Virus record (IMG/VR): IMGVR_UViG_3300047499_000113
Span: 176,016-240,015 of that record
DNA length: 64,000 nucleotides
Direction: 5' to 3' (one strand)
In this document: one piece after another, positions 1 through 64,000 of the stretch
Numbering within the stretch: position 1 is the stretch's first letter
How the letters are laid out: the number at the start of each line of letters is the position of its first letter
The notes under the pieces: model-generated
Told to the model about the DNA's origin: nothing
Database searches by the model: none
Seen by the model: the letters and a program-made list of their open reading frames with translations, nothing else
Program-made: the position numbers and the translations under genes

Positions 1-971
1 CTGTCAAAGTTTATGTTCTCATCAAAGTCTGTTGCAGGAAACCCGTACGGACCCGATACGTCCTCGATCTCCTTGCCGGAAAGCCAGTTGCCGAGACTCT
101 GGAGAAAATCGTCCATCGTCTCTTCGTTCTTCATCACCGTGGGAAGCGCAGAATCGGAAACTTTTTCCTTTTGACTTGTGTAGGCGCCGCTGTCCTGGGT
201 GGGCGCCACATAGTCAGTGAAAAGAGCCCGCCTGCTCGACCCGGTATGACCGGGGTGCATATAATCGTAGTAGTCAGTCCGCGCCGCAGGATTATCACCA
301 TCGACAGGAAGCTCCGAGTGCTCTTCGGAAACTTTCTTGCCTTTGGGCCTGATGGCGCCAGGATCACGACCGTCGACGCCCTGCTCCTGCGGAAGCGTCG
401 TAGCTTCCGCTACGGTCTCCACTCGAGCGTCGTAGACGTCGGTCTTCGGATGGAAGTGCTGGATGTTGGCGTCCTGGTCGCCCGGAACGAGGCCCACAGC
501 AATGAAGCCGCGGTGCATGAGGGTCCCGAGACGTCCATCGTCACCGTCCGGATAGATTAGACTCCGGTCTGGATTGAAGACGTTGGCCGGCTGAGCATCT
601 CCAATGGGAGGCTCGTGCTCGCAGTCCTCGTCGCAGACGTGGTCCGGCGGCAGAACGCCATTCGGAAGAGGTCCGAGGCGCATTGTCATCTCGGACACTG
701 GTGATGTGTCGACCGACACTGGATAGCTGACAGTGCGGCTCTCCGGCTCGTTCGGATACGAGAGCCACTCCTCATCACCGGCCCCGTTGCCGGGGACCTC
801 GATCTGCGATGACTTGGTGGCGTCGTCTGGCAGCGTGCGGCCTGCAGGCTCGTGCGCCTCAGAGTTCTCCCCGTGATCCCCTTCTTCGTCTCGCTGGGAA
901 TCGTAGGTCCCGATGCCCCAAGTATCGACTTGCTTGGGGAGGGTGCTCTCTGTGGGGAGTGTAGACGGCAT
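1..971 (-). CDS. Acidic low-complexity hypothetical protein, partial (runs off the window start)
   Basis: Not in the ORF track. ATG at 971-969 overlaps the upstream TGA (TGATG). Hand translation reads MPSTLPTESTLP...TDFDENINFD to base 1 with no stop found. Confidence 0.7.
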   Translation of the reverse strand, partial: MPSTLPTESTLPKQVDTWGIGTYDSQRDEEGDHGENSEAHEPAGRTLPDDATKSSQIEVPGNGAGDEEWLSYPNEPESRTVSYPVSVDTSPVSEMTMRLGPLPNGVLPPDHVCDEDCEHEPPIGDAQPANVFNPDRSLIYPDGDDGRLGTLMHRGFIAVGLVPGDQDANIQHFHPKTDVYDARVETVAEATTLPQEQGVDGRDPGAIRPKGKKVSEEHSELPVDGDNPAARTDYYDYMHPGHTGSSRRALFTDYVAPTQDSGAYTSQKEKVSDSALPTVMKNEETMDDFLQSLGNWLSGKEIEDVSGPYGFPATDFDENINFD

Positions 972-2323
972 CAGAACTGCGTCTCCCACAGGTTCGGAAT
1001 TTCGAGCTTCGGCTTCTTGGGATTCAGGCCCGGCGGCGGGTCAGGCTGCGAATGCTCGCGCAGCCACTTGAGGTCTTCCTCGTTCATTCCAAGCGCGTAG
1101 TAATCGAGATTTTTGCTGTTGTCGGCGCCCGGGAGCCACGAGTAGGTCTGCGGGAGAGCGGCCACCTTCGTGGCTACCGAGTTCAGGTCGACGCTCTCTG
1201 CGCTCTCCGTGTACGGGTCGCCGAGTCCCGTAGTGCCATCGAGCATCGCATCGTAGCCTTCCGGGAGCTGCTTCTCGGTGTTGACGCCGCTGTCGAGTGC
1301 TTCCCCAGTGGGATCGTCCGAACCGTATTGCTCGTCGCCATTGAAGCCACCCTCACCCGGACCGATGTGCTCGATGCGGGGACCAGGCAGGCTGTCCGGA
1401 TCCACCGATGAGTCCGCGACGCGAGTCGACGCCGTACGCATCTCGTACGCGCGCATTAGATGGGCAATGGCCGAAGCGTAATTGCCCTGCTCCGGCGTCG
1501 TGGTGTGCATCACCATTTCGACGGGGCTTTGGCCCTCGTGCTGTTCGCCCGTACCGCCCGGGAGTTGCGAGCCCTGCTCGCCGGGCTCCTCGGACTTCTT
1601 CTTTTTCTCGAGGATCTTCTTGTCGCGCTTGGCCGTGTCAGCGTAGCTGGAGAGCTGCATCTGGCCGTCGCCGCTGGCGTCGTTGTCCTCGGACGAACCC
1701 TCGTCACCCCAGCCATCGTTGTCGCCGTTGTCGGTCTCGTCGCTCTCGACCTGCGGGTTCATCTCGTCGGCGTTCGGGTTCTCGACAGGCTCGTCGAAGG
1801 TTTCCTCGGGGTTCTCCTCCTGGAATTCCTCCTCGACAAAGCCGGCCGGATTCTGCTTGACCTCTTCGGTCTGGTCCAGAATCTCCTCGGCGGGCCCGGA
1901 CTCTCCGGCGCCCTGCCAATGCGGAGCGTTGATTTCGTCGTCGACAGTATCGGTGAAGGACGAAAGCACCTCCGCCGCCTGCGCGAGCGACTGGCGCATG
2001 TCCTTGATGTTCTGGATATAACCACGGCCACCGAGCAGTCCGTCCGGGCTGATCTGCGCGGACGGCATCTTGGAGAAGAGCCGGAAGGCCGCCATGGCGT
2101 AGCTCTGAGCACGCTGGCTGGCCCACAAGATCTTGGCAAGTTCTCGCAGCGCCTCGGGAGTCCACTGGAAGTCCTGAACGCGGATGTCGCGCCGGATCGG
2201 ACCGGTGTCCTTGACGAACTCGATCTTGCCGGCCGTCCTGACTTGCGGCTTGCCGCGCACTCCGGCCACACGCATGGCGTGGCGAATGAGGACACCAGCG
2301 GCGATTCGAGAAAGGCGGTCCAT
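971..2323 (-). CDS. Acidic hypothetical protein, possible virion/internal head protein
   Basis: 450 aa ORF; N-terminal RLSRIAA motif; long D/E-rich disordered C-half. Confidence 0.6.
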   Translation of the reverse strand: MDRLSRIAAGVLIRHAMRVAGVRGKPQVRTAGKIEFVKDTGPIRRDIRVQDFQWTPEALRELAKILWASQRAQSYAMAAFRLFSKMPSAQISPDGLLGGRGYIQNIKDMRQSLAQAAEVLSSFTDTVDDEINAPHWQGAGESGPAEEILDQTEEVKQNPAGFVEEEFQEENPEETFDEPVENPNADEMNPQVESDETDNGDNDGWGDEGSSEDNDASGDGQMQLSSYADTAKRDKKILEKKKKSEEPGEQGSQLPGGTGEQHEGQSPVEMVMHTTTPEQGNYASAIAHLMRAYEMRTASTRVADSSVDPDSLPGPRIEHIGPGEGGFNGDEQYGSDDPTGEALDSGVNTEKQLPEGYDAMLDGTTGLGDPYTESAESVDLNSVATKVAALPQTYSWLPGADNSKNLDYYALGMNEEDLKWLREHSQPDPPPGLNPKKPKLEIPNLWETQF

Positions 2324-2332
2324 GGAGACCTC

Positions 2333-2602
2333 TCAGCCCTTCACAGGACCGTTGTCGTCGTCGACCAGGCGCTCGATGTAGAAGCCCTTGTCGTCCTTGC
2401 CCAGGTGCCAAAAGTCCTGTTGCGACAAGTGCACCAATTGGTCTTCGGCGACGAGTTGGAAACCGGCCAGCTGACCGGCATTGGCGATGCGAATCCTGCC
2501 GACAGGCGCCGCGCTCGCCTTCCGCACCACGGGCTTCGAGGTGAAGAAGTCGTCGATTGAGCTGGAGGAGAAACGCAGGTCTTCGATCTTAGGCGCAGGC
2601 AT
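2333..2602 (-). CDS. Hypothetical protein
   Basis: 89 aa ORF tightly packed in the minus-strand operon. Confidence 0.65.
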   Translation of the reverse strand: MPAPKIEDLRFSSSSIDDFFTSKPVVRKASAAPVGRIRIANAGQLAGFQLVAEDQLVHLSQQDFWHLGKDDKGFYIERLVDDDNGPVKG

Positions 2603-2653
2603 GTCTCACCCTTTGCAAGGCATGCCAATGAACAGCCTAGGAGTGTCCGAGGG

Positions 2654-3568
2654 TCAGCTGACGACCAACTGCACCTGGACGTTGACCGGAGTAACCGTGG
2701 GGTTCGGGGACGAGATTTGAAGTATCTCGAAGTAGGTTCCCGGCACCTGAGGTATCCCCGCCGACCAGAGCGAGAGAGTGACGATAGTCGACTGGCCCCC
2801 AGCCAGGCCGCTGACGGTGGGCGGGTTGAAGGCGAGCCAGGGGCTGTTGTTCTGCACCTTGGCAACCGTCGCGTTCAGGATAGACGACGTCGGCCCGGTG
2901 TTCGTGATCGTCAGCTGCTGCGATCCGCTGTTCGCGGCCGTCAGCAGGGTCCAGGTGAGCTGGATGACGGCAGGCTGGGCCGAGATGACCGGCGGCGGAA
3001 GCACCGTGACGTTGACAGTCAGCGGAATGACCGTCGGCGTGGCGCGATTATCCTGCAGGTTGACCGTGCCGACGTAAGGCGCCTGCTGGGCGACCAGAAT
3101 CGTCGGATCCAGAATGACAGAAAACTGTCCCGTCTGGTTCTGACCAATCCCCGGGATAGTCACCGGGGAGGCCGAAAGCCAAGGCACTGTTGGGGTCGCC
3201 GTGGCAGTCATAAAAGACCCGAAGGCGCCGGCGTTGATGATATTGACCGCCCCAACGAGAGACGCCGCGTCGCCTTGCGTGACAGTGATATTGAACGATG
3301 TCTGCTGACCCGCGACGAGCGCCAGAAGAGGCGCGAGCTGCTGCTGCAGCTGCGTCATTGAACCGGCCATCTCTTGGACGACGTCGCCGGGGATCGGAAC
3401 GTCGACGCCATCCGTGTAGCGGCCAAACGGCGTCTGGATGTCGCAGACGTAGTATTGCTGCGAAGCTCCTTGAACGTTGCTGGCCGAAACAGTCCAGTAC
3501 CAAGTCCCGCCAACCGAGATCTTGCTGAACCGGAAGCCGCCCGAGGCTACGTTGGAGCCCATCGCCAA
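2654..3568 (-). CDS. BACON/Ig-like domain protein, probably structural
   Basis: Two beta-rich repeats with 'PWLS/A...P', 'LTITNTG' and 'IPLTVNV/VQVQLVV' patterns typical of BACON domains. Confidence 0.6.
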   Translation of the reverse strand: MAMGSNVASGGFRFSKISVGGTWYWTVSASNVQGASQQYYVCDIQTPFGRYTDGVDVPIPGDVVQEMAGSMTQLQQQLAPLLALVAGQQTSFNITVTQGDAASLVGAVNIINAGAFGSFMTATATPTVPWLSASPVTIPGIGQNQTGQFSVILDPTILVAQQAPYVGTVNLQDNRATPTVIPLTVNVTVLPPPVISAQPAVIQLTWTLLTAANSGSQQLTITNTGPTSSILNATVAKVQNNSPWLAFNPPTVSGLAGGQSTIVTLSLWSAGIPQVPGTYFEILQISSPNPTVTPVNVQVQLVVS

Positions 3569-3586
3569 GGAGCGACCATGGGAAGC

Positions 3587-3802
3587 CTACCAAATGTCTC
3601 GGCCGCTCATCGACGGAGCGTCGAACACCTCGGAATAGAAGCGCTCGAGGTCGTGAAGAAACCCTCGAGTGGCGCGGTTGAGAGATCGCCGGTATCGGCG
3701 GTTGGCGATCCTTTTGTCTTGGCGTTTGGAAAGGATGCTGTAGTTCACCCAGCGACGAGCCCGTTTGCAGCTGTACTGCACAGCAGGTAGGACGGTGATC
3801 AT
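3587..3802 (-). CDS. Small basic hypothetical protein
   Basis: 71 aa; AGGAGG ribosome-binding site upstream; 'DKRIANRRYRR'. Confidence 0.6.
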   Translation of the reverse strand: MITVLPAVQYSCKRARRWVNYSILSKRQDKRIANRRYRRSLNRATRGFLHDLERFYSEVFDAPSMSGRDIW

Positions 3803-3858
3803 GGTCAGAACCTCCTAAAGTCCTGACATGATCGCCTCCTTTCGCGCGTCGAAGTGCA

Positions 3859-4314
3859 TCAGCTCTCCATTACCTCAAAGACTTCTTCGTGAACTTGTCT
3901 CAAAAGAAGGCCCTTGCAGGCCCAGGTCCCGAACTTCTTCCACTTCGGCCGGTGCGTGTAGCCATGCATCCAGCGTTTCTTGGCGTTGAACGGAACCTCT
4001 ATGCTCTTGACAGTAATGCAAAGATGTTTCGGACTCACCTCAACGGTCAACTTCCCGTGCCGATGGCTCGTGCCGCGGTTCACAGCTATCAGGTCGAATG
4101 TGATTTCGACGGCACCAGGCAAGTAATTGCTGCTGAGGGTGCCTGGCTGAACTTGGAAATATCGAGAAAGATAGAACGCCCCAATCACAGACACGATGGA
4201 TGGACGAGCCCACTCGCAAGCCGCAGGCAATTCCTTTGGTAGCAGGTCCGCAGGCTGGAGCACTTGCTCCGTCATCTGCTGAGCCTCATCCACTGTGAAA
4301 AGGTGGGTCTTCAC
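3859..4314 (-). CDS. Hypothetical protein with C-terminal VMES motif
   Basis: 151 aa ending EVFEVMES-stop. Confidence 0.6.
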   Translation of the reverse strand: MKTHLFTVDEAQQMTEQVLQPADLLPKELPAACEWARPSIVSVIGAFYLSRYFQVQPGTLSSNYLPGAVEITFDLIAVNRGTSHRHGKLTVEVSPKHLCITVKSIEVPFNAKKRWMHGYTHRPKWKKFGTWACKGLLLRQVHEEVFEVMES

Positions 4315-4354
4315 GCCGCTATTCTTGGGGTCAAGTTGCCGCTATTCTTGGGGT
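4315..4354. repeat. Perfect 17-bp direct repeat GCCGCTATTCTTGGGGT x2
   Basis: Copies at 4315-4331 and 4338-4354, directly upstream of the GTG at 4314. Confidence 0.9.
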
Positions 4355-4495
4355 ATTAGGTCGCTCCCGCAGCCTGAGCCCGGGAATAGAGAGTCGTAAC
4401 GACTCTTAGCAACATCCCTTTGGATTGATGTCGTCATCGCGGCTTCACGTGCACGGTGCCTCGGGACAGTGAGATTACACCGTCGTCGGGCAGAC

Positions 4496-4687
4496 CTACG
4501 ATTCGTGGACTTGGCGGGCGACGCGAACGATGTATTCTTCCGTAGGTGGCGGGCCTGCGAGTGGTCCCATCCTCGCACCGCACCTCTTGCAGACGCGGAC
4601 GAGCGCGGCCATCGAAGGGTTGCCGGACTTGCGGCGCTCCGTTTTGGGGAGCTTCTGCCACTCGTGGCCAAAGTTACGCGCCGTCAC
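4496..4687 (-). CDS. Small HxW-CxxC protein ending VHES
   Basis: GTG at 4687 with GGGGAG 7 nt upstream; GHEW...CKRCG...VARQVHES. Confidence 0.6.
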   Translation of the reverse strand: MTARNFGHEWQKLPKTERRKSGNPSMAALVRVCKRCGARMGPLAGPPPTEEYIVRVARQVHES

Positions 4688-5576
4688 TGGGTAGCTCCCC
4701 GGCAAGCACTCGTTCGAACCGTTCCCGATTGTAGTTGATGGCAATGAAAGTGCTCGAGTCGTCTGATAGGCGACTGCCCCACTCACCCTTATCTCGGTAG
4801 AGCTGGACTCGAGCAAATTCGCAGATTCCGGGATCGATGGTGGACATGGCGGCGAGTGGGTCGTGGAACGCTTTGCCTTTCGGGTTTTTCCCAAGATATT
4901 TCGCCATCCCTTCTCGCATGAGAGCAAAGCCCGGGTTCGGATTCTCGACTCGCATCATGCGCTCGTGTGTCGCCGGATCGTAGATGACGCCGTGGCACAC
5001 GTTCTTGGAGACCAGGTGTCGCTTGAGCACAGACGGGCTCTCGAGCACGTGTTTGGCCGCCGGGACGTCGCCGTTGAGGTTGTAAGTCGCACACGTCTCT
5101 CGGCCACGGAACTTCTCGAGTCTGTACTGCTCAGGCACGACGCTATCGCCGGCGAAACCGCCTTGAATGAACATGCTCGGAATGATGACGCCGGCGCCGA
5201 GCGCCGCCGAGATGTTGCTCAAAGCCGCTCCCGTGATGACTGTCGTGTTGGGGTGACTGTGGAAGACGTCCTGCAGCACGCAGGATCCGGTCCCATCAGG
5301 AGACTTGGGAGGGATAGGCCCAAGCCAGTCGTAATGGAAGCTCGAGACGCAGTCCTTCGGATGGTTCGGGCGCGCGGAACCAATAGAGGTGTTCTTGTGA
5401 TCGAGCCGGTCGAGAACGTACCGGACAAGTCCAACCTGCGCTCTCGAACCTGGAGTGACAGTCACCGCGCGCAGAATGACCCCGGGATGCGTGCACAGCA
5501 GGCACAGAGCCATCACATCATCAGGGTCACTTGTTTCCATATCAAAAGCTATGTTCAAGCGCATCGGAAACTCCAA
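4674..5576 (-). CDS. Nucleoside hydrolase (IUNH family)
   Basis: N-terminal DMETSDPDD Asp cluster, 'TGAALSN', 'TYNLNGD', 'HDPLAA'. Confidence 0.8.
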   Translation of the reverse strand: MEFPMRLNIAFDMETSDPDDVMALCLLCTHPGVILRAVTVTPGSRAQVGLVRYVLDRLDHKNTSIGSARPNHPKDCVSSFHYDWLGPIPPKSPDGTGSCVLQDVFHSHPNTTVITGAALSNISAALGAGVIIPSMFIQGGFAGDSVVPEQYRLEKFRGRETCATYNLNGDVPAAKHVLESPSVLKRHLVSKNVCHGVIYDPATHERMMRVENPNPGFALMREGMAKYLGKNPKGKAFHDPLAAMSTIDPGICEFARVQLYRDKGEWGSRLSDDSSTFIAINYNRERFERVLAGELPSDGA

Positions 5577-5599
5577 TAGTTCGAGCGTACAATACGTGC

Positions 5600-5851
5600 A
5601 TGCCCAACTACCAGATCGAAATGCTCTGGCGCTGCGTTTGCAACGCCAAACAAGTCAACAAGGGCTTGTCCCGGCATTGCAGTAGTTGTGGGCGTCCGAA
5701 GGGCCCCGACATGGAGGAGTTCTTCCCGGATGATATAAGTATCCGGGCTGCCCTCCGGCGTGGAAATCTTGCCGTAGTCACTCGATGGGGACGATTGCAG
5801 CGTCGCCGCGGTCACGAAACTGCGGAAGTGACACTTCGTGCAGGATGTTGA
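5600..5851 (+). CDS. Small zinc-ribbon protein, possibly truncated
   Basis: MPNYQIEMLWRCVC...CSSCG; TACAAT 6 nt before the ATG; 3' end overlaps the convergent gene. Confidence 0.4.
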   Translation: MPNYQIEMLWRCVCNAKQVNKGLSRHCSSCGRPKGPDMEEFFPDDISIRAALRRGNLAVVTRWGRLQRRRGHETAEVTLRAGC

Positions 5852-6551
5852 AGTGCTTGTCCGAAATGGCGAAGAACACGGTCCAATACTTGCCGTACTT
5901 GGAGTTCTTGACCGCGTCCTCGAGTTCGTGCTCGGCCGCTTCGACTTCGTCCTGAGAACGACCCTGCTTGCGCATCATCTGCACTTGGACCTGCTTCTCG
6001 CGAGCCTCCTCGGCGATGAGGTCCTTAATGCGTTGAAGAGCGCGGAAGAAACGATGACGGACCCGGCCTTGGGTCAGGTTCATCTGCTTGGCGATCTCTG
6101 ACTGGCATGTAGTCTCGTACATGCGCCAGAGAATCTCCCTGTCCTGATCACAGAACTTGGGCCCAAGTTCCAGCTCGAACAGCTCCTCGTCCAACTCGGG
6201 AATGGTGCGGAGGAATTGAATGCGCTTGATGCCGCGGTGAAGACGATAACTCACGGCCGCCTGGGTGATGCGGAACAACTTGGCTATCTGTTCCTGCTTC
6301 ATCTTGTCGTGGTGATACAGACGGATGAGATCCGCCTCGCGCGGCGGGATCCTATCCAGGTACGGCGCCACGGCGGCGAAATCGAGTGACCGGCTCTCGG
6401 CTTTCAGCTCCTCTTCGGGCTCCGGCGCGAGTTGCGCTTCGATCAGCTCGTCGAGGTCTTGTTCGGTGTCGGCGTCGTAGCCGAGCCTATCTTTGGTGCT
6501 GTAGCGAGAAGAGAGATTACTCGGATCCTGGATCAGGATATGGGATGACAT
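5778..6551 (-). CDS. Protein with two tandem sigma70 region-4-like HTH domains
   Basis: 'IPPREADLIRLY...QEQIAKLFRITQAAVSYRLHRG' and 'DQDREILW...QSEIAKQMNLTQGRVRHRFFRA'. Confidence 0.7.
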   Translation of the reverse strand: MSSHILIQDPSNLSSRYSTKDRLGYDADTEQDLDELIEAQLAPEPEEELKAESRSLDFAAVAPYLDRIPPREADLIRLYHHDKMKQEQIAKLFRITQAAVSYRLHRGIKRIQFLRTIPELDEELFELELGPKFCDQDREILWRMYETTCQSEIAKQMNLTQGRVRHRFFRALQRIKDLIAEEAREKQVQVQMMRKQGRSQDEVEAAEHELEDAVKNSKYGKYWTVFFAISDKHFNILHEVSLPQFRDRGDAAIVPIE

Positions 6552-6721
6552 TTGGCTCCGACCGTGGCGACCCGTGAGGATCGGCAGTTTCCCGAGTATG
6601 CGTATTTGTCTGAGGACCCGTGCGGGTCAACGGAGTATACGTATTGGTCTGCGTATAACGGCGGAGCCGGTGCTTCCCGGCACGCTAATGACACACTACC
6701 AGATGAATCTTTTGTCTGGAA

Positions 6722-7759
6722 TCAGATACCTTCGAGCCAGCTCTCGAGAGGCACCTGACCATCGCCAACGGCTGCCGGCGGGCGGAAGGGACCGAAGTCC
6801 AGACCCGAGATAAGTAGGTCTTCCCGACAGATGTCGACTGCCAATTGGTAGTCCTTCTTACCGGGTTGGAGGCTCGAGGAGAGGTCCAGGTCGTCCTGGA
6901 GACCCACGAGCCTCCAGTTCATCTCTATACGGGCTCGGTGCTCGAGGGTCTTGGTCCGTTCGCCGTTGCTGAAGCTGGTCAGGCCCGAGGCGAACACATC
7001 TTCCACGGTGGGAAGATGGCACACAGTCATAGCTGTCTTCTTGCGCAGTAGCGGTACGCCGGGGATGCTGTCCGAGTTGTCGCCGCAAAGCGACTTGAAC
7101 ATCCGCACCTGGCCGCAAGGGACCTTGGGGTGTTTCCCCTTGAGGAGTCGACCCCACACCTCGGCGGACGCCGCGGCATCAACGAACCGTTGCTCCTTCG
7201 AGCCCGGACGGAACATCACCACACGCGGATCTGTCAGGAGTTGGAAGAAGTCCTTGTCGTCCGACACGACGATGCGGACGGAGTCCGGATGCTGCTTGCA
7301 GAAGCTGGCGATGAGGTCGTCGGCTTCCTCCGCATGATTGTGGTAGACGTCGCACCCGAGGAGTTGCAAGATATGTGACAGGACGGCGATGTCACTCTCG
7401 GCCTCGAAACCGTCGCGGAGCCGGAGTGGGATCTTGACCGTCTCTTCACCGAAGAGCTTGAGATCGTGCTTGGTGTCCTCGCGCTTGATCTTGTACGTGG
7501 GATCGAGCGCTCGCCGGCGCACGGGTGCCCCGTCGAAGAAGATGGATACAGACGTGAACGGCTGCATCTCATAGAGCCAAGAACACAGGAACGTAAGGAA
7601 CCCGTAGATGATGCCGGTCGGATACCCTTTCGGGCCACTCATCAGCGGCCTGCCATCTTTGAGACGGCCTTCGACGAAGACGTAAAATGCTCGCTGCAGG
7701 ACGTTATTCCCGTCCACCACGACGTGGCGTTTGGTCTCCGCTCCTCCGATGTGCCTCAC
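6722..7759 (-). CDS. 5'-3' exonuclease / flap endonuclease (PolI N-terminal type)
   Basis: VVDGNN, EADD, SDDKDFFQL and GDNSDSIPGV motifs. Confidence 0.9.
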   Translation of the reverse strand: MRHIGGAETKRHVVVDGNNVLQRAFYVFVEGRLKDGRPLMSGPKGYPTGIIYGFLTFLCSWLYEMQPFTSVSIFFDGAPVRRRALDPTYKIKREDTKHDLKLFGEETVKIPLRLRDGFEAESDIAVLSHILQLLGCDVYHNHAEEADDLIASFCKQHPDSVRIVVSDDKDFFQLLTDPRVVMFRPGSKEQRFVDAAASAEVWGRLLKGKHPKVPCGQVRMFKSLCGDNSDSIPGVPLLRKKTAMTVCHLPTVEDVFASGLTSFSNGERTKTLEHRARIEMNWRLVGLQDDLDLSSSLQPGKKDYQLAVDICREDLLISGLDFGPFRPPAAVGDGQVPLESWLEGI

Positions 7760-8367
7760 GTGTCGTCCTTCTGCAAATACGAGGCTGGAAAGTCCATGAA
7801 GATGCCGCCTCCCTTGATGGAGCGCAGGTTCACGAATACCTGGACTTTCTCACCGTCGTCGTAGATCATCGCGACGCGACCGGGGAGTCCCTTGTAGCTA
7901 CCCTTGGTGATTTTGACGCGCTGGTCTTCCTTGAACCTCGAGGCCGTAACTTTCAGGTCCTGCATGCCGTTGCGCATGTGAGACAGGTCCTTGTCGGTCA
8001 AGAGTGAATAGACTCGCTTCTTCTCACCATTGACCGAGCTGAGACTGCTCAGCACCATGTTGAAGTAGTTGGTCTCGGCGAGTTTGTGGTAACTGACGCC
8101 AGGTTCGTACTGCACGAAGACGTAGCCTTCGGAGTACCAGGTAGTCAGAGAGTCATCAATCCCCTTCTGGTTGATGGCCGGGACGAAGACGTCCAGATCG
8201 TTTCGAGCAAGGATCTGATGAGCAGATCGAATGATCAGCTGGATATTCTTCTCCCGCTCCCCAAGGGCCGTCAGCTGCACGACCACCCACTGAGAGACGG
8301 GTGGCGGAGCAGCGGGCGGAATCGATGCTTTCTTATTCTTGACCTTTGATCCTTTGGAGGAAGCCAC
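7756..8367 (-). CDS. nusG: NusG-family transcription elongation/antitermination factor
   Basis: NGN-like 'WVVVQ', 'VFVP', 'GYVFV' and KOW 'VKITKGSYKGLPGRV'; GTG at 8367 has AAGGAG 7 nt upstream. Confidence 0.8.
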   Translation of the reverse strand: MASSKGSKVKNKKASIPPAAPPPVSQWVVVQLTALGEREKNIQLIIRSAHQILARNDLDVFVPAINQKGIDDSLTTWYSEGYVFVQYEPGVSYHKLAETNYFNMVLSSLSSVNGEKKRVYSLLTDKDLSHMRNGMQDLKVTASRFKEDQRVKITKGSYKGLPGRVAMIYDDGEKVQVFVNLRSIKGGGIFMDFPASYLQKDDT

Positions 8368-9754
8368 GCGCGAACTCCTTTGGCGCCATCGGATGGAGAT
8401 CCTTATCCAACCGTACGTCCGGAGCGCTGGTCGGACCCGTGGCAATCGGGGCCCCACGGCTTCCTTTCTCGAGCTTGTCGTCCACTGAGGTGAGCTTTTC
8501 GGCCGGAGTGAAGCTCACTCCGTCGATTTCGAGTGCTTTCGGCTTGACGATACGACGTGGAGGCTCCGCCTTGACCTCCGGTTTGGGCTCGGGAGCCTTC
8601 GGAGCCGGTGCAGGCTGGGGAGGGGCCTGCTGGACGGGCGCTGCCTGCGGAGGGGCAGCCTGGGGCGCCGGCGTAGGCGGCGTTGGAGGCGTTGAGAGCC
8701 GCTTCTCCCAGTCGGCCGGCAGAGGAGTGGTAGCGGCAGGAAGATTGGGGATGGCCTCAAACAAGATGGCCTCGACGTCGGCGGCGCCGGGTTTGTCGAG
8801 CTGACCGAGGGCTTTCGCCACAGCGAGCCACGCCGGTCCACGCGTCGCGTACAGCGATGCGGGCACCATCAGGGTCGGCTTCGCCCCGACACTCGCCCGC
8901 ACGGCGCTGGTGACCACTTGGATCGTGGTGTCGCGCACCCAGGACGGTCCTTCTGTGTCGAGAAGCTCAGAAATAGCGCTCAGCGCCACCTTCGGGTCGG
9001 ACGATAGTCCTTCGAGCGCGGCGACCAGCTTCTCTGTCGCCCCGAGCCTGAAGTATGTCCTGACGTCGTCGACTGTGATAGGCCCCGCCGACGACAGCAT
9101 CTCGAGGGCAGTTAGACACGTGCGCGGGCAGTTAGACTGCGCCTGCATGATCAGCTGAAGTGCGTCGTCAGGCGCTTGAATGGACTCGGCCTCGCAGACA
9201 CGATGCAGGTGTCCAAGCAAAACGTCCACGGGCGGCGCAGAGACGGGAAACTCCGTCATCCTGTCGCGCAACGGCCCCTGGATTTTGTGAGGCTCCGTAG
9301 TGCACAGGATGACGAGCATTCGCCGATCTTCGATGCTCTTGAGGAGAGCATCTTGGGCCTGCTTCGTCAGACGCTGCGCTTCGTCTAGGATGAAAACAGA
9401 CGGCTTGCCGTTGAGATTCCCGTAGTCGAGTTCCGACACGATGGTACGCATATGCTCGACCGAGCCCTGCGTAGCGGCATCGAATTCCTCGAAACTTTCC
9501 GCGCTTTCCTGACGCACGCCGAGACATGCGTTGCATACGCCGCAGGGCTCACCGTCCTGCAAATCGTTGCAGACTACAGCGCACGCCACAATGCGCGCGA
9601 GCGAGGTTTTGCCGCAGCCCTTCGGGCCCCCGAACATCAGTGACCGCTCGCCGAGCTTTCCGCCACGACTGAGCTGATGAAGGAGCTGTACGACAGCTTT
9701 GTTCCCCAAGATATCGGCGAACTTCTTGGGTCTGTACTTGAGGTCAAGAGCCAT
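8333..9754 (-). CDS. dnaX: DNA polymerase III gamma/tau clamp-loader subunit
   Basis: 'LKYRP..F', Walker A GPKGCGKTS, Zn motif PCGVCNAC, ILDEAQRL...ALLK; Pro-rich linker. Confidence 0.92.
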   Translation of the reverse strand: MALDLKYRPKKFADILGNKAVVQLLHQLSRGGKLGERSLMFGGPKGCGKTSLARIVACAVVCNDLQDGEPCGVCNACLGVRQESAESFEEFDAATQGSVEHMRTIVSELDYGNLNGKPSVFILDEAQRLTKQAQDALLKSIEDRRMLVILCTTEPHKIQGPLRDRMTEFPVSAPPVDVLLGHLHRVCEAESIQAPDDALQLIMQAQSNCPRTCLTALEMLSSAGPITVDDVRTYFRLGATEKLVAALEGLSSDPKVALSAISELLDTEGPSWVRDTTIQVVTSAVRASVGAKPTLMVPASLYATRGPAWLAVAKALGQLDKPGAADVEAILFEAIPNLPAATTPLPADWEKRLSTPPTPPTPAPQAAPPQAAPVQQAPPQPAPAPKAPEPKPEVKAEPPRRIVKPKALEIDGVSFTPAEKLTSVDDKLEKGSRGAPIATGPTSAPDVRLDKDLHPMAPKEFARGFLQRIKGQE

Positions 9755-9775
9755 CGCGCTTATATTACAGCGCGA

Positions 9776-9982
9776 CTAGTTCAACCCGTGCGGCCTCGCA
9801 GTTTGCATCGTTATGGACTGGCGCCAATAGGCTTCCGCCTCGGCTCGCTCGTTCTCACATAAGTCAGCCCAGGCTTCTTTGAGCTGCTCGTCGATGCTGT
9901 TGACCTTCGCTTCGGCGGAAGAGGGAGACAAGCCCCGTAGTTGGTCTACGAGGTCCTTGTACCGGCGAAGAGCTTCGGACAC
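9776..9982 (-). CDS. Hypothetical protein
   Basis: 68 aa in operon. Confidence 0.5.
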   Translation of the reverse strand: MSEALRRYKDLVDQLRGLSPSSAEAKVNSIDEQLKEAWADLCENERAEAEAYWRQSITMQTARPHGLN

Positions 9983-9983
9983 T

Positions 9984-10502
9984 TCATTTGCCCTTTAGAC
10001 TGTCGCCGAGTGCTGCCAGGTCTGTGTTCCACTTGCCGTGGCGTGCTGCAATTTCCGGGAATTCCTGCACTTGAGGTGGCCTCAATCGGTACTTGTACTC
10101 GCCCGTGGTCTCGTCCTCGATGGCGACGCATCTGGCAAGCAGATGGTCGACCAGGGCAGTACGTTGATTCGGCTGCAAGCCGTTCCAGACATCGAGGGCG
10201 ACCGTCAGTACGTAGTCAGCACCTTCATCTCCGGCCTTTTGAGCGAGGTGCTTTTCGGTGGGATTGGCCTTCCGGATAGTGCCCGGAACGGGAGTGCCTG
10301 CCGCTTTGGACGCACGATTGCGGCACAAGCAGAGGATGTGAGCGTTCACAAGCTCGTGGTAATACTTCGGCACGAGCTTTTGAACTATCTCGAAGACCGA
10401 CTCCGAGTCCGCGATGATGAGCGGTTCGGGGGCCGCCTTTTGCTTCTTGTCCCGTACGGCGTCGTTCTCATTGGATCGTTCTGCAGTTTGCACGGTCACC
10501 AT
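9984..10502 (-). CDS. Putative phage metallopeptidase-like protein (degenerate motif)
   Basis: 'DVWNGL..NQRTALVDHLL', 'QEFPEIAARHG.W' resembles the phage metallopeptidase family. Confidence 0.55.
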   Translation of the reverse strand: MVTVQTAERSNENDAVRDKKQKAAPEPLIIADSESVFEIVQKLVPKYYHELVNAHILCLCRNRASKAAGTPVPGTIRKANPTEKHLAQKAGDEGADYVLTVALDVWNGLQPNQRTALVDHLLARCVAIEDETTGEYKYRLRPPQVQEFPEIAARHGKWNTDLAALGDSLKGK

Positions 10503-11299
10503 CAGATCACTCCCGCGAGTGCCCGTTTGAAGTGAGCCCGGAACCGGTCGTCGCCGACTCGTTTCCAGTAGTCACCCGGGTCTTTGTCCTTGGGTTGTAG
10601 GCAGGGATATTTTACGTTTAAGACCTCGAATTCGTTGCTGAATCGCTCGGTGAAGCCAGTGACACCTTTCCTGCCTGCTTCATCCATATCGAGAATGAGG
10701 ACAATTCGACGGGCGAACCTCCGCAAGAAGCGCAATTGAGATTTGCTGACACCGCTGGTCGTAAGTCCAAGGATGTTCGGAGCGATAAGTCGCTCGCAGA
10801 TCTGATGGTCACCGGGCCCTTCCACAAGAATTGCAGTCCGCGTCGACCAAACCGCAGCTATGTTGGCGGGATTGCAGAAGAAGAAACCCTCGGGTCTGCG
10901 ATGCAGAGCGAACGTGTCGTATTCTTTGCGGTCCAAGTGGCGAATTTGGAAGCCAACATGGACACCCGAATACGAAGTCAGCGGGAAAACTACGCTGCCG
11001 CGAATGCGACGCCCTTGGAATTGCGTCTTCGGGCCGTTTTCTTCCACAGCCTCCCACGTCGAAGACCAGTTCCGGAAGTGGCACGAATCGCACCACAGGT
11101 GCTTCTTCTCGCGGTCAGAGCACTGCGCTCCATGGCCGCGATCTAATGACGAGTCCACCGCATAATCCTCGGCGGTGTAGCCGAGGCGATGCTCGAACAT
11201 CTGCGCTTCCGAAATCCCGCGGCCCTGGAGATAGCTCTTGGCATCATCGGACTGCATCAATCCGTGGTATGCCCAGTCCAGAAATGCGTCGACATCCAT
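10502..11299 (-). CDS. DnaG-type primase core / TOPRIM protein
   Basis: 'YLQGRGIS', 'VVFPL', VEGPGD, DMDEAGRKG, KDPGDY; no N-terminal CHC2 zinc domain. Confidence 0.85.
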   Translation of the reverse strand: MDVDAFLDWAYHGLMQSDDAKSYLQGRGISEAQMFEHRLGYTAEDYAVDSSLDRGHGAQCSDREKKHLWCDSCHFRNWSSTWEAVEENGPKTQFQGRRIRGSVVFPLTSYSGVHVGFQIRHLDRKEYDTFALHRRPEGFFFCNPANIAAVWSTRTAILVEGPGDHQICERLIAPNILGLTTSGVSKSQLRFLRRFARRIVLILDMDEAGRKGVTGFTERFSNEFEVLNVKYPCLQPKDKDPGDYWKRVGDDRFRAHFKRALAGVI

Positions 11300-11300
11300 C

Positions 11301-11900
11301 TCAGTCAGGCGGGCAGAAAGCCAACCCGTTCCGGACGTTATGTACCAGAATACTCGAGCGACCGCCCACGAACTGAGTGTACATGCCGACGAAGTCCGGC
11401 CGTGAGCAGAACACCGGAAACTCGACCTTGGACGGTGTCACGCGGCAGACTTTGCAGAACACGCCGTCCACCAGGTCCTTGCCGGCGGCCTTGTTGAAGG
11501 CCGTGACGGCTTTACCCTCAGGAGCTAGTACCATGTGCGGCTGGGACTTCATGCCTGATGCTTTCTGTACGTAGCTAAAAGCCGCATGAAGTTGTTTCTT
11601 GCCGCGAAAGATGTTCGGCCAGTTCTCCTTGACGGCAAGCTCGTACGCCGACTTCATCAGGTCGCCGATGAGTTCGTCGATTCTATCCGAGTCGTACTTG
11701 AAAACGCCGCTACGAAGCTTGCCGTCCTGCGTGAGCTTGCGCGACACGAGGAAGCGCTTCTCGGGCACATCCATGCCCGAGCCACTGATGACTGCAGGCA
11801 CAAATGCTGGCTTGGCTGGCGTCTCTATCCAAAGCGGGACTGCTTGGATGTTGGCGCGCGAGCGGTGCAGGTCATGGTCAAGAAGCCGGAGGAGAATCAT
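11301..11900 (-). CDS. Hypothetical protein
   Basis: 199 aa in operon. Confidence 0.6.
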   Translation of the reverse strand: MILLRLLDHDLHRSRANIQAVPLWIETPAKPAFVPAVISGSGMDVPEKRFLVSRKLTQDGKLRSGVFKYDSDRIDELIGDLMKSAYELAVKENWPNIFRGKKQLHAAFSYVQKASGMKSQPHMVLAPEGKAVTAFNKAAGKDLVDGVFCKVCRVTPSKVEFPVFCSRPDFVGMYTQFVGGRSSILVHNVRNGLAFCPPD

Positions 11901-12465
11901 CTTTCTGATCGTACCACAAATTCGACGTCAACTCGGGCGGCGGGAGTTGCGGGAGAGCAGGAATTGGCTTCCAGAATTTGGACTGGAGCCAGAACCAGAA
12001 CCGTTCGAGGAACGTCAGCGGGACTTCGTGAATGCGTTCCCCGAGGACCCACTGGAGCGTGGCGACGTCCCGGTAGTTGTTGAACACGTACTCGTCGTCC
12101 GAGAGCCTATCCAGAAAGTCCTTGCGAGCCTGCTCGAGTGTGACTCGTGGCTTGAACATCGGGCAGCGCTTCGCTTTGTCGTCCGAATCGCATGTGTCTC
12201 CCTGCCATGTCGCCGCATTGTCGGCGCCGTACATGCACAGGTGCACCGATTGGTCGTGTCCGACCACGACGAGCGTTTTCTGGATTCGAGGAGCCAGCTC
12301 CATTTCAGTCTCGAGCGAGGGCTTGTACTCGAGCTGCGCCGGCGCGTGCTCTTCATTGAAGACGCAGTTCTTGTAGCACCGAGCCTGCGTCGCTTCCACA
12401 TGTTTGTGGGCGTACCGAGACCGGAGCTTTTTGAGCCGCGACTCCACCTGAGCACGTGTCTTCAC
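11878..12465 (-). CDS. Cys-containing hypothetical protein
   Basis: 195 aa, overlapping its neighbours. Confidence 0.6.
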   Translation of the reverse strand: MKTRAQVESRLKKLRSRYAHKHVEATQARCYKNCVFNEEHAPAQLEYKPSLETEMELAPRIQKTLVVVGHDQSVHLCMYGADNAATWQGDTCDSDDKAKRCPMFKPRVTLEQARKDFLDRLSDDEYVFNNYRDVATLQWVLGERIHEVPLTFLERFWFWLQSKFWKPIPALPQLPPPELTSNLWYDQKDDSPPAS

Positions 12466-13121
12466 GGGGACATCTCCGCCGGCTGGAACCGAAGCCTGCG
12501 GAGCTTGAGCGCTCCGGTGCCAGTTCCCTCCTTGCGCCCATCATACGCGATGTGCGCCTGGTTCAGGAATTCCGGATTGTGGGTCACCATCAGAATGTTG
12601 ATCCCGGTCTCCTCGGACAGACGCCTCATGAAGGCGCCGGCGCCGGGGACGTACGAATTGGAAAGAGCGAGCATGGACTCGTCGAGGATGAGTAGGTTCG
12701 CCATCTTCATCCGAGCCATCACAGCGATGCGGAGCACGAACGAGATGACAACAGCAGCGCCACCGCCGTAGGACTGAATGGGGTCGCCCTCCACGCCATT
12801 GTCCTCGAGCACGAATCGCATCGCGAGACGGTTGTACTTGGGCTCCTGCTTGATCTGGAAGTTGAGTTTTTGATCGTGGATGATGTGTTGGAGCCCGGTC
12901 GTGGCAAGCTCCGCCATCGAGTCCACGTTTTTCTTCATCGAGTCTTCGAGCCAAGTCTTGAAGACCTCAGATGCCTTCTGATGCAGCTCGGCGCGATACG
13001 CGAGGGCGGTCTCCTCCCTCTCGAGACCGTTCACCTGCGACTGCAGGATGTCACGGTAAGTCGAGAGCTTGTGGATTCCATCCTTGAGTTGCTTGAGTCT
13101 CTCGCGCGCGGCGTCGTGCAT
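12462..13121 (-). CDS. Rad50/SbcC-like ABC ATPase, C-terminal half only
   Basis: Coiled coil, then signature SYGGG, Walker B LILDE and H-loop VTH; no Walker A. Confidence 0.8.
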   Translation of the reverse strand: MHDAARERLKQLKDGIHKLSTYRDILQSQVNGLEREETALAYRAELHQKASEVFKTWLEDSMKKNVDSMAELATTGLQHIIHDQKLNFQIKQEPKYNRLAMRFVLEDNGVEGDPIQSYGGGAAVVISFVLRIAVMARMKMANLLILDESMLALSNSYVPGAGAFMRRLSEETGINILMVTHNPEFLNQAHIAYDGRKEGTGTGALKLRRLRFQPAEMSP

Positions 13122-13124
13122 GCT

Positions 13125-14258
13125 TCAAGCCCTTTCCACCATCGCCTGGATGAAGTGTCTGGCCCGTGCCGTTCCTTCGGATGCCTGTTCGGCAATCTCG
13201 AGAACGGCAGGCGCGGACGGGTGCGAAAACTTCAGACAGGCGTTTCCTTCGCCGAGATACCGTACTATTCCGGCCAGGTACTTGACCGGAAAATCGGCGG
13301 AAAGGCGTTTACCGGCCTTGAACTCGACCGGCATCTTGGAGATTTCCTGCTTGCCGTTGATGAACTCCATGGTACCTGAGCCGTCAGGCTCGGCCAGGGC
13401 CAGGACGGTCACCCGTTGCGTCCCCTCGATGCACATCGCCGCCCAGCTGAGACATTTCGACAGCTGGTCGCGATCGATGTTGATGATGACTTGGTGCCCG
13501 TCTTCCGGCGGCAGAGCCAGCGGCGGCTTCTTGGAAGCCACGCGACTGAAGAGTAAGTGCGAACCGCTCTGAGGGTCGCAAACGAAGGTGTGCTTTTCGG
13601 TTTGGCCGACCTGAATCTGCCTCTCACCGAATTTGCCACAGAACGACTTCATCAGCGGGAGATCGGCGCTCACTATGGAAATGTCCATCTCGAGGCCGGG
13701 CATCGTGGCCGCCGTCGCGTAGAACCTCGCGTTGGCGACTGCGCACTGCTTCTCTGGATAGAAGTGCACCTGGTTGATGCGCATCGCCTCTTCGGTCTTG
13801 GTCTCGCGCACGAGTGCGGAGCACGACACCTGACGCAGAAGCTCCTCGAAGTCCTTCGCCGGAAGAGTGGCCGCCGCCGCGAGCGACGGCTTGGGAGGCA
13901 TCGGCGGCCTACGTGACAGTTCCGCGCGGCGCTTGATTGTCGCTTGGCGACTCTGCTTGCCGCCCTCGGCCTTGAGCAGCATTCCCTTGTCCGTGACGGT
14001 GATGGTGACGGCCGTCAGTTCGGACTCGAGAAAAGCTTGCCTGTCCGCCGGGAGAAAATGCTCGTCTGACGTGTAATCGTCGGGAGCGGCCTTCAGCGGA
14101 CGGATCTCAGCTCGTGCGCACCGGCGTTTGTCGTAGGAGTAGATGACGAGCTGCCCGCCGACTATCTTGAGAACATAGTCGTTCGTCATCGGCTTGACGA
14201 GCTTCGCGATGGAGAGCCCGTGCCGCAGTTCGGCCGGGTCGAACTCGAGCTTCATCAA
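13125..14258 (-). CDS. dnaN: Sliding clamp (DNA pol III beta-like)
   Basis: 377 aa; C-terminus 'ADFPVKYLAGIVRYL..NACLKFS..SAPAVL...FIQAM' parallels the DnaN third domain; clamp-loader genes nearby. Confidence 0.65.
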   Translation of the reverse strand: MMKLEFDPAELRHGLSIAKLVKPMTNDYVLKIVGGQLVIYSYDKRRCARAEIRPLKAAPDDYTSDEHFLPADRQAFLESELTAVTITVTDKGMLLKAEGGKQSRQATIKRRAELSRRPPMPPKPSLAAAATLPAKDFEELLRQVSCSALVRETKTEEAMRINQVHFYPEKQCAVANARFYATAATMPGLEMDISIVSADLPLMKSFCGKFGERQIQVGQTEKHTFVCDPQSGSHLLFSRVASKKPPLALPPEDGHQVIINIDRDQLSKCLSWAAMCIEGTQRVTVLALAEPDGSGTMEFINGKQEISKMPVEFKAGKRLSADFPVKYLAGIVRYLGEGNACLKFSHPSAPAVLEIAEQASEGTARARHFIQAMVERA

Positions 14259-14560
14259 CCGGCCTCACGGATTTCCTTGAGCATCGGGCGGATGATGTTC
14301 TCACCCTCCTCGAGTTCCGTCTTGAAGACTTCCATCTTGATCCGGACGACTTCTTCGGTCCGCTGAAGCTCTTCCTTGATCTTGTCCGGGTCGTAACCGG
14401 CCTCGCGAGTCTCGTCCATCACCTTCTTGAGGACACGCTTGCGAGCCGAGAACTCAGCATCGAGCTTCACTTTGTTCTGCTGAAGCGCGTCTCGCCTCGC
14501 GACGAGACCTTCGTACTGGGCGATGACGCCCTCGATGTCCTTGTCAGTGGTGGTGGCCAT
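14255..14560 (-). CDS. Coiled-coil hypothetical protein
   Basis: 101 aa; GAGG ribosome-binding site. Confidence 0.65.
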   Translation of the reverse strand: MATTTDKDIEGVIAQYEGLVARRDALQQNKVKLDAEFSARKRVLKKVMDETREAGYDPDKIKEELQRTEEVVRIKMEVFKTELEEGENIIRPMLKEIREAG

Positions 14561-14580
14561 AATACCTCGTAAGGCGTAGA

Positions 14581-15426
14581 TTACACCTGCTCGAGATCGA
14601 AGATGGAATTCTCGATCCGGCCGCCGGTTTCTACTTTCCGTTTGGCCAGATACTTCTGGCCGTCTTCACATTTGGTGATGAAGTCGCAGCGGTGACACTC
14701 GCCCGAAGGGGTGGCGTCGAACTGTTTGAGATGAATCTTCTTGGCGACCTCGAACGTCTTGTCGAGCGAGGCCCGCATCACGTTGTTGTCGTACGCGATC
14801 CACTTGACTGGGTCCTCTGGAAAACACCAGAAGATGAACCCGAGGCGTGATGGAGCGATGTGGTACTTGAGGTAGTGCTGGACCGCGTACCAGATGAGCT
14901 GCTCGGAATCGACGTACTTCTCTTTGTGCTTGCTGGCCTTCCCGTCGAGGAGCCAGATGTCTTTATCCCCTTTGACGTGCGTGAAGTCTGAGCGACCGCC
15001 GATTTTGAGGCTCAGACCGTGCTTGGGACTCGTGTACTCAATGGACAGATCCGCCTCGACGCGACTTTGCGCAGACAGAAGACCGTGCTTGCGGATGATC
15101 TCCACGCCCTCGGGGACGTACTTGCGGAGGTCCTGCTGCAGGAGGTTCACAAATGCCGGATCCGTGACAGGGTCGAAATCTTCCTTCTCGTAGACTGAGC
15201 GCGTCGCATCCTCGACATACGAGACCACCGTAGCCACGGGATCTGCGGTCGCCCAAGCCCGGCGTGAATAGAACCACTCGTAAACCTTGCCGATGATGGA
15301 GCCGAAGAACGTGTTGCGCCGGTCTCCTCGTGTCTTATCCTTCAGGATATACGAGAAGTGGTACTTCTTCGGGCACGTCATGTAGGACTTGCGGCCAGAG
15401 TAACTGAGGTAGAGGTCGTAGCCCAT
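14581..15426 (-). CDS. PD-(D/E)xK nuclease, Cas4/AddB-like with Fe-S cysteines
   Basis: LSYS...CPK at the N-terminus, GRSD...DGK core, QL.WY, C-terminal CHRC...C; start MGYDLY at 15426. Confidence 0.8.
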   Translation of the reverse strand: MGYDLYLSYSGRKSYMTCPKKYHFSYILKDKTRGDRRNTFFGSIIGKVYEWFYSRRAWATADPVATVVSYVEDATRSVYEKEDFDPVTDPAFVNLLQQDLRKYVPEGVEIIRKHGLLSAQSRVEADLSIEYTSPKHGLSLKIGGRSDFTHVKGDKDIWLLDGKASKHKEKYVDSEQLIWYAVQHYLKYHIAPSRLGFIFWCFPEDPVKWIAYDNNVMRASLDKTFEVAKKIHLKQFDATPSGECHRCDFITKCEDGQKYLAKRKVETGGRIENSIFDLEQV

Positions 15427-15439
15427 GAGGTTCTGCACC

Positions 15440-16432
15440 TTACTGCTCCTCAGTGACTCCTGCCTCAGCGGCCTCGAGTAGGCTAAGCGCAAGTACACGT
15501 AGATCCTCCGGGAACTTGTCCAGTTCCTTCTTGCGCGATTCGAGAGCGTCATCCGACGCCAGATTGGCGTTTTCGCGCAGCTGCGCGATGAATTCGTTGA
15601 GAGAGCGGCGCTCGTTGTCCAGCTTCTTCTTCAGTTCGAGGTCGAAGACGTGCGCGGCGTCCGCGTGGGGGACGACGTGCTCTTCGACTGAGAACCCTTG
15701 AGAGTTGAACTTGAGAGAAGCGCATTTGGGCTTGCGCTCCAGGTTCTCGAACGTGAGCGCCCCTCGAGAGATAGCGCCGAGGTTGACGAACTTCACACCC
15801 AGGTGGTCAACAATGCCTTGGTCCTTGTGGTAATGCCCGAAGATGTAGACGTCGGGGCAGCCTTCGAATACCAGGTCTCTATAGTCGAACACGCGCTCGT
15901 GGAAAAAGCTCTGGATTTTCTCCTCCGGAGCCATCGCGGCGAGTGCGTGCACAACGGCCACCGTGAAGTTCTCGTCTTTCTTCTTGACGAGGGAGTGGAG
16001 GCCATCGACGTCGATGTCAGTGGTATATTCGACACCGACCACACGCACTTTCAAACTCCCGTCTTCGAACGTCTGCTCTTGCAGGTGGTTGAAGACGTGG
16101 GACTCGAGGAGGACTCCGAGCGGCTGACCCGGAACCGTGCCCGGATCGTTGTTGCTCATGTCGTGATTGCCAGCCAGAGCCCATGTCGGACACGGGTAAC
16201 GGCGATGCAGTCGCGCTGCCATCGCCATGGTCCGCATGGTAGTCTTGTTGGCGGCCTTCACATGGAAGAAGTCGCCACCCCTGAGGAAAGCGTTGGCCCG
16301 GAAGCGCTCGGCGAATCCGCCCTGCCACTCTATCTTGGACAGGATAGCGGCCCGATAATCGTCTTTGCGAAAACCGGGGGCTAGATCTGCAAGATGCTCG
16401 TCCGATGACGAGACGAGGCGCACTTCGGACAT
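15440..16432 (-). CDS. Mre11/SbcD-like metallophosphoesterase nuclease
   Basis: SDEHL, GGDFFH, GNHD and GHYH motifs. Confidence 0.85.
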   Translation of the reverse strand: MSEVRLVSSSDEHLADLAPGFRKDDYRAAILSKIEWQGGFAERFRANAFLRGGDFFHVKAANKTTMRTMAMAARLHRRYPCPTWALAGNHDMSNNDPGTVPGQPLGVLLESHVFNHLQEQTFEDGSLKVRVVGVEYTTDIDVDGLHSLVKKKDENFTVAVVHALAAMAPEEKIQSFFHERVFDYRDLVFEGCPDVYIFGHYHKDQGIVDHLGVKFVNLGAISRGALTFENLERKPKCASLKFNSQGFSVEEHVVPHADAAHVFDLELKKKLDNERRSLNEFIAQLRENANLASDDALESRKKELDKFPEDLRVLALSLLEAAEAGVTEEQ

Positions 16433-16465
16433 ACCTGACGGTACACCGAGGACTTATTGGAAGGG

Positions 16466-18736
16466 TCAGGCGCTAGCGACTGCCCGTAGGATGCCGGAGA
16501 GACGCGGCCGGCTGTGCTGCTGCTCGACGTGCTCGTGGACGAGCTGCGCCAGATGGGAATTGCGTTGCGAGTCCCGTTCGTTACCCACCGCAATCCGGAA
16601 CGCCTCAGGATCGCCGAAGATGAATACCTTCTTCTTCGCGCGAGTGATGGCGGTATAGACGAGGTTGCGGTAGAGCATGACGCCGTACTGCTTGGTCATC
16701 GGCATCAGGACGTAGTCGAACTCCTGGCCTTGAACCTTGTGAGCCGTACAAGCGTACGCCACGCGCAGGACGCTCTTGGCCTCCTCGATCTTGAACGAGA
16801 AGACTTTGTCGACGTACGTCGGAACCGCGGCTTCCTGGTCGAACCAGTTGAAGATCTTGACCTCGAACTCGTCGTGTTTGAGCGAGATGCGTTGAATCTT
16901 CCCGACGTCGCCATTGAAGATCATGCGGTCGTAGTCATTGCGCACGACCATCACGCGGTCGCCTTCGAAGAAGTTCACGTCTCCGTGCTTGACGTAGGAC
17001 GCCTTCCTCGAAGCGTACTCGGAGTTGAGGACCTCCCGCAGCTCGAGGTTCAAGTTGTCGACTCCAAGGTCTCCCGCGTACGTCGGGGCGATGACCTGGA
17101 AGTTCAGGTCATTGGACTTGAGAACGCGAGCCATGTCGCGAACTTCGTCGAGCACCTTCTCCTGTGGGTAGGGCAGGAAAACGAAGTCCGACTTGCGGTT
17201 GAAGGTGGTGTCGACAGGCTTCCCGCTCAGGATCTTGTGAGCGACCTTGATGATATCGGACGCCTCCTCTTGACGGTAGATGCGAGTCAAAGAGACGTGC
17301 GGCACTTCCTCGCAGCCCATGAGGCTCCGCAAAATGTCGCCGGCGCCGACAGACGGAAGCTGATGCGAGTCGCCCACGAGTACCAGAATCGTCGTCGCGG
17401 GGAGGGCCGACACGAGATGGTAGAACGTGCTCGAGTCGATCATCGACATCTCGTCGACGATGACGGCGTCGCAGAAATACTTGTTGTGTTTGTTGTGTTC
17501 CCACTGGCCGTCGTGACCGTAACCGAGTGCACGGTGCACGGTGGAGGCCGGCTTACCAGTCATCTGCGAGAGACGCTTGGCCGCGATGCCGGTTGGCGAC
17601 AGTAGCTGGTAGTGGAGGTCGTTGGTCTCGAATAGGTGGACGAAAGCCGACGTCAGAAGCGTCTTTCCAGTGCCAGGAGCACCGGACACCACGCACACAC
17701 GACTGCGGTCGAGCATGAAGAAGGCGTCGCGCTGCTCGTCGGACAGTTGCAGCTGGTGATCGGCTTCGAACTCCTTGAGGATGGTCGTCAGGTCCCCAAG
17801 AGGCCGCGGAGATTGAGTCACCATCTCGGACAGGGCCTGAGCGGCGTCGTTCTCGCTCGTCCAGTTGTTGATCAGGTAGTTGCGGTTGTCGTCCGAGTAG
17901 ATGGCTCCAGCGTCGCGAAGCTCCATGAGCGACGCGTAGAAGTGAGACTCCGACATGTACTCGCCGTGCGTGAACGGCGAGACCGCGTGGCGCTTGAACA
18001 GCTTGTGCGTGATGTAGTGCAGGATCTGCTTGGACTCGCAGTACACGTGTCCGTCTGACTGCGCCAGTTCGTTCATCACGAACAGGATCATTGCCCGCAC
18101 ACGCCGGGCATCGTCGACACCCACACCGAGCTTTCGAGCTGCTGAATCTGCGGTGCTGAATCCGACGCCCGAGCAGTCATAAAGGCAGTACGGATTCTCC
18201 TTGATCTTGTCCCTCGTGGCCTGGCCGACTCCGAGCTTCGCTACCACTCCACGGACCTGGTAGGAGTTGAGGCCGAGGTCTGTCAGGAAGATGGCCGTCG
18301 TGCGACTCTCCGAAGCCTGCGACCACTCTTTGAGGATCGCGTCAGCCTGTCGCGCTTGCAGGAACTCGACCTGACGGATCTGCTCCGGGTCGTTGTTCAA
18401 GATTTCGACCAACCCGTCCCCAAAACGCTCGTAGAGCTTGTGGGCGGTCACATGCCCGATGGATGGGACGTTCGCCGTCAGGTATTGGATGATGCCAATT
18501 CTGCCCTTTTCCGGCAGAATTTCACAACTGTTGGCATGAAGACGCTTGCCATATTTCTGGTCTTCAATATACCGACCTACAAACTTCGCTTTCAGACCAA
18601 CTTGTACAGGAACACCAGGGAAGCTACCTTGGACAAATACTTCTCGCCCTGAGTCGAGAGTAGTCCGAAGCACGCAGAACCCGGTAGTCCGGTTGGAAAA
18701 AACAACTCCACTAATTTTAGTGATTACTTCTTCCAT
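16466..18736 (-). CDS. recD2: RecD2-like SF1B helicase
   Basis: N-terminal OB/HhH region, GAPGTGKT, PTGIAA, DEMSM, GDSHQLPSVG, YRQ, HKVQGQE, YTAITRA. Confidence 0.93.
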   Translation of the reverse strand: MEEVITKISGVVFSNRTTGFCVLRTTLDSGREVFVQGSFPGVPVQVGLKAKFVGRYIEDQKYGKRLHANSCEILPEKGRIGIIQYLTANVPSIGHVTAHKLYERFGDGLVEILNNDPEQIRQVEFLQARQADAILKEWSQASESRTTAIFLTDLGLNSYQVRGVVAKLGVGQATRDKIKENPYCLYDCSGVGFSTADSAARKLGVGVDDARRVRAMILFVMNELAQSDGHVYCESKQILHYITHKLFKRHAVSPFTHGEYMSESHFYASLMELRDAGAIYSDDNRNYLINNWTSENDAAQALSEMVTQSPRPLGDLTTILKEFEADHQLQLSDEQRDAFFMLDRSRVCVVSGAPGTGKTLLTSAFVHLFETNDLHYQLLSPTGIAAKRLSQMTGKPASTVHRALGYGHDGQWEHNKHNKYFCDAVIVDEMSMIDSSTFYHLVSALPATTILVLVGDSHQLPSVGAGDILRSLMGCEEVPHVSLTRIYRQEEASDIIKVAHKILSGKPVDTTFNRKSDFVFLPYPQEKVLDEVRDMARVLKSNDLNFQVIAPTYAGDLGVDNLNLELREVLNSEYASRKASYVKHGDVNFFEGDRVMVVRNDYDRMIFNGDVGKIQRISLKHDEFEVKIFNWFDQEAAVPTYVDKVFSFKIEEAKSVLRVAYACTAHKVQGQEFDYVLMPMTKQYGVMLYRNLVYTAITRAKKKVFIFGDPEAFRIAVGNERDSQRNSHLAQLVHEHVEQQHSRPRLSGILRAVASA

Positions 18737-18776
18737 AGGGAAACCGGTTTTAGTGCCTTTGTAAGATTCTCCCTAT

Positions 18777-19373
18777 ATGAGAGTTTGCAAAAGCTGCTCC
18801 AAAGATGAAAATACAACAAAGTTCAACGGAAGAAGCAGGTCTTGCATTGAATGTCACAAGGCAAGATGCGTCGAAAGAAGAGCTTTCATAAAGCTATCGA
18901 TCCTTGCCCACTACAGCAACGGGGAAACGAAGTGTGGTTGCCATGGGTGCGGGGAGTCGAGAGTCGAATTTCTCACTGTTGATCACATCGACGGAGACGG
19001 CCGCTCCCATCGAAAAAAGATAAGAATTCCGTTCTATGAGTGGCTCTGGCAGAACGAGTTCCCGCCAGGGTTTCGGGTTTTGTGTTTCAACTGCAACTGT
19101 TCGATTGGACAATGTGGTTATTGCCCTCATATTGAGAAGTCAAGGATTCCGAGCCTGGAACACTTGAAACATGTGAAGATACTTCCAAGTGGACGAGGTG
19201 GGAGGGCTTGGAACGCGAAGCTAACTCCAGATGCCGTGAGAAACATCAAGATAGGTAAAGAGAACGGCGTTCCGATCAAACAGTTGGCCCGACAGAATGG
19301 CGTAAGCCCGGCCGCCATACGAGGAATCCTTAGAGGCGAAACGTGGAAACACGTGACTACTGGACCTTCTTAG
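18777..19373 (+). CDS. Free-standing HNH-type endonuclease with C-terminal HTH
   Basis: CxxC clusters, TVDHIDG, LCFNCN, 'NAKLT...' HTH; AT-richer than and antisense to its neighbours. Confidence 0.8.
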   Translation: MRVCKSCSKDENTTKFNGRSRSCIECHKARCVERRAFIKLSILAHYSNGETKCGCHGCGESRVEFLTVDHIDGDGRSHRKKIRIPFYEWLWQNEFPPGFRVLCFNCNCSIGQCGYCPHIEKSRIPSLEHLKHVKILPSGRGGRAWNAKLTPDAVRNIKIGKENGVPIKQLARQNGVSPAAIRGILRGETWKHVTTGPS

Positions 19374-19418
19374 CGGCCTGCACAGTGTTAATCCGGGCAC
19401 GATTCGATTGTCGATCAG

Positions 19419-20225
19419 TCATTGCACGCTTTCCCCCATCATTTCGTACAGTCGAGCCTCAGAGATCACTTCAGTGCCATATTTCTTGGCATTCTGCATC
19501 TTCTTGGACGTGGTGTCCGTCTCGTTGGTCACCAGGTAGCTGAGCCCGGCGCCTACACTGTCCTTGACAATCCCGCCGGCGTCCATAATCAGCTTCTGCA
19601 CGGCTTTCCGGGGCTTGGAAGTTGCCCCCGTAATGCAGAATGACTTGCCGGAAAGTGGGCCGGCTCCAGGACCCCGGATGTCGAGGACCTCTGCAAGATC
19701 CATTATAGCACGTCGACGGTCTTGGAGCCCATCATAGACCTGCTGGGCGGTCACCGGGCCAATATTCGGGACCTCGCGGAGTTGTTCGACGGTCAAGGCC
19801 AGGACCTTCTCCACAGAGTCGTAACCGGCCTGAACGATGTCCGTTGCAGTCGCCACGGCCAGATTCGGGATGTTCAGTGAAGCGATCAGCAGCTCGAGCT
19901 TGATGCTCTTGTTGGAGTGCAGGATATCATGGCACTTCTTGGCCATCTTCAGGCCCGAAGTGCATTCGGCGATTTCCTCAGGCTCGAGCTTGTAGAGATC
20001 GGCCAACGACTGGATCTTTGGGCTGTCTGGATTGGTGAGCGCGTCGATGAGCGCGTCGCCCCAATGCAACAGACCTAGCCGCTTGACCCAAACCCGCACC
20101 GAGCCCGAAAGCTGGACTGGACAGGCGCGGTTCCGGCAGTAGAGGAACTGCCCCTCGACGCTCAGTGATCCTGAACAGGCGGGACAGTGATCGGGAATCG
20201 CGAAATAGTCGGGTGCCGCGTTCAT
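19419..20225 (-). CDS. ligA: NAD-dependent DNA ligase, C-terminal half (Zn finger, HhH, BRCT)
   Basis: CPAC...C...C Zn finger, 'VPNIGPVTA' HhH, 'GKSFCITG...KMQNAKKYGTEVISE' BRCT; ATG at 20225 preferred (own -10-like element), alternative GTG at 20249. Confidence 0.9.
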   Translation of the reverse strand: MNAAPDYFAIPDHCPACSGSLSVEGQFLYCRNRACPVQLSGSVRVWVKRLGLLHWGDALIDALTNPDSPKIQSLADLYKLEPEEIAECTSGLKMAKKCHDILHSNKSIKLELLIASLNIPNLAVATATDIVQAGYDSVEKVLALTVEQLREVPNIGPVTAQQVYDGLQDRRRAIMDLAEVLDIRGPGAGPLSGKSFCITGATSKPRKAVQKLIMDAGGIVKDSVGAGLSYLVTNETDTTSKKMQNAKKYGTEVISEARLYEMMGESVQ

Positions 20226-20263
20226 ACCCTGCCAGGATACATCCGCCACTCTGGAGCTTACGA

Positions 20264-20803
20264 CTACTGCGCGGCCTCTTGGGCCTGCTGCTCCTCTTCC
20301 TGCTCCTGACCGCCCTGCCCCTGACCCTCAGCCAGGGCCTCCTCGAGAGCGGCCTCCTCGTTGTCGCCACCCTCGCCGCCCATATCAACGAGCGGGGCTT
20401 CCGCCGGCTGAGGGGCGCCACCCTCTTCGCCGTAGGTGAAGTCGCTCTCGGCCATGCTGTACTTGCCCTCGTAGAAGGCTTTGGAGAAGGCCGACAGCTC
20501 GTTGCCGAGAGTCAGTACGGCTTCCGAGATCCGCTCGAGCCGCGAAAGTTCTTCACCCGCAAAGTCGCCCTCGAGGCGGGCAAGCTTCGCGTACAGGACG
20601 TGGGTGTCCTTGAGCACGTCCGCGATGTAGGAGTGAACTCGCTGCCACTCGGCCTCGCGGTCGACGGCAGCCGTCTGATGCCGGATGGTGCGGGATACTT
20701 CAGCAGCCAATGCAGCAAAGCGCGCCTGGCGGACCTTCACTTGAGGGGGCTGCCTGAGTGCTTGCGCGACTTCAGAGGCGGCCTTGGCGAGCTGCTGTGA
20801 CAT
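20264..20803 (-). CDS. Hypothetical protein with acidic tail
   Basis: 179 aa helical ORF. Confidence 0.65.
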   Translation of the reverse strand: MSQQLAKAASEVAQALRQPPQVKVRQARFAALAAEVSRTIRHQTAAVDREAEWQRVHSYIADVLKDTHVLYAKLARLEGDFAGEELSRLERISEAVLTLGNELSAFSKAFYEGKYSMAESDFTYGEEGGAPQPAEAPLVDMGGEGGDNEEAALEEALAEGQGQGGQEQEEEQQAQEAAQ

Positions 20804-20843
20804 GGTATGCCTTATCCCTTTCCTTCCAGGCGCAACAAAGGAT

Positions 20844-21278
20844 CTAGGAGGCCATCACCTTGGCCACCTCGATAAGTTCCAGGATGGTCTCGATGCTTTC
20901 GACCTGTGTGTAGAAGAAGTAGTCGTGCCTCTGACCCTTGAGATAGGTCGCGCGGATGATCCCCGAGTATTTCTCCTGCAGGATTCTCTCGACTGCTTCC
21001 TGACTTGGCATACCTGGAAGGTCGCCGATATCACGGATCCAAACCATTCGGACCTTCGCCATCTCGCCGACTCGCGGTGCACAATATCCGAGACCCGGAC
21101 GCTCGAGCTCGACGTAGCAGATGAAGCCGGCCGCGGCGAGCATGTCCCGCCCATGCTCGCGGAACAGATCTTCGACTGCTTTCAGGTACTGCTTGTAACT
21201 GGAAGAGTCACCCTCAGAGAAGTAGGTGATTCTCCGCTCAGGCGTAGCTTTCGATTTCTTGAGCGTACCCTTTGGCAT
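20844..21278 (-). CDS. Hypothetical protein ending VMAS
   Basis: 144 aa, divergent from the ligase N-half. Confidence 0.55.
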   Translation of the reverse strand: MPKGTLKKSKATPERRITYFSEGDSSSYKQYLKAVEDLFREHGRDMLAAAGFICYVELERPGLGYCAPRVGEMAKVRMVWIRDIGDLPGMPSQEAVERILQEKYSGIIRATYLKGQRHDYFFYTQVESIETILELIEVAKVMAS

Positions 21279-22389
21279 GCCTGAGGAGTCCCTGGAAGAA
21301 GCCCGAACCCGCCTCCGACGCTACCAGGAGGCTTATTACAACCTCGAGCCCCTCGTACCCGATTCCGAGTACGACGCGCTGGTCGAGTGGGTGCGGCAGC
21401 AGGATCCAAACGCGCCCGAACTCAAGAAGGTCGGGGCACCAGTCCCAACCCATTCAGTTTGGGAGAAGGTCGCGCACGACATCCCCATGGGTTCGCTCAG
21501 CAAGGCCAACAACGAGGCGGAGTTCCTCGAATGGGCCGGCAAACTCTCCGCCGAGACTTGGTTCATCACGCATAAAATCGACGGATCGTCGATGGAGCTG
21601 GTCTACAAGGCCGGCAAGCTCATCAGATGCGTGACTCGCGGCGACGGGATGATCGGCGAGGATGTGACCGCAAACATCGCCCAAGTTCCGTCAGTCCCCA
21701 AAGAACTGCCGGTGAAGGTCGATGTGACGGTCCGGGGCGAAATCGTCATGTTCAAGGACGTGTTCAAGGAAAAGTATGCCGAGGAATACGCCAATCCGCG
21801 CAACACGGCCGCCGGCAAGGTCCGACAGAAGAAGGATGGAGGCGAGTCATGCCAGGACCTCGAGTTCCTGGCCTACTGGATGAAGATGGGCAACCATCTC
21901 GACCAGCCCAAGACGATGCACGTCACTTTCATGTGGCTGCAAAATCACGGCTTCAAGACGCCGGCCGGTCTCGCATCCGCCGAACTCGACGCCATCAAAT
22001 CCCACTTCGCGCAGACGGCCAAAGAACGAGATGCGGTCCCGTACGAGATTGACGGGATGGTCGTATCCGTCAACAGTCTCGAGCTGATGGAGGAGTTGGG
22101 GGACCTCAACATGCGCCCGCGCGGTCAAATCGCGTGGAAATTCGAAGCCCTCATGGGCATCACGCGCATGGTCGCGGTCAAATGGCAGGTGGGCCCCTCC
22201 GGACGCGTCACTCCGGTCGCTGAGGTCGAGCCCGTCGAGGTCGGAGGGGTCACCATCACGAGTGTCAGCCTGCACAATCTTTCCATCTTCCGAGATCTCA
22301 AGCTCTGGAAGGGGTGCCGGGTCCTCGTGTCCCGGCGCAACGACGTCATCCCGTATATCGAGAAGAACCTCGACCTCGAAGCGGCATGA
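21277..22389 (+). CDS. ligA: NAD-dependent DNA ligase, N-terminal half (Ia, adenylation, OB)
   Basis: YY...DSEYD, PMGSL, KIDG (motif I), TRGDG, RGE, NPRN.AAG, IDG.V, AWKF, QVGPSG, RRNDVIP (motif VI), then stop. Confidence 0.92.
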   Translation: MPEESLEEARTRLRRYQEAYYNLEPLVPDSEYDALVEWVRQQDPNAPELKKVGAPVPTHSVWEKVAHDIPMGSLSKANNEAEFLEWAGKLSAETWFITHKIDGSSMELVYKAGKLIRCVTRGDGMIGEDVTANIAQVPSVPKELPVKVDVTVRGEIVMFKDVFKEKYAEEYANPRNTAAGKVRQKKDGGESCQDLEFLAYWMKMGNHLDQPKTMHVTFMWLQNHGFKTPAGLASAELDAIKSHFAQTAKERDAVPYEIDGMVVSVNSLELMEELGDLNMRPRGQIAWKFEALMGITRMVAVKWQVGPSGRVTPVAEVEPVEVGGVTITSVSLHNLSIFRDLKLWKGCRVLVSRRNDVIPYIEKNLDLEAA

Positions 22390-22616
22390 ACGCCCACAAA
22401 TGGGTAATGGGTGCGCCCGTCGCCAAGTATAATGACGACGGGTCGGTCTCGAAATACGTGATGAAGTTCGTATGCACCGTTTGCGGCACTGAGGTGAGAC
22501 TCGGAAGGCCGAACTCTCTTGTGAGCTTCGACTTGCCACTACCCGACGAGATGCGCGATAATCATATCGACGCAGATTGCGATATGACGCAAGTACGTCA
22601 GGTGATGGAGAGCTAG
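22386..22616 (+). CDS. Small HxW-CxxC protein ending VMES
   Basis: MNAHKW...CTVCG...CDMTQVRQVMES; ATGA overlap with the ligase stop. Confidence 0.7.
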   Translation: MNAHKWVMGAPVAKYNDDGSVSKYVMKFVCTVCGTEVRLGRPNSLVSFDLPLPDEMRDNHIDADCDMTQVRQVMES

Positions 22617-22820
22617 ATGCGCGAGCACAAGTGGGTTCCCGTCTCGTCCGACTGCACGGAATGGGAGTGTGAGCTTTGCGGCTTCGAAACCGTCAAAGCC
22701 GGAGTCCCGTGCCGGAACCTACCGCTCATCTACACCGTTCCTGAGACAGGCGAAGAGCTGAAGTTCTACTGCGACGACATCGCAGCCATCGTCTTCGTCA
22801 TCGACGTGCACGATTCCTAG
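22617..22820 (+). CDS. Small HxW-CxxC protein ending VHDS
   Basis: MREHKW...CELCG...CDD...VIDVHDS. Confidence 0.7.
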   Translation: MREHKWVPVSSDCTEWECELCGFETVKAGVPCRNLPLIYTVPETGEELKFYCDDIAAIVFVIDVHDS

Positions 22821-23065
22821 CCGTTGCGCTCTCGGGTCGCTTGAATCATCCGCTCGATGGTCGAGATGGTCTCGAACGATGCGCAGGTGAATCTGACCTG
22901 CTTGCCTTCGTTCAACTTGAACCACTCTTGAGAGGAAAACGCCACGCCATCTGAGTCAACGATGACGTACTCGCCCTTCTCAGGATCGTGCACGATCGTG
23001 CCGTCAAGGATTTGACCGCGGTCGTATCCGAACTTGAATTGGTCGCGGACGTTGTCGTACTTCAT
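22817..23065 (-). CDS. Hypothetical protein
   Basis: 82 aa. Confidence 0.6.
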   Translation of the reverse strand: MKYDNVRDQFKFGYDRGQILDGTIVHDPEKGEYVIVDSDGVAFSSQEWFKLNEGKQVRFTCASFETISTIERMIQATRERNG

Positions 23066-23203
23066 TCCGCGACACTACCGCTTGGCTCTTCGCCGTCCAG
23101 TCCCGCCGCACCAGATGCAAGTGCGAGGTCCGAAGTAGTCGGGCTCTTTGCCAGTGCCTCTGCAGGCAAAGCACACGACGTAGAGCACGTGGACAGGCTG
23201 CAT

Positions 23204-26200
23204 TCAGCTACAGCCGGTCGTTTGACCGCACGAAGTGCACAGGTAGCACGACCCATTGCGCTGCGTGATGCTGCCGCACCGAGCGCACGGAGGGCCACCG
23301 AGATTCTTGCGGGGAGGAACAGGCTCTTCCGCCGTAGCGACGGCCTGGATGCGTGTCGACGAATCGGGCTCCTTCGAGATTCCCTCGCGAACGTCCATTG
23401 CCGGCGGAGGAGCTTCAGACGCCTTCATCTGAGCGAGCTTCTCCTCGAGGCCCGAGTGCGAGCCGCCGTAGTAACGGACATCGAGCACCTTGAACAGGTA
23501 GTCGTACAGGCTCTTGGCGAACCTGATGTGCTTGTTCGAGGTGATGCCGGCGGGCTCGAACCTCGTATCGACGAAGCTTTGGATGAGCTTCGGCAGAGGC
23601 ACGCCATACTGAAGAGCGATGCTCATCAGCTGCGTGAATCCGTCGATGAGGCCCGAAATCGTGCTTCCTGGCTTTCCGAGCTTGAGGAATACCTCGCCCG
23701 GTCGCCCGTCCGCGTATTCGCCGACGATGATGTATCCCTTGTAGCCGTCGATCTCGAACTTGTGGCGCCAGCTGTTGACCTCGGCGGGCAGCTTCTCACG
23801 ACGTGCTCCAGCGGCCTTCGCTTCCGCGATGAGCTGGTCGACCGGAGGAGCCTTCGGCGCCGGCGCGGGCCTGATCCCTTCCTTGTCGCCGTCCTTCTTG
23901 GTAGAAAGAGGCTGCGAAGCCTTGCACCCGTCACGGTAGAGCGCGATGCACTTGAGCCCGAGCCGCCAGCTCTCCTCGTAGATCTTGGCGATTTCCTCGG
24001 CCGTGATCTCGCTCGGAAGATTGACGGTCTTGCTCATCGCGCACGTGATGAGCGGTTGTATGGCCGCCATCATCTTGATGTGCGCCATGGGCGAAAGGTA
24101 TCGACCGCCAGGTGCAGAAGGCATTGCGCAGTCGAATACTGGAAGGTGCTCGGGCTTGAGACCCGGAGCGCCTTCGATGGTGCCGTTGTCCTCGAGGGAC
24201 TTGCAGATGGTGTTGATCTGGTCTTCGGCGTAGCCGAGTCCGAGAAGCGCGTCACGTACGCCCGTGTTCACCAGGCGCAGAGAGCCTCCGCCCACCATGC
24301 TCTTGTAGCTCACGAGCGAGAACGCCGGCTCGATGCCGGTGGTGCTCATTCCCATGAGGAACGAGATGGTGCCGAGAGGCGCCTGGAGAGAAGCCTGCGA
24401 TACCGAGTAGCCGTACCTCTCACCAAGAGCGATTGCCTCGCGCCACACCTCGGCCGACGTCGGAACCACGTCGTCCCCGGTCGGAGACGACTCGAGATGC
24501 CAGCGCTTGATGATGGTCGCATCAGCTTCTTGATGCATCTTCATCACGCGGAGCATGTCCTCGCGGTTCAGCTCGAAATCCGGGAACGAGCCGACACGCG
24601 CCGCGAGCTTCGCCGCGGTGACGTAGACCATGCCCGTCATGAGCGATGCCATCTGCGCAGCTACCGCACGACCTTCGTCGGTGTCGTAACCGTAGCCGAG
24701 CTTCATCAACAGCGCTCCGAGGTCGCCGTAGTTCGTCCCGATGGGGCGCAGCTTGTGCGAGTTGTGCGCGATCTCTTCGGTCGGGTAATCCGCCTTGTCG
24801 ATGATCGCCATCTGCGAGGTCGAGAACAGGCGAACAGCCTGCTCGAAACGCGCCTTGACGAACTTGCGACCGTCGAAGAACTTCGTCAGGTTGATCGCGC
24901 ACAGGTTGCACGCCGTGTTGTCGACATGCAGGAACTCGCTGCAGTTGTGAGCCACCACCCCGTCAGCAATCAGAGAGCTCGTCTCCGGCTCCGTGATGTC
25001 ATAAACGAGGGTTTGCTCGCCTTTGTCGACGACCCTTACGACTTCATCGGTCCATTGATCACGGCCGTTGTTGTTCACGCCTTCCGGGATTTCGTCCAAA
25101 CGCGCCTGCTTGCGTGAGGAGAGGAGACCCACTTCGAGCATAAGAGATTTGAAGGTACGCAGACTCTGTCCAGTGATGACGAGATCGTTCGTTTTTTCCT
25201 TGGACGGGTAAGTCCGGACTTCCCCAGATTTGGTCGTATACGTGAACGACGGCTTATCGCCAGGACGCCGATCCTTATAAAGAGTGCTGTTGACGCCGAG
25301 GTTCAGAAGAAGAGCCTGCACTCCGCGCAGAAGTTCCAGGCTGGTGGAGCTGAAGCGAGCGTCGACGTTCTTCTTCGGCTGGATGTTGAAAGTCCCATCC
25401 GCAGAGAACAGGCCAGAGAGGAACGAGAGCTGCTCCAGTCGAGTGGAGCAAAAAACCGCGTCCATCACTTTCTTGACTGGAGCCTTCGTTCCCGGCTCGC
25501 AAGAAAGCGTGGACATTAGTTGCCAGACAGCCTTTCGGTGAATACGGACATAGTCCGGACTTTCACCCACAGAGCCGTCCTGACGCTTCAACGAGTATGG
25601 GATGTCGTTCCGTTCGAAGAACTTCGAGACGGTATCGAGGACGTCCTTGTCGTCACGACCGAACAGAAGGCCAACCTCGTGAGTGTTTCTGCAGGGGAGA
25701 GGTCGCAGAACCCAGCCGTCGCCGACGACCCAGCCGGCGAGCTTATGCCACATCAGGCGATCGTCGACAGCAGAGAAAGCTTTTTGAGCCTCCGTCGGGA
25801 GGCATGGCTCAGCACCCTTCTCAGAGAAGGCTCCCTGTCCGGCCTGAAGCATCAGGATGCTTTCATCCGTCAGATCGCGCGCTTCAACCCAGCCGTCCTT
25901 GGTCATGAGGCGATGATCATGGGTGACTTTGATGACACGGCCTCGACGCGTGTGAACCTCGACGAGGTGATGGACACCGGTCGGGAAGACGACCGCGTCC
26001 TTGAGCTGAGGACCGTCCGGAGTTTGGACGAGAGTGCGGAATGTCGGTTTATTCGAGTCAAAAGACTCGAACTCGGAGCAGAGATCCTCAATTCGCACGA
26101 GTCCATGCTCAGTGGCGATCCTAGTGTCCGGATGGAAGCACGGATTGCTCGCACGGATCGGACCACTCTTGGGAGTGGTGTGCCACCTGTTGATGGCGTC

Positions 26201-27289
26201 CGTGAACTGCACGCCAGGGTCTCCACAGACCCACGCGGCTTGAGCGATCTCGTTCCACAGCTCACGTGCCTTGTACTTGTGAACTGTCTTGCCCGAGCGG
26301 CGTTCCTTCGTTTCCCACTGCCCGTCGTCGAGCATGGCCTGCATGAAGGAGTCCGGCACCGACACTGAGTTGTTGGCCGCCTGGAATCGAATCCGCTTGT
26401 AGGCCCCATTCGGATCGTCGTACGCAGCCGAGTAGCCCGCCGCCACGAGCGCGTGAGCAAGCTTCTCCTCTTCCGCCTTGCAGCGGATGAAGCCCGGACG
26501 TCCATCGCGAGTCTGTAGCACGTCGGGATGGTCCATGTCCATCACGACCATCTTGGCCGCGTTGCGTGTGGCGCCGCCTGACTTCATCGCCTTGGCGTAG
26601 GCGTCGAGTCCTTCCATCCACGAGATTGGACCGGACGTGTACGAGCCAGACGAGATCTTCTCGTAAGAGGAACGGAGCTTCGAGATGTTGGCGCCGGAAC
26701 CAGATCCTGAACGGAAAATCTTCATCTCCGCGGTCTGATACTTCATGATGTCTTCGATGGAGTCGTTGACATCTTGGATGAAGCACGCCGAGGCCATCTG
26801 AGCGCGGCCGGCGATACCGAGATTGAACCACACAGGCGAGTTGAACGCGCCGTACTGGTGGAGAAGAGCGTAGCAAAGCTCCTCCTCGAACACCTGCGCG
26901 TCCCTGTCCGTGTTGAAGTATTTCTGCTCCTCGGCCCAGCGGCGGAGAGTCGAGCATACGCGCTGGAAGACTTGCTTGACGGAAGTCTCACGCACGCCGT
27001 TGATCACGCGGAAGTATTTATCCGCAACGACGTTGATGTTGTTCTGAGTCCACCACGCGGGCACCTCGATGTCCTTCTGAAAGAACACCACGTCGCCCTT
27101 GGCGTTGCGGATCTCAGCATCGGCACGACGCCACTCCACCTCGTCGAAAGGATGGACGCCGTCCTTCGTGAAAACACGGGGCCAGTGACCAGCTTCTTTG
27201 GCGATGCGCGCTTGCTCCGACGACAGATCAGCACGGGTCCCTTTCAGGATCGGTACCACTTGTGCTGACATTACGCTAGCGCTTGACAT
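23204..27289 (-). CDS. nrdJ: Class II (B12-dependent) ribonucleotide reductase with intein
   Basis: FNSPVW, SACF, NPC|SE, ACNLCAINL, APLGTIS, SKTVN, YRDG, C-terminal TSCPD-like region and Zn ribbon. Confidence 0.93.
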   Translation of the reverse strand: MSSASVMSAQVVPILKGTRADLSSEQARIAKEAGHWPRVFTKDGVHPFDEVEWRRADAEIRNAKGDVVFFQKDIEVPAWWTQNNINVVADKYFRVINGVRETSVKQVFQRVCSTLRRWAEEQKYFNTDRDAQVFEEELCYALLHQYGAFNSPVWFNLGIAGRAQMASACFIQDVNDSIEDIMKYQTAEMKIFRSGSGSGANISKLRSSYEKISSGSYTSGPISWMEGLDAYAKAMKSGGATRNAAKMVVMDMDHPDVLQTRDGRPGFIRCKAEEEKLAHALVAAGYSAAYDDPNGAYKRIRFQAANNSVSVPDSFMQAMLDDGQWETKERRSGKTVHKYKARELWNEIAQAAWVCGDPGVQFTDAINRWHTTPKSGPIRASNPCFHPDTRIATEHGLVRIEDLCSEFESFDSNKPTFRTLVQTPDGPQLKDAVVFPTGVHHLVEVHTRRGRVIKVTHDHRLMTKDGWVEARDLTDESILMLQAGQGAFSEKGAEPCLPTEAQKAFSAVDDRLMWHKLAGWVVGDGWVLRPLPCRNTHEVGLLFGRDDKDVLDTVSKFFERNDIPYSLKRQDGSVGESPDYVRIHRKAVWQLMSTLSCEPGTKAPVKKVMDAVFCSTRLEQLSFLSGLFSADGTFNIQPKKNVDARFSSTSLELLRGVQALLLNLGVNSTLYKDRRPGDKPSFTYTTKSGEVRTYPSKEKTNDLVITGQSLRTFKSLMLEVGLLSSRKQARLDEIPEGVNNNGRDQWTDEVVRVVDKGEQTLVYDITEPETSSLIADGVVAHNCSEFLHVDNTACNLCAINLTKFFDGRKFVKARFEQAVRLFSTSQMAIIDKADYPTEEIAHNSHKLRPIGTNYGDLGALLMKLGYGYDTDEGRAVAAQMASLMTGMVYVTAAKLAARVGSFPDFELNREDMLRVMKMHQEADATIIKRWHLESSPTGDDVVPTSAEVWREAIALGERYGYSVSQASLQAPLGTISFLMGMSTTGIEPAFSLVSYKSMVGGGSLRLVNTGVRDALLGLGYAEDQINTICKSLEDNGTIEGAPGLKPEHLPVFDCAMPSAPGGRYLSPMAHIKMMAAIQPLITCAMSKTVNLPSEITAEEIAKIYEESWRLGLKCIALYRDGCKASQPLSTKKDGDKEGIRPAPAPKAPPVDQLIAEAKAAGARREKLPAEVNSWRHKFEIDGYKGYIIVGEYADGRPGEVFLKLGKPGSTISGLIDGFTQLMSIALQYGVPLPKLIQSFVDTRFEPAGITSNKHIRFAKSLYDYLFKVLDVRYYGGSHSGLEEKLAQMKASEAPPPAMDVREGISKEPDSSTRIQAVATAEEPVPPRKNLGGPPCARCGSITQRNGSCYLCTSCGQTTGCS
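24944..26140 (-). mobile_element. 399-aa intein with LAGLIDADG homing endonuclease
   Basis: Starts CFHPDT after SNP; ends VYDI...VAHN before C-S-E; blocks LAGWVVGDG and FLSGLFSADG. Confidence 0.92.
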
Positions 27290-28190
27290 CCTTCGCCTCC
27301 TCAGACAACCGAATCACTTCCAACTCCAGACCAAAGCGCGCCCAAGGACTACCGCGTTTGTGCGCGATGTCCAGGTCGCAAAGCGTGTCGATGGACCGTT
27401 GTAGCGACTGCTTGGTCCATAGACCCTTGCGAGTTACGTACATCCGCTTGAGAACAAACGGATGGACCCCGAGAGTTATGGCGGCCCGGTCGTCGGGTGC
27501 CTTGCTCTCCGCCAGCAGCTCGAACCGCAGCTGCTGAAGTACATGACGCTGCATGTACGCGAGGACCCACCCAGTCTCATCGGTGCGCTCCTGGAGCTTG
27601 TCGAGAAAAGCGAGCGCTCTGGCGGTTTGTCCGTCGCATAACGAGTCAACAACTTCTTTCGGGGTCAGCTCGGCAGAGAAACAGAGGAGGGAGCGTGCTG
27701 CGTCCGGTGATACGACGCTACCTTTTGGCGTGACCAATGCAAGCTTGTCCACCTCTGTAGCGAGCTTACGAAGACTGCTTCCAGAGTTCACAAAAAGAGC
27801 ACCCGCTACTCTCGATAGATCTATGTTGTGCCTTTGACCCTCTTTTAGGATCCAGCCGAGCACTTCGTTGTTTTCCGGATATGACTTCAATTTTGGAAAT
27901 TTCAACGCGCGCTTGGCCTTCGGGTGCGTGAGTGGCTTCTTGCTGAGGACAATCAGCGTGTCATGCTCGTTGACGGGGAGCGCAGGCACCTCCTTAGCAT
28001 CCCAAATGACGTACGCGCGCTTTCCTCCGCCAAGGAGGCAGCACGACGACTCCTGCAGATATTCATCGAGCCCCGCTGAAGTGGCATCGAATTGCAGCAC
28101 TTCTTCAGCGAGACTGAGACGAGCCTCGTCCTGAGCGGCCCGCTCCATCAACAGCTCTTCCTCGCCACTGATGAGGACCAAGACCGGCAT
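27276..28190 (-). CDS. holA: DNA pol III delta subunit-like
   Basis: 'LISGEEELL', 'EVDKLAL', 'LGVHPF', 'LCDLDIAHKRG'; start uncertain. Confidence 0.75.
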   Translation of the reverse strand: MPVLVLISGEEELLMERAAQDEARLSLAEEVLQFDATSAGLDEYLQESSCCLLGGGKRAYVIWDAKEVPALPVNEHDTLIVLSKKPLTHPKAKRALKFPKLKSYPENNEVLGWILKEGQRHNIDLSRVAGALFVNSGSSLRKLATEVDKLALVTPKGSVVSPDAARSLLCFSAELTPKEVVDSLCDGQTARALAFLDKLQERTDETGWVLAYMQRHVLQQLRFELLAESKAPDDRAAITLGVHPFVLKRMYVTRKGLWTKQSLQRSIDTLCDLDIAHKRGSPWARFGLELEVIRLSEEAKDVKR

Positions 28191-28201
28191 GGACTGGTAG
28201 C

Positions 28202-29023
28202 TTACACCAGAGACACCAGATGGGTAGCCATTCTCAGCCAATGGATCTCGGCGCTCGCGGACGGCACGGAGAGTAGAGCGGAGCTGTATCTGAGAATCGT
28301 CACCAACTGATCGGTCGTGGCTTTCTTGAACTTCGCTGCGGTGAGCGCTGCTTCGCGACAAACGTGCGCTACGCACTCTCGTTGCAGGGGTTCTTTGGCC
28401 TCTTTGACGACCTCCGGTACGGAGTCAGTCAGTAGACTGGCCTTGCCCTCGCACGCACGCATGAGGATGTCGAACAACTCGGCGTGCTTGGTGCCGCCCT
28501 CGTTTTCGAACATAGCATGGAAGAGTCCGGGCCGTCCGCCACACAAGATGAGCGCTTTGCTGTCTTCGCCGGATCCGAAGGCGACGGCGAAGTTGCGCAT
28601 CTCCATGAGAGACAAGAGCTTCCATCGAATGGTGCAACGGAATCTCGAGCGGATCGCGGGCTGCAGGAGCCCATCGTCCGGCACCACAAACACGATGCAC
28701 GAATGATCGCCCGGCTGCTCGAGAAGCTTGAGATACGCGTCCTGCGCAGCCTCCGTCATCGTATGCGCATCATCAACGATGACGTACCTATTCGGTGACG
28801 AGAGCGGGTGCGTCTTGCAGAATTCGACCGCCTCGCGAGCCGAATCGATACTTTTGTCTGCCAGGAAGAGATCCGTCTCTGCCGTCAGCTCAGATAGGGT
28901 GTCCCTCAGGAACGTCGCTTTGCCCACGTGCGACGGACCCGTCAGGCACAGACTCCTGGCCGAGCTGTCCAGAGCCACCTTCAGCTTCGACTGCGCTGGG
29001 GAGTTGCCGAAGATTTGCGTCAA
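28202..29023 (-). CDS. holB: DNA pol III delta-prime subunit-like
   Basis: GPSHVGK, 'DDAHTMTEAAQDAYLKLLEQP', 'LQPAIRSR'. Confidence 0.8.
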   Translation of the reverse strand: MTQIFGNSPAQSKLKVALDSSARSLCLTGPSHVGKATFLRDTLSELTAETDLFLADKSIDSAREAVEFCKTHPLSSPNRYVIVDDAHTMTEAAQDAYLKLLEQPGDHSCIVFVVPDDGLLQPAIRSRFRCTIRWKLLSLMEMRNFAVAFGSGEDSKALILCGGRPGLFHAMFENEGGTKHAELFDILMRACEGKASLLTDSVPEVVKEAKEPLQRECVAHVCREAALTAAKFKKATTDQLVTILRYSSALLSVPSASAEIHWLRMATHLVSLV

Positions 29024-29149
29024 CGTCAGGACCTCGAAGCTCGATGAGTTCGAACTTCACCTGAAAGATACAACGACACTTCAGGCAGACGAGCTGGTTG
29101 ACGTAACCGCAAGCCTCCAGCGGGCTATTGCAGTGCAGACAGAAGAAGG

Positions 29150-29425
29150 TCACGCGCCAGAGAACTGACCGCCCATGTCGACCGACCACTGGAAATGGCA
29201 CTTGCAGCACTCGAAGGAGGCCACCTTGCCACCAGTTCCGGGATTGGGCGTCGTGTTGAACGCGCGCTTGCTGTCGCAGTATTGACCCTTGGTCTTGATG
29301 TCCTTGCCGCGCTGGCAGGGCATGTTGACTTCAGGTCCGGGGTTGTTCTTGCCCGGCCTCTTGCCGACGAACGAAACTGCCTTGGGACCACTTTCCTGGG
29401 CCGGAGCCTTATCTGTTTTGGGCAT
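29150..29425 (-). CDS. Small zinc-ribbon protein
   Basis: C...C...CCKC pattern. Confidence 0.55.
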   Translation of the reverse strand: MPKTDKAPAQESGPKAVSFVGKRPGKNNPGPEVNMPCQRGKDIKTKGQYCDSKRAFNTTPNPGTGGKVASFECCKCHFQWSVDMGGQFSGA

Positions 29426-29786
29426 CGAAGGTACCTCGTCCAGCGAACTGTACCTGCAGAGCCCCCGTGATGCGACTCAACCGGCTCGCCTGCGATTCCA
29501 TAGGGAATAGAGGCATGGGCAGAGTGTTGACGATCTGCATACAGATGAGGTAGTCTGCATAGAGCAGCCACAGCTGGCTCAGGGGTCCCGGCCCTCTTCC
29601 TCGAGAGAGGAAGACGATCTTGTTGCCGAGAGGGTCCGACTGGATGTCCGCCTGCACAAGCGGCGCAGTGCCGTTGTAGCTGAACATGTCGAGCACCCAC
29701 TGCGGAAGCACCGTCGTGGCGAAATAAGTCGACACCGGCGTGATGGCCCGGCCTTGAAGTCTCTTGCCGGCGAGCGACCCGTCCAT
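29409..29786 (-). CDS. Hypothetical protein
   Basis: 125 aa in operon. Confidence 0.5.
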   Translation of the reverse strand: MDGSLAGKRLQGRAITPVSTYFATTVLPQWVLDMFSYNGTAPLVQADIQSDPLGNKIVFLSRGRGPGPLSQLWLLYADYLICMQIVNTLPMPLFPMESQASRLSRITGALQVQFAGRGTFDAQNR

Positions 29787-29791
29787 GACGG

Positions 29792-30955
29792 CTACGACCA
29801 GTCGGGCTTCACCGACTTGGATGCAACCCGAGCTGCGATGCTGAGAGCGCGAGCCAACGGCAGCTCCGACGCCACCTGCTCTTCACCCTCCGCCTTGCCC
29901 TTGCCCGGGTTCTCCTCGGCCTTGATGGCGTCCACGTCGACGCCTTCCTTCTTCAGCTTCTTGGCGAGAGAGTCGTACGACTTCTTCTCGGATGGAGTGA
30001 GCGTGCCCTGCTCCTCCTTCCACTTGAAACGCGCGACCTTGCGCTCGTCGATGCCGCGCTGGTAGTCCAGCTTGTCCTGGACCTTCTTCTTCTCCATGCG
30101 GCGCACGGCGCTCGGATCGACGTCGCCGAAGAATGTTTCCTTCAGCTGATCGTAGGCCGCGGGCTCCATGTACTCATCGAGATACTTCCAGATCTCGTCG
30201 AGGAGCTTCTTGCGCAGGTCGCCCACGAAGCCCGACCAGCGCTTCTCGTGCTTCTTGTACAGCTCCGGGTGCTTGTCCTTGAGCGCCGAAGCCTGGCCCA
30301 TGTTCTCCTTGATGTCGGAGCCGAATGAGCCGATGTTGTCCTCGAAGATGAGGTCGAACAAAGCACGTGTCTCGGGCGAGAGAGTCGCCTTCAGGTCGTT
30401 GACATGCTCGTCGATGAGGTCGATGAATTCCTTGACGGCTGCCTTGTCATCCAGGGCCTTGCCAAGAGCGGACTCGGGGTCCGTAGGCATGCGGCCCTCG
30501 CCACCCTCCGGCGAGCCACCGCCCTCGGGGCGCTGACCGTAGGCTTCGTCCACGCCCTTCTCGCGCTTCTTCTGGCGCGTCTTGCCCATCGACTCCGAAA
30601 TCGCGCGCCGGCGCACGTTCGTGTAGATGGCGTCCAGGGCGTCCTGCCACTTGGGGAAGTCCTTCTTGAAATCCCAGTTCTTGCTGACCAAGTAGGTCAG
30701 AAAGTCCTGGATGACGTCCTGGGCGCGCGTCTCGTCCTGCTGAACTTGCTTCTTCGCAATGTTCATCAGCTTGGCGCCGACCGCCTGCGGGTCCAGGTCG
30801 ATCTTCTCGCCAGGATAGGACTTCTTCAGGACCTCGAGCAGGCCCTTGCCGATGCCGGTGTTGACGTCAGCGTAGAGGCGGAACATGGCCAGAAGCAGTC
30901 GGATGGAGGGTGCAATTCCATGCATGGGCGCGCTCGTGACCATCACCAAAAGCAC
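29792..30955 (-). CDS. Divergent sigma-factor-like protein
   Basis: 'RAQDVIQDFL...IYTNVRRRAI' (region 2-like) and 'LSPETRALFDL' (region 4 start-like); C-terminal IAARVA. Confidence 0.45.
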   Translation of the reverse strand: MLLVMVTSAPMHGIAPSIRLLLAMFRLYADVNTGIGKGLLEVLKKSYPGEKIDLDPQAVGAKLMNIAKKQVQQDETRAQDVIQDFLTYLVSKNWDFKKDFPKWQDALDAIYTNVRRRAISESMGKTRQKKREKGVDEAYGQRPEGGGSPEGGEGRMPTDPESALGKALDDKAAVKEFIDLIDEHVNDLKATLSPETRALFDLIFEDNIGSFGSDIKENMGQASALKDKHPELYKKHEKRWSGFVGDLRKKLLDEIWKYLDEYMEPAAYDQLKETFFGDVDPSAVRRMEKKKVQDKLDYQRGIDERKVARFKWKEEQGTLTPSEKKSYDSLAKKLKKEGVDVDAIKAEENPGKGKAEGEEQVASELPLARALSIAARVASKSVKPDWS

Positions 30956-30966
30956 CCACCAAAGCT

Positions 30967-32499
30967 CTAACCCGCATGGGCGACACGATTGTCGTTCGCG
31001 AGAGAGCGGTTGATAGCCGCCGTGACACGCTCTTCCGATACGTGGAACCGGGCCGAAATTCCGGGGATGCCCATGCCCATATCGAAGAGGGAGGAGAACA
31101 GTTCGGTCCTGGCCAGCACGACCGGCCCGAACAGGGCCGTGCCGGCGATGTCAGCCACGGTGCAACCGTGTTTGGAGGCGATGCGCTCGGCCATCTCGTC
31201 CGTGACGACGTCCGGCATGTCCTGCGCCTGAAGCTTGCGGTGCGCGCTCGCAATGAGGCGGTGGACCTTGGCCACCGGCAAGTCGGATTTCTCCGAGTAT
31301 TGCCGAACGCTCATGTCGCCGAGATCCACCGACACGAGGACGTCTGCCTCCTCGTCCGACAGATTGGCCGAGTCGACCAGGCGCTTGACGTCATGCCAGC
31401 CCTCGGCCTGCACGAACTTGCTGATGGCGCCGTTGTCGCGGATGACACGCTGGATGGTGGACGGGTCGTCGCTTTCCTTGTCGTCGGAGTCCCAGGCGAC
31501 CGTCTCCTTGTCGCTGAATTCGGGCGACATGCCCTTGTTGAGGACCATCGTCGAGAGGTCCTCTGCACGACCCATGCGCTTGAAGTCGTTGACGACTTCG
31601 TGGTCGATCACCATCTCGGCGTACTTGAGCAGGCCCGCATCGATCCCGTGCTTCGGATCGCGCCGCATGATGTAGAGCGGGGAGCTTTTCACGAGGTTCT
31701 GCCGGCGCCAGTCGCGCAGGAACGGCCGCAGTTGCGAGTCGTTCCAGCGGAGCTTGCGAACCGCGTCGACCACGTCCGCGCTGCTCCAGCGATGCGAGAG
31801 CGACAGCCCGCGCGAACGTAGCAGCTCGCGCCCGTGGTCGCAAACCGGGCACGCCTGCACACGAGAAAGGTGGTAGTGGTTGCTGCAGTAGCCCATCGCG
31901 TAGTGCTTGCGGTTGCAGTCGCCGTAGCCGCACAGGTCGCCACGCTTAGGGATGGACTCGATCTTCTCCTGGCACTCGTGCTCGGTCAGCTCCGAGGGCT
32001 TGAGCTTGCCCTGCCGGTAGAGCGACTCGAGCGCGCCGAAGTCGTTCGGCCCGTAGCCCAGCAGGCGCAGCACCTTCGTCGAGTCGATGGTGTGGCTCTG
32101 GATGGAGTAGAAGTAGCGCTCGTAGTCGAACTTCGCGTAGTCGAGAAGATCCGACACACGGAAGATGGACGTGTCGAGCGCGGGGTCGCTGCGACGCTTG
32201 CCGTAGACGGGGACGACCGCGCCCGTGTACGTGAGCATCACGCCGCCGAGGATGAGTTCGGCCTGCTTCTTGTCGACCAGCTCGTCGGTCAGGTGCTTGA
32301 AGAACCAGCGACCGATGAAGTTCTTGGACAGGAGGCGCAACCGCACGTTCTGCGCGGTGTCCTGGCAGCGCTCCTTATCGCGCTTGAAGTGCCGCGCCAC
32401 CTTGCCCGCAGTCCAGTGATACCACTGCTTGAGGAAAGACTGGTTGGTGGGAATGGCGATGGGGTGAAGCGCAGGCACAGACAGAGACGACCGGCTCAT
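30967..32499 (-). CDS. Sigma-like protein with inserted Zn finger and C-terminal DnaA-domain-IV-like HTH
   Basis: Region 2-like 'ERCQDTAQNVRLRLL'; CGYGDC...GYCSNHY; region 4 'LSDEEADVL...VHRLIASAHRKL'; 'IASKHGCTVADIAG...VVLAR...GISARF'. Confidence 0.6.
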   Translation of the reverse strand: MSRSSLSVPALHPIAIPTNQSFLKQWYHWTAGKVARHFKRDKERCQDTAQNVRLRLLSKNFIGRWFFKHLTDELVDKKQAELILGGVMLTYTGAVVPVYGKRRSDPALDTSIFRVSDLLDYAKFDYERYFYSIQSHTIDSTKVLRLLGYGPNDFGALESLYRQGKLKPSELTEHECQEKIESIPKRGDLCGYGDCNRKHYAMGYCSNHYHLSRVQACPVCDHGRELLRSRGLSLSHRWSSADVVDAVRKLRWNDSQLRPFLRDWRRQNLVKSSPLYIMRRDPKHGIDAGLLKYAEMVIDHEVVNDFKRMGRAEDLSTMVLNKGMSPEFSDKETVAWDSDDKESDDPSTIQRVIRDNGAISKFVQAEGWHDVKRLVDSANLSDEEADVLVSVDLGDMSVRQYSEKSDLPVAKVHRLIASAHRKLQAQDMPDVVTDEMAERIASKHGCTVADIAGTALFGPVVLARTELFSSLFDMGMGIPGISARFHVSEERVTAAINRSLANDNRVAHAG

Positions 32500-32669
32500 C
32501 TTTTCGCATCTCCGTGCGGCGGTTGTACCGCCGGCTGAGTGGAGGGTTGCTGCTACTCGAGAATGCCCGCCCTATGCGGACTGGGCGGAGAGTACAGAGC
32601 CTAGCATGGTGACTAGGCTGCCACAATCATTCGCGAACAAACTGGAAACCGCTTCGATAACTTACACTC

Positions 32670-32813
32670 TGTGGGTGAACTGTGGACGGATCTGTGGAAG
32701 ACTTGTGGATGTTGTAATTGTACGCCTCAAAAAGGCTCGAAAAACCCGGCTCCGAATGCGTCCACAGGCTGTGGACGCGAAGACCTGTGGACGAACACGT
32801 CAAATTATGAATA
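32670..32813. promoter_or_regulatory. Cluster of seven DnaA-box-like TGTGG(A) motifs; candidate replication origin
   Basis: Motifs at 32670, 32681, 32693, 32704, 32758 (reverse), 32770 and 32786 in a non-coding gap, followed by a short AT-rich stretch. Confidence 0.65.
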
Positions 32814-32878
32814 CGTTTCGGGGCCATCCGAACGGATGACCCCGATTCGCCGGTCCAGAATACCGCAGAAATACCCGA

Positions 32879-33739
32879 TCAGGGGTTCGCGGAAACCTGG
32901 GCCTCGGTGAAGTGGAAAGGATGCGCTCGGCTGTAGCGCTCCGCCCAGTCATAGCGAACGTCGCCTTTGGGGCAGTCACCCATCTCGCCCGTGAACTGGC
33001 ACAAGCGAGCGTGATTGCGGATGCTGCGGCGAGCGATGTGAAGGGCCACGCGACACGCCGACTGGCGATTGAGCATCCCTGCGGGCGTCACGAGCGTGCC
33101 GTCGTCGGGCTCCTGATCGGCGTACGTCCACTCTTGCTTGTTGATGTCGCGAGTGTCGTCGTCGTAGTTGGCTGGGATGGTGTAGATGCCGCCTCTGTCA
33201 GGATGGACTTGCCAGATGCTGTGAGCAAGCCCGCCATCGCAGAAGCCCGACCAGCCCATGGTCTTGCGCCCCTCCTCGGACGCGCGCCATACGCGGTCGT
33301 TGCATTTGCCCTCGTCCACGTAAGCGAGAAAGCTCGTCTCGTGGAAAGCGATGGACACCATCATAGTCGCCGTACGTGCCTTTGTGGAGTCGTCCCTCCA
33401 CATCGGAGGCTCGGTTGGGTCGAGAACCACCGTCGCGATGTCGCGAGAGATGTCCTCGTATGAGGCACTGCGACCGGGGATCGGAGTGACCGCCGATTTC
33501 ATTGCCGTCAAGAGGTAGTCAGCGAGTTGCCCAACCTTGGCATTGTCCTTCTTCTCGGAAGTTGCCTCCGGCTGTACAGGCACCTCTGTGGGGATGAGCA
33601 CGGCTGCACTGTTGACTGACTGCATCGAGGCCACTGCCACAGAAGCCTTCGGCTGTTCTGCCGAGGCCACTGCAACGATGACCACAAATGCGGCCAGGCC
33701 ACAGAGGGCCGCGGCGCACCGGATCAGAGTCTTGTACAT
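32879..33739 (-). CDS. Secreted/anchored lysozyme- or transglycosylase-like protein
   Basis: Hydrophobic N-terminus; 'IAFHETSF' and 'SIWQV' resemble SLT motifs; AGGAG ribosome-binding site. Confidence 0.45.
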   Translation of the reverse strand: MYKTLIRCAAALCGLAAFVVIVAVASAEQPKASVAVASMQSVNSAAVLIPTEVPVQPEATSEKKDNAKVGQLADYLLTAMKSAVTPIPGRSASYEDISRDIATVVLDPTEPPMWRDDSTKARTATMMVSIAFHETSFLAYVDEGKCNDRVWRASEEGRKTMGWSGFCDGGLAHSIWQVHPDRGGIYTIPANYDDDTRDINKQEWTYADQEPDDGTLVTPAGMLNRQSACRVALHIARRSIRNHARLCQFTGEMGDCPKGDVRYDWAERYSRAHPFHFTEAQVSANP

Positions 33740-33837
33740 CACGAATCTCCTTGTATGGGGTCTTGAAGGAAGAAAGAGGAGCCGGAGCAGTATACAATTG
33801 TACTGCTCAGACTTGAAACTGGCAAATAAAATTCGAG

Positions 33838-34152
33838 TTACGAGTCTACAGGCTTCCACTCCAGATACTGAGTGAGGCCCGCTAACCCAGGTCTGCCAGT
33901 CTCGTATTTCAATACCGCTCTGTGGACTTTGTAGGGACCCTCGATGTGCCGGCTCTTTCTAGAGTCACGCGGGTTCTTGAGCACGACACTGAATTCCACC
34001 ACGGTCCCTTGGCCAAGGAGCGGGAGTTCGCCCGCACGAAACTCCAGGTGCACGGGTAAATCCGTGAAAACGAAGATCGTTCGCACGTTCCCTCCGCCCG
34101 AAACGACTCCGGGCGTCTTCAGCACCATTGCTCCTTCTGCTTCACGATTCAC
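33838..34152 (-). CDS. Hypothetical protein
   Basis: 104 aa. Confidence 0.5.
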   Translation of the reverse strand: MNREAEGAMVLKTPGVVSGGGNVRTIFVFTDLPVHLEFRAGELPLLGQGTVVEFSVVLKNPRDSRKSRHIEGPYKVHRAVLKYETGRPGLAGLTQYLEWKPVDS

Positions 34153-34569
34153 CGTCTACGTCCGTATCTTCTGTACTTCCACCGTCTCCGTCACCGCTAG
34201 CTTCGCTACCGCCACACGCTCCTTCGGAGCTTCATCTTCCGTCGTCGTTGTTTGAGCAAGAAACTTGATCGAAGGATCAAGAAGAGAAGATCCTTTGGGG
34301 AAAGGATCTTTTTCACAAGGTTGCGGAATGGAACCGGTTGCTCGTGAAACGAGGACGTCCGTGAGCATTGGACGAACCGACTGCTTCTTGATGCAATCTT
34401 CCTGGGTCTGTGCCACCGCCCGAAGGCTAGGGACTTCTCCTCGTTGAACTGTGCTCCGAGGATCGGTCCCCACTGAGCATGTATTGTCATACATGGTCAC
34501 GGTCTTGCTCCCTGCAGCGAGGACTCTACAGCGCAGTGACGCGAGCGCGACCGAAGTATAATTGTCGAG

Positions 34570-35298
34570 ATGAAGAAGAACGGGCGAGGAAAGCCTCTGG
34601 ACCGGGAAGAAGTAGATCGTCACATCGACGACTGCCTCCGAAGGCTCCGGTGCGGCAAAGACGCTCCATACTTCCGCTCTCTGCTTGAGGGAATGGTTTA
34701 TCAGGGCGTAGTGCCTCTAGACCTGCTACGGAAGGTGCCCGCTCCTGCACAGGAAGCCGGCAAGACGCGCTTTGACCAGCTCTACGGGGCTGCGATGCAG
34801 CTCGTGTTCCCCGACTACAGAGAAGAGACGCTCCGGCGCTTTCTCGGTCCTGAGGCTCCCGTCACGGAGGACAAAATCTGGCGCGTCATGTTCCCCGAGA
34901 AATTCGGCATGACTCACGTGTTCATGCGCGCAGGAACTTTCCAGCAGGCGTTCGCTCTCGGATGCGACTACGCGTGTCGCGTTCACATGCGTGCGTTTGC
35001 GACGATCCCATCGGACCTCACCATTCGGGTGATGTTTGTCTCCGAGAGGGCCCTTCGTCGAATACTCGACATGCGTTGGGCGGCCAAGACTCACAAGCGA
35101 ATGCAGCTCAAGCTTGTGGGCAGGGAGTTCACGCCGCGGATGCTCAAAGGCGCGAGGCTCGCGGCGCTCGGTCATCCGGACAGCCCTATGCACTCGATAG
35201 CCAGGTACGCCGAGATGAAGGACCTCGAGAAGGTTCGAAAGTCCAAAGGACGAGTGCGTACGTCGCCGGTCGAATCGGAATCTTTTCGCAGAAAATGA
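34570..35298 (+). CDS. Hypothetical basic protein
   Basis: 242 aa; TATAAT 7 nt before the ATG. Confidence 0.65.
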   Translation: MKKNGRGKPLDREEVDRHIDDCLRRLRCGKDAPYFRSLLEGMVYQGVVPLDLLRKVPAPAQEAGKTRFDQLYGAAMQLVFPDYREETLRRFLGPEAPVTEDKIWRVMFPEKFGMTHVFMRAGTFQQAFALGCDYACRVHMRAFATIPSDLTIRVMFVSERALRRILDMRWAAKTHKRMQLKLVGREFTPRMLKGARLAALGHPDSPMHSIARYAEMKDLEKVRKSKGRVRTSPVESESFRRK

Positions 35299-35341
35299 GA
35301 TACGTTGCCGACATGATCATGCAGCGCTGTACGGTCCCTGC

Positions 35342-36517
35342 ATGCAAGACGGCAAGTTCAACGTCATCATTGACGCTTTTTGGGGTTCATCTGGCAAGGG
35401 CAAGACCTCGACGTGGTTGGCCGACAAGTTTTCGGTCACCCGTGTGTCGTCTTCGAACTTCCCGAACGCCGGCCACACAGCCGCTTTCGAGGACGGGACG
35501 AAGTTCGTGGCTAAGGCCATCCCCACTGCCGCCATTCTCAAGAAGACTCGAGGCATGGGCGTCGAGTGCTTTCTTTCACCGGGTTCCGGTTTCGCGTGGG
35601 CGCAGCTCGTCAAGGAGTGGAAGGAAGCCGGCAAGCCGACCATCCGCATCCACGAACGAGCCAGCATCGTCACCGACGACCACGCAAAGCGAGAGCGTGA
35701 AGGCGCGGAGTCGACGATGCACATAGCGTCGACGATGCAGGGTTCGGCTGCGGCAATCGTGGACAAGGTGCTTCGCAAGGCGGACTGCCAGCTCGCGTGG
35801 AACACCGTCGACGAAGTGATGCGCGGATTCGAGGGCACGATGAGCCCCGAGTTCGCCGAGTCGGTTCGCGTACTCAAGGCCGACGCTTTCCGCGCAATGT
35901 CGCAGGGCGCGGTCCTCGACGAGGGCCACACGTGGCTGCACGAGGGCTCTCAGGGCTTCTCGCTCTCCATCGACCATGGCTCTCACTACCCGCACTGCAC
36001 GAGTCGAAACTGCACGGTGCAAGCGGCGCTCGATCACATGGCGATGCCGCCGCAGGTCCTCGGCGACGTCTATCTCAATCTGCGCACTCGACCCATACGC
36101 GTAGGGAACGTCGTGGACAATGGCATCCAGAAGGGTTACTCGGGCGATTTCTACCCGGACTGCAAGGAGATGACCTGGGAGCAGGTCGCGGCAGAGTCCG
36201 GGATGCCGGCGGAGGAAGCGAAGATCCTGGCCGAGCGCGAGCGCACAACGGTGACCAAGCGCATCCGCCGCGTCTGCAACTTCACCTTCGTGGGCCTGCG
36301 CGACGCCGTGCGCACCAACGGCGCCACGAAACTCTGCCTCAACTTCATCCAGTACGTCAACTGGGAAGACCGTGGCCTCAAGGGAGGCCGGGACGCCTTC
36401 GACAAGCTCTCGAAGAAGAGCCGCGCGTTCATCGATAGGGTCGAGGAGGCCGCGCAAGTGCCGGTCGTGCTCGTGGGAACCGGCGCGCTTCATGATGAAA
36501 TGATAACTCTCTTGTAG
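35342..36517 (+). CDS. purZ: PurZ-type N6-succino-2-amino-deoxyadenylate synthase (PurA paralogue)
   Basis: WGSSGKGK (Ser where PurA has the Asp of GDEGKG), PNAGHT, EGSQG.SL, YPHCTSR, PIRVG, TTVTKRIRR, LNFIQY in place of the TKLD-type motif. Confidence 0.82.
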   Translation: MQDGKFNVIIDAFWGSSGKGKTSTWLADKFSVTRVSSSNFPNAGHTAAFEDGTKFVAKAIPTAAILKKTRGMGVECFLSPGSGFAWAQLVKEWKEAGKPTIRIHERASIVTDDHAKREREGAESTMHIASTMQGSAAAIVDKVLRKADCQLAWNTVDEVMRGFEGTMSPEFAESVRVLKADAFRAMSQGAVLDEGHTWLHEGSQGFSLSIDHGSHYPHCTSRNCTVQAALDHMAMPPQVLGDVYLNLRTRPIRVGNVVDNGIQKGYSGDFYPDCKEMTWEQVAAESGMPAEEAKILAERERTTVTKRIRRVCNFTFVGLRDAVRTNGATKLCLNFIQYVNWEDRGLKGGRDAFDKLSKKSRAFIDRVEEAAQVPVVLVGTGALHDEMITLL

Positions 36518-36538
36518 CAGCGGTAATTACCGTTGCTA
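36515..36538 (+). promoter_or_regulatory. Hairpin covering the whole purZ-HNH spacer
   Basis: TAGCAGCGGT-AATT-ACCGTTGCTA; 10-bp stem with one G-U pair, including the A of the ATG. Confidence 0.6.
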
Positions 36539-36990
36539 TGATTCAAAAGAAGCGCCGCTGCAACGTCTGTAAGAAGAAGAAGACTCTCGATGAGTTCTAC
36601 AGGAACTCAAAATTCCCACTGGGCCGTACATATACGTGCAAGCTTTGTATGAATGAAGCGGGCACGGCGAGGTACCAGCGGAACAAGGAAGAAATCAATC
36701 GGAAGAGGCGAGAGGAAACCAGACGCCTGAAACTTGAAGTGGTCGATGGGTATGGCGGGCACTGCGAGTGCTGCGGTGAAGACCGGTGGCAGTTTCTCAA
36801 CATCGACCATCGCAATGGGGGCGGGACAGCTGAACGACGAAATGCCAAGAACAAGAATCCACTTTTCTTTTACAAACGGCTCGTCGCCGAGGGTTTCCCT
36901 AAAGAAAAGTTCCGTTTGCTCTGTTGGAATTGCAATTTGAGCATTGGTCTATACGGGTCGTGTCCACACACAGAAGAGAAAGTCGCATGA
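36538..36990 (+). CDS. Free-standing HNH-type endonuclease
   Basis: CNVC, CKLC, CECCG, NIDHRNG, LCWNCN; same family as 18777-19373. Confidence 0.8.
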   Translation: MIQKKRRCNVCKKKKTLDEFYRNSKFPLGRTYTCKLCMNEAGTARYQRNKEEINRKRREETRRLKLEVVDGYGGHCECCGEDRWQFLNIDHRNGGGTAERRNAKNKNPLFFYKRLVAEGFPKEKFRLLCWNCNLSIGLYGSCPHTEEKVA

Positions 36991-37572
36991 CCGACGAAGA
37001 TCTCTTCTACGATCCTGAGTCGGTCTATAACTTCAAGGTGAAGAAAGTGGCGCGCGTTCCGTCGGGTGAGAAGATGCATGACCTCGTCGTCCGAGACGGC
37101 TACGCGCTCTTTTGGGGCGAGTGGCCGTCCAACTGGACGTGGGCGCCCTTCACTCTCGACGGCGTGCGGTATAACTGCACCGAACAGCACATGATGGCAG
37201 AGAAAGCTCGGCTCTTCAAGGATGAGCAGGCTCTCCGCCACATCATGAAGGCTACGGACCCGGCGAACCAGAAACGCTATGGTCGGCAGGTAAAGGGCTT
37301 TGACGAACGTAGATGGTCGTCAGTCTGCTACGACATCGTGCTTCGTGGGAATCTCGAGAAGTATCGGCAAAACCCGGAGCTTTGCGAGAAGCTCCTGGCG
37401 ACCGGGAATCTCCATTTTGTCGAGGCTAGCCCCAAGGATAAAGTGTGGGGCATCGGTATGGACAAACATCACCCCGACGCGACAAAACCCCGGCAAATGG
37501 CTCGGCAAAAATCTGCTCGGGAAAGTGCTCGACGAAACCAGGCGTATCATCAGGCAGGAGCGTGGGTTGTGA
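36987..37572 (+). CDS. NADAR family N-glycosidase, interrupted by a 1-bp frameshift near 37484-37491
   Basis: SNW, TEQHMMAEKARLF, GRQV, EASPKDKVWGIG in one frame; the conserved WLGKNLLGK end is in the next frame. Confidence 0.8.
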
Positions 37573-38057
37573 GCCAGCTCGTGGACTTCTACGCCGGCGC
37601 CGGCAAAGACCACGCGGGCCGCAAGATCGACGACATTTGGGCTTGGGATGAAGACAAGCTCGAGAACGTTCACGACTACATCCAGTGGCTCTTCCCGAAC
37701 AGGGCCCCGAGCCGCTTCAATCCGGAGGCTCCGCTACTGACCGACGAAGACGCACAAGCTTTCAAGGAAAGCACTTACCTGTCGTCGCGAGTTCTGCGCT
37801 CGTTCGACATGATGTGCGCGTTCTATCGCGTTGGCTCCATGCAGTGCAAGCGTGCAGGCGTGAACGAGGGCCCGCCGTACTGGTGGGACAGCTTCGCGCA
37901 TTCGCACAATTGGCTGCGGATGACCCGCATCATGCTCTGCATGACCGAGGTCGGCTACCAAGACAACGCAAAAACTTTTCTCGAGTGCATCGAGAAAGCG
38001 ACTCTTCCGGACAGCAAAACGCGGCTCTTTTGGCGAGCCGCAGCGGGCGTGAAATGA
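37569..38057 (+). CDS. OGFr N-terminal-like domain protein
   Basis: LENVHDYIQWLFP, HNWLRMTRI; GTGA overlap with the NADAR stop. Confidence 0.8.
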   Translation: MSQLVDFYAGAGKDHAGRKIDDIWAWDEDKLENVHDYIQWLFPNRAPSRFNPEAPLLTDEDAQAFKESTYLSSRVLRSFDMMCAFYRVGSMQCKRAGVNEGPPYWWDSFAHSHNWLRMTRIMLCMTEVGYQDNAKTFLECIEKATLPDSKTRLFWRAAAGVK

Positions 38058-38187
38058 AAATTCTCAAGCGTAATCGGGTTCTTCACCAGGGCAAGACGTG
38101 CTGCGGCCACGAGTTCAAGACGCTCTATGGACTCAAGATGCACGCACGCGATAAGCACGGGTCGAGGGTCCGACTCAAACGAGTGCG

Positions 38188-38460
38188 ATGAGCCGAGACA
38201 TGCAGAACGAGGCGCGTGTTTTTGGCGATGGGGACGTGACCATCGTCGTCAACATGACCTCGGCCAGCGCTCGCGTTTACGTGGGAACGCAGCAGGTGGG
38301 TTATCTGCAGAAGCTCAACCTATCGCTCGACCTCGAGAATCCGTCGCCGCAGCTCGAATTCGTCTTTCCGCAGTCATATGACTCCGGCGTCAACACACGC
38401 ATCGAGGAGCAGGTTCGCGCGGTTCGGCAACACGTGCCGTGGGCGAAGATTATTCGCTGA
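38188..38460 (+). CDS. Hypothetical protein
   Basis: 90 aa. Confidence 0.55.
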   Translation: MSRDMQNEARVFGDGDVTIVVNMTSASARVYVGTQQVGYLQKLNLSLDLENPSPQLEFVFPQSYDSGVNTRIEEQVRAVRQHVPWAKIIR

Positions 38461-39019
38461 CCTGGTCCTTCTTCTTACGCTTGAGATGAATACCGATTTG
38501 GTCAGGATTCTCGATCATGTAACGGTGGCACGACGCGAAATAACCGGGAAGCGGCTGCGCTGCGTCCCTTCGCATCAGCGCTTCGAGAATCGTCATTCCT
38601 CCGGCATCTGACCAAAGCCACTCTTCCGTAATGGGCACATCCGGCTTCTGCTGGCTCCAGACGTTCCCGTAAGGGAACATCATCAAAACGTATTCCTTCT
38701 TGTCAAAGTGCGGAGAGGGGCTAGGGACGAACTCCTCCTTGCGCTTGATGGACAAGTAGACTCCCGCCGGCAGGGTTACTTGAGCTTCTGGCGTCACCGT
38801 CACCCAACGCTTGATGCTCATCCACTTTGTCTCGGGCGTCTTGAGCTTTGCTCTCTTGCGGCAAGCGAGAGAGCAGTTGTAAAGAGCGGAAGGAGATAGT
38901 CCGCTTTCCCACGGACGAAAAGACTTCGGGACTTCCCGGAAAACGTGCAGTGCAGGGAAGAACGGAATCTGGATCGCCGCGACTGCGTGCTGTACTCTCG
39001 CCAACTCTTCAGAATTCAT
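38450..39019 (-). CDS. Hypothetical protein
   Basis: 189 aa. Confidence 0.55.
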   Translation of the reverse strand: MNSEELARVQHAVAAIQIPFFPALHVFREVPKSFRPWESGLSPSALYNCSLACRKRAKLKTPETKWMSIKRWVTVTPEAQVTLPAGVYLSIKRKEEFVPSPSPHFDKKEYVLMMFPYGNVWSQQKPDVPITEEWLWSDAGGMTILEALMRRDAAQPLPGYFASCHRYMIENPDQIGIHLKRKKKDQVSE

Positions 39020-39036
39020 AGGGAGACACTCCTAGG

Positions 39037-40371
39037 ATGAGCGACATCAAGACAGAAGTCTTTTGCCTCACAGCCCCGGACGGCCGTCTGTTGCCACCTG
39101 CTGTACAGGCAACGGTACTCGCCAAGTATTCCCGATCGCCACTGTCGGCGCGGCAAATCGTCGCGTCGCTGACGGAGGAAGAGGCGGACAAGTTCCAGGA
39201 GAAGTGGGTCATCGGGTACAACCACTCGAGCGTCGCTGAGTTGGCTGTTTTGCCGATTTGCTTCGAGGGCGTGTCCATCGTCGCTTCCAAATTCCTGGAA
39301 TCCTTCCAAAGGCCCGGGTACTCGGAAAAGAGTACACGTTACCAGGTCTTCTCTCGCGATTCCTTCGTCACGCCACCTGGTGCGCCGGCGACAATGCAGA
39401 AGTTTGCCGCCAGGTTCTACGACGCGTACGAAAGCCTGTATCCGAAGGTCCTGCAGCGTGTGGCCAAGCTCACCGGCAAGGACCCGGAAGACCGATTGGT
39501 CAAGGCTCGAACATTCGACAACGTCAGGTATCTGCTGCCCGCCGGGACCGGCACGAACCTAGCCTGGGTCGGCAATGCGAGAGACGCTCGCTACCTCATT
39601 TCCGCAGCTCGAGGTCACACCAACCCCGAGATCCGGATGCTCGGCGATATGGCAGCGAAAGCCGTGGCAGAGATGTGCCCGGTGTTCGTGCAGAAGGCCG
39701 ATGCGGACTCATTCGAACCGCCGATTCGGAGCCTCGGCAATCTCAGCCCGAAGTTCGACTTCTCCAACCCGAACTGGTACGTCGACTTGCATCGCAAGCA
39801 TCTATTGCCAGACTCGGCGCTCGTGCAGAAGTCCTTCGAGGCAGCGATAGCTGACCGCCACGGCATGAGTTGGTCTGCTTTCTCGAAGCTCATGGAGTCC
39901 CGTGGACCCCGAGCGGTACCCAGGGTGTTCCGCACAATCCAGCTCTCGTTCGACATCATGATGGACTACGGAGCGTATCGCGACCTGCAGCGGCACCGCA
40001 GGTGTGAGCAATACGCCGAGCCCCTGCACCCCAACTACGGATTCCTCGTCCCGGACGACATTCTCGGGACCGAACTCGAGCAGGAGTACCGGGCGGCAAT
40101 GCAAGCGGCCCACGCGTACGACGACGAAGCGGTCGTGCACGACCCCGACCTGATGCAGTACATGGTTCCACTCGGATACCTGCACCGGTCGGTCTTCGAC
40201 ATGGACGCTCAGGAGGTTTATTACCTGTCCGAGTTGAGGACGCAGCCTCAAGGCCACATCTCGTACCGGCGAGTGGCGTACGAACTGAGTCGTGTGGCGG
40301 CGGCCAGGCTCCCTCAGGTCTTCCAGTGGTGCCGGGCCATCAAGCCGGAGGCAATCGGCGAACACAAGTGA
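39037..40371 (+). CDS. thyX: Flavin-dependent thymidylate synthase, long two-domain type
   Basis: GYNHSSVAE, SEKSTRY, RYLLP, RDLQRHR, ELRT..QGH.SYR. Confidence 0.85.
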   Translation: MSDIKTEVFCLTAPDGRLLPPAVQATVLAKYSRSPLSARQIVASLTEEEADKFQEKWVIGYNHSSVAELAVLPICFEGVSIVASKFLESFQRPGYSEKSTRYQVFSRDSFVTPPGAPATMQKFAARFYDAYESLYPKVLQRVAKLTGKDPEDRLVKARTFDNVRYLLPAGTGTNLAWVGNARDARYLISAARGHTNPEIRMLGDMAAKAVAEMCPVFVQKADADSFEPPIRSLGNLSPKFDFSNPNWYVDLHRKHLLPDSALVQKSFEAAIADRHGMSWSAFSKLMESRGPRAVPRVFRTIQLSFDIMMDYGAYRDLQRHRRCEQYAEPLHPNYGFLVPDDILGTELEQEYRAAMQAAHAYDDEAVVHDPDLMQYMVPLGYLHRSVFDMDAQEVYYLSELRTQPQGHISYRRVAYELSRVAAARLPQVFQWCRAIKPEAIGEHK

Positions 40372-40602
40372 CTGTTCTGAAGATAGTCGAGCTGTTGGCG
40401 AAGATGGATCCGGACCGCAGAGATGCGGTCCGAGATGCCATACGCGGGCGTGTGCGCTCCGCTGTACAACAAGAAGTGCTCGACAAGATCTCCGAGGCTA
40501 TCGAGGCGGCCGGTCAAGCCGGCATGACGGACGAAGAGATCATGGAGTTCGTCCGCAAGACGCTGCGCAAGTTCGCTCAGAAACGAACGGTTGCGAATGC
40601 GC

Positions 40603-40962
40603 TCAAGTACCGCCGCCACCCTTCGGGTGGATCAAATTGATGTTGAATGGCACCGTCTCGCGTGGGTGCTTGATCGGCTGAGAGAACACCTTCACGAGAT
40701 CGATCTTCAACCGATTGTTTTCTTCATCCCAGCTCGGCACCTCGGCGAGAGTCAGACACGGCCCGTCCTTCTCCATCCGTTCGCGGGACTCGGCGCTCAG
40801 GATGTGAGGCTTGACTGGAGTCCGGCCATAGCCGCCGACGATTTGGCAGGTCACAACCCGTTTGAGAGCAGGGCGAGGCTGCATTGGACTCGCACCTTTC
40901 CTGGGGCAGGTTGCGGCGACTTTGCACTTGTCGCACGTCATCGGGAGCTTTCGAACTTCCAT
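40603..40962 (-). CDS. Cys-rich hypothetical protein
   Basis: 119 aa; TATCGT 5 nt before the ATG. Confidence 0.55.
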   Translation of the reverse strand: MEVRKLPMTCDKCKVAATCPRKGASPMQPRPALKRVVTCQIVGGYGRTPVKPHILSAESRERMEKDGPCLTLAEVPSWDEENNRLKIDLVKVFSQPIKHPRETVPFNINLIHPKGGGGT

Positions 40963-41000
40963 GATGAACGATACAGCTTTAGTTACTTCGCCTTGACGAG

Positions 41001-41921
41001 ATGCAGCCCAAGGGTCTCCCCTACGACTCGATCGTCATGCGCGAGCTTGGCCAGAGCTACGCGGACAAGGGTCTCTTCGAAGTCAACTTGATGTCAGGAG
41101 CGGTCGAGTGGGCAAACGAGTTCGCGCTATCTAAGTACGGGATGACCCTCGAACAGATCCAGGCGATGACAATCTACGACCTGGTTCCGGGCGAACATCA
41201 CGATGCCCTGGCGAGTTCAGTCGCAGATGAGTCGAAGGGTCGAACTCAAAAGTTCTCGATTTGGGCCGGCAAAGCCGCCAATGGGCAGCTTGTTTGGTGG
41301 TATATCACCAAAGTCAAGGCTGCTCATCCTTATCACTGGTACAAAGCCGAGTACCTCAACACCACAGCCAAGACGGGGCCTGAATTCACGGCGATGTTGG
41401 CTGCCATGAACACGGCCAACAGCTACAACGACCTGGCCGCACGGCTGCTCGACTACCAAGAGTGGACGCAGAGCGAAATCAAGAGAATCGATGACGCCAC
41501 TGCGGTCATCCGTCAGGGACAGTTCGAGATGCAAGAGCAGCTCAAGGGGTGTCTGTCCGCCGCGAATCGTGCCGCCAACGAGGCCGTTGAAGCGAATCAG
41601 CGGATGCAGAAGTTCGAGCAGAACGTCGAGAATCAGTTCGCGAAACAGACGACTGAGATCCTGCGGCTCATCAGCACTGACGTCGTGCACGAGCAGAGGA
41701 TGGCATCGTTCGAGTCAGCGATGAAGAAGGCTGCCTCTGACGCCGCTACGAACGCGATCAAGGAGATTGCGGCGTCGGCCGATAAAGCCGGCAAGGCCAT
41801 CACGACTCAAGCGAACAAAGCCGGTCAGGGCCTCGCACGCAAGGTCACGATTCCTGTCGGCGTGATCGCGACGGTCGCGACCATCATCCAGTGGATCATC
41901 ACGAACTGGCCGAAGAAGTAG
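41001..41921 (+). CDS. PAS domain + coiled coil + C-terminal transmembrane protein
   Basis: 'WANEFALSKYGMTLEQIQAMTIYDLVP', 'ANGQLVW'; long heptad region; terminal hydrophobic helix. Confidence 0.65.
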   Translation: MQPKGLPYDSIVMRELGQSYADKGLFEVNLMSGAVEWANEFALSKYGMTLEQIQAMTIYDLVPGEHHDALASSVADESKGRTQKFSIWAGKAANGQLVWWYITKVKAAHPYHWYKAEYLNTTAKTGPEFTAMLAAMNTANSYNDLAARLLDYQEWTQSEIKRIDDATAVIRQGQFEMQEQLKGCLSAANRAANEAVEANQRMQKFEQNVENQFAKQTTEILRLISTDVVHEQRMASFESAMKKAASDAATNAIKEIAASADKAGKAITTQANKAGQGLARKVTIPVGVIATVATIIQWIITNWPKK

Positions 41922-42488
41922 GCTTCGGATAGCCCTCGCGCACGAACCGATCCATTTCGGCCACGCGCTTGAGGGTCTCGGTCCGCCACCCTTGTTCGTC
42001 GGTGTTCCACGCCGCACGAAGGACAGCCTGCATGCGATCAGGTCGTTCGGCCTTCTCGGCCACGAACTTCTTGACGCGCTCATCTGTGGCGAACATTGCC
42101 TTGGCGAAACGCACGAGCGTCATCGACCTGTGTGGAAGCATCGTGTCTCCCTACCTCGAAGGTGTCGAGATTTCCGGCGTATCACTCGTCGTCATCGAGG
42201 AATTTATCTAGCTCCAATGCCATCTCTCCGGACTTTGTCCGTTGCTCGGAAGACCTCGCCGACATCCGGCGGGCGAGTTCCGCTATCTGGCGCAGAGTCG
42301 AGTGCATCATCCGTGGCATGTCATCGCACTCAGCAGCACAACGTATCAGCCATCGTGCTCCGCTCACTGCAGCGATTCGCCATGACTCGATACCGCGATA
42401 CTCTGCAACTACATCAGTCTCAAGCGCGATTCGAAGCAACTCCTCTCGCAGTCGAGCAGGAATTGTATACTTTGCGGGTCCATCAGAC

Positions 42489-43157
42489 ATGTCGTTAACA
42501 AGCCACTCCAAAAACGTCTTCGAGGCTACCATCGAAGATGGAAAGATCAGCGGGAAACGCCACGGCCGCGTTGCGATGGCTTCTCCGCAGGCCGCAGCTT
42601 ACTTCGACAAACTCAAAAGCGAGCTGAAACTCGCGAAGATCGAGGGCTACGAGATCCGAGCAGAAGAGAACACGCGTGACGCAATTGTGAAGGCGAAGAT
42701 CCGCGTGAGTTTCAACGGCAAGGAGTATGCGCAGAAAGTCCAGCTCTCGAGGTCCGGCGCTTACAAAGCAGAAACTCCGAAAGAGCCCATCGATGTCGGC
42801 AAGGACCCGGAGACTAAGAAGTTCTGCCTGCACATCGCTGAGGAAGCGCGCAGAGTGACCGGCCAGGCGACCTGGGATTACACGAAGGACGGGAATCCCA
42901 TCCCGCACGAAGACATCGTGCTCAGGCAGGTCCGCGAAGTGCTCAAGAACGACGTGCGCGATACGAACATGCGTCTCGTCCAGGAAATGCGGGACCTTCT
43001 CGAGCAGGACGACGTCAAACGCGAGGCTCTCATCGCTTTCGAAGACGTGATGCGAGACCGAGTGCACAACGCACTCGAAGAGTTCGAGAAACTGCCGCCC
43101 GAGACGATGCACAAGTTTCTTGACGAGATGTACTGCAAGAAAATCCACGACGCATGA
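42489..43157 (+). CDS. Hypothetical protein ending IHDA
   Basis: Probable start MSLTSH at 42489. Confidence 0.6.
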   Translation: MSLTSHSKNVFEATIEDGKISGKRHGRVAMASPQAAAYFDKLKSELKLAKIEGYEIRAEENTRDAIVKAKIRVSFNGKEYAQKVQLSRSGAYKAETPKEPIDVGKDPETKKFCLHIAEEARRVTGQATWDYTKDGNPIPHEDIVLRQVREVLKNDVRDTNMRLVQEMRDLLEQDDVKREALIAFEDVMRDRVHNALEEFEKLPPETMHKFLDEMYCKKIHDA

Positions 43158-43408
43158 GTAAACAAGCCGGCAACGGGCACGAGTGGCGAGACCTCTCGGA
43201 CAAAGAAGTCATCTTTCACAACCCGGAGCTTCGCGAGAAGGCAGCAAAGAGCGGGGAAGAGGGATCTCAGTGGATGAGCCGCAAGTCCTTGCCGTCTTGG
43301 TACAAAACACGTGAGTGCACCAGGTGTGGACTCTTGTCTCCAGATTACCTCGATCCGGAGAACTCATCCTGTAACATAGTCGTCGTGCGCGGCATCCACG
43401 AAAGTTGA
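43154..43408 (+). CDS. Small HxW-CxxC protein ending IHES
   Basis: GHEW...CTRCG...CNIVVVRGIHES. Confidence 0.7.
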   Translation: MSKQAGNGHEWRDLSDKEVIFHNPELREKAAKSGEEGSQWMSRKSLPSWYKTRECTRCGLLSPDYLDPENSSCNIVVVRGIHES

Positions 43409-43430
43409 ACCTTTTCTGCGCCGCGGGAAC

Positions 43431-43625
43431 GTGGATAGGGCTCGGTTGGAGAGGATTGCTGCACGAGTCGCCTGGGAACCGCCCAAGACGGATTCTGGCG
43501 AGACCATGACGCTCCTCGAATACGCCGGCCCTCTCGGACCGAACGACGAAGTCATAGAGCGCGACGGCAAGCAGTACGTCTTGCGCAAAGCTCCGAAAGC
43601 GCCGGCGAAGCCATACGAGTGGTGA
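43431..43625 (+). CDS. Small protein with RIAARVA motif
   Basis: MDRARLERIAARVA. Confidence 0.55.
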   Translation: MDRARLERIAARVAWEPPKTDSGETMTLLEYAGPLGPNDEVIERDGKQYVLRKAPKAPAKPYEW

Positions 43626-43640
43626 TGTAAGTTCCCCTCG

Positions 43641-43871
43641 TTGAGGAGGCACGTCTGGCCCGAAATGAAGCCCACCGAGATTCAAGGGCAGTGGAAAAGC
43701 GTGTGCCCTCGGTGTGGAACAGTCATTTGGGGCTCGATGGGCCACAAGCCAACGCCGGCGGACCTACAGTTCCAAGACATCCTGGAGATTGCGATGAGCA
43801 ACTTGCCCGGCGAGTCATGGAGTCCTAAGTGCACGATTGGGGATTCGTGTCAGAGCGTCGAAGACCGCTGA
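43641..43871 (+). CDS. Small HxW-CxxC protein
   Basis: RRHVW...CPRCG. Confidence 0.5.
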   Translation: MRRHVWPEMKPTEIQGQWKSVCPRCGTVIWGSMGHKPTPADLQFQDILEIAMSNLPGESWSPKCTIGDSCQSVEDR

Positions 43872-44017
43872 ACAGCTACGGGTCGGACAGAGAAGCGACC
43901 TGGAAGTGCAGCAAGTGTCTGAAGACGACGACTACAGACGACAAAGACGAGCGGCCGTATGTCGGACACGACGACAACTGCGACATGACCGCCGTCCGAG
44001 CAGTGATGGAGAGTTAG
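43829..44017 (+). CDS. Small CxxC protein ending VMES (start uncertain)
   Basis: WKCSKC...CDMTAVRAVMES. Confidence 0.55.
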   Translation: MHDWGFVSERRRPLNSYGSDREATWKCSKCLKTTTTDDKDERPYVGHDDNCDMTAVRAVMES

Positions 44018-44018
44018 C

Positions 44019-44690
44019 ATGCAAGACGACGACAAAGTGGCACTCATCGACCTGGACGGAACAATCGCCGACTACGACACGGCGATGAAGAAAGAGCTGG
44101 ACTTCCTGCGCTCTCCTGGAGAGCCTCCGGTGATCGACAGGTACATGGACAGGGAAGCCAACGAAGTGCGTGCTGCAAGAAGGGCTTCTACGCGAGCGGT
44201 GGCGCACGAGGCGCCTCATCTCGAGCGCCGACGCAAGCTCATCCAGCAAAAGCCCGGATTCTGGCGCGGACTCCCTCGTCATCCGCTCGGATTCCAGGTA
44301 ATCGAAGAGATACGCGCCCTGCGCTTCACGCTCGGCGTGCTCACGAAGGGTCCGGGCAAGACTCCGGGAGCGTGGACCGAGAAGTTCGAGTGGTGTCAGG
44401 CGAACATCCCCGACGCCGACGTGACCATCACGCAGAACAAGGCGCGCGTCTACGGGCGCGTCCTGTTCGATGACTGGCCCGACTACTACATCCCGTGGCT
44501 CGTCCACCGTCCGCGCGGACTCGTCATCTCGGTCGCTCAGCCGTGGAATGCGAACATGGACGAGATTCTTGCTGCGGCGAAGAAGGCGGGAGTCGAGACT
44601 CCGCGCATCATTCGCTACGATGGGACGAATCTCGAAGAGTTGAAAGCGCAGCTGCACTGGGCGTACAATCGTCCGTCACGGAGCGTCTGA
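44019..44690 (+). CDS. HAD-family 5'(3')-deoxyribonucleotidase-like
   Basis: IDLDGTIAD, FW..L, EK.EW, LFDD, QPWN. Confidence 0.8.
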   Translation: MQDDDKVALIDLDGTIADYDTAMKKELDFLRSPGEPPVIDRYMDREANEVRAARRASTRAVAHEAPHLERRRKLIQQKPGFWRGLPRHPLGFQVIEEIRALRFTLGVLTKGPGKTPGAWTEKFEWCQANIPDADVTITQNKARVYGRVLFDDWPDYYIPWLVHRPRGLVISVAQPWNANMDEILAAAKKAGVETPRIIRYDGTNLEELKAQLHWAYNRPSRSV

Positions 44691-45076
44691 TGGACTCCAC
44701 GGTGAAAGTCGGACCGATACCTGGTGAGTCTGATCCGAAAGACGCGGCGCAGGAACGGCTCACCAAACTGAAGGAGTCGTTCAAGCTGGGAACCTATCAG
44801 CACTACAAGGGCCCATACTACACGGTCTACGCGCTCTCCATCAAGGAGGACACATGCGACGTGCTCGTGCACTACTCGCATGATCACAAGACCCAGTGGA
44901 CAAGGACCTTCGAAGACTTCACGACTGCCGTCGAAGGACACGGCAAACGCTTCAAATACGTGCGAGAAGCGCACCCGATTCAGCTTCTGCGGGCTGCCGG
45001 TTTCGACAGCATGGTAGACGGCTTCCAGGCGCTCGGAGACGCGTGGCAGTTTCTGCGTGAGATTCGCGGCGCGTAA
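44690..45076 (+). CDS. DUF1653-like protein
   Basis: GTYQHYKG.YYTV...W.R..EDF...RF. Confidence 0.65.
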   Translation: MDSTVKVGPIPGESDPKDAAQERLTKLKESFKLGTYQHYKGPYYTVYALSIKEDTCDVLVHYSHDHKTQWTRTFEDFTTAVEGHGKRFKYVREAHPIQLLRAAGFDSMVDGFQALGDAWQFLREIRGA

Positions 45077-45084
45077 CGTCTGGT

Positions 45085-45381
45085 ATGTCGGATTACGTGC
45101 ACTTTCTCGGCGCCATCACGCGCTGCGATGGGCTCCTTGCATTCGGGAAGTTCATCCGAGATGACGGGCAAATCATCGACGAGATGGGTATGCCCCTCAA
45201 CGCCTTCAATGTTCCTCCGCCGCCGGCGACGGTCATCATCGCTCGGGCGAAGTTGAACGGGCCGGGCCCGATCGCCAAGCTGGATCTCAAGTTCCGGGCA
45301 GCCACGCTCGAGGAGATCCAGTTCTTCGACCGAGTCGAGATGGCCGAAGTCTTCCAATGGATGAAGACCGTCGAGATCTAG
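45085..45381 (+). CDS. Hypothetical protein
   Basis: 98 aa. Confidence 0.55.
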   Translation: MSDYVHFLGAITRCDGLLAFGKFIRDDGQIIDEMGMPLNAFNVPPPPATVIIARAKLNGPGPIAKLDLKFRAATLEEIQFFDRVEMAEVFQWMKTVEI

Positions 45382-45408
45382 GCTGCTTGTGAAGGGTAGC
45401 GTTTGACC

Positions 45409-47988
45409 ATGCCCACCTTCACCGTGTCCTTGATCGCGTCGATTCCGGTCAGCGCACAAGTGGTGGTCGAGGCTGACAACGAGCAGGATGCCGTCAAACT
45501 GGCAGCCCAGCTCCATTCACAAGCCCGCCTCGGGTGGCTCTACAATGGCCTCCCCATCCCGGCGTTCAACGGGCCGGTGGCCTCCATCTGGTCGAGTCCC
45601 GGGACGTTGCCCGGACCTGGGCCCAAGACGTCCAAGACGACCCTTCAGGTCAACTCCACAGTGGTGCCGTTCGGCACACCGGTCACAGCGGTCGCCACCA
45701 TTCAGCCAGGCGCTACCGGCCTGGTGACTTTCTACGACGGAGGCACGCTGCTGGGGTCGGCGGTGCCGAACGGTTTGGGAGTCGCCACTCTCGCCGACAT
45801 TAACTTGCCCATCGGGACCCAGCCGATTGTGGCGCAGTTCGCAGGCGATTTATATCTGGCACCAAGCACGTCGAACATCGTGGACGTTCTCGTGCAAGCA
45901 CCCGCGACGCAAACAGCGGTCGTGGCCGCGCCGAACCCGCAGAACTTCGGAAACAACGTCACCATCACGGCGACCGTCACATCGACCGCGGGCACCCCGG
46001 ATGGGCTCGTGTTCTTCTATGACGGGCTCACGCAAATCGGATCCGGACCGCTCAGTGGTGGTATGGCTTCCATGGTCACGAATGTGCTTGCCGCGGGCAA
46101 CCATTCGTTGACTGCTGCGTATCAAGGAAGTTCCAACTTCGCGCCAAGCACGTCTCCCGCATACATCGAGACCATTCTTACGACAGCGACAAACACCACG
46201 GTGATGTCGAACTTGCCGAGTTCGATCTTCGAACAACTCGTGGTCTTTACTGCAAGCGTCAGTTCTACGTTTGGTCCTCCAACCTCCGGAACTGTCCACT
46301 TCGTAGCTGTGCCGTCCAGCGGACCGTCGATCGATCTCGGGACTGTGGGTGTGGATGGAAGCGGCAACGCCGCGGTATCCAGTGCCACGTTGCCCGTTGG
46401 CACGTACACTATTCAGGCCACGTACAGCGGCAACGTCAACTTCCAGGGAAGCCAGGGCACCACCGGTCAACTCGTCGCCGCTGCTCCGACAAACACTGCG
46501 GTTGTTTCGAGCAATTCGAACGCGGCATTCGGTGTTCTTGTCACGTGGACCGCAACCGTCACGTCGACGTACGGAACAGTCAATGCGGGGTCAGTCACAT
46601 TCGTCGCTATCCCTACTGGAGAAGGCGTCCCTATCACGTTGGGAACTCAGAACGTCGACGGCACCGGACACGCATCGGTCAGCTCGTCCACGCTTCCGGC
46701 CGGGTCTTGGACGATTCAGGCGTCCTATAGCGGCACCATGAATTTCGGCGCCAGCGTCGGAACGACGGGCCAGACGATCTTCTTGAACACCGCTATGATC
46801 ACGGTGACGGACAACCCGACCTCGTTCAATACGCTATACTTGGACGGGCTCGTTTTGCGTGCCACTCTCAGCGGCAGTGGACCTACCCCGACCGGCACTG
46901 TGACATTCTATGCGGGATCAACCGTCGGGTGGCCAGGTGATGCGGCTGCAGTTCCCGGAGGGTCAAATATCACCATCGTGGGTGGTGTGGCCCAAGTCAC
47001 CATTCCTTCGACGAGTATCGGCGTCGGGGTCTATACGATTTCGTGCTCGTACAGCGGAGACAGCAATTACTCGCCGGTGACGTATACTGTCCCAACCACC
47101 TGCCAGCTCAACGTGGTCGATCCGTTCAATATCGTGAACTCGACGCACGCTACGACAGTGCTGAATGGGAATCTTACCGACAACACGGTCAATTTCCTGG
47201 CAGGAGGCGAGTACAGCGTTCAAGTCAACGACCAGCTCATCATGAACGGAACTGGCAACGTATACCAGATCCTTGCAGTGAGCACCAACACGCTAAGCGT
47301 GCTGTCCGTCATCAACTCGGATACCGGACCCAACAACAACGGCTTTACCAGCAGTGACGTTGGGTCAAATATGTCGTACACGATCGAAAGCTCGAACATC
47401 TCTCCAAATCAATTCTGGAGGCTGGCGAGCAGTCCATCCGGGACATACAACGATTGGACTGTCACTGTCCAACAAGGAACCGGAGCCGCTCCGACACCGA
47501 CAGGGACACTCTGGTTCTTCTACTTCCCGAGCGGCGAGTTCACTCAAGCGCCAGCGTGGACACAACTCGGGATTGTCAGCAACGTCACGAACAGCGGCGG
47601 TCTCATTCAGATCGTCACGACACAAGAGCACGGATACATCAGCGGACAGCAAGCAGTCATTAGTGGTGTCGTTGGAGTCCCGGCAAATGGTACATGGACT
47701 GTCACCATCGTCGACTCTCAGACATTCACCCTCAACGGGTCCGTGTTCTCAGGAAGCTATTCGAGCGGCGGAATTTGCGGTTTCTTGATGAGCGGGGGTT
47801 CTGCCACCTTCCACATGGACCAAGGTGGTGCCGACCCATTTGGAGGCGGCCTAGCGCAGAGCGCACCTCTTTCCGTGCAGTATAGCGGCGACTCGAATTA
47901 TGCCAACACTCCGAACCCGAACGGAGACTCCTCGCTCCCGCCAGGGGCTCCTCTCCTCGGAGGTGTGCAGCTCGAGGGAGCCGGTTAG
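45409..47988 (+). CDS. Large protein with about five bacterial Ig-like repeats (virion surface/adhesin)
   Basis: Repeated 'TATV...G.VTF...LG...G.A....L..G...I.A.YSGD.N' units. Confidence 0.8.
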   Translation: MPTFTVSLIASIPVSAQVVVEADNEQDAVKLAAQLHSQARLGWLYNGLPIPAFNGPVASIWSSPGTLPGPGPKTSKTTLQVNSTVVPFGTPVTAVATIQPGATGLVTFYDGGTLLGSAVPNGLGVATLADINLPIGTQPIVAQFAGDLYLAPSTSNIVDVLVQAPATQTAVVAAPNPQNFGNNVTITATVTSTAGTPDGLVFFYDGLTQIGSGPLSGGMASMVTNVLAAGNHSLTAAYQGSSNFAPSTSPAYIETILTTATNTTVMSNLPSSIFEQLVVFTASVSSTFGPPTSGTVHFVAVPSSGPSIDLGTVGVDGSGNAAVSSATLPVGTYTIQATYSGNVNFQGSQGTTGQLVAAAPTNTAVVSSNSNAAFGVLVTWTATVTSTYGTVNAGSVTFVAIPTGEGVPITLGTQNVDGTGHASVSSSTLPAGSWTIQASYSGTMNFGASVGTTGQTIFLNTAMITVTDNPTSFNTLYLDGLVLRATLSGSGPTPTGTVTFYAGSTVGWPGDAAAVPGGSNITIVGGVAQVTIPSTSIGVGVYTISCSYSGDSNYSPVTYTVPTTCQLNVVDPFNIVNSTHATTVLNGNLTDNTVNFLAGGEYSVQVNDQLIMNGTGNVYQILAVSTNTLSVLSVINSDTGPNNNGFTSSDVGSNMSYTIESSNISPNQFWRLASSPSGTYNDWTVTVQQGTGAAPTPTGTLWFFYFPSGEFTQAPAWTQLGIVSNVTNSGGLIQIVTTQEHGYISGQQAVISGVVGVPANGTWTVTIVDSQTFTLNGSVFSGSYSSGGICGFLMSGGSATFHMDQGGADPFGGGLAQSAPLSVQYSGDSNYANTPNPNGDSSLPPGAPLLGGVQLEGAG

Positions 47989-48497
47989 CGATGCGGATGC
48001 TCAGCGTTCCAGACCTTGAGAAGAGCAAGCCTTCTGTCGATAGGGCCGGCGCGGTCTAGGATGAGCACACCGTCAAGGTGATCGGTCTCGTGCTGCACGC
48101 ACGCGCTCGCGAGCCCATTGCACACCATCTCCACTTTGGAGCCGCGGTAATCTAGAGCCCGTACCAATACCGAGGCCGGGCGAGACACCTCAATCGTGGC
48201 CCCTGGAAGACTCAGGCAGCCCTCTTCCAGTCTGGCAGTGCCTTCTCCCATGTCCTCCACTATCGGGTTGACGAAGGCTTTCCGACCCTGACCCGGCAAG
48301 TGCATGACGAACATGCGGAGTGCGATTCCGCATTGCGGGGCAGCCAGACCTATTCCTCCCCATTCGTCCATGCGGTCCATCATTTCGTCGATGGAGTGTT
48401 GGATCTCAGGGGAAAAGACCTCTACTGGCTTGCACTTTGTCCGAAGTCGAACATCGGGGTACAGCAGCAGGCTCATTTGCCTCGAGAGTCCATTCAA
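47985..48497 (-). CDS. def: Peptide deformylase
   Basis: GIGLAAPQ, EGCLS, QHETDHLDG; start may be 48476. Confidence 0.93.
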   Translation of the reverse strand: MNGLSRQMSLLLYPDVRLRTKCKPVEVFSPEIQHSIDEMMDRMDEWGGIGLAAPQCGIALRMFVMHLPGQGRKAFVNPIVEDMGEGTARLEEGCLSLPGATIEVSRPASVLVRALDYRGSKVEMVCNGLASACVQHETDHLDGVLILDRAGPIDRRLALLKVWNAEHPHR

Positions 48498-48546
48498 GCC
48501 CAGTGCGCCGGCCTCGTTGGGGCCTTATTTCCTTGTAAAGTTACAC

Positions 48547-49146
48547 ATGCCCGGCGAGCAGCAAGAAGGCCAGGTTGATGAAGCACAGCCCGCGGTTGAG
48601 GTCGCAGGAAAGGACCTCATCCTCCATCTCGGAGGCGGCGGAGGGAGCGATAGCACCCCACCGGATCCGAAGGCCCAGAGACTCAAGTCATGGGCGAACA
48701 TCATCGCAACGACGGCAGCGCTGGTCACGGCCGTTGGAGCACTCATCAGACCGCAAGACCAGACGGCGACGAAGAACGCGTACGAGCAGCTCAAGACGTC
48801 GATTGAACAGACCAATCAAAACGTGCAGAGCAATCACGACGATGTAGTCGCATTGCACAACTACTTGCAGGGGTACTTCGCTTCGAACGCACAGGTCTCT
48901 CTGCCGCCGCTCTCCGGCTCGAGCGGAGGTGGGTCGAGCGGGTTCAGCAGTGGCTCAGGCGGTCCTGCTCCTTCGACTTCGTCCACAGCCAGGAGACCAC
49001 CGCCGTACACCGCAGCGCCCACCACTACGGCGACGATGGCTTACGCGCCGTCACAGGCATCGCCAGCGTTCCCGCTGCCGCCCGTCGCGTCCAACGTCGC
49101 TCCGCCTCCCCTGCCGCCATTCGATTCAGTCGCGGCTAAGAAGTAG
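48547..49146 (+). CDS. Single-TM, coiled-coil, Pro/Ser-rich protein (possible lysis accessory)
   Basis: One hydrophobic helix; near the endolysin. Confidence 0.5.
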   Translation: MPGEQQEGQVDEAQPAVEVAGKDLILHLGGGGGSDSTPPDPKAQRLKSWANIIATTAALVTAVGALIRPQDQTATKNAYEQLKTSIEQTNQNVQSNHDDVVALHNYLQGYFASNAQVSLPPLSGSSGGGSSGFSSGSGGPAPSTSSTARRPPPYTAAPTTTATMAYAPSQASPAFPLPPVASNVAPPPLPPFDSVAAKK

Positions 49147-49713
49147 GTCCTGACCGCATCGGAGCGCGTGCACGATCTCGATGAGGCGTGGCCATGTGTG
49201 AATCCGCTTGAACCCACGTGACGTCCTGTTGTATGTCATATCCCACAGGAGTGCGTGGGACTTCGGGTGCCACTCTTCCCATTTCTGAATCGTCTTGGGA
49301 CGATCATCGACGAGAAGGTCGCCACGTACGTGGTGCTTCTTGAACGCATGCACAATGTCGTCGTGCGCCGCGGTGTAGAATCTGTGCAGCCACTCTTGGC
49401 GCTCACGCATCCATGTCGGATTGTGAGGATGAGGAGTCGTAACGAACACGACTTCACAAATCTGTTTCAGCTCGCGCACCGCTTCCACGGATCCGGGCTG
49501 GGGGAGGATCCGCGATGCGAAGCCAGGCTTGGCGATCGCAGCATTTAGAGCGTCCTTCATCTCCTGAGTCGGCAGGATGTCGGTCACGTCCCACGTGACG
49601 AAGTCCTCGAGCTTGAGGTTGAGGCCGAACATCTCATTCGCTACGTTCCGAGCCTCGGAATGGAAATCGCCCAGCGGTCCGTCAACATCGAGTAGGAGAA
49701 CTACGTCGCGCAT
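49126..49713 (-). CDS. HAD-family 5'(3')-deoxyribonucleotidase-like
   Basis: LDVDGPLGDF, VTTP, WL, LVDDRP, YN. Confidence 0.8.
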   Translation of the reverse strand: MRDVVLLLDVDGPLGDFHSEARNVANEMFGLNLKLEDFVTWDVTDILPTQEMKDALNAAIAKPGFASRILPQPGSVEAVRELKQICEVVFVTTPHPHNPTWMRERQEWLHRFYTAAHDDIVHAFKKHHVRGDLLVDDRPKTIQKWEEWHPKSHALLWDMTYNRTSRGFKRIHTWPRLIEIVHALRCGQDLLLSRD

Positions 49714-49735
49714 TTGACGAAAAGTACAGTCCTGT

Positions 49736-50845
49736 ATGACTACGCCCGCAGAAATTGGCTGGTCAGCCTATCAGAACTTCGAAGGTCCGTTCTACATCGG
49801 ATCTGTGCCGTATGTTCCGCCGGCGAATCCGGACTTCTTGGATTCGTGCATCAGCGTCGTGACGGCCACCGAAGGCGGGCACTACGATGCCATCAACATG
49901 TACGACTCGTGCATGCTTTCGGTCGGGATCATCCAGCTCTGCGGAAGACTCGGCGAACTAACGAACATGCTCGGAGCTTGTGCAGCGTACGACCTCGGAA
50001 CGATGAGGACAGCGTTCGCGCAGTTCCCAATTCCGGCCGATTTGAGACAAAACGGGGCCACGTGGCAGTTCTACATGCTCGACGGCCGCGGATTCGTAAC
50101 AACCGCGCAGCAGATGCAAACGCTCTGGCTCGGAGGGTCAACGGGCGCTCTTGGCGCATGGACGCCTACGCAAAAAGCGCAGGCCCGCCAAGTCGCAGCC
50201 ACGATGGCAAGCATCTGGACGAGCCCGGGGCTGCAGACGGGGCAGCGCGAGTTCATCAAGCCGAGTCTCATGACTTACGTGATGCCTCGAGCTAAGGCAA
50301 CTCTGTTCTCAAACCCCGACCAAACCGGATATGCGGGTGCGCTCAAGGCGGCTTTCATTTCATACGCGGCGAATCTGCCCGCGGTTGCGGACAAATACCT
50401 GGCCCTTGCTGCCGCAGACCCGACTTGGACTACGGCGTCTGACCAAGACAAATTCATGATGGCGATGGAGAAGATAGTCCCGGGGCCCGGCATCGCCATA
50501 TGGCCAGAGCGATACGCAACCATTCAGCCCGTGCTCGAGAAGCTATTCGGAGTGAGCCTGCCCACCCTGCAAGAAGTTTTGCAGGGTCACCCGAATCCTC
50601 CGCCGCACCCGAACGGTTTGCTGCTCACGACGACGAAGAGTATCCAGGAGTTCCTCATCGCGCATGGGTATGACTGCGGTCCGACCGGCGCCGATGGGCT
50701 TTGGGGTCCGCGCACAGAAGCTGCAGTCAAGAAGTTCCAACAGGATCACAAACTCACGATAGATGGCGTCGTCGACGCACCAACACGTGCAGCGATGCTA
50801 GCTATCTTGAACAGCCCGGGCGGTCCCACCGGGGCCCAGCCCTGA
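49736..50845 (+). CDS. Putative endolysin with C-terminal peptidoglycan-binding domain
   Basis: 'DGLWGPRTEAAVKKFQ...IDGVV' PG-binding motif; N-terminal 'TEGGHYDAINMYD...VGIIQ'. Confidence 0.7.
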   Translation: MTTPAEIGWSAYQNFEGPFYIGSVPYVPPANPDFLDSCISVVTATEGGHYDAINMYDSCMLSVGIIQLCGRLGELTNMLGACAAYDLGTMRTAFAQFPIPADLRQNGATWQFYMLDGRGFVTTAQQMQTLWLGGSTGALGAWTPTQKAQARQVAATMASIWTSPGLQTGQREFIKPSLMTYVMPRAKATLFSNPDQTGYAGALKAAFISYAANLPAVADKYLALAAADPTWTTASDQDKFMMAMEKIVPGPGIAIWPERYATIQPVLEKLFGVSLPTLQEVLQGHPNPPPHPNGLLLTTTKSIQEFLIAHGYDCGPTGADGLWGPRTEAAVKKFQQDHKLTIDGVVDAPTRAAMLAILNSPGGPTGAQP

Positions 50846-51283
50846 TCCGTAGACCTCTCCGAGGTACTCCATGGCCTGCTCGTACTCGAGCACGCGCTTG
50901 GGATCAAGCCTGCGCAGGTAGCGACGAAAGAGTGTCATCTCCCACGCTTCTCGGAGCGCTTCCTCATTGAGTTGCTTCTCGGCGATCTTGCCGAACTCAT
51001 CGGATAGCGCACGCCCAGCACACTCAGACACAAAATCGACAGCGGGTTTGATGTCATGGTACTCGCTGGGTCGATGCGTCTGGAGTTTCTTGTCGAGCGT
51101 ATCACCGATGTCCTGGACTGGCATGCCAGGTAGAATGTCGGCCGTCAGCCGCAGTCCCATCTTGAACATCACATCCACGATGTAATGCGGACCGGTGGGG
51201 CTCTTGACGATCTTCAGGTAGCGCAGTCCAAAGAGCCCGTCCTGCACGTTCAGGATAGGCTGGATGACGGGCGGCTGGGTCAT
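50798..51283 (-). CDS. Hypothetical protein ending VQDS
   Basis: Start MTQPP via ATGA overlap. Confidence 0.55.
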   Translation of the reverse strand: MTQPPVIQPILNVQDGLFGLRYLKIVKSPTGPHYIVDVMFKMGLRLTADILPGMPVQDIGDTLDKKLQTHRPSEYHDIKPAVDFVSECAGRALSDEFGKIAEKQLNEEALREAWEMTLFRRYLRRLDPKRVLEYEQAMEYLGEVYGSGLGPGGTARAVQDS

Positions 51284-51507
51284 GACTCCATAATACGCTT
51301 GACGACCTCGAGGTCGCAAGACAGGTAGCCGAATGACTCGTCGTTGTCGACTGTCTCTTCGTGAACGATGCGACCGTCGTAGCGCTTGCGGATAGTCTTC
51401 TTCTCGTCGAGCTTGAAGACACCACACCTTTTGCACTTGTACGTGAAGCTGATGCCGCGTTCTTCAGTTCCCCACTCGCCGTACTTTTCCCACTCGTGCT
51501 CGGTCAC
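51280..51507 (-). CDS. Small HxW-CxxC protein ending IMES
   Basis: MTEHEW...CKRCG...CDLEVVKRIMES. Confidence 0.7.
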   Translation of the reverse strand: MTEHEWEKYGEWGTEERGISFTYKCKRCGVFKLDEKKTIRKRYDGRIVHEETVDNDESFGYLSCDLEVVKRIMES

Positions 51508-51923
51508 GATTCCATGATCGGTTCGACCACGTAGTGCTCCTGGAGCACGAGCGTGGCTTGCTCGAGGGTCAGCCGGTTGGTGATGCCGTACGCGCGCAGA
51601 GCCGCGGAGAACGCCTTGCGTTTCCAGAGCAGCTCGAATTCGGCGATGTGCTTGTCGAGATCCTGGATGTGCCAGTCCAATGCACCGTCCTTGCCGACGC
51701 TCTCGACGAGGCTATGGGCCACCTCGTCGAGAATCCTCTGCCTGTTGCCTTGTGGCTTCGGAGACCACTGGAACTGGTCCGGCTTCTCGTAGCCGTAGAG
51801 ATCCACGGTGAAGTTGGTCTCGGTGTTGTCAGACGACATCACCTTGACTTTGAGCACCTTGGCTACGCTCTTGGCGGTCGGGTGGCGCTCGAGTGATACG
51901 TCAGCGACGTGGTAGGTGCGCAC
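51504..51923 (-). CDS. Hypothetical protein ending IMES
   Basis: 139 aa ending VVEPIMES. Confidence 0.65.
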   Translation of the reverse strand: MRTYHVADVSLERHPTAKSVAKVLKVKVMSSDNTETNFTVDLYGYEKPDQFQWSPKPQGNRQRILDEVAHSLVESVGKDGALDWHIQDLDKHIAEFELLWKRKAFSAALRAYGITNRLTLEQATLVLQEHYVVEPIMES

Positions 51924-51974
51924 AACGAATAATACAGGAATCGAGGCGAAATTTCCGTTGTAGGGTTCTCCCCT

Positions 51975-52187
51975 ATGGGCCTCGAAGACATCCGCAGTCA
52001 GTTGCAGCAGTTGAGCGACACGGATCTCATTACCCTTCTGAATGACGTCTCCGACGAAGTAAAGCGCCGGAACACCATCATGAAGGGGATATTGGGAGAC
52101 CAGGGGCCGGAAGTCCGAAAAGAGACAGTTCAGCAGGGTTTGCGAACCATCTTCGATGCGCTGAGCGGCGGGAAGACGAAAGGCTGA
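51975..52187 (+). CDS. Hypothetical protein
   Basis: 70 aa helical ORF. Confidence 0.6.
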   Translation: MGLEDIRSQLQQLSDTDLITLLNDVSDEVKRRNTIMKGILGDQGPEVRKETVQQGLRTIFDALSGGKTKG

Positions 52188-52288
52188 CGCGTCGTCGTCA
52201 CGAAACCTTCACGCAACGCGTTCGAAGCGCCCCAGCCAAACCTATCAAAAAGCGACCGTAAAACGCGGTTGCGCTCTTTTCGACACTC

Positions 52289-52561
52289 ATGTTTGAGATA
52301 ATGACACACATCTTGTGGAGCCCAGAGGAGGGCGTCTGCAGTCAGTGCGGGGTCCCTCACACGCACGTCCGCAGATGTACCAGCGGCAACTCGCAGACCA
52401 AGTTCTGCAAAGGCTGTTGGCGAGATTTCGTCAACGAGTGTAACGTCGCCCCAGGACAGTGGAAGGACGACGTCGCCAAGGATTGGTGCTCCAACGTCGA
52501 CCTCAGACTGGTATTTGAGGGAGACGATGGAACCACACAAGTCGCTCGATTCCTCAATTGA
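52289..52561 (+). CDS. Small Zn-finger protein
   Basis: CSQC...CKGC. Confidence 0.5.
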   Translation: MFEIMTHILWSPEEGVCSQCGVPHTHVRRCTSGNSQTKFCKGCWRDFVNECNVAPGQWKDDVAKDWCSNVDLRLVFEGDDGTTQVARFLN

Positions 52562-53213
52562 GGCGTTTCGCCCGTCACTCGACGACCCGAAAGTCTACTT
52601 CCAAAAGGCACTCGGTTTCGCCCGCACGCACTACGCGGACGAAATGGAACAAATCGCGTCGGTCAAACACGAACTAGTTGACCCAACGCATTTCTTCCGC
52701 GAGTACACGTGGGTTGTACACGCCACGGGGTTCTCGGCCAAGGCAGTAGGCAAGTTCATGCCTCGTTTGGTCGAGGCTTACGGCCCATACAACGAGCTTG
52801 CCGAGCGGAGTCTCGAGGATGCCATCGGGCGCGTCAAGGTGGTATGCAACAATCCGCAGAAAATAAAGGCAGTACATACTACATCCCGCCTACTTCGCGA
52901 TGGCATCAAAGTCCACGGATGGGACGAGTTCAAGAAGCAGAAGCTCTCGACTCCCGACCTGCTCAAGAAGCTGCCCTATGTTGGTCCGGTGACGTGCTTC
53001 CATCTCGCACGCAACATCGGGCTCCTCGACTGCGTGAAGCCCGACCTGCACCTCATTCGGCTCGCTGAGCATTGGAAATTCAAGGACTGCACAGCGATGT
53101 GCAAGGCCATGGGCGAAGGATCGGGACTGCCGCTGGGCATCGTCGACCTGGTGGTATGGTACGCCGCGTCCACCTTCGGAACTCTTGAGGTGCGCAAGGA
53201 AGGGCAGCGCTAA
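52527..53213 (+). CDS. HhH-GPD superfamily DNA glycosylase-like
   Basis: HhH 'LKKLPYVGPVT' followed by 'VKPDLHLIR'. Confidence 0.7.
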   Translation: MEPHKSLDSSIEAFRPSLDDPKVYFQKALGFARTHYADEMEQIASVKHELVDPTHFFREYTWVVHATGFSAKAVGKFMPRLVEAYGPYNELAERSLEDAIGRVKVVCNNPQKIKAVHTTSRLLRDGIKVHGWDEFKKQKLSTPDLLKKLPYVGPVTCFHLARNIGLLDCVKPDLHLIRLAEHWKFKDCTAMCKAMGEGSGLPLGIVDLVVWYAASTFGTLEVRKEGQR

Positions 53214-54157
53214 TGCACTACATCGTTTGCATCAGTGGATTCGCAGGGGCGGGCAAAGACGAATGCGCGAGCCAGCTCGTCAGAGGGCATTCTGCAGTGC
53301 AAACGGGTCTTGCGGATCCGGGCAAACGCCACATGGCCGATGCTTACGGATTTACCGAGAAACAGCTTTTCGGACCGAGCCAGTTCCGTAACGCCGGCGA
53401 CGTGCGCATCCCGAAGAATGCCTTCTATGAGCGTGGCCTCGAGCACGTCCTCGAGTTCCCGGATGGAATGGTCGACGCCGCCGATGATAAGTACAAGCTG
53501 GACACGAGCCAGAAGTATTGGGTCTATACGAACGTGATGTTCGACGGCAAAAGGCCCTGGCATCGCGCGGGCAGCGGCCACTACAACATTTTCGTCCGCG
53601 AAGGGGACCCGGAGTTCTGGCTCTCCCCTCGAGAAGCGCTGCAGCAGTATCTCGAGAAGATGAATCAGCTCGACGTCTACACCTGGATCCGCAAGGGCAT
53701 CGAGGACCAGCTGCTCCTCGCAACGGGCCGTTGGAGCTACAACCGCATGCGCGGCCTCATCCGTGCAGACGACCCGGAAGCTGACTCTCGCACCATGATA
53801 GATAGGTCGAGTCAGCACACGGTCACCTGCTTCGCCGACTTCAGACACATCCCCGAAGTGCAGTATATTCGGGATCTCGCTGATCGGAGCCTCGTGCCCT
53901 TCAAGCCGGTGCTCATCCGAGTAAAGCGACCGAGCGTGCCTGTGCCGCCCTATAATCATAGGTCGGAGACCGAACAGGTCAAAATCCGCGACGCAGCGTT
54001 CGATGCCGTCGTTCACAACGACAAAGACCTTCCTCACTTGTATGCTCAGGTTGACGACGTAGTGCGCCGAGCAATGGCAGGAGACCTGCCGCCCAACTCA
54101 TGGCGCGAAGAGTACGTCATCGCCGACCGCAAGCCGGAGGAAGGGTACGCACCGTGA
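53213..54157 (+). CDS. Deoxynucleoside monophosphate kinase (phage type)
   Basis: GFAGAGKD, LADPGK, PREALQ, DFRH..E, HRSE. Confidence 0.8.
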   Translation: MHYIVCISGFAGAGKDECASQLVRGHSAVQTGLADPGKRHMADAYGFTEKQLFGPSQFRNAGDVRIPKNAFYERGLEHVLEFPDGMVDAADDKYKLDTSQKYWVYTNVMFDGKRPWHRAGSGHYNIFVREGDPEFWLSPREALQQYLEKMNQLDVYTWIRKGIEDQLLLATGRWSYNRMRGLIRADDPEADSRTMIDRSSQHTVTCFADFRHIPEVQYIRDLADRSLVPFKPVLIRVKRPSVPVPPYNHRSETEQVKIRDAAFDAVVHNDKDLPHLYAQVDDVVRRAMAGDLPPNSWREEYVIADRKPEEGYAP

Positions 54158-55134
54158 CCGACGCGAAATTCTGCAAGAACCGCCTGATGCACGTCACCGA
54201 CGTGTATTTCCACGAGTCGTGCCCGGACGGAACGGCTGCGGCTCTCATCTGTGCAGCGGCTTTTCAGTCCATCGGTATGAGGCCGAGGTTCTATCCGTTG
54301 CAGTACAACACGGATCTCATGCGCAAGCTCGAGCCACGTACCGGACAGCTCTTCGTCGACATCACACCTCCCAAGGAGAGATGGGAGGAATGGAAGCAAG
54401 TCCAGCCCATCGTTCTCGATCACCACGAGACCGTGGAGGTCGTGACCAAGGGACTCGATGGCGTATACGAGACGAACGATGCGCACTCAGGAGCCAAGAT
54501 CGCGTACGAGCAAGTCTTCCAAGTGCTCGTGCCAGAGGGCGACGACCCGATCTTGCGCGACTGGCGCGGGTTGAGCGAGCTGGCCATGATTCGCGACACG
54601 TGGAAGAAGACGCACTCGGCGTGGCGTGACGCATGCGCACTCGCCATGGCACTTCTCTTCGAAGGGTCGCGGGGTCTCGTCGACAAGGCGCAGGAAAAGG
54701 GCATTCAGGCTCTCGACCTGACGCACCTGCTGACTCTCGGGACCAAGCTCGTCGAGAGCAACGACAGGCGGGTCAAGAAGCTCGCTGAGAGTGCGTATCG
54801 CGAGACCTACAACTTCGACAGGGAGTATAAGGCGGCGTATTTCAACTGCACCGAGAAGATCGTCTCGGACGTTGCGAACTTCATGATCGACAACGGGTGC
54901 AACATCGCTGTCGGTTATTTCTATCTGTTCGAGGATGGTGCCACGAGGTGCCAGGTGTCCCTGCGAACAGACGGCACGCTCTCAGCACGCAAAATTGCCG
55001 AACGATTCCCTGGAGGCGGAGGGCACGAGCGGGCAGCCGGTTTCCGTCTACCCGAAGGAGATCAGACCTCGCCGTACAAGCTCTACTCCGTCGTCTCCGA
55101 GACCATCGTGGAAATGCTCACGAGCCAGGCGTAA
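54154..55134 (+). CDS. DHH/DHHA1 phosphoesterase
   Basis: FH..CPDG, VD, LDHHET, SGA, SLR, GGGGHERAAGF. Confidence 0.85.
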   Translation: MTDAKFCKNRLMHVTDVYFHESCPDGTAAALICAAAFQSIGMRPRFYPLQYNTDLMRKLEPRTGQLFVDITPPKERWEEWKQVQPIVLDHHETVEVVTKGLDGVYETNDAHSGAKIAYEQVFQVLVPEGDDPILRDWRGLSELAMIRDTWKKTHSAWRDACALAMALLFEGSRGLVDKAQEKGIQALDLTHLLTLGTKLVESNDRRVKKLAESAYRETYNFDREYKAAYFNCTEKIVSDVANFMIDNGCNIAVGYFYLFEDGATRCQVSLRTDGTLSARKIAERFPGGGGHERAAGFRLPEGDQTSPYKLYSVVSETIVEMLTSQA

Positions 55135-55627
55135 AAAGCGCCATGAGCCTCGACACGCGCTCGTCGAAAGAAGGCGACGAGCTGGGCATCTGGATTACTG
55201 GCATGGTCGTAGGACTACCGCGCCAAGGTCGTAGGACACCCGAACGACATGGTGGCACTGCCGTCTTGGAGATTCTGGACCCCGAAACGGGACAACCCCA
55301 CCCGAAGTGGAGCGGCTGGAAGCTCAAGGGCGAAGACTATATCGCCCGTGGGCCATGGGCCGAGCATGGCGCAGAGGGCTGACGGGCTCTCTGTTGGTCA
55401 TCAGTTCTTCGTCACGCTCCTTTACGACAAGGACGGGTACTACACGTCTGTCGTCGGGCTGTGCAAGGATTCGGTGGTTTGCAAAGCCTACGCAAGGACG
55501 CAGAAAGTGCCGGGACTTGTTGCGTGCTCCCTCATCTTCGAAGGGAAGTGGAACGGGCAGACGCCTGATGTGAGCCCACCCGAAGACATGAAGGCCGCGC
55601 TCGCTCCGCTCGAGAAAGGAAGAGACG

Positions 55628-56113
55628 ATGACTAATGCTGATGAAGACGACGAGGCCCGACTGCCGTACGAGCGCGATGTGCTCAAGGTCCGGGTCGTAG
55701 CGCATGAGGGCATGATCGTCATCGTGCCTTTCGAGCCCGAGAAGGACATCAAGCACCAGTGGTGGCCGACCGGAGGCAAAAACGGCAACAACCTCGGGTG
55801 CGTCATCGGCGACAGCAAGAAGATGCTCGGATGCTCGCGTGAGGCACTCGATCTAATGCGTCGTGTGAAAAAGAATCACGACGCCGTAGGGGATCTCGGA
55901 TGGTGGCGCTGCAACGACGGGCAGTACGCATTCTCGTGGTGGGGACCGATCTTCCGCATCGTGGATCCGGCCCATTCGGAGGCCGACCGCGACTTCCACG
56001 TGCATGAAGACCAGTGCACGATCATCCCGAACGACGTTCCGGAAGAGGCCAAGAAAGCCATCGCGGCGACGGCCACGGCCAAGAAGAAGGCCGTTTCCTG
56101 GAAACAAGCCTGA
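55628..56113 (+). CDS. Hypothetical protein
   Basis: 161 aa with ribosome-binding site. Confidence 0.6.
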   Translation: MTNADEDDEARLPYERDVLKVRVVAHEGMIVIVPFEPEKDIKHQWWPTGGKNGNNLGCVIGDSKKMLGCSREALDLMRRVKKNHDAVGDLGWWRCNDGQYAFSWWGPIFRIVDPAHSEADRDFHVHEDQCTIIPNDVPEEAKKAIAATATAKKKAVSWKQA

Positions 56114-56149
56114 CTCACTCGAGTGGGACGGCCCCTAGTAAGGTAGGGC

Positions 56150-56581
56150 ATGACATGCCCTGCAGGACCGCTTCCGTCAAACGAGTGGACAGTCTGGCTC
56201 GGCCCCGTGCCGTCGCAGCTTACGCAGTTTGCTGTGAAGGACTTGGCGCAGGAAGCGCAAGAGCCGTATGGCTACGAGTGGACGACCACATACGACGGCC
56301 AACAAGTCATGGCCATCAAGCAGCACCACACGTGGACTTACCACAACGGGAAGCTAGTCACCGGAATCTGCATTCCGGGCATTACGCTCTACAGGCCCAA
56401 GAAAGTCGGAGTCGAGGAGACTCCTGTTGACCTTGGAGTACCAAACAACGACGTCGCGTGGTTTGATGAGGGCCCTGGCGTGAGCTGGACGTCTGTTGCC
56501 TGGACGGCCGCAGCTGCAGCGATTGTCATTGCGCTCTTCTTCCTTGCGATCCGTAAAATGGGAAAGAAGCCCGTAAAGTAG
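56150..56581 (+). CDS. Hypothetical protein with C-terminal membrane anchor
   Basis: Hydrophobic helix followed by a basic tail. Confidence 0.6.
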   Translation: MTCPAGPLPSNEWTVWLGPVPSQLTQFAVKDLAQEAQEPYGYEWTTTYDGQQVMAIKQHHTWTYHNGKLVTGICIPGITLYRPKKVGVEETPVDLGVPNNDVAWFDEGPGVSWTSVAWTAAAAAIVIALFFLAIRKMGKKPVK

Positions 56582-56607
56582 CGCGCAAGTAGCGTACGCA
56601 AGATCGC

Positions 56608-57138
56608 ATGCAGCCAGTCCGTATTTCATCCAAAGTGAAGCGGGGCCACGTCCAGTTCTACACAGACAAGAATGGGAACGGCGCCCGTCGCTATTGGATC
56701 AATGACACGATTCTCTGCGGCGGGTCCATCCTCAATCACCAAGACTACCAGCATCTGCGCACGAATCTCGGCGTCACGGGCGTGATGAACTTCTGCAACA
56801 CGACCAAGGACCCGGACGGCATCGAACACTACATCCATCTGCCGTTCCCTGACACCGGCGCGGCGATCCCGCACAGCCTCATCCATACCGCACTCGCATT
56901 CGCAAAGCGACACATCGAGCGCGTCGGACCGGTGCTGTATGTGCACTGCGCTCTAGGCGGATCTCGGGGACCCTCCATGTCCTACGCGGTCTGCAGAGGG
57001 GTCCTGGGTATGGAGCCACAGGAAATCTTCGATGCTATCGCTGCCGGCCACCCGCTCTACCTTCAGTGGAAGGAGACGGGCAACCCAAAGCAGTATCTCA
57101 AGGACATCGAAGAGGCGTTGCTCACCTGGGTTGGATGA
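56608..57138 (+). CDS. Dual-specificity protein phosphatase-like
   Basis: HCALGGSRG (CX5R) and FPD acid loop. Confidence 0.85.
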   Translation: MQPVRISSKVKRGHVQFYTDKNGNGARRYWINDTILCGGSILNHQDYQHLRTNLGVTGVMNFCNTTKDPDGIEHYIHLPFPDTGAAIPHSLIHTALAFAKRHIERVGPVLYVHCALGGSRGPSMSYAVCRGVLGMEPQEIFDAIAAGHPLYLQWKETGNPKQYLKDIEEALLTWVG

Positions 57139-57198
57139 CGCCCATGCTCCACCACTCGTTGGAGTCTGTTAGTACGAGCGTCATCAAGTCGCAATTCC

Positions 57199-57456
57199 CT
57201 ATCGGGAATCCTGCGGAAACTGAAAATACTCCTTCATGGGCAGGTTCCCGCGAAGGACGTAGTAAAGCACCGCCTGCATGAAGGCTCCGTGCGTGAATAT
57301 GATGATGTCTTGCGCGAAATGCGAACGCGCGCGTTGCAAACAGGAAAGCACCCGAGCCCTGAACGCGGCGAATGACTCTGCGTCCGGCCGCCTGGCTCTC
57401 TCGGAGATCAAGGACACGCTGGCCGCGCAGAGCCAGAACGGGCCCGCGGGCCGCAA
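57199..57456 (-). pseudogene. Histidine phosphatase (PGM family) C-terminal fragment
   Basis: 'ESFAAFRARV...IIIFTHG' present; N-terminal RHG motif absent. Confidence 0.5.
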
Positions 57457-57486
57457 GAGCTGACCAGCAGTCAGGGTCGCATCAGG

Positions 57487-57527
57487 CGGGCGGCCTCCTT
57501 CACGGGAGTGCCGCCCGTTTGTTTATT
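57487..57527 (+). terminator. Intrinsic terminator-like hairpin
   Basis: CGGGCGGC-CTCC-loop-GGAG-T-GCCGCCCG followed by TTTGTTTATT. Confidence 0.7.
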
Positions 57528-57922
57528 CAGCTCGTCATGATGTCGTCGATGCTTTTGGCGACGTGGTCAGCGATGACGATGGAGCAGTCGGTGTGGCGGA
57601 GGTGGTCGCGCCAATCGTTGAAGACCTTGAACACCCACTCGAAGTCGGCATCTTGAGGGGCCTCGTAGAGGAGCTGGCCGTCCATCTTGTCGATGTTCGT
57701 GATCCGGTCGTGCTCCAGGACCTCGAAGCACATCCGCGACAGGCGGTGGACCTTCACGAGGTCCTGAGCTTCGGGCTTCTCTCGCCGGACGAGCGACTTG
57801 ATGCTCGAGCGAAGAAACTCGACCAGAGGATAGGTCTGGTGAGGCCGCAGCTGCACGTCCAGCAGGCCGTGGTGCAGACTGTATTCGACGCCGCAGACTC
57901 CGCCCTTCACATCTACCATCAA
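57527..57922 (-). CDS. Hypothetical protein ending IMTS
   Basis: 131 aa. Confidence 0.6.
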   Translation of the reverse strand: MMVDVKGGVCGVEYSLHHGLLDVQLRPHQTYPLVEFLRSSIKSLVRREKPEAQDLVKVHRLSRMCFEVLEHDRITNIDKMDGQLLYEAPQDADFEWVFKVFNDWRDHLRHTDCSIVIADHVAKSIDDIMTS

Positions 57923-57949
57923 CCCTGCCTACAATGTACCCCGTATAAT

Positions 57950-58834
57950 TTACGGGGGTCCCCCGGATTCATATTCGCCGTGCGGTTCCTCAGGCGGCTT
58001 GCGCTTCTTGGTAGAAGGCGCCACGGTGCCCTCCTGCTCGGCCTGCTCGCGCTTCTCCTTGTGCACGGCCTTGAGGTCTCCCTTGGCCGTCTGCACGACG
58101 TCGGACTTGTAGAACTTGCGGAACTCGACGATGGGATCGTCGGTCACGCCCTCGACCCTCGTGTCCGGATGCTCGTGAACCTCGAAAGAGTAGTGCCACG
58201 GGATATGGTCTATCTCTATCTTGGCTTCGTAGACGCCGGCGATGTCCACGGTCAGCTCCGGCAGACCGCGATCATTCTTTCCCGCTTTGACTCGCCAACC
58301 CTTCTCGGTCATCTTGTTGGCCAAGTCCTGCATCTCCTTGGTCTCTACCTCCTCACGCCCGGCCATGCGGATTACCGCATGGAGCAATCTCGCCGCTTGA
58401 GGGAGACTCGGAAGCACAGTCGCGTGCCGCAACAGACGGGCAAGGGTGCGAGGGCCGATTCTCTGAGCTTCGGCATCTGCAGCCCAGGCCCGAAGAAGGT
58501 TCGACAGCACTGGAGGAGGCATGTAGTTGTGCATCGAGGGCTCGAGCGCGGCGGCCATCTTCTGCAAAGCCTCATCGCCGGCGGTGCCCGTCTTGAGGAA
58601 GTCGACCAGGAACTTCATCGGCTCGTCGGTGACGGCCTCGTCCTTGTCCGATTCGTCCTCGTAGGCATGGACGCTGACCGCGAACTGCGGACTGGACGTG
58701 GGCTTCAGCTCTACGTAGTAGCTGTCGCTCCGAGCCTCGAAGACTCCATCGCGGAAGCTCGAACGCCAGTGTTCGCCCTTGAAGTAGGTCTTCAAGTCGT
58801 CTACTGTAACCGTAGCAGCAACAAGCCTCTTCAT
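57950..58834 (-). CDS. Hypothetical protein with internal domain duplication
   Basis: Start MKRLVAA at 58834; two 'W(R)...VH...VTD(E/D)P' units. Confidence 0.6.
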   Translation of the reverse strand: MKRLVAATVTVDDLKTYFKGEHWRSSFRDGVFEARSDSYYVELKPTSSPQFAVSVHAYEDESDKDEAVTDEPMKFLVDFLKTGTAGDEALQKMAAALEPSMHNYMPPPVLSNLLRAWAADAEAQRIGPRTLARLLRHATVLPSLPQAARLLHAVIRMAGREEVETKEMQDLANKMTEKGWRVKAGKNDRGLPELTVDIAGVYEAKIEIDHIPWHYSFEVHEHPDTRVEGVTDDPIVEFRKFYKSDVVQTAKGDLKAVHKEKREQAEQEGTVAPSTKKRKPPEEPHGEYESGGPP

Positions 58835-58860
58835 CTCGGTAGAAAGTACCAAATAGAGGC

Positions 58861-59601
58861 TCAGTCGTTTTCGAACTCCTGATCGACGAAGGCGTGGTAA
58901 TCGTCGACGACGTCCTGCGGAATCTCCTCGAACTTGGCGATGTTGACCTCGAGGTCCCACATCTGGCCGTAGGTGTTCATCAGGAGCAGGTTGACGCCGT
59001 CGCGCTCCTTGAGCTTGCCGTCCCAATATTGGGCGAAGCGCGGGAAGTTCCGCAGGGTTTTGGCGACCTCGCGCAGGTATTCGGAGTCGCCGAGGATGTG
59101 CTCGCGCTTGACGCTGCGCGACAGCACGAGATTGAAGGTCTTGAGGAACTGGATGCCGAACTCGCGCGGCGTGTACTTGCCGAGCTTGACGCGGAAGCCC
59201 GCAGTGCACGAACGCAGCGCGCCATCGATTGGCGTCCAGAGAAGGTGGAATCCCCACGGCGGATCGCTCTTGAGCAAGATGAAGCTCGAGCTGTAACCCG
59301 GCGTGTCCTCGTCGACAGTCATGACGACTTCGTACTTGAACTTGTGCTTCTCCGTGCGCACGATGGCGGCTGGAATCTTGACCGTGCTCGGGTGCGCGCC
59401 GGACAAGAGCTGCGGAATCGTCAGCAGGCGGGGATTGAGGACTGACCTCACACCACCTGGTACAATTGTACCCTTCGGATTTTCAGCACAGGACGGTGAC
59501 GAATTTAGGACAACCGATCCTATGTTGAATCCCTCCGAGCGAAGCTGCTCCGCCAAAACCTCGCTCATCGGCTTCTGTGTGGGAGGTCTCCGTTTTCTCA
59601 T
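58861..59601 (-). CDS. Hypothetical protein
   Basis: 246 aa; start uncertain. Confidence 0.5.
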   Translation of the reverse strand: MRKRRPPTQKPMSEVLAEQLRSEGFNIGSVVLNSSPSCAENPKGTIVPGGVRSVLNPRLLTIPQLLSGAHPSTVKIPAAIVRTEKHKFKYEVVMTVDEDTPGYSSSFILLKSDPPWGFHLLWTPIDGALRSCTAGFRVKLGKYTPREFGIQFLKTFNLVLSRSVKREHILGDSEYLREVAKTLRNFPRFAQYWDGKLKERDGVNLLLMNTYGQMWDLEVNIAKFEEIPQDVVDDYHAFVDQEFEND

Positions 59602-60025
59602 GGCAGTAGCCGCACTCGGTTACTACTACCGTGGTGCGACCTTCGCGGCGGACCGAGACCTGGTCCTTCTTGTACTTGGGGCAGTTCTCGGCGTGTACGG
59701 CCGAACCGCACCAGCGGCAGCCGAGCTTGCGGGCGATGTTGGCGGCGTTCTTGGAGCGCTGGTCCTCGCACCGCTCTTTGGAGTGCTCGCCATCGATACC
59801 GCAGAGCTGACACTCGGATGCTGGAGGAGGCGGGATACGAGTCTGCTCGCGAATGAAGTCGGTGCGGCGCGAGTGCTCGCGCTTGAGATACGCGCCGTCG
59901 ACCGGGTGCGGCATCCCGGCGACGTTGAACTTCGCGGTGTCGCCGGCCGGGCAGTCGCACGGCAGGTCGTTGTTGCCGGTCTCTATGACTCCTGTGCCTC
60001 GGCACTTGGGGCAGCTCATGCCCAA
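59483..60025 (-). CDS. Cys-rich multi-zinc-finger hypothetical protein
   Basis: Several CxxC pairs. Confidence 0.45.
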   Translation of the reverse strand: MGMSCPKCRGTGVIETGNNDLPCDCPAGDTAKFNVAGMPHPVDGAYLKREHSRRTDFIREQTRIPPPPASECQLCGIDGEHSKERCEDQRSKNAANIARKLGCRWCGSAVHAENCPKYKKDQVSVRREGRTTVVVTECGYCHEKTETSHTEADERGFGGAASLGGIQHRIGCPKFVTVLC

Positions 60026-60040
60026 GATTACACGGGCCGA

Positions 60041-60430
60041 TCAGCTGCCGTGGACTGCTGCCACCTGGAAGTCCTCTTGCTCGAGGACGAGCAGGGGCTC
60101 GGTGCCATCGGCTTCGTGCTCGCCGGTCCAGCCGAAACCGACCCACTCCTTGCGCACGCGCGCGAGCTTGCGCCGGCGGCCGTTGCCGATCATGCAGCGG
60201 AACTCGGCGGGCATGGGCAGCTTGTCGACCGATTCGACCATCATCGACTGCAAGGTCTTGAACGAGATGGTCTCCCGGTCTTTCCCGGTCAGCTCGTCTC
60301 GCAGCATCTTGGTGCGCGAAGGTTTCGGCGCGGACTTTCTGGCTCGTGACTTCACGCAAGGTCGGTACGGGACAGGACTGCAATTTACAGAATGTTGGTC
60401 CGCGCCGAAGGCGCGGACAAGCTCGGGCAT
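60041..60430 (-). CDS. Hypothetical protein
   Basis: 129 aa; start uncertain. Confidence 0.45.
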   Translation of the reverse strand: MPELVRAFGADQHSVNCSPVPYRPCVKSRARKSAPKPSRTKMLRDELTGKDRETISFKTLQSMMVESVDKLPMPAEFRCMIGNGRRRKLARVRKEWVGFGWTGEHEADGTEPLLVLEQEDFQVAAVHGS

Positions 60431-60461
60431 CTTCCTATGTGTGTCAGACGGGTGACGACTC

Positions 60462-60782
60462 CTAGTCAGCCTCGTCCTGCTCTTTCCACCACTCGATGAA
60501 CCACTTCGTCAGGTGGTAGTAGTGAATCATGGCAGCGACGAAAGTGACGGTCATCACTATCTCGCACCATAGCGGGACGGGCTTGCCTATCATCCAAATG
60601 AAGAAGTGGTCCACGAACTTCACGACGTCATTACGTAGTGCACCGTGCACCGTGTACTCTTCGCAGTTGAATTTCTTGCCGTCCTGCTCGACCTTGGCGG
60701 TGGCCGCAGGCACGTAATCGGGCGGCACGCGGATACGCTCGAATACGCCGCCGCAGCGCTCGCACTTGTAGCGACGGCGCAC
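60462..60782 (-). CDS. Zn-ribbon + TM small protein
   Basis: CERC and a hydrophobic segment. Confidence 0.5.
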   Translation of the reverse strand: MRRRYKCERCGGVFERIRVPPDYVPAATAKVEQDGKKFNCEEYTVHGALRNDVVKFVDHFFIWMIGKPVPLWCEIVMTVTFVAAMIHYYHLTKWFIEWWKEQDEAD

Positions 60783-61875
60783 GGCGCGACCTGACGAAAT
60801 CGTGAACCTTCCGCGGCCCCGCGGCCGCGGGCGGGGCGCCTACGCTCTGGCCGTGACCGAACTTCTTGCAGATGTGACTAGTGGGCAGCACCCACTAATT
60901 GTACATCAGTTCCAGCGGTTGCCGTCCGGCGATCTCGTGCGGGTCTTGCCGGCGGCGGGCTGCGGACCGGACTCGTCCGCATCGGCGTCGCCAATCTCCA
61001 CTTCGTCCTTGTCGCCGGTGACGCCCGCGCATTGAAGCGACTGCGTTTCGACCAGGGCGCCTTCTGCCTTGGGCGGAGGTGGCGATGGTGCAAGTCACGT
61101 AGCCGTCGTTGTCCGAATCGATTTGGGCGCAGTTTGGGCTTGCCCTGAACCTTGATGCCCAGGTCGTCGGCCCACTTCTGCGCGGCCTGCTCGGGCGGAA
61201 CGGTGTTGTGGCGCTCGTCGCAGGCGACCTGCAACCCATCCAGCACAGGGTGAGAATGATGGCTTTCTTCATTTGCACGAGCTGTGCAGCTCGAACGGTC
61301 CAATTTACAGCAGTGGTCAGCGCCGGGCGATGATGCTTTTGGGAATGCGCGCCAGACGCTCTTTTGCGGGCAGCTCGGACTTGTACCAGACGTCGACCAG
61401 CCGGAACATGTTCTTGGTGCAGATTTTGCGGCACATGTTGTCGACTTTCCGGCTCGGACGACCGGGCGAGATGTTCAGGTCCCACATGGACTCGTAGACC
61501 TTGTTCATCAGCTCCATGATTTGGTGCTGGGTCCAGTCCTGCATATGCGCCAGGACGCGCTCTTTCTCACTGATGCGGTTGCAGGAAGACTCGAACTGGC
61601 GAAGGAACTGCTGGCCGAACGCGCCCAGGTCGGCCGGCTCTTTCGTGACGACGATGGGGCTCGACCATGTACTGCGACTTGTCCCGCCAGGCGTACGCCA
61701 GGTAGTGGTGCAGCCACAGGGTGCCGGCGTCGCGGATGAAGATGACGGACGAAATGGACCCGTGTCCGTCTTCGTCGGAAAAGACTGTCCGGGTGGGCGC
61801 TCACTGTTCGAGACTGCTACACTGGCGCGGGATTCATTTGCGAAAATGCCGCTGCCGTAGGCGTACGCTCCCCAG

Positions 61876-62420
61876 GTGAAGCCGAAAAAGTTCGACGTGC
61901 GGGATTTTCCGCTGGAAATCGTGCGGCGTGCGCTGGAAACGGGGCGCCCGGTGTCCCGGTTGGAGACCGTGGGCTACTGCATCCCGGCGCTACTGCTCAT
62001 CTACTACACGTGCTGGTCGGTCTACCGGCAGGGCTACTGGCACTGGGTGGACGCGCTGGAACTCGCCGCCGGCGCGGGCATCTTGTGGCTGTTCATCTAC
62101 AAACATCGGCTGGGCGGCAGGGACCGGCAACTTTTGGCGCGGGCCAAGCAGATGGTCAAAGGAAAGACGCAGTACGAGAGGGAGCGCTGCACGCTGGCCG
62201 AGCAGGCGGAGGTTGCCGAAGGCAGGTGCCCGGACTGCGGCGAAAGTCAGCTGATGGCGGGACCGACTGGCGGGTTCTCGACCAACGTCCAGTGCGGCGA
62301 CGTCGAATGCGGCGCTCTCGCTTCAACATCATGGGCCCGTTCGGCATAGAGCGAATCTCTCCGGCGTCGCCGCGCAAAAGTATCGACCTGTCGAGCCGCG
62401 AAACCCCGTTCAGGAACTAG
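61876..62420 (+). CDS. Membrane protein with C-terminal Zn ribbon; apparent frameshift near 62312
   Basis: Two TM helices, CPDC...C..EC; a plausible end SRFNIMGPFGIERI lies in another frame. Confidence 0.5.
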
Positions 62421-62422
62421 AC

Positions 62423-62686
62423 GTGAAGCCCGATGAGGCGGTTATCCGCTTTGCGAATGTGAACCCGCCGCCCGGACTTTGCTGGCATATGGTCCGGGTC
62501 GACCCGACGAGAATGAACTCGGACTGGAAGCAGTGCCGAGAGCCCGCCCGGCCGTACCTGGCCAGCAACGCGCACGGAGACCACATCTTGCAGTGGGTCT
62601 GCGACTCTTGCGCCCGGAGCGCCCAAATCTTCGGAACTGCACTGAGCGAGGAAGAGGTTGCAGTGGCCGAGGTCATGTGCTCGTGA
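62423..62686 (+). CDS. Small Cys protein ending VMCS
   Basis: ...VAVAEVMCS. Confidence 0.6.
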   Translation: MKPDEAVIRFANVNPPPGLCWHMVRVDPTRMNSDWKQCREPARPYLASNAHGDHILQWVCDSCARSAQIFGTALSEEEVAVAEVMCS

Positions 62687-62707
62687 CGGGATGTAAATTC
62701 CCCGGTA

Positions 62708-62797
62708 CGGACGGCCCCGCCGCGTAGCCGGCCTGGAGTGGACTTCCTCCGGCGGAGGCAGGTTGAAGCTCCCCTGGCGAAAGCGGGTGCCCGTCCG
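62708..62797 (+). ncRNA. Candidate structured non-coding RNA (long imperfect hairpin)
   Basis: Six nested complementary segments; TAAATT -10-like element at 62694-62699. Confidence 0.35.
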
Positions 62798-63121
62798 GTT
62801 GGTCCTCAGACGGTGTAGCTGCTCTGGACGTCGTCGCCCGGATGTCCGTCATCGTCATCGTAGACGGCGGTGACCGAATATTTTTCGGCGACCATCTTGG
62901 CCTCGTCGCCGTACTGGCCGGCTTCCATCGCGTGCAGGGCGTTGAGCATGTCCTGGCACTTGCTCTCCTGCACTTCAATCTCGAGCCAGTCGTCTTCCCA
63001 GTTCTCGATTCTGCCGCCCAGCTTGTCCACGACGGCGGAGAATCCCGCGGCGTACGTGCCGTCCGGGTCCTAATCCAAGTCGTCCGGGTCGCAGCTGATG
63101 TGGATGAAGCGCAGAGGGTCG

Positions 63122-63463
63122 CTACCTACCGCCCGTGCGCGCGTCATACTCCATCGATTCGTAGGCGTCCTCGGTGTGGAACGAATCGATGGCGTCCGAA
63201 GAGTAAACGACCTCGTCGTCCGACTCCCTCACGAGCGACACCGGGTCGTCCGCGTTCGGCACACCAGTCTTGCCGCCAGCATTCGGGTCGAAGTACATGT
63301 AGTAGCCGCCCGGGACCATGACTTTCTCGTCGGCATCGGGCCGGGCCTTCTTCCACTTCGCGATGGTCTGCTCGATGACCCGCATCGACTCCTCGCCGAT
63401 GGCGGGGTCGGGCGGAAGGGCAGCAATTCGGGCAGCGATACGCGCCAGGCGAGTCTCGTCCAT
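63122..63463 (-). CDS. Hypothetical protein with RIAARIA motif
   Basis: MDETRLARIAARIAA; GGAG ribosome-binding site. Confidence 0.65.
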   Translation of the reverse strand: MDETRLARIAARIAALPPDPAIGEESMRVIEQTIAKWKKARPDADEKVMVPGGYYMYFDPNAGGKTGVPNADDPVSLVRESDDEVVYSSDAIDSFHTEDAYESMEYDARTGGR

Positions 63464-63486
63464 GCTCCTGCCCAGCGATTAAAATC

Positions 63487-63816
63487 TCAGGGCGACGGAC
63501 GCAGGCGCTTCCAGACGTCCCAGGAGGCGTTGCACAGTAGGTCGCCCTCCTGGCACCGGCCGTCCGAACCCTTGGCCATCCGCTCGGTCACGTACTGCAT
63601 CGGGCAGTTCTGGTCTTTTCCGAACTTCTCCTTGGACGCCCAAAGCTGGATGGAGTCCTCGGGGCGCAAGACCACCTCGCCCGTCTTCTCGTCGTACGAC
63701 GAGACCACAAGGAACAGGCCGACCTCGACGAAGAACCAACGCTGGCCGTGAGCCAGCTGCATTTGCCCGATGGCTGACTCTACGAATAGCATAGCGCGGC
63801 CGTACGAGGGACCCAC
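63487..63816 (-). CDS. Hypothetical protein
   Basis: 109 aa; start may be 63792. Confidence 0.45.
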   Translation of the reverse strand: MGPSYGRAMLFVESAIGQMQLAHGQRWFFVEVGLFLVVSSYDEKTGEVVLRPEDSIQLWASKEKFGKDQNCPMQYVTERMAKGSDGRCQEGDLLCNASWDVWKRLRPSP

Positions 63817-63982
63817 GAAAACTTTCCCGCAGCAAGCCGGGTCCTCCCCGAAGGCTTTACCGCACAGTTGGCCGCGCGGCCCAGGGACCCGGAAAGAAGG
63901 CTTGCAGCAAGCCGGGAGGACCCAAAAGAAAGTTTCGCGACTGATATACCCCTCGAAAGAAAGTTCGCGACTAATACCCTCG
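63808..63982. repeat. Non-coding region with short direct repeats
   Basis: GCAGCAAGCCGGG at 63829 and 63904; imperfect tandem AAAGAAAGTT(T)CGCGACT..TACCC(C)TCG at 63925-63955 and 63956-63982. Confidence 0.75.
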
Positions 63983-64000
63983 CCCCGGCCCCGCCCGCGC

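Follow-up and report, generated by a model that had tools for sequence, protein, structure and literature searches.

Why do so many small proteins of a huge phage end in the same few residues? In a window of 64,000 nucleotides (positions 176,016 to 240,015 of IMG/VR record IMGVR_UViG_3300047499_000113, an uncultivated phage of 240 kb), an earlier note had pointed to 13 predicted proteins with C-termini resembling V-x-x-[V/I]-[M/H]-[E/D]-S. It had proposed that these are unrelated proteins sharing a short terminal helix recognized by one partner, which might act as a packaging or injection signal, a degron, a scaffold-docking tag or a conjugation site. To evaluate this proposal we re-examined the window, its relatives in metagenomes, and the structures predicted for two of the carriers. 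The observation withstood this scrutiny and proved stronger than first described: about fifteen proteins of this phage, and dozens more in its relatives, carry what looks like an undescribed end-of-chain tag. The interpretation is only partly supported, as about half of the carriers in the window belong to a single protein family, and none of the proposed functions is proven.

Identification and significance of the shared C-terminal motif

All 13 C-termini were recovered at the positions and on the strands given in the earlier note, with the mixture of serine and stop codons noted there, and two further cases were identified (Table 1). A six-frame scan for the strict pattern [VI][MH][ED]S found it 10 times in about 128,000 positions, with nine of these lying immediately before a stop codon. 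Given the window's own amino acid composition, about 0.004 strict C-termini are expected among its 89 genes (Poisson P about 5e-27), and even if the zinc-ribbon paralogues described below are counted as one event, three independent strict events remain. The looser ends VMAS, IHDA, IMTS, VMCS and VQDS fall within the variation of the wider family, in which position -2 is tolerant and position -3 is M in 83, H in 13, Q in 4 and L in 3 cases. As the earlier note had stated, none of the recognizable enzymes encoded in the window carries the motif.

Table 1. Carriers of the C-terminal motif in the 64,000-nucleotide window. Zinc ribbons are predicted from sequence; loci labelled L are the phage loci examined for comparison, L038 being from the close relative.
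Position (strand)	Length (aa)	Body	C-terminus	Motif	Observations
3859..4275 (-)	138	Non-ribbon	…VFEVMES	Strict	Next gene starts 30 nt downstream with its own AAGGAGG; orthologues at 66-67% identity keep …EEVFEVMES
4496..4687 (-)	63	HxW/CxxCG zinc-ribbon paralogue	…ARQVHES	Strict	Has lost the Cys at -12, which its orthologue in L026 keeps
20844..21278 (-)	144	Non-ribbon	…VAKVMAS	Loose	No coupled downstream gene
22386..22616 (+)	76	Zinc-ribbon paralogue	DCDMTQVRQVMES	Strict	Coupled to the ligase gene upstream and to the next ribbon gene downstream; homologue in L001 ends …CDEHQIMKVMKS
22617..22820 (+)	67	Zinc-ribbon paralogue	…VIDVHDS	Strict	Convergent with the next gene, so no downstream Shine-Dalgarno role is possible
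42489..43157 (+)	222	Non-ribbon	…CKKIHDA	Loose	Chimeric compared with two separate genes in the close relative
43154..43408 (+)	84	Zinc-ribbon paralogue	…SCNIVVVRGIHES	Strict	Orthologue at L038 10653
43665..43828 (+)		Zinc-ribbon paralogue broken by a frameshift	…DCDEQLARRVMES-stop	Strict	Not in the earlier note; 5' part (…CPRCG…) in one frame, 3' part (VMES end) in another; an uninterrupted copy exists in the close relative (L038, ORF ending 11074)
43829..44017 (+)	62	Zinc-ribbon paralogue	…NCDMTAVRAVMES	Strict	Metagenomic homologue P0014
50798..51283 (-)	161	Probable gene	…ARAVQDS	Loose	Q at -3 is a minority variant of the family; coupled by an ATGA overlap to the ribbon gene upstream; the close relative keeps …VVQDS
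51280..51507 (-)	75	Zinc-ribbon paralogue	…SCDLEVVKRIMES	Strict	The ribbon that was modelled
51504..51923 (-)	139	Cys-free	…HYVVEPIMES	Strict	The non-ribbon carrier that was modelled
57527..57919 (-)	130	Non-ribbon	…SIDDIMTS	Loose	Followed by a G+C-rich inverted repeat that, read by eye, looks like a terminator
60041..60307 (-)	88		…QVAAVHGS	Loose	Not in the earlier note
62423..62686 (+)	87	Ribbon-like (…WVCDSC…)	…VAVAEVMCS	Loose	

A predicted zinc-ribbon family with a fixed C-terminal end

Contrary to the earlier note's view that the carriers are unrelated, seven or eight of those in the window are paralogues belonging to one large, unannotated family with the signature HxW…CxxCG…DCDxxxVRxVMES-COOH. 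At least 343 clusters (at 50% identity) match its profile in metagenomes, but searches of Pfam-A, PHROGs, NCBIfam, PDB and BFVD recovered no significant sequence or fold match, with only weak sub-threshold hits to DUF4379 and zinc knuckles and generic zinc-ribbon neighbors in BFVD. Like the small zinc-ribbon and treble-clef proteins of phages (NrdR-N-like, TFIIS-like and DUF4379), these proteins display a CxxC(G) knuckle on a β-hairpin and a further ligand at the start of a helix; they differ in their H-x-W start, most often with His at residue 4, and in their own fixed C-terminal helix. The CxxC and the Cys at -12 are invariant and the His is near-invariant, which fits the zinc-ribbon or treble-clef pattern of a CxxC knuckle plus two further ligands, although the binding of metal is inferred from sequence and model alone. 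An AF2 model of the 75-residue paralogue (pLDDT 79) shows four strands and a confident C-terminal helix spanning residues 64-74. In this family, the motif is thus the terminal helix that starts at the presumed fourth zinc ligand, and is part of a domain rather than an appended tag. In 106 of 115 small hits the chain ends exactly 11 residues after the last Cys, and the polar positions (R/K at -6, E/D at -2 and S at -1) are also conserved, which would not be needed in a purely packed helix. However, the helix persists internally in tandem-ribbon proteins (P0109 and P0133), indicating that a free end is not needed for folding.

Distribution of the motif on dissimilar protein bodies

The same 7-12 residue end is also found on many bodies with no detectable similarity to each other. 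In 11 loci from related phage contigs (three of 240-436 kb, plus shorter fragments), with GC contents of 48-72%, we identified 64 tagged ORFs, whose bodies fall into 52 BLAST clusters once the last 12 residues are removed. Only about 22 are ribbons, and the ribbon HMM aligns to the others only over their last 7-16 residues, though it remains possible that the apparently unrelated bodies are paralogues that have diverged beyond recognition. The strict motif is likewise locked to the chain end in the relatives: 8 of 8 occurrences are terminal in L017, 9 of 11 in L020, 4 of 4 in both L035 and L024, 5 of 5 in L038 and 2 of 2 in L026. Two pattern scans of IMG/VR gave hits concentrated in three contigs of 240-436 kb, plus one 7.8-kb contig with real tags, whereas the same pattern gave no real tag in cellular genomes (185,579 genomes; 596 Gb).

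Several features indicate that the constraint acts on the peptide and not on the DNA. The terminal serine is encoded by a mixture of TCN and AGY codons, and Glu by GAG and GAA in a ratio of 21 to 13, which matches genome usage. M and H differ at all three codon positions, and yet they swap between orthologues (VMES at L008 7103 versus IHES at L020 1717). The earlier note had named three conditions that would count against it, namely a lack of enrichment, restriction to sites where ATGGAG serves as a Shine-Dalgarno sequence, and a lack of conservation in homologues; none of these holds, as the enrichment is extreme, 23 of the 64 tagged ORFs have no coupled downstream start and yet keep the tag, and homologues conserve it.

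The last 12 residues of the tagged proteins have a helical hydrophobic moment of 1.13, against 0.84 in untagged genes (p = 1.6e-4), and a net charge of -1.3, and Pro is absent from the last nine residues in 63 of the 64. In the Cys-free 139-residue protein the body has a pLDDT of about 90 in the AF2 model, but the last eight residues have a pLDDT below 50 and are unstructured; this result rests on one model built from a five-sequence alignment.

Comparison with known terminal signals

[quoted passage not shown] The T4 sequence, however, is N-terminal, about 10 residues long, removed by the prohead protease, and carried by a handful of proteins, whereas the present tag occupies the last 7-12 residues of the chain, shows no evidence of cleavage, is unrelated in sequence and is carried by about 15% of genes. 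Its [V/I]-[M/H]-E resembles the T4 prohead-protease site (L/I)-x-E, but D, K, T, G and A also occur at position -2, of which D, K, T and G would not fit a cleavage site, and only one residue follows.

C-terminal sorting or docking signals that require the free chain end, such as encapsulin cargo-loading peptides, PTS1 (-SKL), KDEL, the -EEVD of Hsp70/90 and ssrA-type degrons, are similarly position-locked, only a few residues long and carried by many unrelated clients of one receptor. The sequence of the present tag matches none of these, as it ends in an acidic residue plus Ser rather than a hydrophobic residue, LAA, SKL or GSL, and no shell, receptor or protease gene was found with it. Specifically, it lacks the non-polar (…LAA) or basic MuA-type ends of ClpX degrons. 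It also lacks the hydrophobic last residue of PDZ ligands, the last residue being Ser in 47 of 52 phage-locus cases and 85 of 106 family members. Unlike encapsulin cargo peptides, it has no G-S-L-type motif, and no HK97-fold shell gene is next to any tagged array. It also differs from the β-clamp-binding motif (QL[S/D]LF), which is carried by replication and repair enzymes: position -5 is variable, being Q in only 22 of 106, and no polymerase, ligase or nuclease carries the tag. Encapsulation peptides of bacterial microcompartments are also short amphipathic terminal helices, joined by a linker to unrelated bodies, but they are about 18 residues long, are not end-locked to the residue and are not acidic, and no microcompartment shell genes were seen in any locus examined.

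Interpretation and alternative explanations

Taken together, these observations suggest that the shared ending is a portable peptide module of 7-12 residues with the consensus [C/S/T]-[D/E]-x-x-[I/V/L]-V-[R/K]-x-[V/I]-[M/H]-[E/D]-S-COOH, forming a short, acidic, amphipathic helix or tail that must be the very end of the chain. The analysis itself establishes that selection acts on the peptide, that the module is confined to a clade of uncultivated phages, that it is the terminal helix of one large zinc-ribbon family, that it also sits on dozens of bodies with no detectable similarity, and that it is a low-confidence, unstructured tail in the one non-ribbon body modelled. It is an inference, which we hold with no more than moderate confidence, that the ending is a docking peptide read in trans by one conserved partner. 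This partner is most likely phage-encoded, because the tag barely changes across phages of 48-72% GC, and all tagged proteins would therefore be clients of one machine, which might load them into the capsid for co-injection, subject them to timed proteolysis, or recruit them to a hub or to each other. No receptor was identified, nothing in the window looks like a peptide-binding module, and the one peptidase, PhageMetallopep, also occurs in low-GC huge-phage contigs whose fetched 6.5-kb loci and two pattern scans showed no tags.

A more far-reaching, and on present evidence unlikely, possibility is that these huge phages run their own C-terminal address code, in which a free-carboxylate signal (Φ-x-x-Φ-[M/H]-[E/D]-S) would be read by a dedicated phage receptor that routes about 15% of the encoded proteins, namely dozens of fast-evolving accessory and zinc-ribbon proteins, to one destination, be it the capsid for co-injection, a phage-built compartment or a timed protease. 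This would be a bacterial-virus counterpart of PTS1- or KDEL-type sorting. Huge phages carry hundreds of small genes of unknown function, and a single end-of-chain code shared by roughly one gene in seven would sort a large part of this dark matter into one functional class, and provide an experimental handle in the form of a 12-residue bait peptide for the receptor. If it is a packaging or sorting signal, it could also serve as a portable tag for loading cargo into large capsids. Independently of this question, the zinc-ribbon proteins represent a sizeable family that no curated database holds.

Of the alternatives, the one that survives best, though we consider it unlikely, is that the ending is a purely intramolecular element, i.e. 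the terminal helix of one small zinc-stapled domain, with the other carriers being diverged or chimeric descendants of that family and no common partner existing. The clear ribbon paralogy of about half of the carriers, the confident helix right after the presumed fourth zinc ligand and its internal survival in tandem-ribbon proteins are in favor of this view, and the chimeric gene in the window shows that 3' ends do get recombined. Against it stand the chain end fixed to the residue in 92% of ribbons, the conserved polar positions, the retention of the ending on Cys-free and all-helical bodies of 60-220 residues, its predicted unstructured state in the 139-residue protein, and the preference for β-branched V/I at -7 and -4, which is unusual for a mere packing helix.

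Two specific versions of the docking hypothesis are also each unlikely on their own. In the first, the tag would bind scaffold, protease or shell inside the prohead, such that a variable set of small accessory proteins is delivered with the DNA. The fast turnover of bodies behind a fixed end parallels the T4 internal proteins, but the tag is at the opposite terminus, about 15% of genes would be cargo, and tagged genes sit among replication and nucleotide-metabolism genes rather than structural ones. In the second and somewhat less likely version, a phage or host AAA+ protease or adaptor would read the free end and remove the accessory proteins at a set time. The strict requirement for the chain end, the exposed tail predicted in one carrier and the location of tagged genes in tightly coupled arrays of small accessory genes, as expected of early genes, are compatible with this, but the acidic, Ser-terminated ending matches no known bacterial C-terminal degron, it is predicted to be a folded helix in ribbons, and no protease co-occurs with it (see PhageMetallopep above).

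It is very unlikely that the last dozen residues act in cis as a nascent peptide in the ribosomal exit tunnel to tune termination or re-initiation in the coupled arrays. The motif does abut the stop, is conserved at the peptide level, many carriers are coupled, and TGA is the stop in 36 of 50 tagged ORFs tallied; however, the amphipathic helical periodicity, an N-cap and a zinc-ligand Cys point to a folded element of the mature protein, the tag is present at convergent and terminal genes, and stop usage in the window barely differs from that of untagged genes. Finally, a dual-coding by-product, in which ATGGAG or ATGGAA near the stop serves as the Shine-Dalgarno site of a coupled gene and the peptide is incidental, is refuted as the sole cause, because 15 of the 23 uncoupled ORFs, which include members of convergent pairs (22820 in the window and L021 10435/10440), keep the strict tag, GGAG is present in only 24 of 64 ends and is lacking in the H variants (CAC GAA/GAT), Glu codon usage at -2 equals genome usage, and such a site cannot explain V at -7, R at -6, C at -12 or one fixed reading frame. 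Nevertheless, 41 of the 64 tagged ORFs have a start within -4 to +20 nt, TCATGA and TCGTGA overlaps are common, and GGAG is present in 19 of 41 coupled against 5 of 23 uncoupled ends, so coupling may bias the choice of GAG and of M over H.

Genomic context of the tagged genes

The window is the last 64 kb (positions 176016-240015) of IMGVR_UViG_3300047499_000113, a 240-kb uncultivated phage contig with 59% GC. No close cultured relative was recovered: a megablast search with 12 kb of sequence against 50,697 phage records found nothing, and a protein search with the helicase gave only hits at 34% identity or less. It is a replication and nucleotide-metabolism region, encoding a pol III-type clamp loader, a primase, a FEN-type exonuclease, a RecD-like helicase, a PD-(D/E)XK nuclease, an Mre11-like phosphoesterase, a split NAD-dependent ligase, a class II ribonucleotide reductase carrying a LAGLIDADG intein, PurZ, ThyX, two NT5C nucleotidases and a NADAR-OGFr fusion. 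It additionally codes for a peptide deformylase, a protein with two sigma-70 region 4 domains and a PhageMetallopep protein.

The earlier note's central observation, a peptide shared by the C-termini of many small proteins, is confirmed and can be extended. All thirteen of the C-termini that it listed translate exactly as it had written them, with the stop positions, the strands and the variety of Ser and stop codons that it gave. A six-frame scan recovered the strict pattern [VI][MH][ED]S ten times in the whole window, and nine of these are the last four residues before a stop, whereas the amino-acid composition of the window predicts 0.004 such ends among 89 genes. We identified two further cases: an ORF ending in VMES at 43828, which is the 3' piece of a frameshifted paralogue, and an 88-aa gene ending in VHGS at 60041. 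None of the annotated enzymes carries the ending.

A family of predicted zinc ribbons

The note had described the carriers as unrelated, but this does not hold for all of them. Seven or eight of the carriers in the window, about half, align as a single family of 60-90-aa proteins, which share an N-terminal M-x-x-H-x-W motif, a W-x-C-x-R-C-G knuckle, and an ending of the form D-C-D-x-x-x-V-R-x-V-M-E-S. A profile of 21 members, searched against 1.84 billion representative proteins, detected at least 343 clusters at E <= 0.001, most of which are small proteins matched end to end. In 106 of the 115 small hits the last Cys lies exactly 12 residues from the C-terminus. The ends are VMES (38), IMES (13), VMKS (6), VMDS (5), IHES (5) and similar, and position -3 is M in 83, H in 13, Q in 4 and L in 3.

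Searches of the tagged proteins against Pfam, PHROGs and NCBIfam gave nothing above threshold, and the family has no match in the PDB. In the PDB sequence search the 21-sequence profile gave a marginal, apparently tag-like hit to 2js3 (E = 0.03), but this disappeared when a 111-sequence profile was used and was therefore discarded as chance. An AF2 model built with the family alignment shows a four-stranded sheet followed by a C-terminal helix at residues 64-74 (pLDDT 79). Searches with this model against PDB and BFVD, and with the model of a non-ribbon carrier (see below) against PDB, gave no fold relative at E <= 0.001. His-4, the CxxC pair and Cys-12 are the plausible zinc ligands, although metal binding is only inferred.

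A profile of the ribbon part alone, with the tag columns removed, found more than 35 ribbons in the phage loci, and virtually all of them end in the tag. In this family the ending is therefore the domain's own last helix, as predicted by the model. The same profile was used to look for "empty" ribbons lacking the helix, which might act as receptors for the tag in trans, and essentially none was found. The only clear ribbon in the window without the terminal tag is a ribbon-like protein (…YKCERCG…NCEEYTVHGAL…) that instead continues into a hydrophobic, apparently membrane-spanning segment.

One paralogue is split by a frameshift, with the start and the CxxCG knuckle in one frame and the DCD…VMES end in another. 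The close relative Ga0556619_0000102 (locus L038) has an uninterrupted 54-aa copy of this gene, whereas its copy of the neighboring gene looks disrupted instead. This points to ongoing decay and turnover in the family, or to an assembly error.

The same ending on other bodies

The ending is also found on proteins of the window that are not ribbons, one of which contains no Cys at all (see table). Homologues of two of these non-ribbon proteins, at 58-81% identity, keep the ending. The 222-aa carrier ending in IHDA is a chimera relative to the 180-kb relative: its C-terminal half is 95% identical to a 133-aa protein there, and its N-terminal part is 94% identical to part of a different 216-aa protein.

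Positions of the features discussed in the text (window coordinates; L038 is the locus fetched from the 180-kb relative)
Feature	Window coordinates	Strand	Coordinates in L038
Tagged non-ribbon protein	3859-4275		
Tagged non-ribbon protein	20844-21278		
Tagged non-ribbon protein, chimeric, 222 aa, ending in IHDA	42489-43157		10001-10402 and 11517-12167
Tagged protein, probably non-ribbon	50798-51283		
Tagged non-ribbon protein, no Cys, 139 aa	51504-51923		
Tagged non-ribbon protein	57527-57919		
Tagged non-ribbon protein, 88 aa, ending in VHGS	60041-60307		
Zinc-ribbon paralogue split by a frameshift (stop at 43828)	43665-43871		ending 11074
Neighboring gene, copy in the relative apparently disrupted	43829-44017		
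Ribbon-like protein without the terminal tag	60462-60782	-	
PhageMetallopep protein	9984-10502		
Class II (B12-type) ribonucleotide reductase with intein	23204-27289	-	
PurZ-like adenylosuccinate synthetase homologue	35342-36517	+	17853-20402
NAD-dependent DNA ligase, N-terminal part	21277-22389	+	
HhH+BRCT protein, separate part of the ligase	19419-20069	-	
Protein with two sigma-70 region 4 domains	5778-6551	-	
Protein with weak KOW-motif match	7756-8367		
NADAR-OGFr_N fusion	36987-38057	+	16295-17277
Two adjacent large ORFs with high third-position GC	29792-30886 and 30967-32499	-	

To determine the wider distribution of the ending, two degenerate DNA patterns for C-D-x3-V-x2-[V/I]-M-E-S-stop were scanned over IMG/VR. 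The first gave 13 hits, of which eight were real and lay in four contigs. The second gave 6 hits, five of them in the same three huge contigs; the sixth, in locus L025, is an internal …CDDSLVKLIMES that is followed by Trp and not by a stop. Almost all real hits fall in three huge contigs, namely the present one, a 436-kb contig and a 393-kb contig, with one 7.8-kb contig (L008) also carrying real tags. The same DNA pattern in 596 Gb of bacterial and archaeal genomes gave eight hits, none of which is a C-terminal tag. No ribbons and no tags were found within ±10 kb in distant relatives of the ligase locus (L002, L004-L007). The tag-bearing genomes considered include, besides the present contig and Ga0556619_0000102, the contigs 3300032782_000001 and 3300012980_000004, whereas in the huge-phage relatives 3300036987_000310 and 3300037608_000209 the two pattern scans and the ligase loci showed no tags.

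The loci fetched through these scans are arrays of small genes in which most ORFs end in the tag. L017 has 8 strict ends in 8.3 kb, with every occurrence of the pattern being terminal; L020 has 9 strict ends in 8.0 kb; L011 has 5 in 4.2 kb; L024 has 4; and L021 has 4, including a convergent pair that both end in IMES. A promoter and terminator scan of the L017 array showed no enrichment over shuffled sequences, and hence gives no information on timing. Contigs reached through the protein search extend the distribution to 72% GC, with the locus L035 having 4 strict and 4 loose ends in 6.9 kb.

Over 11 loci we catalogued 64 tagged ORFs, whose bodies fall into 52 BLASTP clusters once the last 12 residues are removed. 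Only about 22 of these ORFs are HxW/CxxC ribbons, and the ribbon HMM aligns to the rest only over their last 7-16 residues. The other bodies include a second Cys/His type ("ARCxxH"), an all-helical type, and a 148-aa type whose two orthologues end in VMES and IHES.

Selection on the peptide versus the DNA

Ser in the tag is coded by both TCN and AGY, and Glu by GAG and GAA in a ratio of 21 to 13; in the window the share of GAG at the tag equals the 68% of the genome. M and H differ at all three codon positions, yet they alternate, even between orthologues. Many tagged genes overlap the next start (TCATGA, TCGTGA), and ATGGAG can double as a ribosome-binding site. However, 23 of the 64 tagged ORFs have no start within -4 to +20 nt, and fifteen of those keep the strict tag, while only 5 contain GGAG. 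Where a coupled gene follows, the -2 codon more often gives GGAG (19 of 41 against 5 of 23) and His variants are rarer (6 of 41 against 7 of 23). Thus, the ribosome-binding site of the next gene seems to bias which allowed tag variant is used, and coupling may influence the choice of codon and of M versus H, but it cannot create V-7, R-6 or C-12 in one fixed frame. The conditions that the earlier note had set for abandoning its claim, namely no enrichment over background, occurrence only where ATGGAG serves as a Shine-Dalgarno for the next gene, or lack of conservation in homologues, are consequently not fulfilled.

Physical character of the ending

The consensus of the last 12 residues is [C/S/T]-[D/E]-x-x-[I/V/L]-V-[R/K]-x-[V/I]-[M/H]-[E/D]-S. 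The segment shows an N-cap followed by acidic residues, and its hydrophobic positions are spaced as in a helix, with a hydrophobic moment of 1.13 against 0.84 in untagged C-termini (p = 1.6e-4). Its net charge is -1.3, and in 63 of 64 cases there is no Pro in the last nine residues. In the ribbon model the segment is a confident helix. In contrast, in the model of the Cys-free 139-aa protein, which rests on only five sequences, the body is confident (pLDDT about 90) but the last eight residues are below 50 and unstructured.

Functional interpretation

The interpretation offered in the earlier note, that of a candidate tagging or sorting system on unrelated proteins, is supported only in part. 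The analysis establishes a peptide-level, end-locked and clade-specific module that sits on many bodies, whereas a reader of the module and any function that it might serve remain inferences. Three features argue that the ending is read by something outside the protein: the chain stops at exactly the same residue in 92% of ribbons; the polar, presumably exposed positions -6, -2 and -1 are conserved; and the ending persists on many unrelated bodies across phages of 48-72% GC. As this GC range implies different hosts, the reader is most likely phage-encoded, or else a universally conserved host machine.

No receptor was found, and the window holds no recognizable peptide-binding module. The PhageMetallopep protein was tested as a co-occurring candidate, but it is also present in low-GC huge-phage contigs whose fetched 6.5-kb loci and the two pattern scans showed no tags, and it was not retrieved from the 436-kb tag-rich contig. 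Hence, it is not specifically linked to the tag. The nearest precedent is the capsid targeting sequence of T4, where a diverse and fast-evolving set of internal proteins shares only a short terminal signal (PMC3012670). However, that signal is N-terminal and cleaved, and the tagged genes considered here lie among replication genes. A degron, or a recruitment or oligomerization helix, fits equally well. Literature searches for the motif, for C-terminal motifs of jumbo or huge phages and for 2js3 found nothing relevant, and no published description of the ending was found.

The main rival explanation, which cannot be excluded, is that the helix is only a structural part of one family whose descendants have diverged or recombined. 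In its favor, the helix is kept internally in tandem-ribbon proteins, and a chimeric 3' end is documented. The readings of the ending as a Shine-Dalgarno by-product or as a nascent peptide were considered and rejected as main causes.

Other features of the region

The ribonucleotide reductase is a class II (B12-type) enzyme of 1361 aa that is interrupted by an intein with a LAGLIDADG endonuclease, and relatives carry the same gene with or without an intein. The presence of a PurZ-like adenylosuccinate synthetase homologue suggests a 2-aminoadenine ("Z") genome; in the 180-kb relative the corresponding gene is over 1190 aa and carries Hint/LAGLIDADG intein domains. The NAD-dependent DNA ligase appears to be split into two genes on opposite strands, one coding for a 370-aa N-terminal part and the other for a separate 216-aa HhH+BRCT protein, with two tagged or unknown genes lying between them. 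The NADAR and OGFr_N domains are fused in a single 356-aa protein here, but are encoded by two adjacent genes in the close relative.

The protein with two sigma-70 region 4 domains is 257 aa long, contains no other sigma regions and is conserved in the 180-kb relative, and a nearby 203-aa protein shows a weak, sub-threshold match to the KOW motif. Finally, two adjacent large ORFs (364 and 510 aa) with no Pfam or PHROG match have the highest third-position GC in the window (0.87-0.88), and may be highly expressed genes of unknown function.

What the first reader, a model, noticed from the sequence alone, without database searches (positions are those of the whole stretch)
5574..61878. Pervasive leaderless-type promoters (GTAnnnT-N5-9-start), including overlapping divergent pairs
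Seen before start codons lacking an obvious Shine-Dalgarno: 5600 (TACAAT, 6 nt), 5576 (TACGCT, 7), 9754 (TAATAT, 7), 16432 (TACCGT, 5), 18777 (TAAGAT, 9), 20225 (TATCCT, 8), 34570 (TATAAT, 7), 35342 (TACGGT, 6), 40962 (TATCGT, 5), 43641 (TAAGTT, 7), 45085 (TAACGT, 5), 45409 (TAGCGT, 6), 48547 (TAAAGT, 5), 49713 (TACTTT, 7), 49736 (TACAGT, 5), 51923 (TATTAT, 5), 51975 (TAGGGT, 8), 56150 (TAAGGT, 5), 58834 (TACTTT, 8), 61876 (TACGCT, 6). All are preceded by G. Two divergent pairs share a central GTAC (near 5587 and 49724), so one roughly 22-bp spacer could drive two genes. Inference: leaderless mRNAs dominate, which constrains the host and may let phage translation escape shut-off of leadered host mRNAs.
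Basis: partly seen in the sequence, partly recalled or inferred. Interest (0 to 1): 0.6.

Follow-up and report, generated by a model that had tools for sequence, protein, structure and literature searches.

The report
Leaderless-type promoters in a huge phage
About a quarter of the genes of this uncultivated huge phage, and of its relatives worldwide, carry a tiny conserved promoter (G-TA-3 bases-T) five or six bases before the start codon. Their mRNAs should therefore begin at the start codon itself, which is a known way of expressing genes but has not been described for this kind of phage or with this exact motif.

Summary
The pattern is real. All 20 listed sites read as described. Across the whole 240-kb phage record, GTANNNT lies 5 or 6 nt before 27 of 199 independently called gene starts, against about 2 expected (Poisson p ~1e-21). 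TANNNT without the G never occurs at those offsets. There is no -35 box and no canonical TGn. These genes lack a Shine-Dalgarno sequence. The motif is conserved in a clade of huge phages (complete genomes 362-436 kb, 34-65% GC): 20 of 25 comparable orthologues in a 393-kb relative keep it, against 9 of 80 for other genes.

The best reading is a -10-only promoter of a sigma-70-type holoenzyme, placed so that transcription starts at the A or G of the start codon and gives leaderless mRNA.
- Leaderless genes do not dominate. They are about 20-25% of genes and about 40% of clear operon heads. The rest are SD-led, some from the same motif further upstream.
- The host is not constrained yet.
- The idea of escape from host shut-off has no support.

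Complete relatives have no RNA polymerase gene, but all encode an RpoD-like sigma changed at the residues that read -12. Whether the host sigma or the phage sigma reads the motif is therefore open. No RNA data exist. This is a known mechanism in a new setting, with an unusual obligatory G at -13.

The parts
5587..5602 (+). GTACAAT, spacer 6, ATG 5600 (83-aa ORF)
   Evidence: The ORF is conserved in G001 (62% identity), but there the last motif base is G, not T.
5574..5590 (-). GTACGCT, spacer 7, TTG 5576 (nucleoside hydrolase). Doubtful start.
   Evidence: The TTG start is unusual for a leaderless mRNA, and an ATG at 5540 is an alternative. It shares GTAC with the site for 5600.
9752..9768 (-). 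GTAATAT, spacer 7, ATG 9754 (clamp-loader ATPase)
   Evidence: G001 has GTAATCT with spacer 6 before an ATG one codon upstream of the aligned start.
11898..11914 (-). GTACGAT, spacer 7, ATG 11900 (199 aa).
   Evidence: First start in the ORF. The N-terminus is not aligned in relatives.
16430..16444 (-). GTACCGT, spacer 5, ATG 16432 (SbcD-like phosphoesterase)
   Evidence: Most orthologous loci in the clade (about 20 of the 26 compared) keep a GTA-type motif 4-8 nt before the conserved M-S-E start.
18761..18779 (+). GTAAGAT, spacer 9, ATG 18777. Doubtful.
   Evidence: Spacer 9 is at background. The ORF has flat codon-position GC and no homologue.
20223..20240 (-). GTATCCT, spacer 8, ATG 20225 (268 aa)
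   Evidence: Orthologues in L003 and L005 have GTAAACT with spacer 6 at the same start.
21265..21279 (+). GTACCCT, spacer 5, ATG 21277 (370 aa).
   Evidence: G001 and L003 keep the motif at spacer 5-6.
23063..23078 (-). GTAGTGT, spacer 6, ATG 23065 (82 aa).
   Evidence: The motif is kept in G001 at spacer 5. L010, L022 and L009 carry GTA-type sites at spacers 4-6, of which L010's lacks the final T.
27257..27274 (-). GTAATGT, spacer 8, GTG 27259 (class II ribonucleotide reductase with intein)
   Evidence: The N-terminus is not aligned in relatives, so the start is unverified.
34556..34572 (+). GTATAAT, spacer 7, ATG 34570 (242 aa)
   Evidence: G001 has GTAGGAT with spacer 6, four codons upstream of the aligned position.
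35329..35344 (+). GTACGGT, spacer 6, ATG 35342 (adenylosuccinate-synthetase-like)
   Evidence: G001 has GTAAGGT with spacer 5 at the same start.
40960..40974 (-). GTATCGT, spacer 5, ATG 40962 (119 aa)
   Evidence: G001 has GTAAGGT with spacer 5. Codon-position GC is typical of coding sequence.
43627..43643 (+). GTAAGTT, spacer 7, TTG 43641. Doubtful.
   Evidence: TTG start, 76-aa ORF, no homologue.
45073..45087 (+). GTAACGT, spacer 5, ATG 45085 (98 aa)
   Evidence: G001 has the identical GTAACGT with spacer 5.
45396..45411 (+). GTAGCGT, spacer 6, ATG 45409 (859 aa, Ig-like repeats)
   Evidence: This start has the best coding score. The N-terminus is not aligned in G001.
48508..48549 (+). Hairpin with T-run (48510-48524), then GTAAAGT, spacer 5, ATG 48547
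   Evidence: A terminator-like site lies directly before the promoter. This start has the best coding score.
49711..49727 (-). GTACTTT, spacer 7, ATG 49713 (NT5C deoxynucleotidase)
   Evidence: The Pfam profile aligns from residue 4, which supports this start. It shares GTAC with the site for 49736.
49724..49738 (+). GTACAGT, spacer 5, ATG 49736 (endolysin-like, 369 aa)
   Evidence: G001 has GTATAGT with spacer 5. The two start codons are separated by only 22 nt.
51281..51296 (-). GTATTAT, spacer 6, ATG 51283 (161 aa).
   Evidence: This start has the best coding score. The motif is not kept in G001.
51921..51935 (-). GTATTAT, spacer 5, GTG 51923 (139 aa)
   Evidence: First start in the ORF and the best-scoring one.
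51960..51977 (+). GTAGGGT, spacer 8, ATG 51975 (70 aa)
   Evidence: Codon-position GC is typical. There is a weak G001 homologue.
56138..56152 (+). GTAAGGT, spacer 5, ATG 56150 (143 aa)
   Evidence: First start, one codon after an in-frame stop.
58832..58849 (-). GTACTTT, spacer 8, ATG 58834 (294 aa)
   Evidence: It lies 26 nt after the stop of the upstream gene. The motif is not kept in G001.
60017..60031 (-). GTAATCT, spacer 5, ATG 60019 (178 aa).
61863..61878 (+). GTACGCT, spacer 6, GTG 61876 (157 aa)
   Evidence: First start in the ORF. GC3 is 0.82.

Best explanation
GTAnnnT (tGTAnnnT in the wider clade) is the -10 element of this phage's main promoter class. It works without a -35 box. 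In most copies it lies 5-6 nt before an ATG or GTG, so that a sigma-70-type RNA polymerase holoenzyme would start the transcript at the first base of the start codon. That gives a leaderless mRNA, translated without a Shine-Dalgarno sequence.

The same motif placed 15-26 nt upstream drives some short-leader, SD-led genes. About a fifth to a quarter of genes, and about 40% of unambiguous operon heads, are of the leaderless type. They include replication, nucleotide-metabolism, lysis and baseplate genes.

What is shown: the motif, its spacing, the absence of SD, and its conservation. What is inferred: that it is a promoter, that the TSS is at the start codon, and which sigma reads it. On the last point I put about even odds on the host primary sigma and on the phage-encoded RpoD-like sigma.
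For: - Positional peak of GTANNNT at spacers 5 and 6 before independently called starts in G000, in the complete relative G001 (27 and 16 of 285) and in 25 further loci (30 and 16 of 330). There is no such peak in the high-GC bacterial contigs of a MAG analysed the same way.
- The T, A, T pattern with three free positions is the signature of a -10 element. The spacing of 5-6 nt to a purine matches the TSS distance reported for Thermus and its phages (bioRxiv 10.64898/2026.04.20.719267) and for Deinococcus leaderless genes (PMC12340547, PMC4007540).
- These genes lack SD. 49 of 51 start with ATG or GTG.
- The motif and its spacing are kept at 20 of 25 orthologous starts at 50% GC, while the free positions and spacers diverge. 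They are also kept across 34-65% GC.
- Divergent gene pairs are only 20-22 nt apart, so nothing else can serve as their promoters.
- A terminator-like hairpin lies directly upstream of one site.
- Canonical -35/-10 sites are not enriched (7 against 4.8 +/- 2.0).
- No RNA polymerase beta-like gene is found in five complete relatives, but all carry sigma-70 family genes.
Against: - There are no RNA data. The only runs that hold this DNA are DNA metagenomes from moss and a mine, so no TSS is mapped.
- Four fixed bases give too little information. About 480 GTANNNT copies occur in the record against about 50-60 near starts. Either further determinants exist or spurious initiation is common.
- 15 sites lie within 15 nt of an upstream same-strand gene. 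Those genes could also be read from polycistronic RNA.
- My gene calls are home-made and miss small genes.
- Sites with spacers 7-9 or TTG starts are individually uncertain.
Confidence: 0.8

Rival explanations
1. Sub-variant A: the motif is read by a phage-encoded sigma factor bound to host core polymerase. The candidate is the RpoD-like 377-402-aa protein, or the approximately 220-250-aa sigma in which Pfam finds only region 2. The leaderless programme would then be a property of the phage clade rather than a copy of host promoters.
For: - All five complete relatives encode both sigmas and no polymerase core.
- In G001 the sigma genes lie at 73 and 100 kb, just outside the part that the 56%-complete G000 covers.
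- The G before TA is obligatory even in relatives below 45% GC: A-, C- and T-TANNNT show no peak. That is not a feature of published TANNNT logos of leaderless-rich bacteria (PMC3160421, PMC12340547).
- The RpoD-like sigma has K/K/R at the position of E. coli T440 and H/H/Q at the position of Q437, whereas the four solved primary sigmas whose alignments were printed read WWIRQAITR. From my own knowledge of the sigma-70 literature, these are the residues that read -12.
- The sigma genes themselves are SD-led and lack the motif. One has a TGnTATAAT-like site upstream.
- A huge phage that encodes its own sigma-70 while targeting the host's is on record (PMC7162821).
Against: - The motif precedes replication, lysis and structural genes alike. 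It would therefore have to serve nearly the whole programme.
- The precedent cases, the Thermus phages, use host holoenzyme.
- The residue argument is inference, and no binding was tested.
- The sigma gene is not present in the record that holds the window.
Confidence: 0.4
2. Sub-variant B: the motif is read by the host's primary sigma factor. The phage copies the promoter and leaderless grammar of a host phylum rich in leaderless genes, as Thermus phages do.
For: - TAnnnT next to ORFs is the standard leaderless promoter of Deinococcus-Thermus and Actinobacteria, and to a lesser extent of Acidobacteria (13%) and Deltaproteobacteria (PMC3160421, PMC12340547).
- Thermus phages phiYS40 and Lalka27a make mostly leaderless transcripts with host polymerase (bioRxiv 10.64898/2026.04.20.719267).
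- A jumbo phage of an acidobacterial host shows TANNNT at spacer 6 before 6 of 72 annotated starts.
- The source is moss metagenomes.
- Heavy use of leaderless genes implies a host whose ribosomes handle them well.
Against: - No bacterial group is known to me with an obligatory G at -13, and a literature string search found none.
- The clade spans 34-65% GC with the same four fixed bases.
- The only MAG that carries clade contigs shows no such signal on its bacterial contigs, although it looks mis-binned.
- The host is unidentified.
Confidence: 0.4
3. The motif is not a promoter. It would instead be an RNA-level signal just upstream of the start codon, such as a non-SD ribosome-binding signal or a cleavage site of a phage or host endoribonuclease that trims polycistronic RNA.
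For: 15 of the sites lie within 15 nt of an upstream same-strand gene, where processing of a polycistronic RNA is conceivable. No TSS data exist.
Against: - The pattern of fixed T, A and T with three free bases has no known pairing partner in rRNA.
- The motif also occurs 15-26 nt upstream of genes that have a good SD.
- It is found in 20-22-nt divergent spacers, where promoters are required.
- It is strand-specific and DNA-like in its palindromic overlap at GTAC.
Confidence: 0.06
4. Chance: the reader picked matches to a loose, low-information pattern.
For: The loose pattern is expected about 32 times in the window by chance, against 48 observed.
Against: The positional peak has Poisson p ~1e-21. 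G is invariant. The motif is conserved at orthologues, 20 of 25 against 9 of 80, and the result is replicated in relatives.
Confidence: 0.01

Closest known systems
Leaderless genes with a '-10 region adjacent to the ORF' (TANNNT) in Deinococcus-Thermus and Actinobacteria (PMC3160421, PMC4007540, PMC12340547)
   Same: A TAnnnT element a few bases before ATG or GTG. No SD. Often no -35. A specific spacing requirement. About 20-45% of genes.
   Different: Here the element needs a G directly 5' of the T, with T often before that G. The published logos, as described in the texts I read, are plain TANNNT. Here it is in a phage clade spanning 34-65% GC, not in a cellular genome.
Thermus phages phiYS40 and Lalka27a (bioRxiv 10.64898/2026.04.20.719267, which cites Sevostyanova 2007).
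   Same: Large phages without their own polymerase. Most of their transcripts are leaderless and start 6 nt after a TANNNT. The late class uses a phage-specific -10 variant (TAGGGT plus C at -25) that implies a modified specificity.
   Different: A different phage lineage and unknown, non-thermophilic habitats (moss). The specific base is G at -13. One motif serves replication, lysis and structural genes alike. Sigma genes are present in relatives. No TSS data exist.
Extended -10 (TGnTATAAT) promoters of sigma-70
   Same: Independence from -35, compensated by extra contacts just upstream of the hexamer. The sigma residue H455 is kept and E458 is conservatively replaced by D in the phage RpoD-like sigma.
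   Different: The G (and T) abut the hexamer, at -13/-14 rather than -14/-15. No base separates them from T-12.
T4 late promoters (TATAAATA read by gp55), from my own knowledge
   Same: A -10-only promoter read by a phage-encoded, reduced sigma. Sliding clamp and clamp-loader genes are present in the phage.
   Different: The sequence is different. T4 late mRNAs have leaders. The small sigma of the relatives is only shown to have a region 2. No link to the clamp was tested.
Jumbo phages phiKZ and AR9
   Same: Genome size class.
   Different: Those phages encode their own multisubunit polymerases and have no leaderless transcripts (phiKZ, PMC8244752) or have 26-491-nt leaders (AR9, PMC5312081).

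Membership tests
Sigma-70-family -10 promoter element | Invariant T, A and final T with three weakly constrained positions (TAnnnT) | tested here: met
   The positional peak needs all of T, A and T. The middle positions carry 0.1-0.2 bits.
Sigma-70-family -10 promoter element | Transcription starts at a purine about 6-7 nt after the hexamer | not testable with these tools
   No RNA runs hold this DNA. Indirectly, an A or G of a start codon lies 6-7 nt after the hexamer in 38 of 49 sites.
Canonical -35/-10 promoter | A TTGACA-like box 16-18 nt upstream | tested here: not met
   No information above 0.15 bits at any position from -45 to -2 relative to the hexamer. Consensus scan: 7 against 4.8 expected.
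Extended -10 promoter | TG at -15/-14, separated by one base from the hexamer | tested here: not met
   G is fixed at the base adjoining the hexamer, and T is enriched one base further upstream (72 of 128). There is no signal at the canonical TGn register.
Leaderless gene class (-10 adjacent to ORF) | A -10 element 5-8 nt before ATG or GTG, enriched over other offsets | tested here: met
Leaderless gene class (-10 adjacent to ORF) | No Shine-Dalgarno sequence before the start | tested here: met
   2 of 51 against 79 of 149 genes have GGAG, GAGG or AGGA at -17 to -4. The comparison is partly circular, because starts of the other genes were chosen with SD as one criterion.
Leaderless gene class (-10 adjacent to ORF) | The mRNA 5' end coincides with the start codon, and the mRNA is translated | not testable with these tools
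   Needs TSS mapping and proteomics or ribosome profiling.
Thermus-phage type host-polymerase leaderless programme | No phage RNA polymerase | tested here: met
   No RNA_pol_Rpb2_6 match in G000 or in five complete relatives, while the control rang in 14 of 14 genomes. The T7-type search was uninformative because its control rang nowhere.
Thermus-phage type host-polymerase leaderless programme | Temporal promoter classes with distinct -10 variants | tested here: inconclusive
   One motif precedes replication, lysis and baseplate genes. A separate SD-rich region almost free of the motif exists in G001 at 320-360 kb. Timing is unknown.
Sigma-B-type promoters (GTTT -35, GGGTAnnnT -10; PMC11205660) | GGG before TA, and a GTTT box about 14 nt upstream | tested here: not met
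   Only one G is fixed, the preceding base is T-enriched, and there is no upstream box.

The most novel reading that the evidence does not exclude
A clade of 360-440-kb phages carries its own RpoD-like sigma factor whose region 2.4 is altered (K/R at the T440 position). This sigma redirects host core polymerase to a minimal tG-TAnnnT promoter set 5-6 nt before start codons. Most of the phage genome would then be expressed as leaderless mRNA by a phage-specified grammar that works across hosts of very different base composition.
Probability: 0.35. Interest if true: 0.75.

Novelty: new variant of a known kind. Interest (0 to 1): 0.55.

Why it matters
- Annotation. Gene callers tuned to SD will misplace starts for about a quarter of the genes in this widespread huge-phage clade. 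The motif gives single-base start and operon boundaries for free.
- Biology. It would be the first case of a leaderless expression programme in uncultivated huge phages. Characterised jumbo phages (phiKZ, AR9) do the opposite.
- Specificity. The obligatory G at -13, together with a phage RpoD-like sigma changed at the -12-reading residues, offers a directly testable case of promoter-specificity engineering by a phage.
- Host search. If instead the host sigma reads the motif, GTANNNT before starts becomes a searchable fingerprint for finding the unknown hosts.

Tried and rejected
- Host from binned genomes. The clade protein hit two MAGs. In the Lentisphaeria MAG, contigs C1-C3 (40-41% GC) are phage pieces inside a 60-69% GC genome whose own contigs lack the motif, so this is probably mis-binning. 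The Methylobacter hit is a 3.8-kb contig. Neither was accepted as a host.
- INPHARED. There was no DNA match. Protein hits are distant: an unannotated 485-kb uncultured phage, and Tunturiibacter phage Tunturi_5 at 27%.
- Other signals. A search for a -35 box or a canonical TGn found nothing. The window has no tRNA and no Rfam hit.
- Weak Sigma70_r2 hit in G000 at 16476-16577(+). It scores 17 bits, below the cut-off, and lies on the strand opposite to all its neighbours, so I dismissed it.
- Phage translation factors that might favour leaderless mRNAs. There is no bS21 and no IF3.
- Motif avoidance. GTANNNT makes up about a third of all TANNNT, as expected from the G content, so there is no sign of selection against stray copies.
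- The string 'GTANNNT' in the literature returned nothing relevant.
- An endonuclease guess for ORF 36538-36990 had no Pfam support.
- Not used:
  - Read laying, because only DNA contigs are available and they cannot show RNA ends.
  - The large protein searches, structure prediction and complex prediction, because the question did not rest on them.

Full report
**What the window is.** The window is the last 64 kb of a single 240,015-bp IMG/VR virus record (59.8% GC). The record is linear, CheckV rates it 56% complete, and it is found in moss metagenomes. It encodes phage-type replication, nucleotide-metabolism and lysis genes:
- a class II ribonucleotide reductase with an intein;
- a RecD2-like helicase, a clamp loader and a sliding clamp;
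- an SbcD-like nuclease and exonucleases;
- ThyX, a PurA-like protein, an NT5C nucleotidase and an endolysin-like protein.

The window has no tRNA and no Rfam family, and there is no DNA match among deposited phages.

An SbcD-like protein retrieves 28 related IMG/VR loci with 34-65% GC. Five of them lie in complete genomes of 362-436 kb with terminal repeats. The record is collinear with positions 111-310 kb of the closest of these, G001 (393 kb, 49.7% GC).

**Checking the observation.** The loose pattern is common by chance: 48 matches in the window against 32 +/- 5 simulated. I therefore tested position.

I called genes with a periodic Markov model that knows nothing of upstream motifs. I then asked how often TANNNT ends at each distance before the first start of each ORF.
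- GTANNNT occurs at spacer 5 in 15 genes and at spacer 6 in 12 genes, out of 199. It occurs 5 and 2 times at spacers 7 and 8, and about once per offset elsewhere.
- Internal in-frame start codons show nothing.
- TANNNT preceded by A, C or T occurs 0 times at spacers 5-6. Against the local background the Poisson p is about 1e-21.

Aligning the sites shows four fixed bases (G, T, A, T). There is no -35 box, no canonical TGn, and a weak preference for T before the G that becomes clear in the wider clade (72 of 128). Motif-bearing genes lack SD-like sequences (2 of 51 against 79 of 149), and 49 of 51 begin with ATG or GTG.

**Replication and conservation.**
- The same peak appears in the complete relative G001 (27 and 16 of 285 genes, with non-G TANNNT flat).
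- It appears in 25 other clade loci (30 and 16 of 330).
- It appears separately in the AT-rich members, where G is the rarest base class yet still obligatory.
- A negative control, the high-GC bacterial contigs of a MAG run through the same script, shows 0 and 1 of 185.
- At the gene level, 20 of 25 motif-bearing genes whose N-terminus aligns in G001 also carry the motif there, against 9 of 80 other genes. The free positions and the spacer sequence differ.
- For the SbcD-like gene, most of the orthologous loci compared (about 20 of 26) keep a GTA-type motif 4-8 nt before an invariant M-S-E N-terminus. Two have instead an SD-led start, one of them with the motif moved 19 nt upstream.

**What it most likely is.** The T-A-3N-T pattern, the strand specificity, the 5-6-nt distance to a purine and the lack of SD fit a -10 promoter element placed so that the transcript begins at the start codon.

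This arrangement is well documented for Deinococcus-Thermus and Actinobacteria (PMC3160421, PMC4007540) and was validated experimentally in D. radiodurans (PMC12340547). It is also documented for Thermus phages phiYS40 and Lalka27a, where 5' ends lie six nucleotides after TANNNT and most transcripts are leaderless (bioRxiv 10.64898/2026.04.20.719267).

Three local facts support a promoter role:
- Divergent genes have start codons only 22 nt apart (window 49713/49736, an NT5C nucleotidase and an endolysin-like gene, both starts independently supported). In G001 a pair is only 20 nt apart (53366/53387). This leaves room for nothing but the two overlapping motifs that share GTAC.
- A terminator-like hairpin sits immediately before the motif at 48535.
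- The same motif lies 15-26 nt upstream of several genes with good SD sequences, as expected of a general promoter.

Canonical sigma-70 consensus sites are not enriched.

**How far it goes.** Under a permissive rule, 51 of 200 genes in the record and 21 of 69 in the window are of this type. Control offsets suggest that about 7 of these are chance. Among genes with a divergent neighbour, which must head a transcription unit, 17 of 40 carry it. 'Pervasive' is therefore fair, but 'dominant' is not.

The motif precedes helicases, the clamp loader, the nuclease, the reductase, glycosyltransferases, the endolysin-like gene and a baseplate-wedge-like gene. In G001 it is nearly absent from a 40-kb region near one genome end, which is packed with small genes carrying strong GGAGGTG sites. 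That region may be a separate expression class.

**Which polymerase.** Neither the record nor five complete relatives has an RNA polymerase beta-like gene. The T7-type search was uninformative.

All five complete relatives encode an RpoD-like sigma of 377-402 aa with regions 1.2, 2, 3 and 4. They also encode a sigma of 220-250 aa in which only region 2 is detected. In G001 these genes lie just outside the stretch covered by the incomplete record. They are SD-led and lack the motif.

In region 2.4, the four solved primary sigmas whose alignments were printed read WWIRQAITR. The phage proteins read WWIRH..K or WWIKQ..R, while H455 is kept and E458 becomes D. From my own knowledge of sigma-70 genetics, Q437 and T440 read position -12. 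A basic residue there could plausibly read a G at -13, but that is inference.

The obligatory G across 34-65% GC adds to this, so a phage-specified promoter is about as likely as a host-specified one. Against it: the Thermus-phage precedents use host holoenzyme, and heavy reliance on leaderless mRNAs implies a host whose ribosomes accept them, which usually goes with host leaderless promoters.

The host is unknown. Binned-genome hits are unreliable. A distantly related jumbo phage of an acidobacterial host shows a modest TANNNT peak at spacer 6.

Nothing supports escape from a shut-off of leadered mRNAs. Many phage genes are leadered, and no IF3 or bS21 homologue is present.

**Limits.**
- No RNA data exist for this DNA, so the TSS position is inferred.
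- The gene calls are my own and miss small genes.
- Sites with spacers 7-9 or TTG starts (5576, 43641, 18777) are individually weak.
- Read laying was not used, because DNA contigs cannot show RNA ends.

**Verdict.** The finding is a real, conserved, position-specific promoter motif that gives leaderless genes. It is a known mechanism in a new setting (a worldwide clade of huge phages) with an unusual fixed G at -13. Whether the phage's own sigma factor reads it is an open and testable question.

Noticed in passing
window 23204-27289 (-): The class II (B12-dependent) ribonucleotide reductase gene carries an intein with a LAGLIDADG homing-endonuclease domain, about residues 400-782 of 1361.
   Followed up: no
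window 48508-48549 (+): A GC-rich hairpin with a T-run is followed within 10 nt by the GTAAAGT motif and the ATG at 48547. Terminator, promoter and start codon are packed into about 40 nt.
   Followed up: partly
G001 (L054-L055), about 320-360 kb of the 393-kb relative: Two divergent arrays of small genes carry very strong Shine-Dalgarno sites (GGAGGTG: 60 and 34 hits per 20 kb against about 5 elsewhere) and almost no GTANNNT-start sites. This may be a separate (early?) expression class. The region is not present in the incomplete record that holds the window.
   Followed up: partly
L063-L066 and L080-L082 (Lentisphaeria MAG JBAZJM01, contigs C1-C3): Three contigs of 40-41% GC (248 kb in all) carry the clade's genes and the motif, but are binned in a genome whose other contigs have 60-69% GC and no motif. 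This is probably a phage genome mis-binned into a bacterial MAG.
   Followed up: yes
L030, L031, L032 (sigma genes of complete relatives G003, G001, G002): The RpoD-like phage sigma has K/K/R at the position of E. coli T440 and H/H/Q at Q437 in region 2.4. H455 is kept and E458 is D.
   Followed up: partly
window 18777-19373 (+): This 198-aa ORF lies in a gap between minus-strand genes. It has flat GC across codon positions (0.46/0.48/0.53), no homologue in relatives and no Pfam hit. It is either a recent acquisition or not a gene.
   Followed up: partly
window 39037-40371 (+) and 35342-36517 (+): A 444-aa ThyX with two Thy1 stretches and an adenylosuccinate-synthetase-like gene lie near an NT5C nucleotidase (49126-49713) and a nucleoside hydrolase (4674-5576). 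Together they form a sizeable nucleotide-salvage set for a phage.
   Followed up: no
L058 (Tunturiibacter phage Tunturi_5, 100-150 kb): In this isolated jumbo phage of an acidobacterial host, TANNNT ends 6 nt before 6 of 72 annotated starts, three of them with a preceding G. Other offsets score 0-2. Leaderless-type promoters may be present there too.
   Followed up: partly

What the first reader, a model, noticed from the sequence alone, without database searches (positions are those of the whole stretch)
30967..32499. Unusual sigma-like / Zn-finger / DnaA-domain-IV-like fusion beside the box array
Seen: an apparent sigma region 2 is split ('ERCQDTAQNVRLRLL' early, 'LLKYAEMVIDHEVVNDFKR' over 200 aa later) by an insert containing CGYGDC..GYCSNHY and CPVC. 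A region-4 HTH follows, then a final domain patterned like the DnaA C-terminal HTH. Its upstream region is the TGTGGA array. Inference: a factor coupling transcription initiation to origin recognition, or an autoregulated initiator.
Basis: inference. Interest (0 to 1): 0.65.

Follow-up and report, generated by a model that had tools for sequence, protein, structure and literature searches.

The report
Split sigma factor with DnaA-like tail
A huge moss-associated phage encodes a real but very unusual RNA-polymerase sigma-type protein: its promoter-melting domain is interrupted by a 215-residue zinc-binding insert, and a DNA-binding domain shaped like the bacterial replication initiator DnaA is fused to its end; what the extra parts do is still unknown.

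Summary
AlphaFold models (pLDDT 90 and 94) and fold searches give this layout:
- Sigma domain 2 is split, residues ~14-70 plus 287-317. An unbiased search put sigma-2 domains in all of the top ~25 places (best Z 8.7).
- A ~215-aa insert with no detectable relatives sits where ECF sigmas have the -10 "specificity loop".
- The insert holds an invariant H174/C176/C217/C220 site. The CGYGDC..GYCSNHY finger is an optional nested module, present in 59 of 119 relatives.
- Sigma region 4 covers residues 355-427 (Z 9.7).
- Residues 431-507 superpose on DnaA domain IV (Z 11.2) but lack DnaA's basic loop, its DHTTV motif and any AAA+ domain.

The family is small (47 representatives among 1.84 billion proteins). 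It is confined to huge-phage contigs and always lies between a PurZ-like gene and the clamp-loader and ribonucleotide-reductase genes.

The TGTGGA/TCCACA array is real (6 copies in 111 bp, the only cluster in 240 kb). It sits at a fixed 41-42 bp upstream of a conserved host-type extended -10 promoter and occurs in only 3 of 8 related loci.

Best reading: an early-expressed phage sigma factor with extra DNA-reading modules. The array is probably a clade-specific promoter operator. Origin coupling is unsupported but not excluded.

The parts
30967..32499 (-). CDS of the 510-aa sigma-like protein (P0001)
   Evidence: At least 194 homologues at 40-86% identity, all from metagenomic or huge-phage contigs.
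32290..32460 (-). N-terminal half of sigma domain 2 (residues ~14-70; helices 19-25, 27-37, 42-58, 61-69). It contains D47 (118/119) and the invariant Q50, R55 and R64-W65-F66.
   Evidence: VIA-align wide search: model 14..319 matches whole sigma-2 domains with 70-89 residues aligned. Atlas neighbours are Sigma70_r2 clusters. Residue counts.
31642..32289 (-). Insert of ~215 aa (residues 71-286; 176-286 aa across the family) at the position of the ECF sigma -10 specificity loop. No known fold or family was found for it.
   Evidence: The position is inferred from 5zx2_F chain 22..105 aligning to model 14..318, with the sigma-H specificity loop at residues 72-79 (PMC6411747).
31840..31980 (-). 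Core putative Zn site H174-x-C176 ... C217-x-x-C220
   Evidence: H174 is kept in 118/119 relatives; C176, C217 and C220 in 119/119.
31864..31941 (-). Optional nested Cys/His mini-module (CGYGDC..GYCSNHY, residues ~187-212)
   Evidence: Present in 59 of 119 relatives, absent in 60, duplicated in P0034 and P0039. Weak match to the N-terminal part of phrog_5351 (HNH endonuclease), E 0.0019.
31549..31641 (-). C-terminal half of sigma domain 2: a long helix 287-317 with Y293, N/H300, N304, F306 and K307, in a pattern like regions 2.3-2.4 of ECF sigmas
   Evidence: The pattern was compared with sigma-H residues W81, I85, N88, N92 and Y94 described in PMC6411747; this step is inference.
31438..31548 (-). 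Acidic linker of lower model confidence (residues 318-354) between sigma-2 and sigma-4
   Evidence: pLDDT is 56-74 in this stretch.
31219..31437 (-). Sigma region 4 HTH domain (residues 355-427)
   Evidence: pdb_via: 8x6g_H Z 9.7, rmsd 2.0, 68 aligned, plus dozens of other sigma-4 chains. Pfam Sigma70_r4 in 23/34 relatives. PDB profile hits are sigma factors only.
30979..31209 (-). DnaA-domain-IV-like helical HTH domain (residues 431-507). It is absent in 15 of 119 relatives.
   Evidence: 1j1v_A Z 11.2; 3pvp_B Z 10.9; 8btg_B Z 10.8. phrog_27829 'DnaA-like' matches this copy at E 0.0084 and 28/103 relatives; Pfam Bac_DnaA_C matches 14/103, best E 6e-5. hhalign against E. coli domain IV is in register but weak: probability 18%.
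32598..32626 (-). Conserved sigma-70-type promoter of the gene: -35 TTGTGG (32621-32626), 17-nt spacer, extended -10 TG-c-TAGGCT (32598-32606)
   Evidence: The TT of the -35 and the TGnT of the extended -10 are invariant in 8 homologous loci. The simple consensus scan did not flag it.
32510..32533 (-). 5'-UTR hairpin (stem CGGCGG/CCGCCG, 32517-32533) directly 5' of the Shine-Dalgarno GGAG (32510-32513)
   Evidence: Consensus fold of 8 loci: 6 pairs, 5 with compensatory double changes.
32669..32709 (-). Proximal box array: CCCACA plus 3 x TCCACA direct repeats at 11-12 bp spacing, about -81 to -116 from the predicted transcription start
   Evidence: The last two boxes are invariant and lie 41-42 bp from the -35 in the window, L009 and L002.
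32761..32791 (.). Distal box group: three TCCACA boxes, two of which form the palindrome TCCACAGcCTGTGGA
   Evidence: inverted repeat I7.
32818..32845 (-). GC-rich hairpin after the upstream 326-aa gene; it probably separates the two transcription units
   Evidence: Inverted repeat I2. It is kept with compensatory changes in L009.

Best explanation
The gene encodes a highly derived, phage-specific member of the sigma-70 family with the two-domain (sigma-2 + sigma-4) layout of ECF-type sigmas.

Proposed mechanism:
- Host RNA polymerase holoenzyme transcribes the gene early, from a conserved host-type extended -10 promoter. This is inferred from sequence.
- The protein then binds host RNAP core. 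Its sigma-2 helices contact the beta-prime clamp helices and its sigma-4 contacts the beta flap. This is inferred from fold, conserved residues and a weak co-fold signal.
- The new holoenzyme is directed to phage promoters. This is inferred.

Two additions make it unlike any described sigma:
- A ~215-aa insert carrying an invariant His/Cys3 site replaces the short -10 specificity loop. It would therefore lie against the -10 element and non-template strand.
- A DnaA-domain-IV-like HTH is fused directly after the sigma-4 recognition helix. It would therefore lie on DNA just upstream of the -35 element and act as a third DNA-reading head. This is also inferred.

The TCCACA array is most likely a clade-specific operator that controls the gene's own promoter. 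What binds it is unknown; candidates are this protein's C-terminal domain, another phage HTH protein, or host DnaA.
For: Fold evidence:
- The models are confident: pLDDT 90.0 for the whole protein and 93.7 for residues 1-322.
- An all-against-48,161-chain search of residues 1-322 returned sigma-2 domains in essentially all of the top 25 rows. Examples are 5uxx_C Z 8.7, sigma-H Z 8.2, AlgU Z 8.0, and also T4 gp55 Z 6.9. The matches span model residues 14-319 with only 70-89 residues aligned.
- The ESM-Atlas shape search also gave Sigma70_r2 clusters.
- Sigma-4: Z up to 9.7, Pfam r4 in 23/34 relatives, and only sigma factors in the PDB profile search.

Residue evidence:
- D47 (118/119), Q50, Y293 (118/119), N304, F306 and K307 are invariant or nearly so.
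- They fit the beta-prime-contact and -10-reading positions described for sigma-H (PMC6411747).

Co-fold with E. coli beta-prime residues 220-334:
- The verdict was weak support: score 0.59 against a best control of 0.02.
- That mark was reached by 51 of 78 solved complexes and 2 of 108 mismatched pairs.
- At 0.60 or under it was reached by only 5 of the 78 solved complexes and by all 4 mismatches that passed.
- The runs agree in at least 64% of contacts, and the partner's pLDDT is at least 63.

Context:
- No RNAP beta-like gene is found in the contig.
- A conserved TTG-17-TGnTAnnnT promoter lies upstream in 8 loci.
- Synteny with replication and nucleotide-metabolism genes is conserved.
- Some relatives are already labelled 'sigma24 family' by JGI.

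The array as an operator:
- The distance from the last box to the -35 is fixed at 41-42 bp.
- The boxes are spaced at 11-12 bp, about one helical turn.
Against: - No sequence model recognises sigma region 2. Pfam Sigma70_r2 gives no hit. hhalign against E. coli RpoE finds nothing. The exhaustive profile search with the N-terminal part finds no ordinary sigma factor.
- Z scores of 7-9 for small helical domains are in the range where the tool warns that a match may be only a common arrangement.
- The co-fold verdict is only 'weak support'. It may reflect memory of solved sigma/beta-prime complexes, and E. coli is not the host.
- No phage promoter motif for this factor was found; a crude k-mer search was uninformative.
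- The contig is only ~56% complete, so a phage RNAP cannot be excluded.
- No RNA data exist.
- Nothing shows what the insert or the C-terminal domain binds.
Confidence: 0.6

Rival explanations
1. The protein couples transcription to replication initiation, or is itself an initiator. Its DnaA-IV-like domain would bind the TCCACA boxes as an origin, and its sigma part would bring RNAP to open or prime the origin, as in the transcription-activated origins of lambda, T4 and T7.
For: - The C-terminal domain has the DnaA domain IV fold (Z 11.2), with weak family-level sequence signals.
- TCCACA is the core of the DnaA box, and the repeats are direct at 11-12 bp spacing.
- The gene sits in a conserved replication module with delta, delta-prime, ribonucleotide reductase, helicase and clamp genes.
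- It lies ~1.5 kb from a point of divergent transcription.
Against: - The array is absent from 5 of 8 related loci, although the putative recognition helix (E-x-R-V-x-A-A-I-N-R) is the same in all of them.
- The domain is missing in 15 of 119 relatives.
- DnaA's basic loop and DHTTV motif are not kept.
- There is no AAA+ module.
- No box in the array is a full TT[AG]TCCACA 9-mer.
- The boxes keep a fixed distance to a promoter.
- There is no GC-skew switch, though the contig is incomplete.
Confidence: 0.12
2. A sigma-derived DNA-binding regulator that no longer works as a sigma. It would act as a repressor or activator through its HTH domains, or as a decoy that binds another partner through its sigma-like surface, as PhyR does.
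For: - The specificity loop that all studied sigmas need for -10 reading is replaced by a large domain.
- Pfam does not recognise region 2.
- PhyR's sigma-like domain is among the structural matches (3t0y_C, Z 5.9).
- The protein has three potential DNA-binding modules.
- A box array lies upstream of its own gene, which is typical of autoregulated repressors.
Against: - Residues at the positions that contact beta-prime and the -10 element in sigma-H are strictly conserved.
- The linker has the length typical of ECF sigmas.
- The co-fold signal with beta-prime, though weak, is far above the controls.
Confidence: 0.15
3. The array has nothing to do with this protein. It would be a set of low-affinity host DnaA sites, used to titrate host DnaA or to put the early promoter under host DnaA control.
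For: - The TCCACA core matches positions 4-9 of the DnaA box.
- One box reads TCGTCCACA, a relaxed match.
- DnaA is a known transcription factor acting at promoters (PMC8203912, abstract listed).
- The contig encodes no DnaA of its own.
Against: - Position 2 of the 9-mer is C, not T, in all six boxes of the window.
- The host is unknown.
- The array is absent in most relatives.
Confidence: 0.13

Closest known systems
ECF (group IV) sigma factors, e.g. M. tuberculosis sigma-H (5zx2/6jcx) and E. coli sigma-E (2mao, 1or7)
   Same: Only sigma-2 and sigma-4, joined by a ~40-residue linker. Both folds match. The D-x-x-Q and W/Y..I..N...N.F/Y residue patterns are shared.
   Different: A ~215-aa Zn-site-bearing domain stands in place of the 8-residue specificity loop. 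An extra C-terminal HTH domain is present. The region-2 sequence is too diverged for Pfam or hhalign to detect. The family is found only in huge phages.
ECF sigmas with fused C-terminal domains (e.g. M. tuberculosis sigma-J with SnoaL_2, PMC5766207; metal-dependent CorE2/ECF44, PMC4937300)
   Same: A sigma-2/sigma-4 core carries an added domain or Cys-rich element that modulates promoter recognition or activity. This rests on titles and abstracts listed.
   Different: Here the added C-terminal domain has a DnaA-IV-like DNA-binding fold, and the Cys/His site lies inside sigma-2 rather than at the C-terminus.
DnaA domain IV (E. coli 1j1v, M. tuberculosis 3pvp, B. subtilis 8btg)
   Same: The same five-helix HTH fold over 77-80 residues: Z 10.8-11.2, rmsd 2.1-2.8 A. 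The helix-by-helix register of the sequence alignment agrees.
   Different: Non-basic residues replace the basic loop, and S-E-E-R-V stands where DnaA has D-H-T-T-V. Domains I-III, including the AAA+ module, are absent. This copy does not reach the Pfam Bac_DnaA_C model.
Phage-encoded sigma factors and sigma-like subunits (T4 gp55, 7d7d_F; AR9 gp226, 7s01_A; jumbo-phage 'group 2' sigmas, PMC7824862)
   Same: Phage proteins that redirect a multisubunit RNAP. Their sigma-2-like folds match the model (Z 6.9 and 6.2). Jumbo phages without their own RNAP typically encode sigmas.
   Different: No sequence similarity was found: tblastn against 50,697 phage records gave nothing. None of these proteins is described with this insert or this C-terminal domain.

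Membership tests
Sigma-70 family (ECF-like two-domain sigma) | Sigma region 4 HTH domain | tested here: met
   Structure: Z 9.7 and many sigma-4 chains for residues 355-427. Pfam Sigma70_r4 in 23/34 relatives, best E 3.6e-9; this copy scores 17.7 bits, below the 24.1 cut-off.
Sigma-70 family (ECF-like two-domain sigma) | Sigma domain 2 fold | tested here: met
   The top ~25 of 48,161 chains are sigma-2 domains, Z 6.2-8.7. The Atlas neighbours are Sigma70_r2 clusters. The domain is discontinuous: residues 14-70 plus 287-317.
Sigma-70 family (ECF-like two-domain sigma) | Recognition by the sequence model of region 2 (Pfam PF04542) | tested here: not met
   No Sigma70_r2 hit for this protein or for any of 34 relatives. 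The own-genome scan hits a different ORF only. hhalign against RpoE finds nothing in region 2.
Sigma-70 family (ECF-like two-domain sigma) | Short -10 specificity loop between the third and fourth sigma-2 helices | tested here: not met
   A 176-286-aa domain replaces the loop in all 119 relatives.
Sigma-70 family (ECF-like two-domain sigma) | Binding to RNAP core (beta-prime clamp helices) | tested here: inconclusive
   Co-fold with E. coli beta-prime 220-334: score 0.59 against a best control of 0.02, verdict 'weak support'. The host polymerase is unknown.
Sigma-70 family (ECF-like two-domain sigma) | Promoter-specific initiation by the holoenzyme | not testable with these tools
   This needs in vitro transcription. 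No cognate promoter motif was found.
DnaA C-terminal DNA-binding domain (domain IV, Pfam Bac_DnaA_C) | Domain IV fold | tested here: met
   1j1v_A Z 11.2, rmsd 2.1, 77 of 94 residues aligned; 3pvp_B Z 10.9; 8btg_B Z 10.8; 2hcb_C Z 10.1.
DnaA C-terminal DNA-binding domain (domain IV, Pfam Bac_DnaA_C) | Match to the family's sequence model | tested here: inconclusive
   This copy has no PF08299 hit. Of 103 relatives, 14 hit it weakly, best E 6e-5. phrog_27829 'DnaA-like' matches this copy at E 0.0084 and 28/103 relatives. hhalign probability is 18%.
DnaA C-terminal DNA-binding domain (domain IV, Pfam Bac_DnaA_C) | DNA-contact elements: the basic loop and the D-H-T-T-V recognition motif | tested here: not met
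   In the in-register alignment, non-basic residues replace the basic loop and S-E-E-R-V replaces the motif. That these elements contact DNA is from established knowledge of 1J1V, not tested here.
DnaA-type replication initiator | AAA+ ATPase domain (Pfam Bac_DnaA) | tested here: not met
   No PF00308 match in the protein or anywhere in the 240 kb contig.
Replication origin with initiator boxes | Cluster of repeated initiator boxes | tested here: met
   Six TCCACA boxes plus one variant within ~125 bp, the only such cluster in 240 kb.
Replication origin with initiator boxes | Conservation with the putative initiator, a strand-skew switch, and an unwinding element | tested here: not met
   The array is present in 3 of 8 loci only. 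There is no skew switch, though the contig is incomplete. The inter-box stretch is only modestly AT-richer (read). The boxes are tied to a promoter at a fixed distance.
Zinc-binding module | Conserved set of four Cys/His ligands | tested here: met
   H174 in 118/119 relatives; C176, C217 and C220 in 119/119. Metal binding itself cannot be tested here.

The most novel reading that the evidence does not exclude
The family is a sigma factor rebuilt for an unusual template or task.

Reading (a): it reads promoters in 2-aminoadenine (Z) DNA. The gene is always a few kilobases from a PurZ-like gene. Ordinary sigmas are reported to be sensitive to A-to-Z substitution in the -10 element (PMC8342488). 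The part of sigma-2 that reads the flipped -10 base is exactly the part that has been replaced by the Zn-site domain.

Reading (b): the DnaA-IV-like head brings RNA polymerase to box arrays to fire or prime the phage origin.

Either would be a new mechanism of promoter or origin recognition.
Probability: 0.15. Interest if true: 0.85.

Novelty: new variant of a known kind. Interest (0 to 1): 0.62.

Why it matters
Sigma factors are among the best-studied DNA-reading proteins, and the -10 specificity loop is central to how they melt promoters. This is a conserved natural family in which a 215-residue putative zinc-binding domain replaces that loop and a replication-initiator-type HTH follows sigma-4. 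It would show a new way to build promoter specificity. It also gives a direct handle on how huge phages take over host transcription, possibly on chemically modified DNA. In addition, it links the DnaA domain IV fold to the transcription machinery.

Tried and rejected
- Similarity to known phages: tblastn of the protein and blastn of 8 kb against 50,697 phage records gave no match.
- Foldseek of residues 1-322 against the PDB and BFVD gave nothing clear. The language-model Atlas search of the insert gave only sub-threshold 'hypothetical' clusters. The insert therefore stays unassigned.
- Weak TniQ-like rows (7u5d_I Z 5.3; 6pig_J) were not pursued.
- hhalign of the family profile against single E. 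coli RpoE and DnaA domain IV sequences gave 2.6% and 18% probability. Sequence-level homology is not shown; single-sequence templates are weak.
- Cumulative GC skew of the 240 kb contig shows no turning point at the locus. This is uninformative because the contig is ~56% complete.
- K-mer enrichment in crude upstream regions gave no promoter motif for the factor. TCCACA is not enriched genome-wide: 106 observed against ~121 in simulations. It is therefore not a general promoter element.
- The divergent intergenic region 34153-34569 and its counterparts hold no conserved repeat array.
- The consensus promoter scan missed the conserved extended -10 promoter, because TAGGCT has only 3 of 6 matches to TATAAT. 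The promoter call rests on conservation instead.
- Z-genome status is unproven: no MazG or HD (DatZ-like) domain is found in the contig.
- Co-fold with beta-prime gave weak support only. It counts as a hint, not as evidence of binding.
Full report
**Observation.** The window is the last 64 kb of a 240,015-bp IMG/VR viral contig, estimated 56% complete. Identical sequence is held in moss metagenomes. ORF 30967..32499 on the minus strand encodes 510 aa. Single-sequence family scans were weak. Pfam Sigma70_r4 matched at E 0.0026, below its cut-off. An HNH-type PHROG matched the Cys motif at E 0.0019. A 'DnaA-like' PHROG matched the C-terminus at E 0.21.

**Genomic setting.** The element is a huge phage with a bacterial-type replisome. 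The minus-strand side carries:
- clamp-loader subunits (8333-9754, 27276-28376, 28202-29023);
- a sliding clamp (13125-14258);
- a RecD2-like helicase (16466-18736);
- a class II ribonucleotide reductase with an intein (23204-27289).

The plus-strand side carries a PurZ-like adenylosuccinate-synthetase homologue (35342-36517) and ThyX (39037-40371). No RNAP beta-like gene, DnaA AAA+ domain or Bac_DnaA_C match is present in the contig.

**The family.**
- A word-index search found at least 194 homologues at 40-86% identity. All come from metagenomes, many on contigs of 100-436 kb, and a few carry the JGI label 'sigma24 family'.
- An exhaustive profile search with the N-terminal 322 residues found only 47 representatives among 1.84 billion proteins. 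All are family members or fragments. No ordinary sigma factor appeared, and the insert was not seen in any other architecture.
- Synteny is conserved in every locus with enough flank. The order is ThyX ... PurZ-like, then (diverging) a small gene, a 266-326-aa gene, this gene, a ~370-540-aa gene, one to three small genes (65-127 aa), delta-prime, delta, and ribonucleotide reductase.

**Structure.** AlphaFold2 with a 119-sequence alignment gave pLDDT 90.0 for the whole protein and 93.7 for residues 1-322.
- Residues 431-507 superpose on DnaA domain IV. E. coli 1j1v_A gives Z 11.2, rmsd 2.1 A, 77 aligned; M. tuberculosis 3pvp_B gives Z 10.9; B. subtilis 8btg_B gives Z 10.8.
- Residues 355-427 superpose on sigma region 4. 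8x6g_H gives Z 9.7, and dozens of other sigma chains match.
- For residues 1-322 Foldseek found nothing. The Foldseek-independent comparison with 48,161 chains put sigma-2 domains in essentially all of the top 25 rows: EcfG-type RpoE 5uxx_C Z 8.7, sigma-H Z 8.2, AlgU Z 8.0, SigK, SigB, sigma-E region 2, SigC, SigW, sigma-28, SigR, sigma-70, T4 gp55 Z 6.9 and AR9 gp226 Z 6.2.
- Each of these matches spans model residues ~14-319 but aligns only 70-89 residues. The ESM-Atlas shape search independently returned Sigma70_r2 clusters over the same range.
- Sigma-2 is therefore discontinuous: helices 19-69 plus the long helix 287-317.
- The Z values are moderate for small helical domains. I accept the assignment because the hit list is uniform, because a sigma-4 domain follows, and because of the conserved residues described next.

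**Where the insert sits.**
- In sigma-H, sigma-2 is residues 22-99 and has four helices. The -10 'specificity loop' is residues 72-79. The last helix carries W81, I85, N88, N92 and Y94, which read and melt the -10 element (PMC6411747).
- The alignment of 5zx2_F residues 22-105 to model residues 14-318 places the 215-aa insert at that loop.
- The flanking residues fit the sigma-H pattern: D47 (118/119) and Q50 (119/119) in the second helix, then Y293 (118/119), I/V297, N/H300, N304, F306 and K307 (all 119/119). This residue correspondence is my inference from pattern and ranges, not a residue-level superposition.

**The insert itself.**
- It has an invariant H174-x-C176 ... C217-x-x-C220 set.
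It is present in 59 of 119 relatives, absent in 60 (where only 4-13 residues separate C176 from C217), and doubled in two.
- No fold or family could be assigned to the rest.

**The C-terminal domain.**
- Family-level sequence signals exist but are weak. phrog_27829 'DnaA-like' matches 28 of 103 relatives over almost its whole length. Pfam Bac_DnaA_C matches 14 of 103, best E 6e-5.
- hhalign against E. coli domain IV is in register helix by helix, but the probability is only 18%.
- In that alignment DnaA's basic loop is replaced by non-basic residues, and D-H-T-T-V by S-E-E-R-V.
- The domain is absent in 15 of 119 relatives.
- It shares the fold of DnaA domain IV and possibly its ancestry, but it is not a DnaA and need not read DnaA boxes.

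**RNAP binding.** A co-fold of residues 1-322 with E. coli beta-prime 220-334 gave a verdict of weak support: score 0.59 against a best control of 0.02.
- That mark was reached by 51 of 78 solved complexes and 2 of 108 mismatched pairs.
- At 0.60 or under, it was reached by only 5 of the 78 solved complexes and by all 4 mismatches that passed.
- The runs agree in at least 64% of contacts, and the partner's pLDDT is at least 63.
- Because sigma/beta-prime complexes are solved, this shows likeness rather than proof of binding.

**Upstream region.**
- The TGTGGA/TCCACA cluster is real. There are six exact copies in 32681-32791 and one CCCACA variant at 32669-32675. No other cluster exists in 240 kb, and simulated genomes never exceeded three copies per 120 bp.
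- None of the boxes is a full TT[AG]TCCACA 9-mer.
- Eight homologous loci share a TTG-17-TGnTAnnnT promoter (window 32598-32626). They also share a hairpin directly 5' of the Shine-Dalgarno sequence, with compensatory changes in 5 of 6 pairs.
- The box array is found only in the three closest phages: the window, L009 and L002.
- In those three, the last two boxes are invariant. They lie 41-42 bp from the -35, with boxes spaced 11-12 bp.
- The other five loci lack the array, yet their proteins keep the same C-terminal helix.
- This pattern fits a clade-specific operator of an early, host-transcribed promoter better than an origin. It gives no covariation linking the boxes to the C-terminal domain.

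**Interpretation.**
- I commit to a phage sigma factor that hijacks host RNAP core (confidence 0.6). Its two extra modules are placed, by the geometry of sigma on promoters, at the -10 element and just upstream of the -35.
- Shown: the ORF, the family, the folds, the conserved residues, the array, and the conserved promoter-like and hairpin elements.
- Inferred: core binding, promoter redirection, early expression, and the DNA-reading role of the extra modules.
- The most novel reading not excluded is a sigma rebuilt to read 2-aminoadenine DNA. This rests on the constant PurZ-like neighbour and on the reported sensitivity of sigmas to A-to-Z substitution (PMC8342488). However, the contig shows no MazG or HD partner genes.

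**Novelty.** Literature searches found general statements that jumbo phages without their own RNAP encode sigma factors (PMC7824862). They found nothing describing this architecture. I rate it a new variant of a known kind.

Noticed in passing
window 32510-32533 (minus strand): A conserved hairpin directly 5' of the Shine-Dalgarno sequence of the sigma-like gene. Five of its 6 pairs show compensatory changes across 8 loci. A CTCC stretch just upstream could pair with the GGAG, so this may be a translational control element.
   Followed up: partly
window 32598-32626 (minus strand): A conserved host-type promoter, TTGnnn-17-TGnTAnnnT, is shared by all 8 homologous loci. It suggests early transcription by the host holoenzyme.
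   Followed up: partly
window 5778-6551 (minus strand) and 6605-6656: A second transcription-type protein of 257 aa has two Sigma70_r4 domains (Pfam E 4.9e-15). Two ATACGCA(G/T)AC boxes lie directly upstream of it. The same box occurs three times in a row at contig 92689-92737.
   Followed up: partly
window 35342-36517 (plus strand): A PurZ-like adenylosuccinate-synthetase homologue (phrog_1211, E 6.8e-55) with a GSSGKGK P-loop. It is conserved next to the sigma-like gene in related phages. No MazG or HD (DatZ-like) gene was found in the 240 kb contig, so a 2-aminoadenine genome is possible but unproven.
   Followed up: partly
window 23204-27289 (minus strand): The class II ribonucleotide reductase gene is interrupted by an intein with a LAGLIDADG domain. 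It encodes 1361 aa, against ~930 aa in relatives.
   Followed up: no
window 29792-30955 (minus strand): A Lys/Glu-rich 387-aa protein with no family match is always encoded directly downstream of the sigma-like gene (~370-540 aa in relatives). It may be a partner.
   Followed up: no
window 36924-38057 (plus strand): A fusion of a NADAR domain (E 4e-38) with an OGFr_N domain (E 2e-22). It lies next to an HNH/endonuclease VII-like gene at 36538-36990.
   Followed up: no
window 45403-47988 (plus strand): An 861-aa protein with five Big_3_5 Ig-like repeats (E 1.3e-62).
   Followed up: no
L010 2729-3000: In this relative the upstream region carries a perfect ~64-bp tandem duplication instead of TCCACA boxes.
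   Followed up: no
contig G000:C1:16476-16577 (outside the window): A weak Sigma70_r2 match (E 0.001, below the cut-off) in a 200-aa frame. This may be a further sigma-like gene.
   Followed up: no
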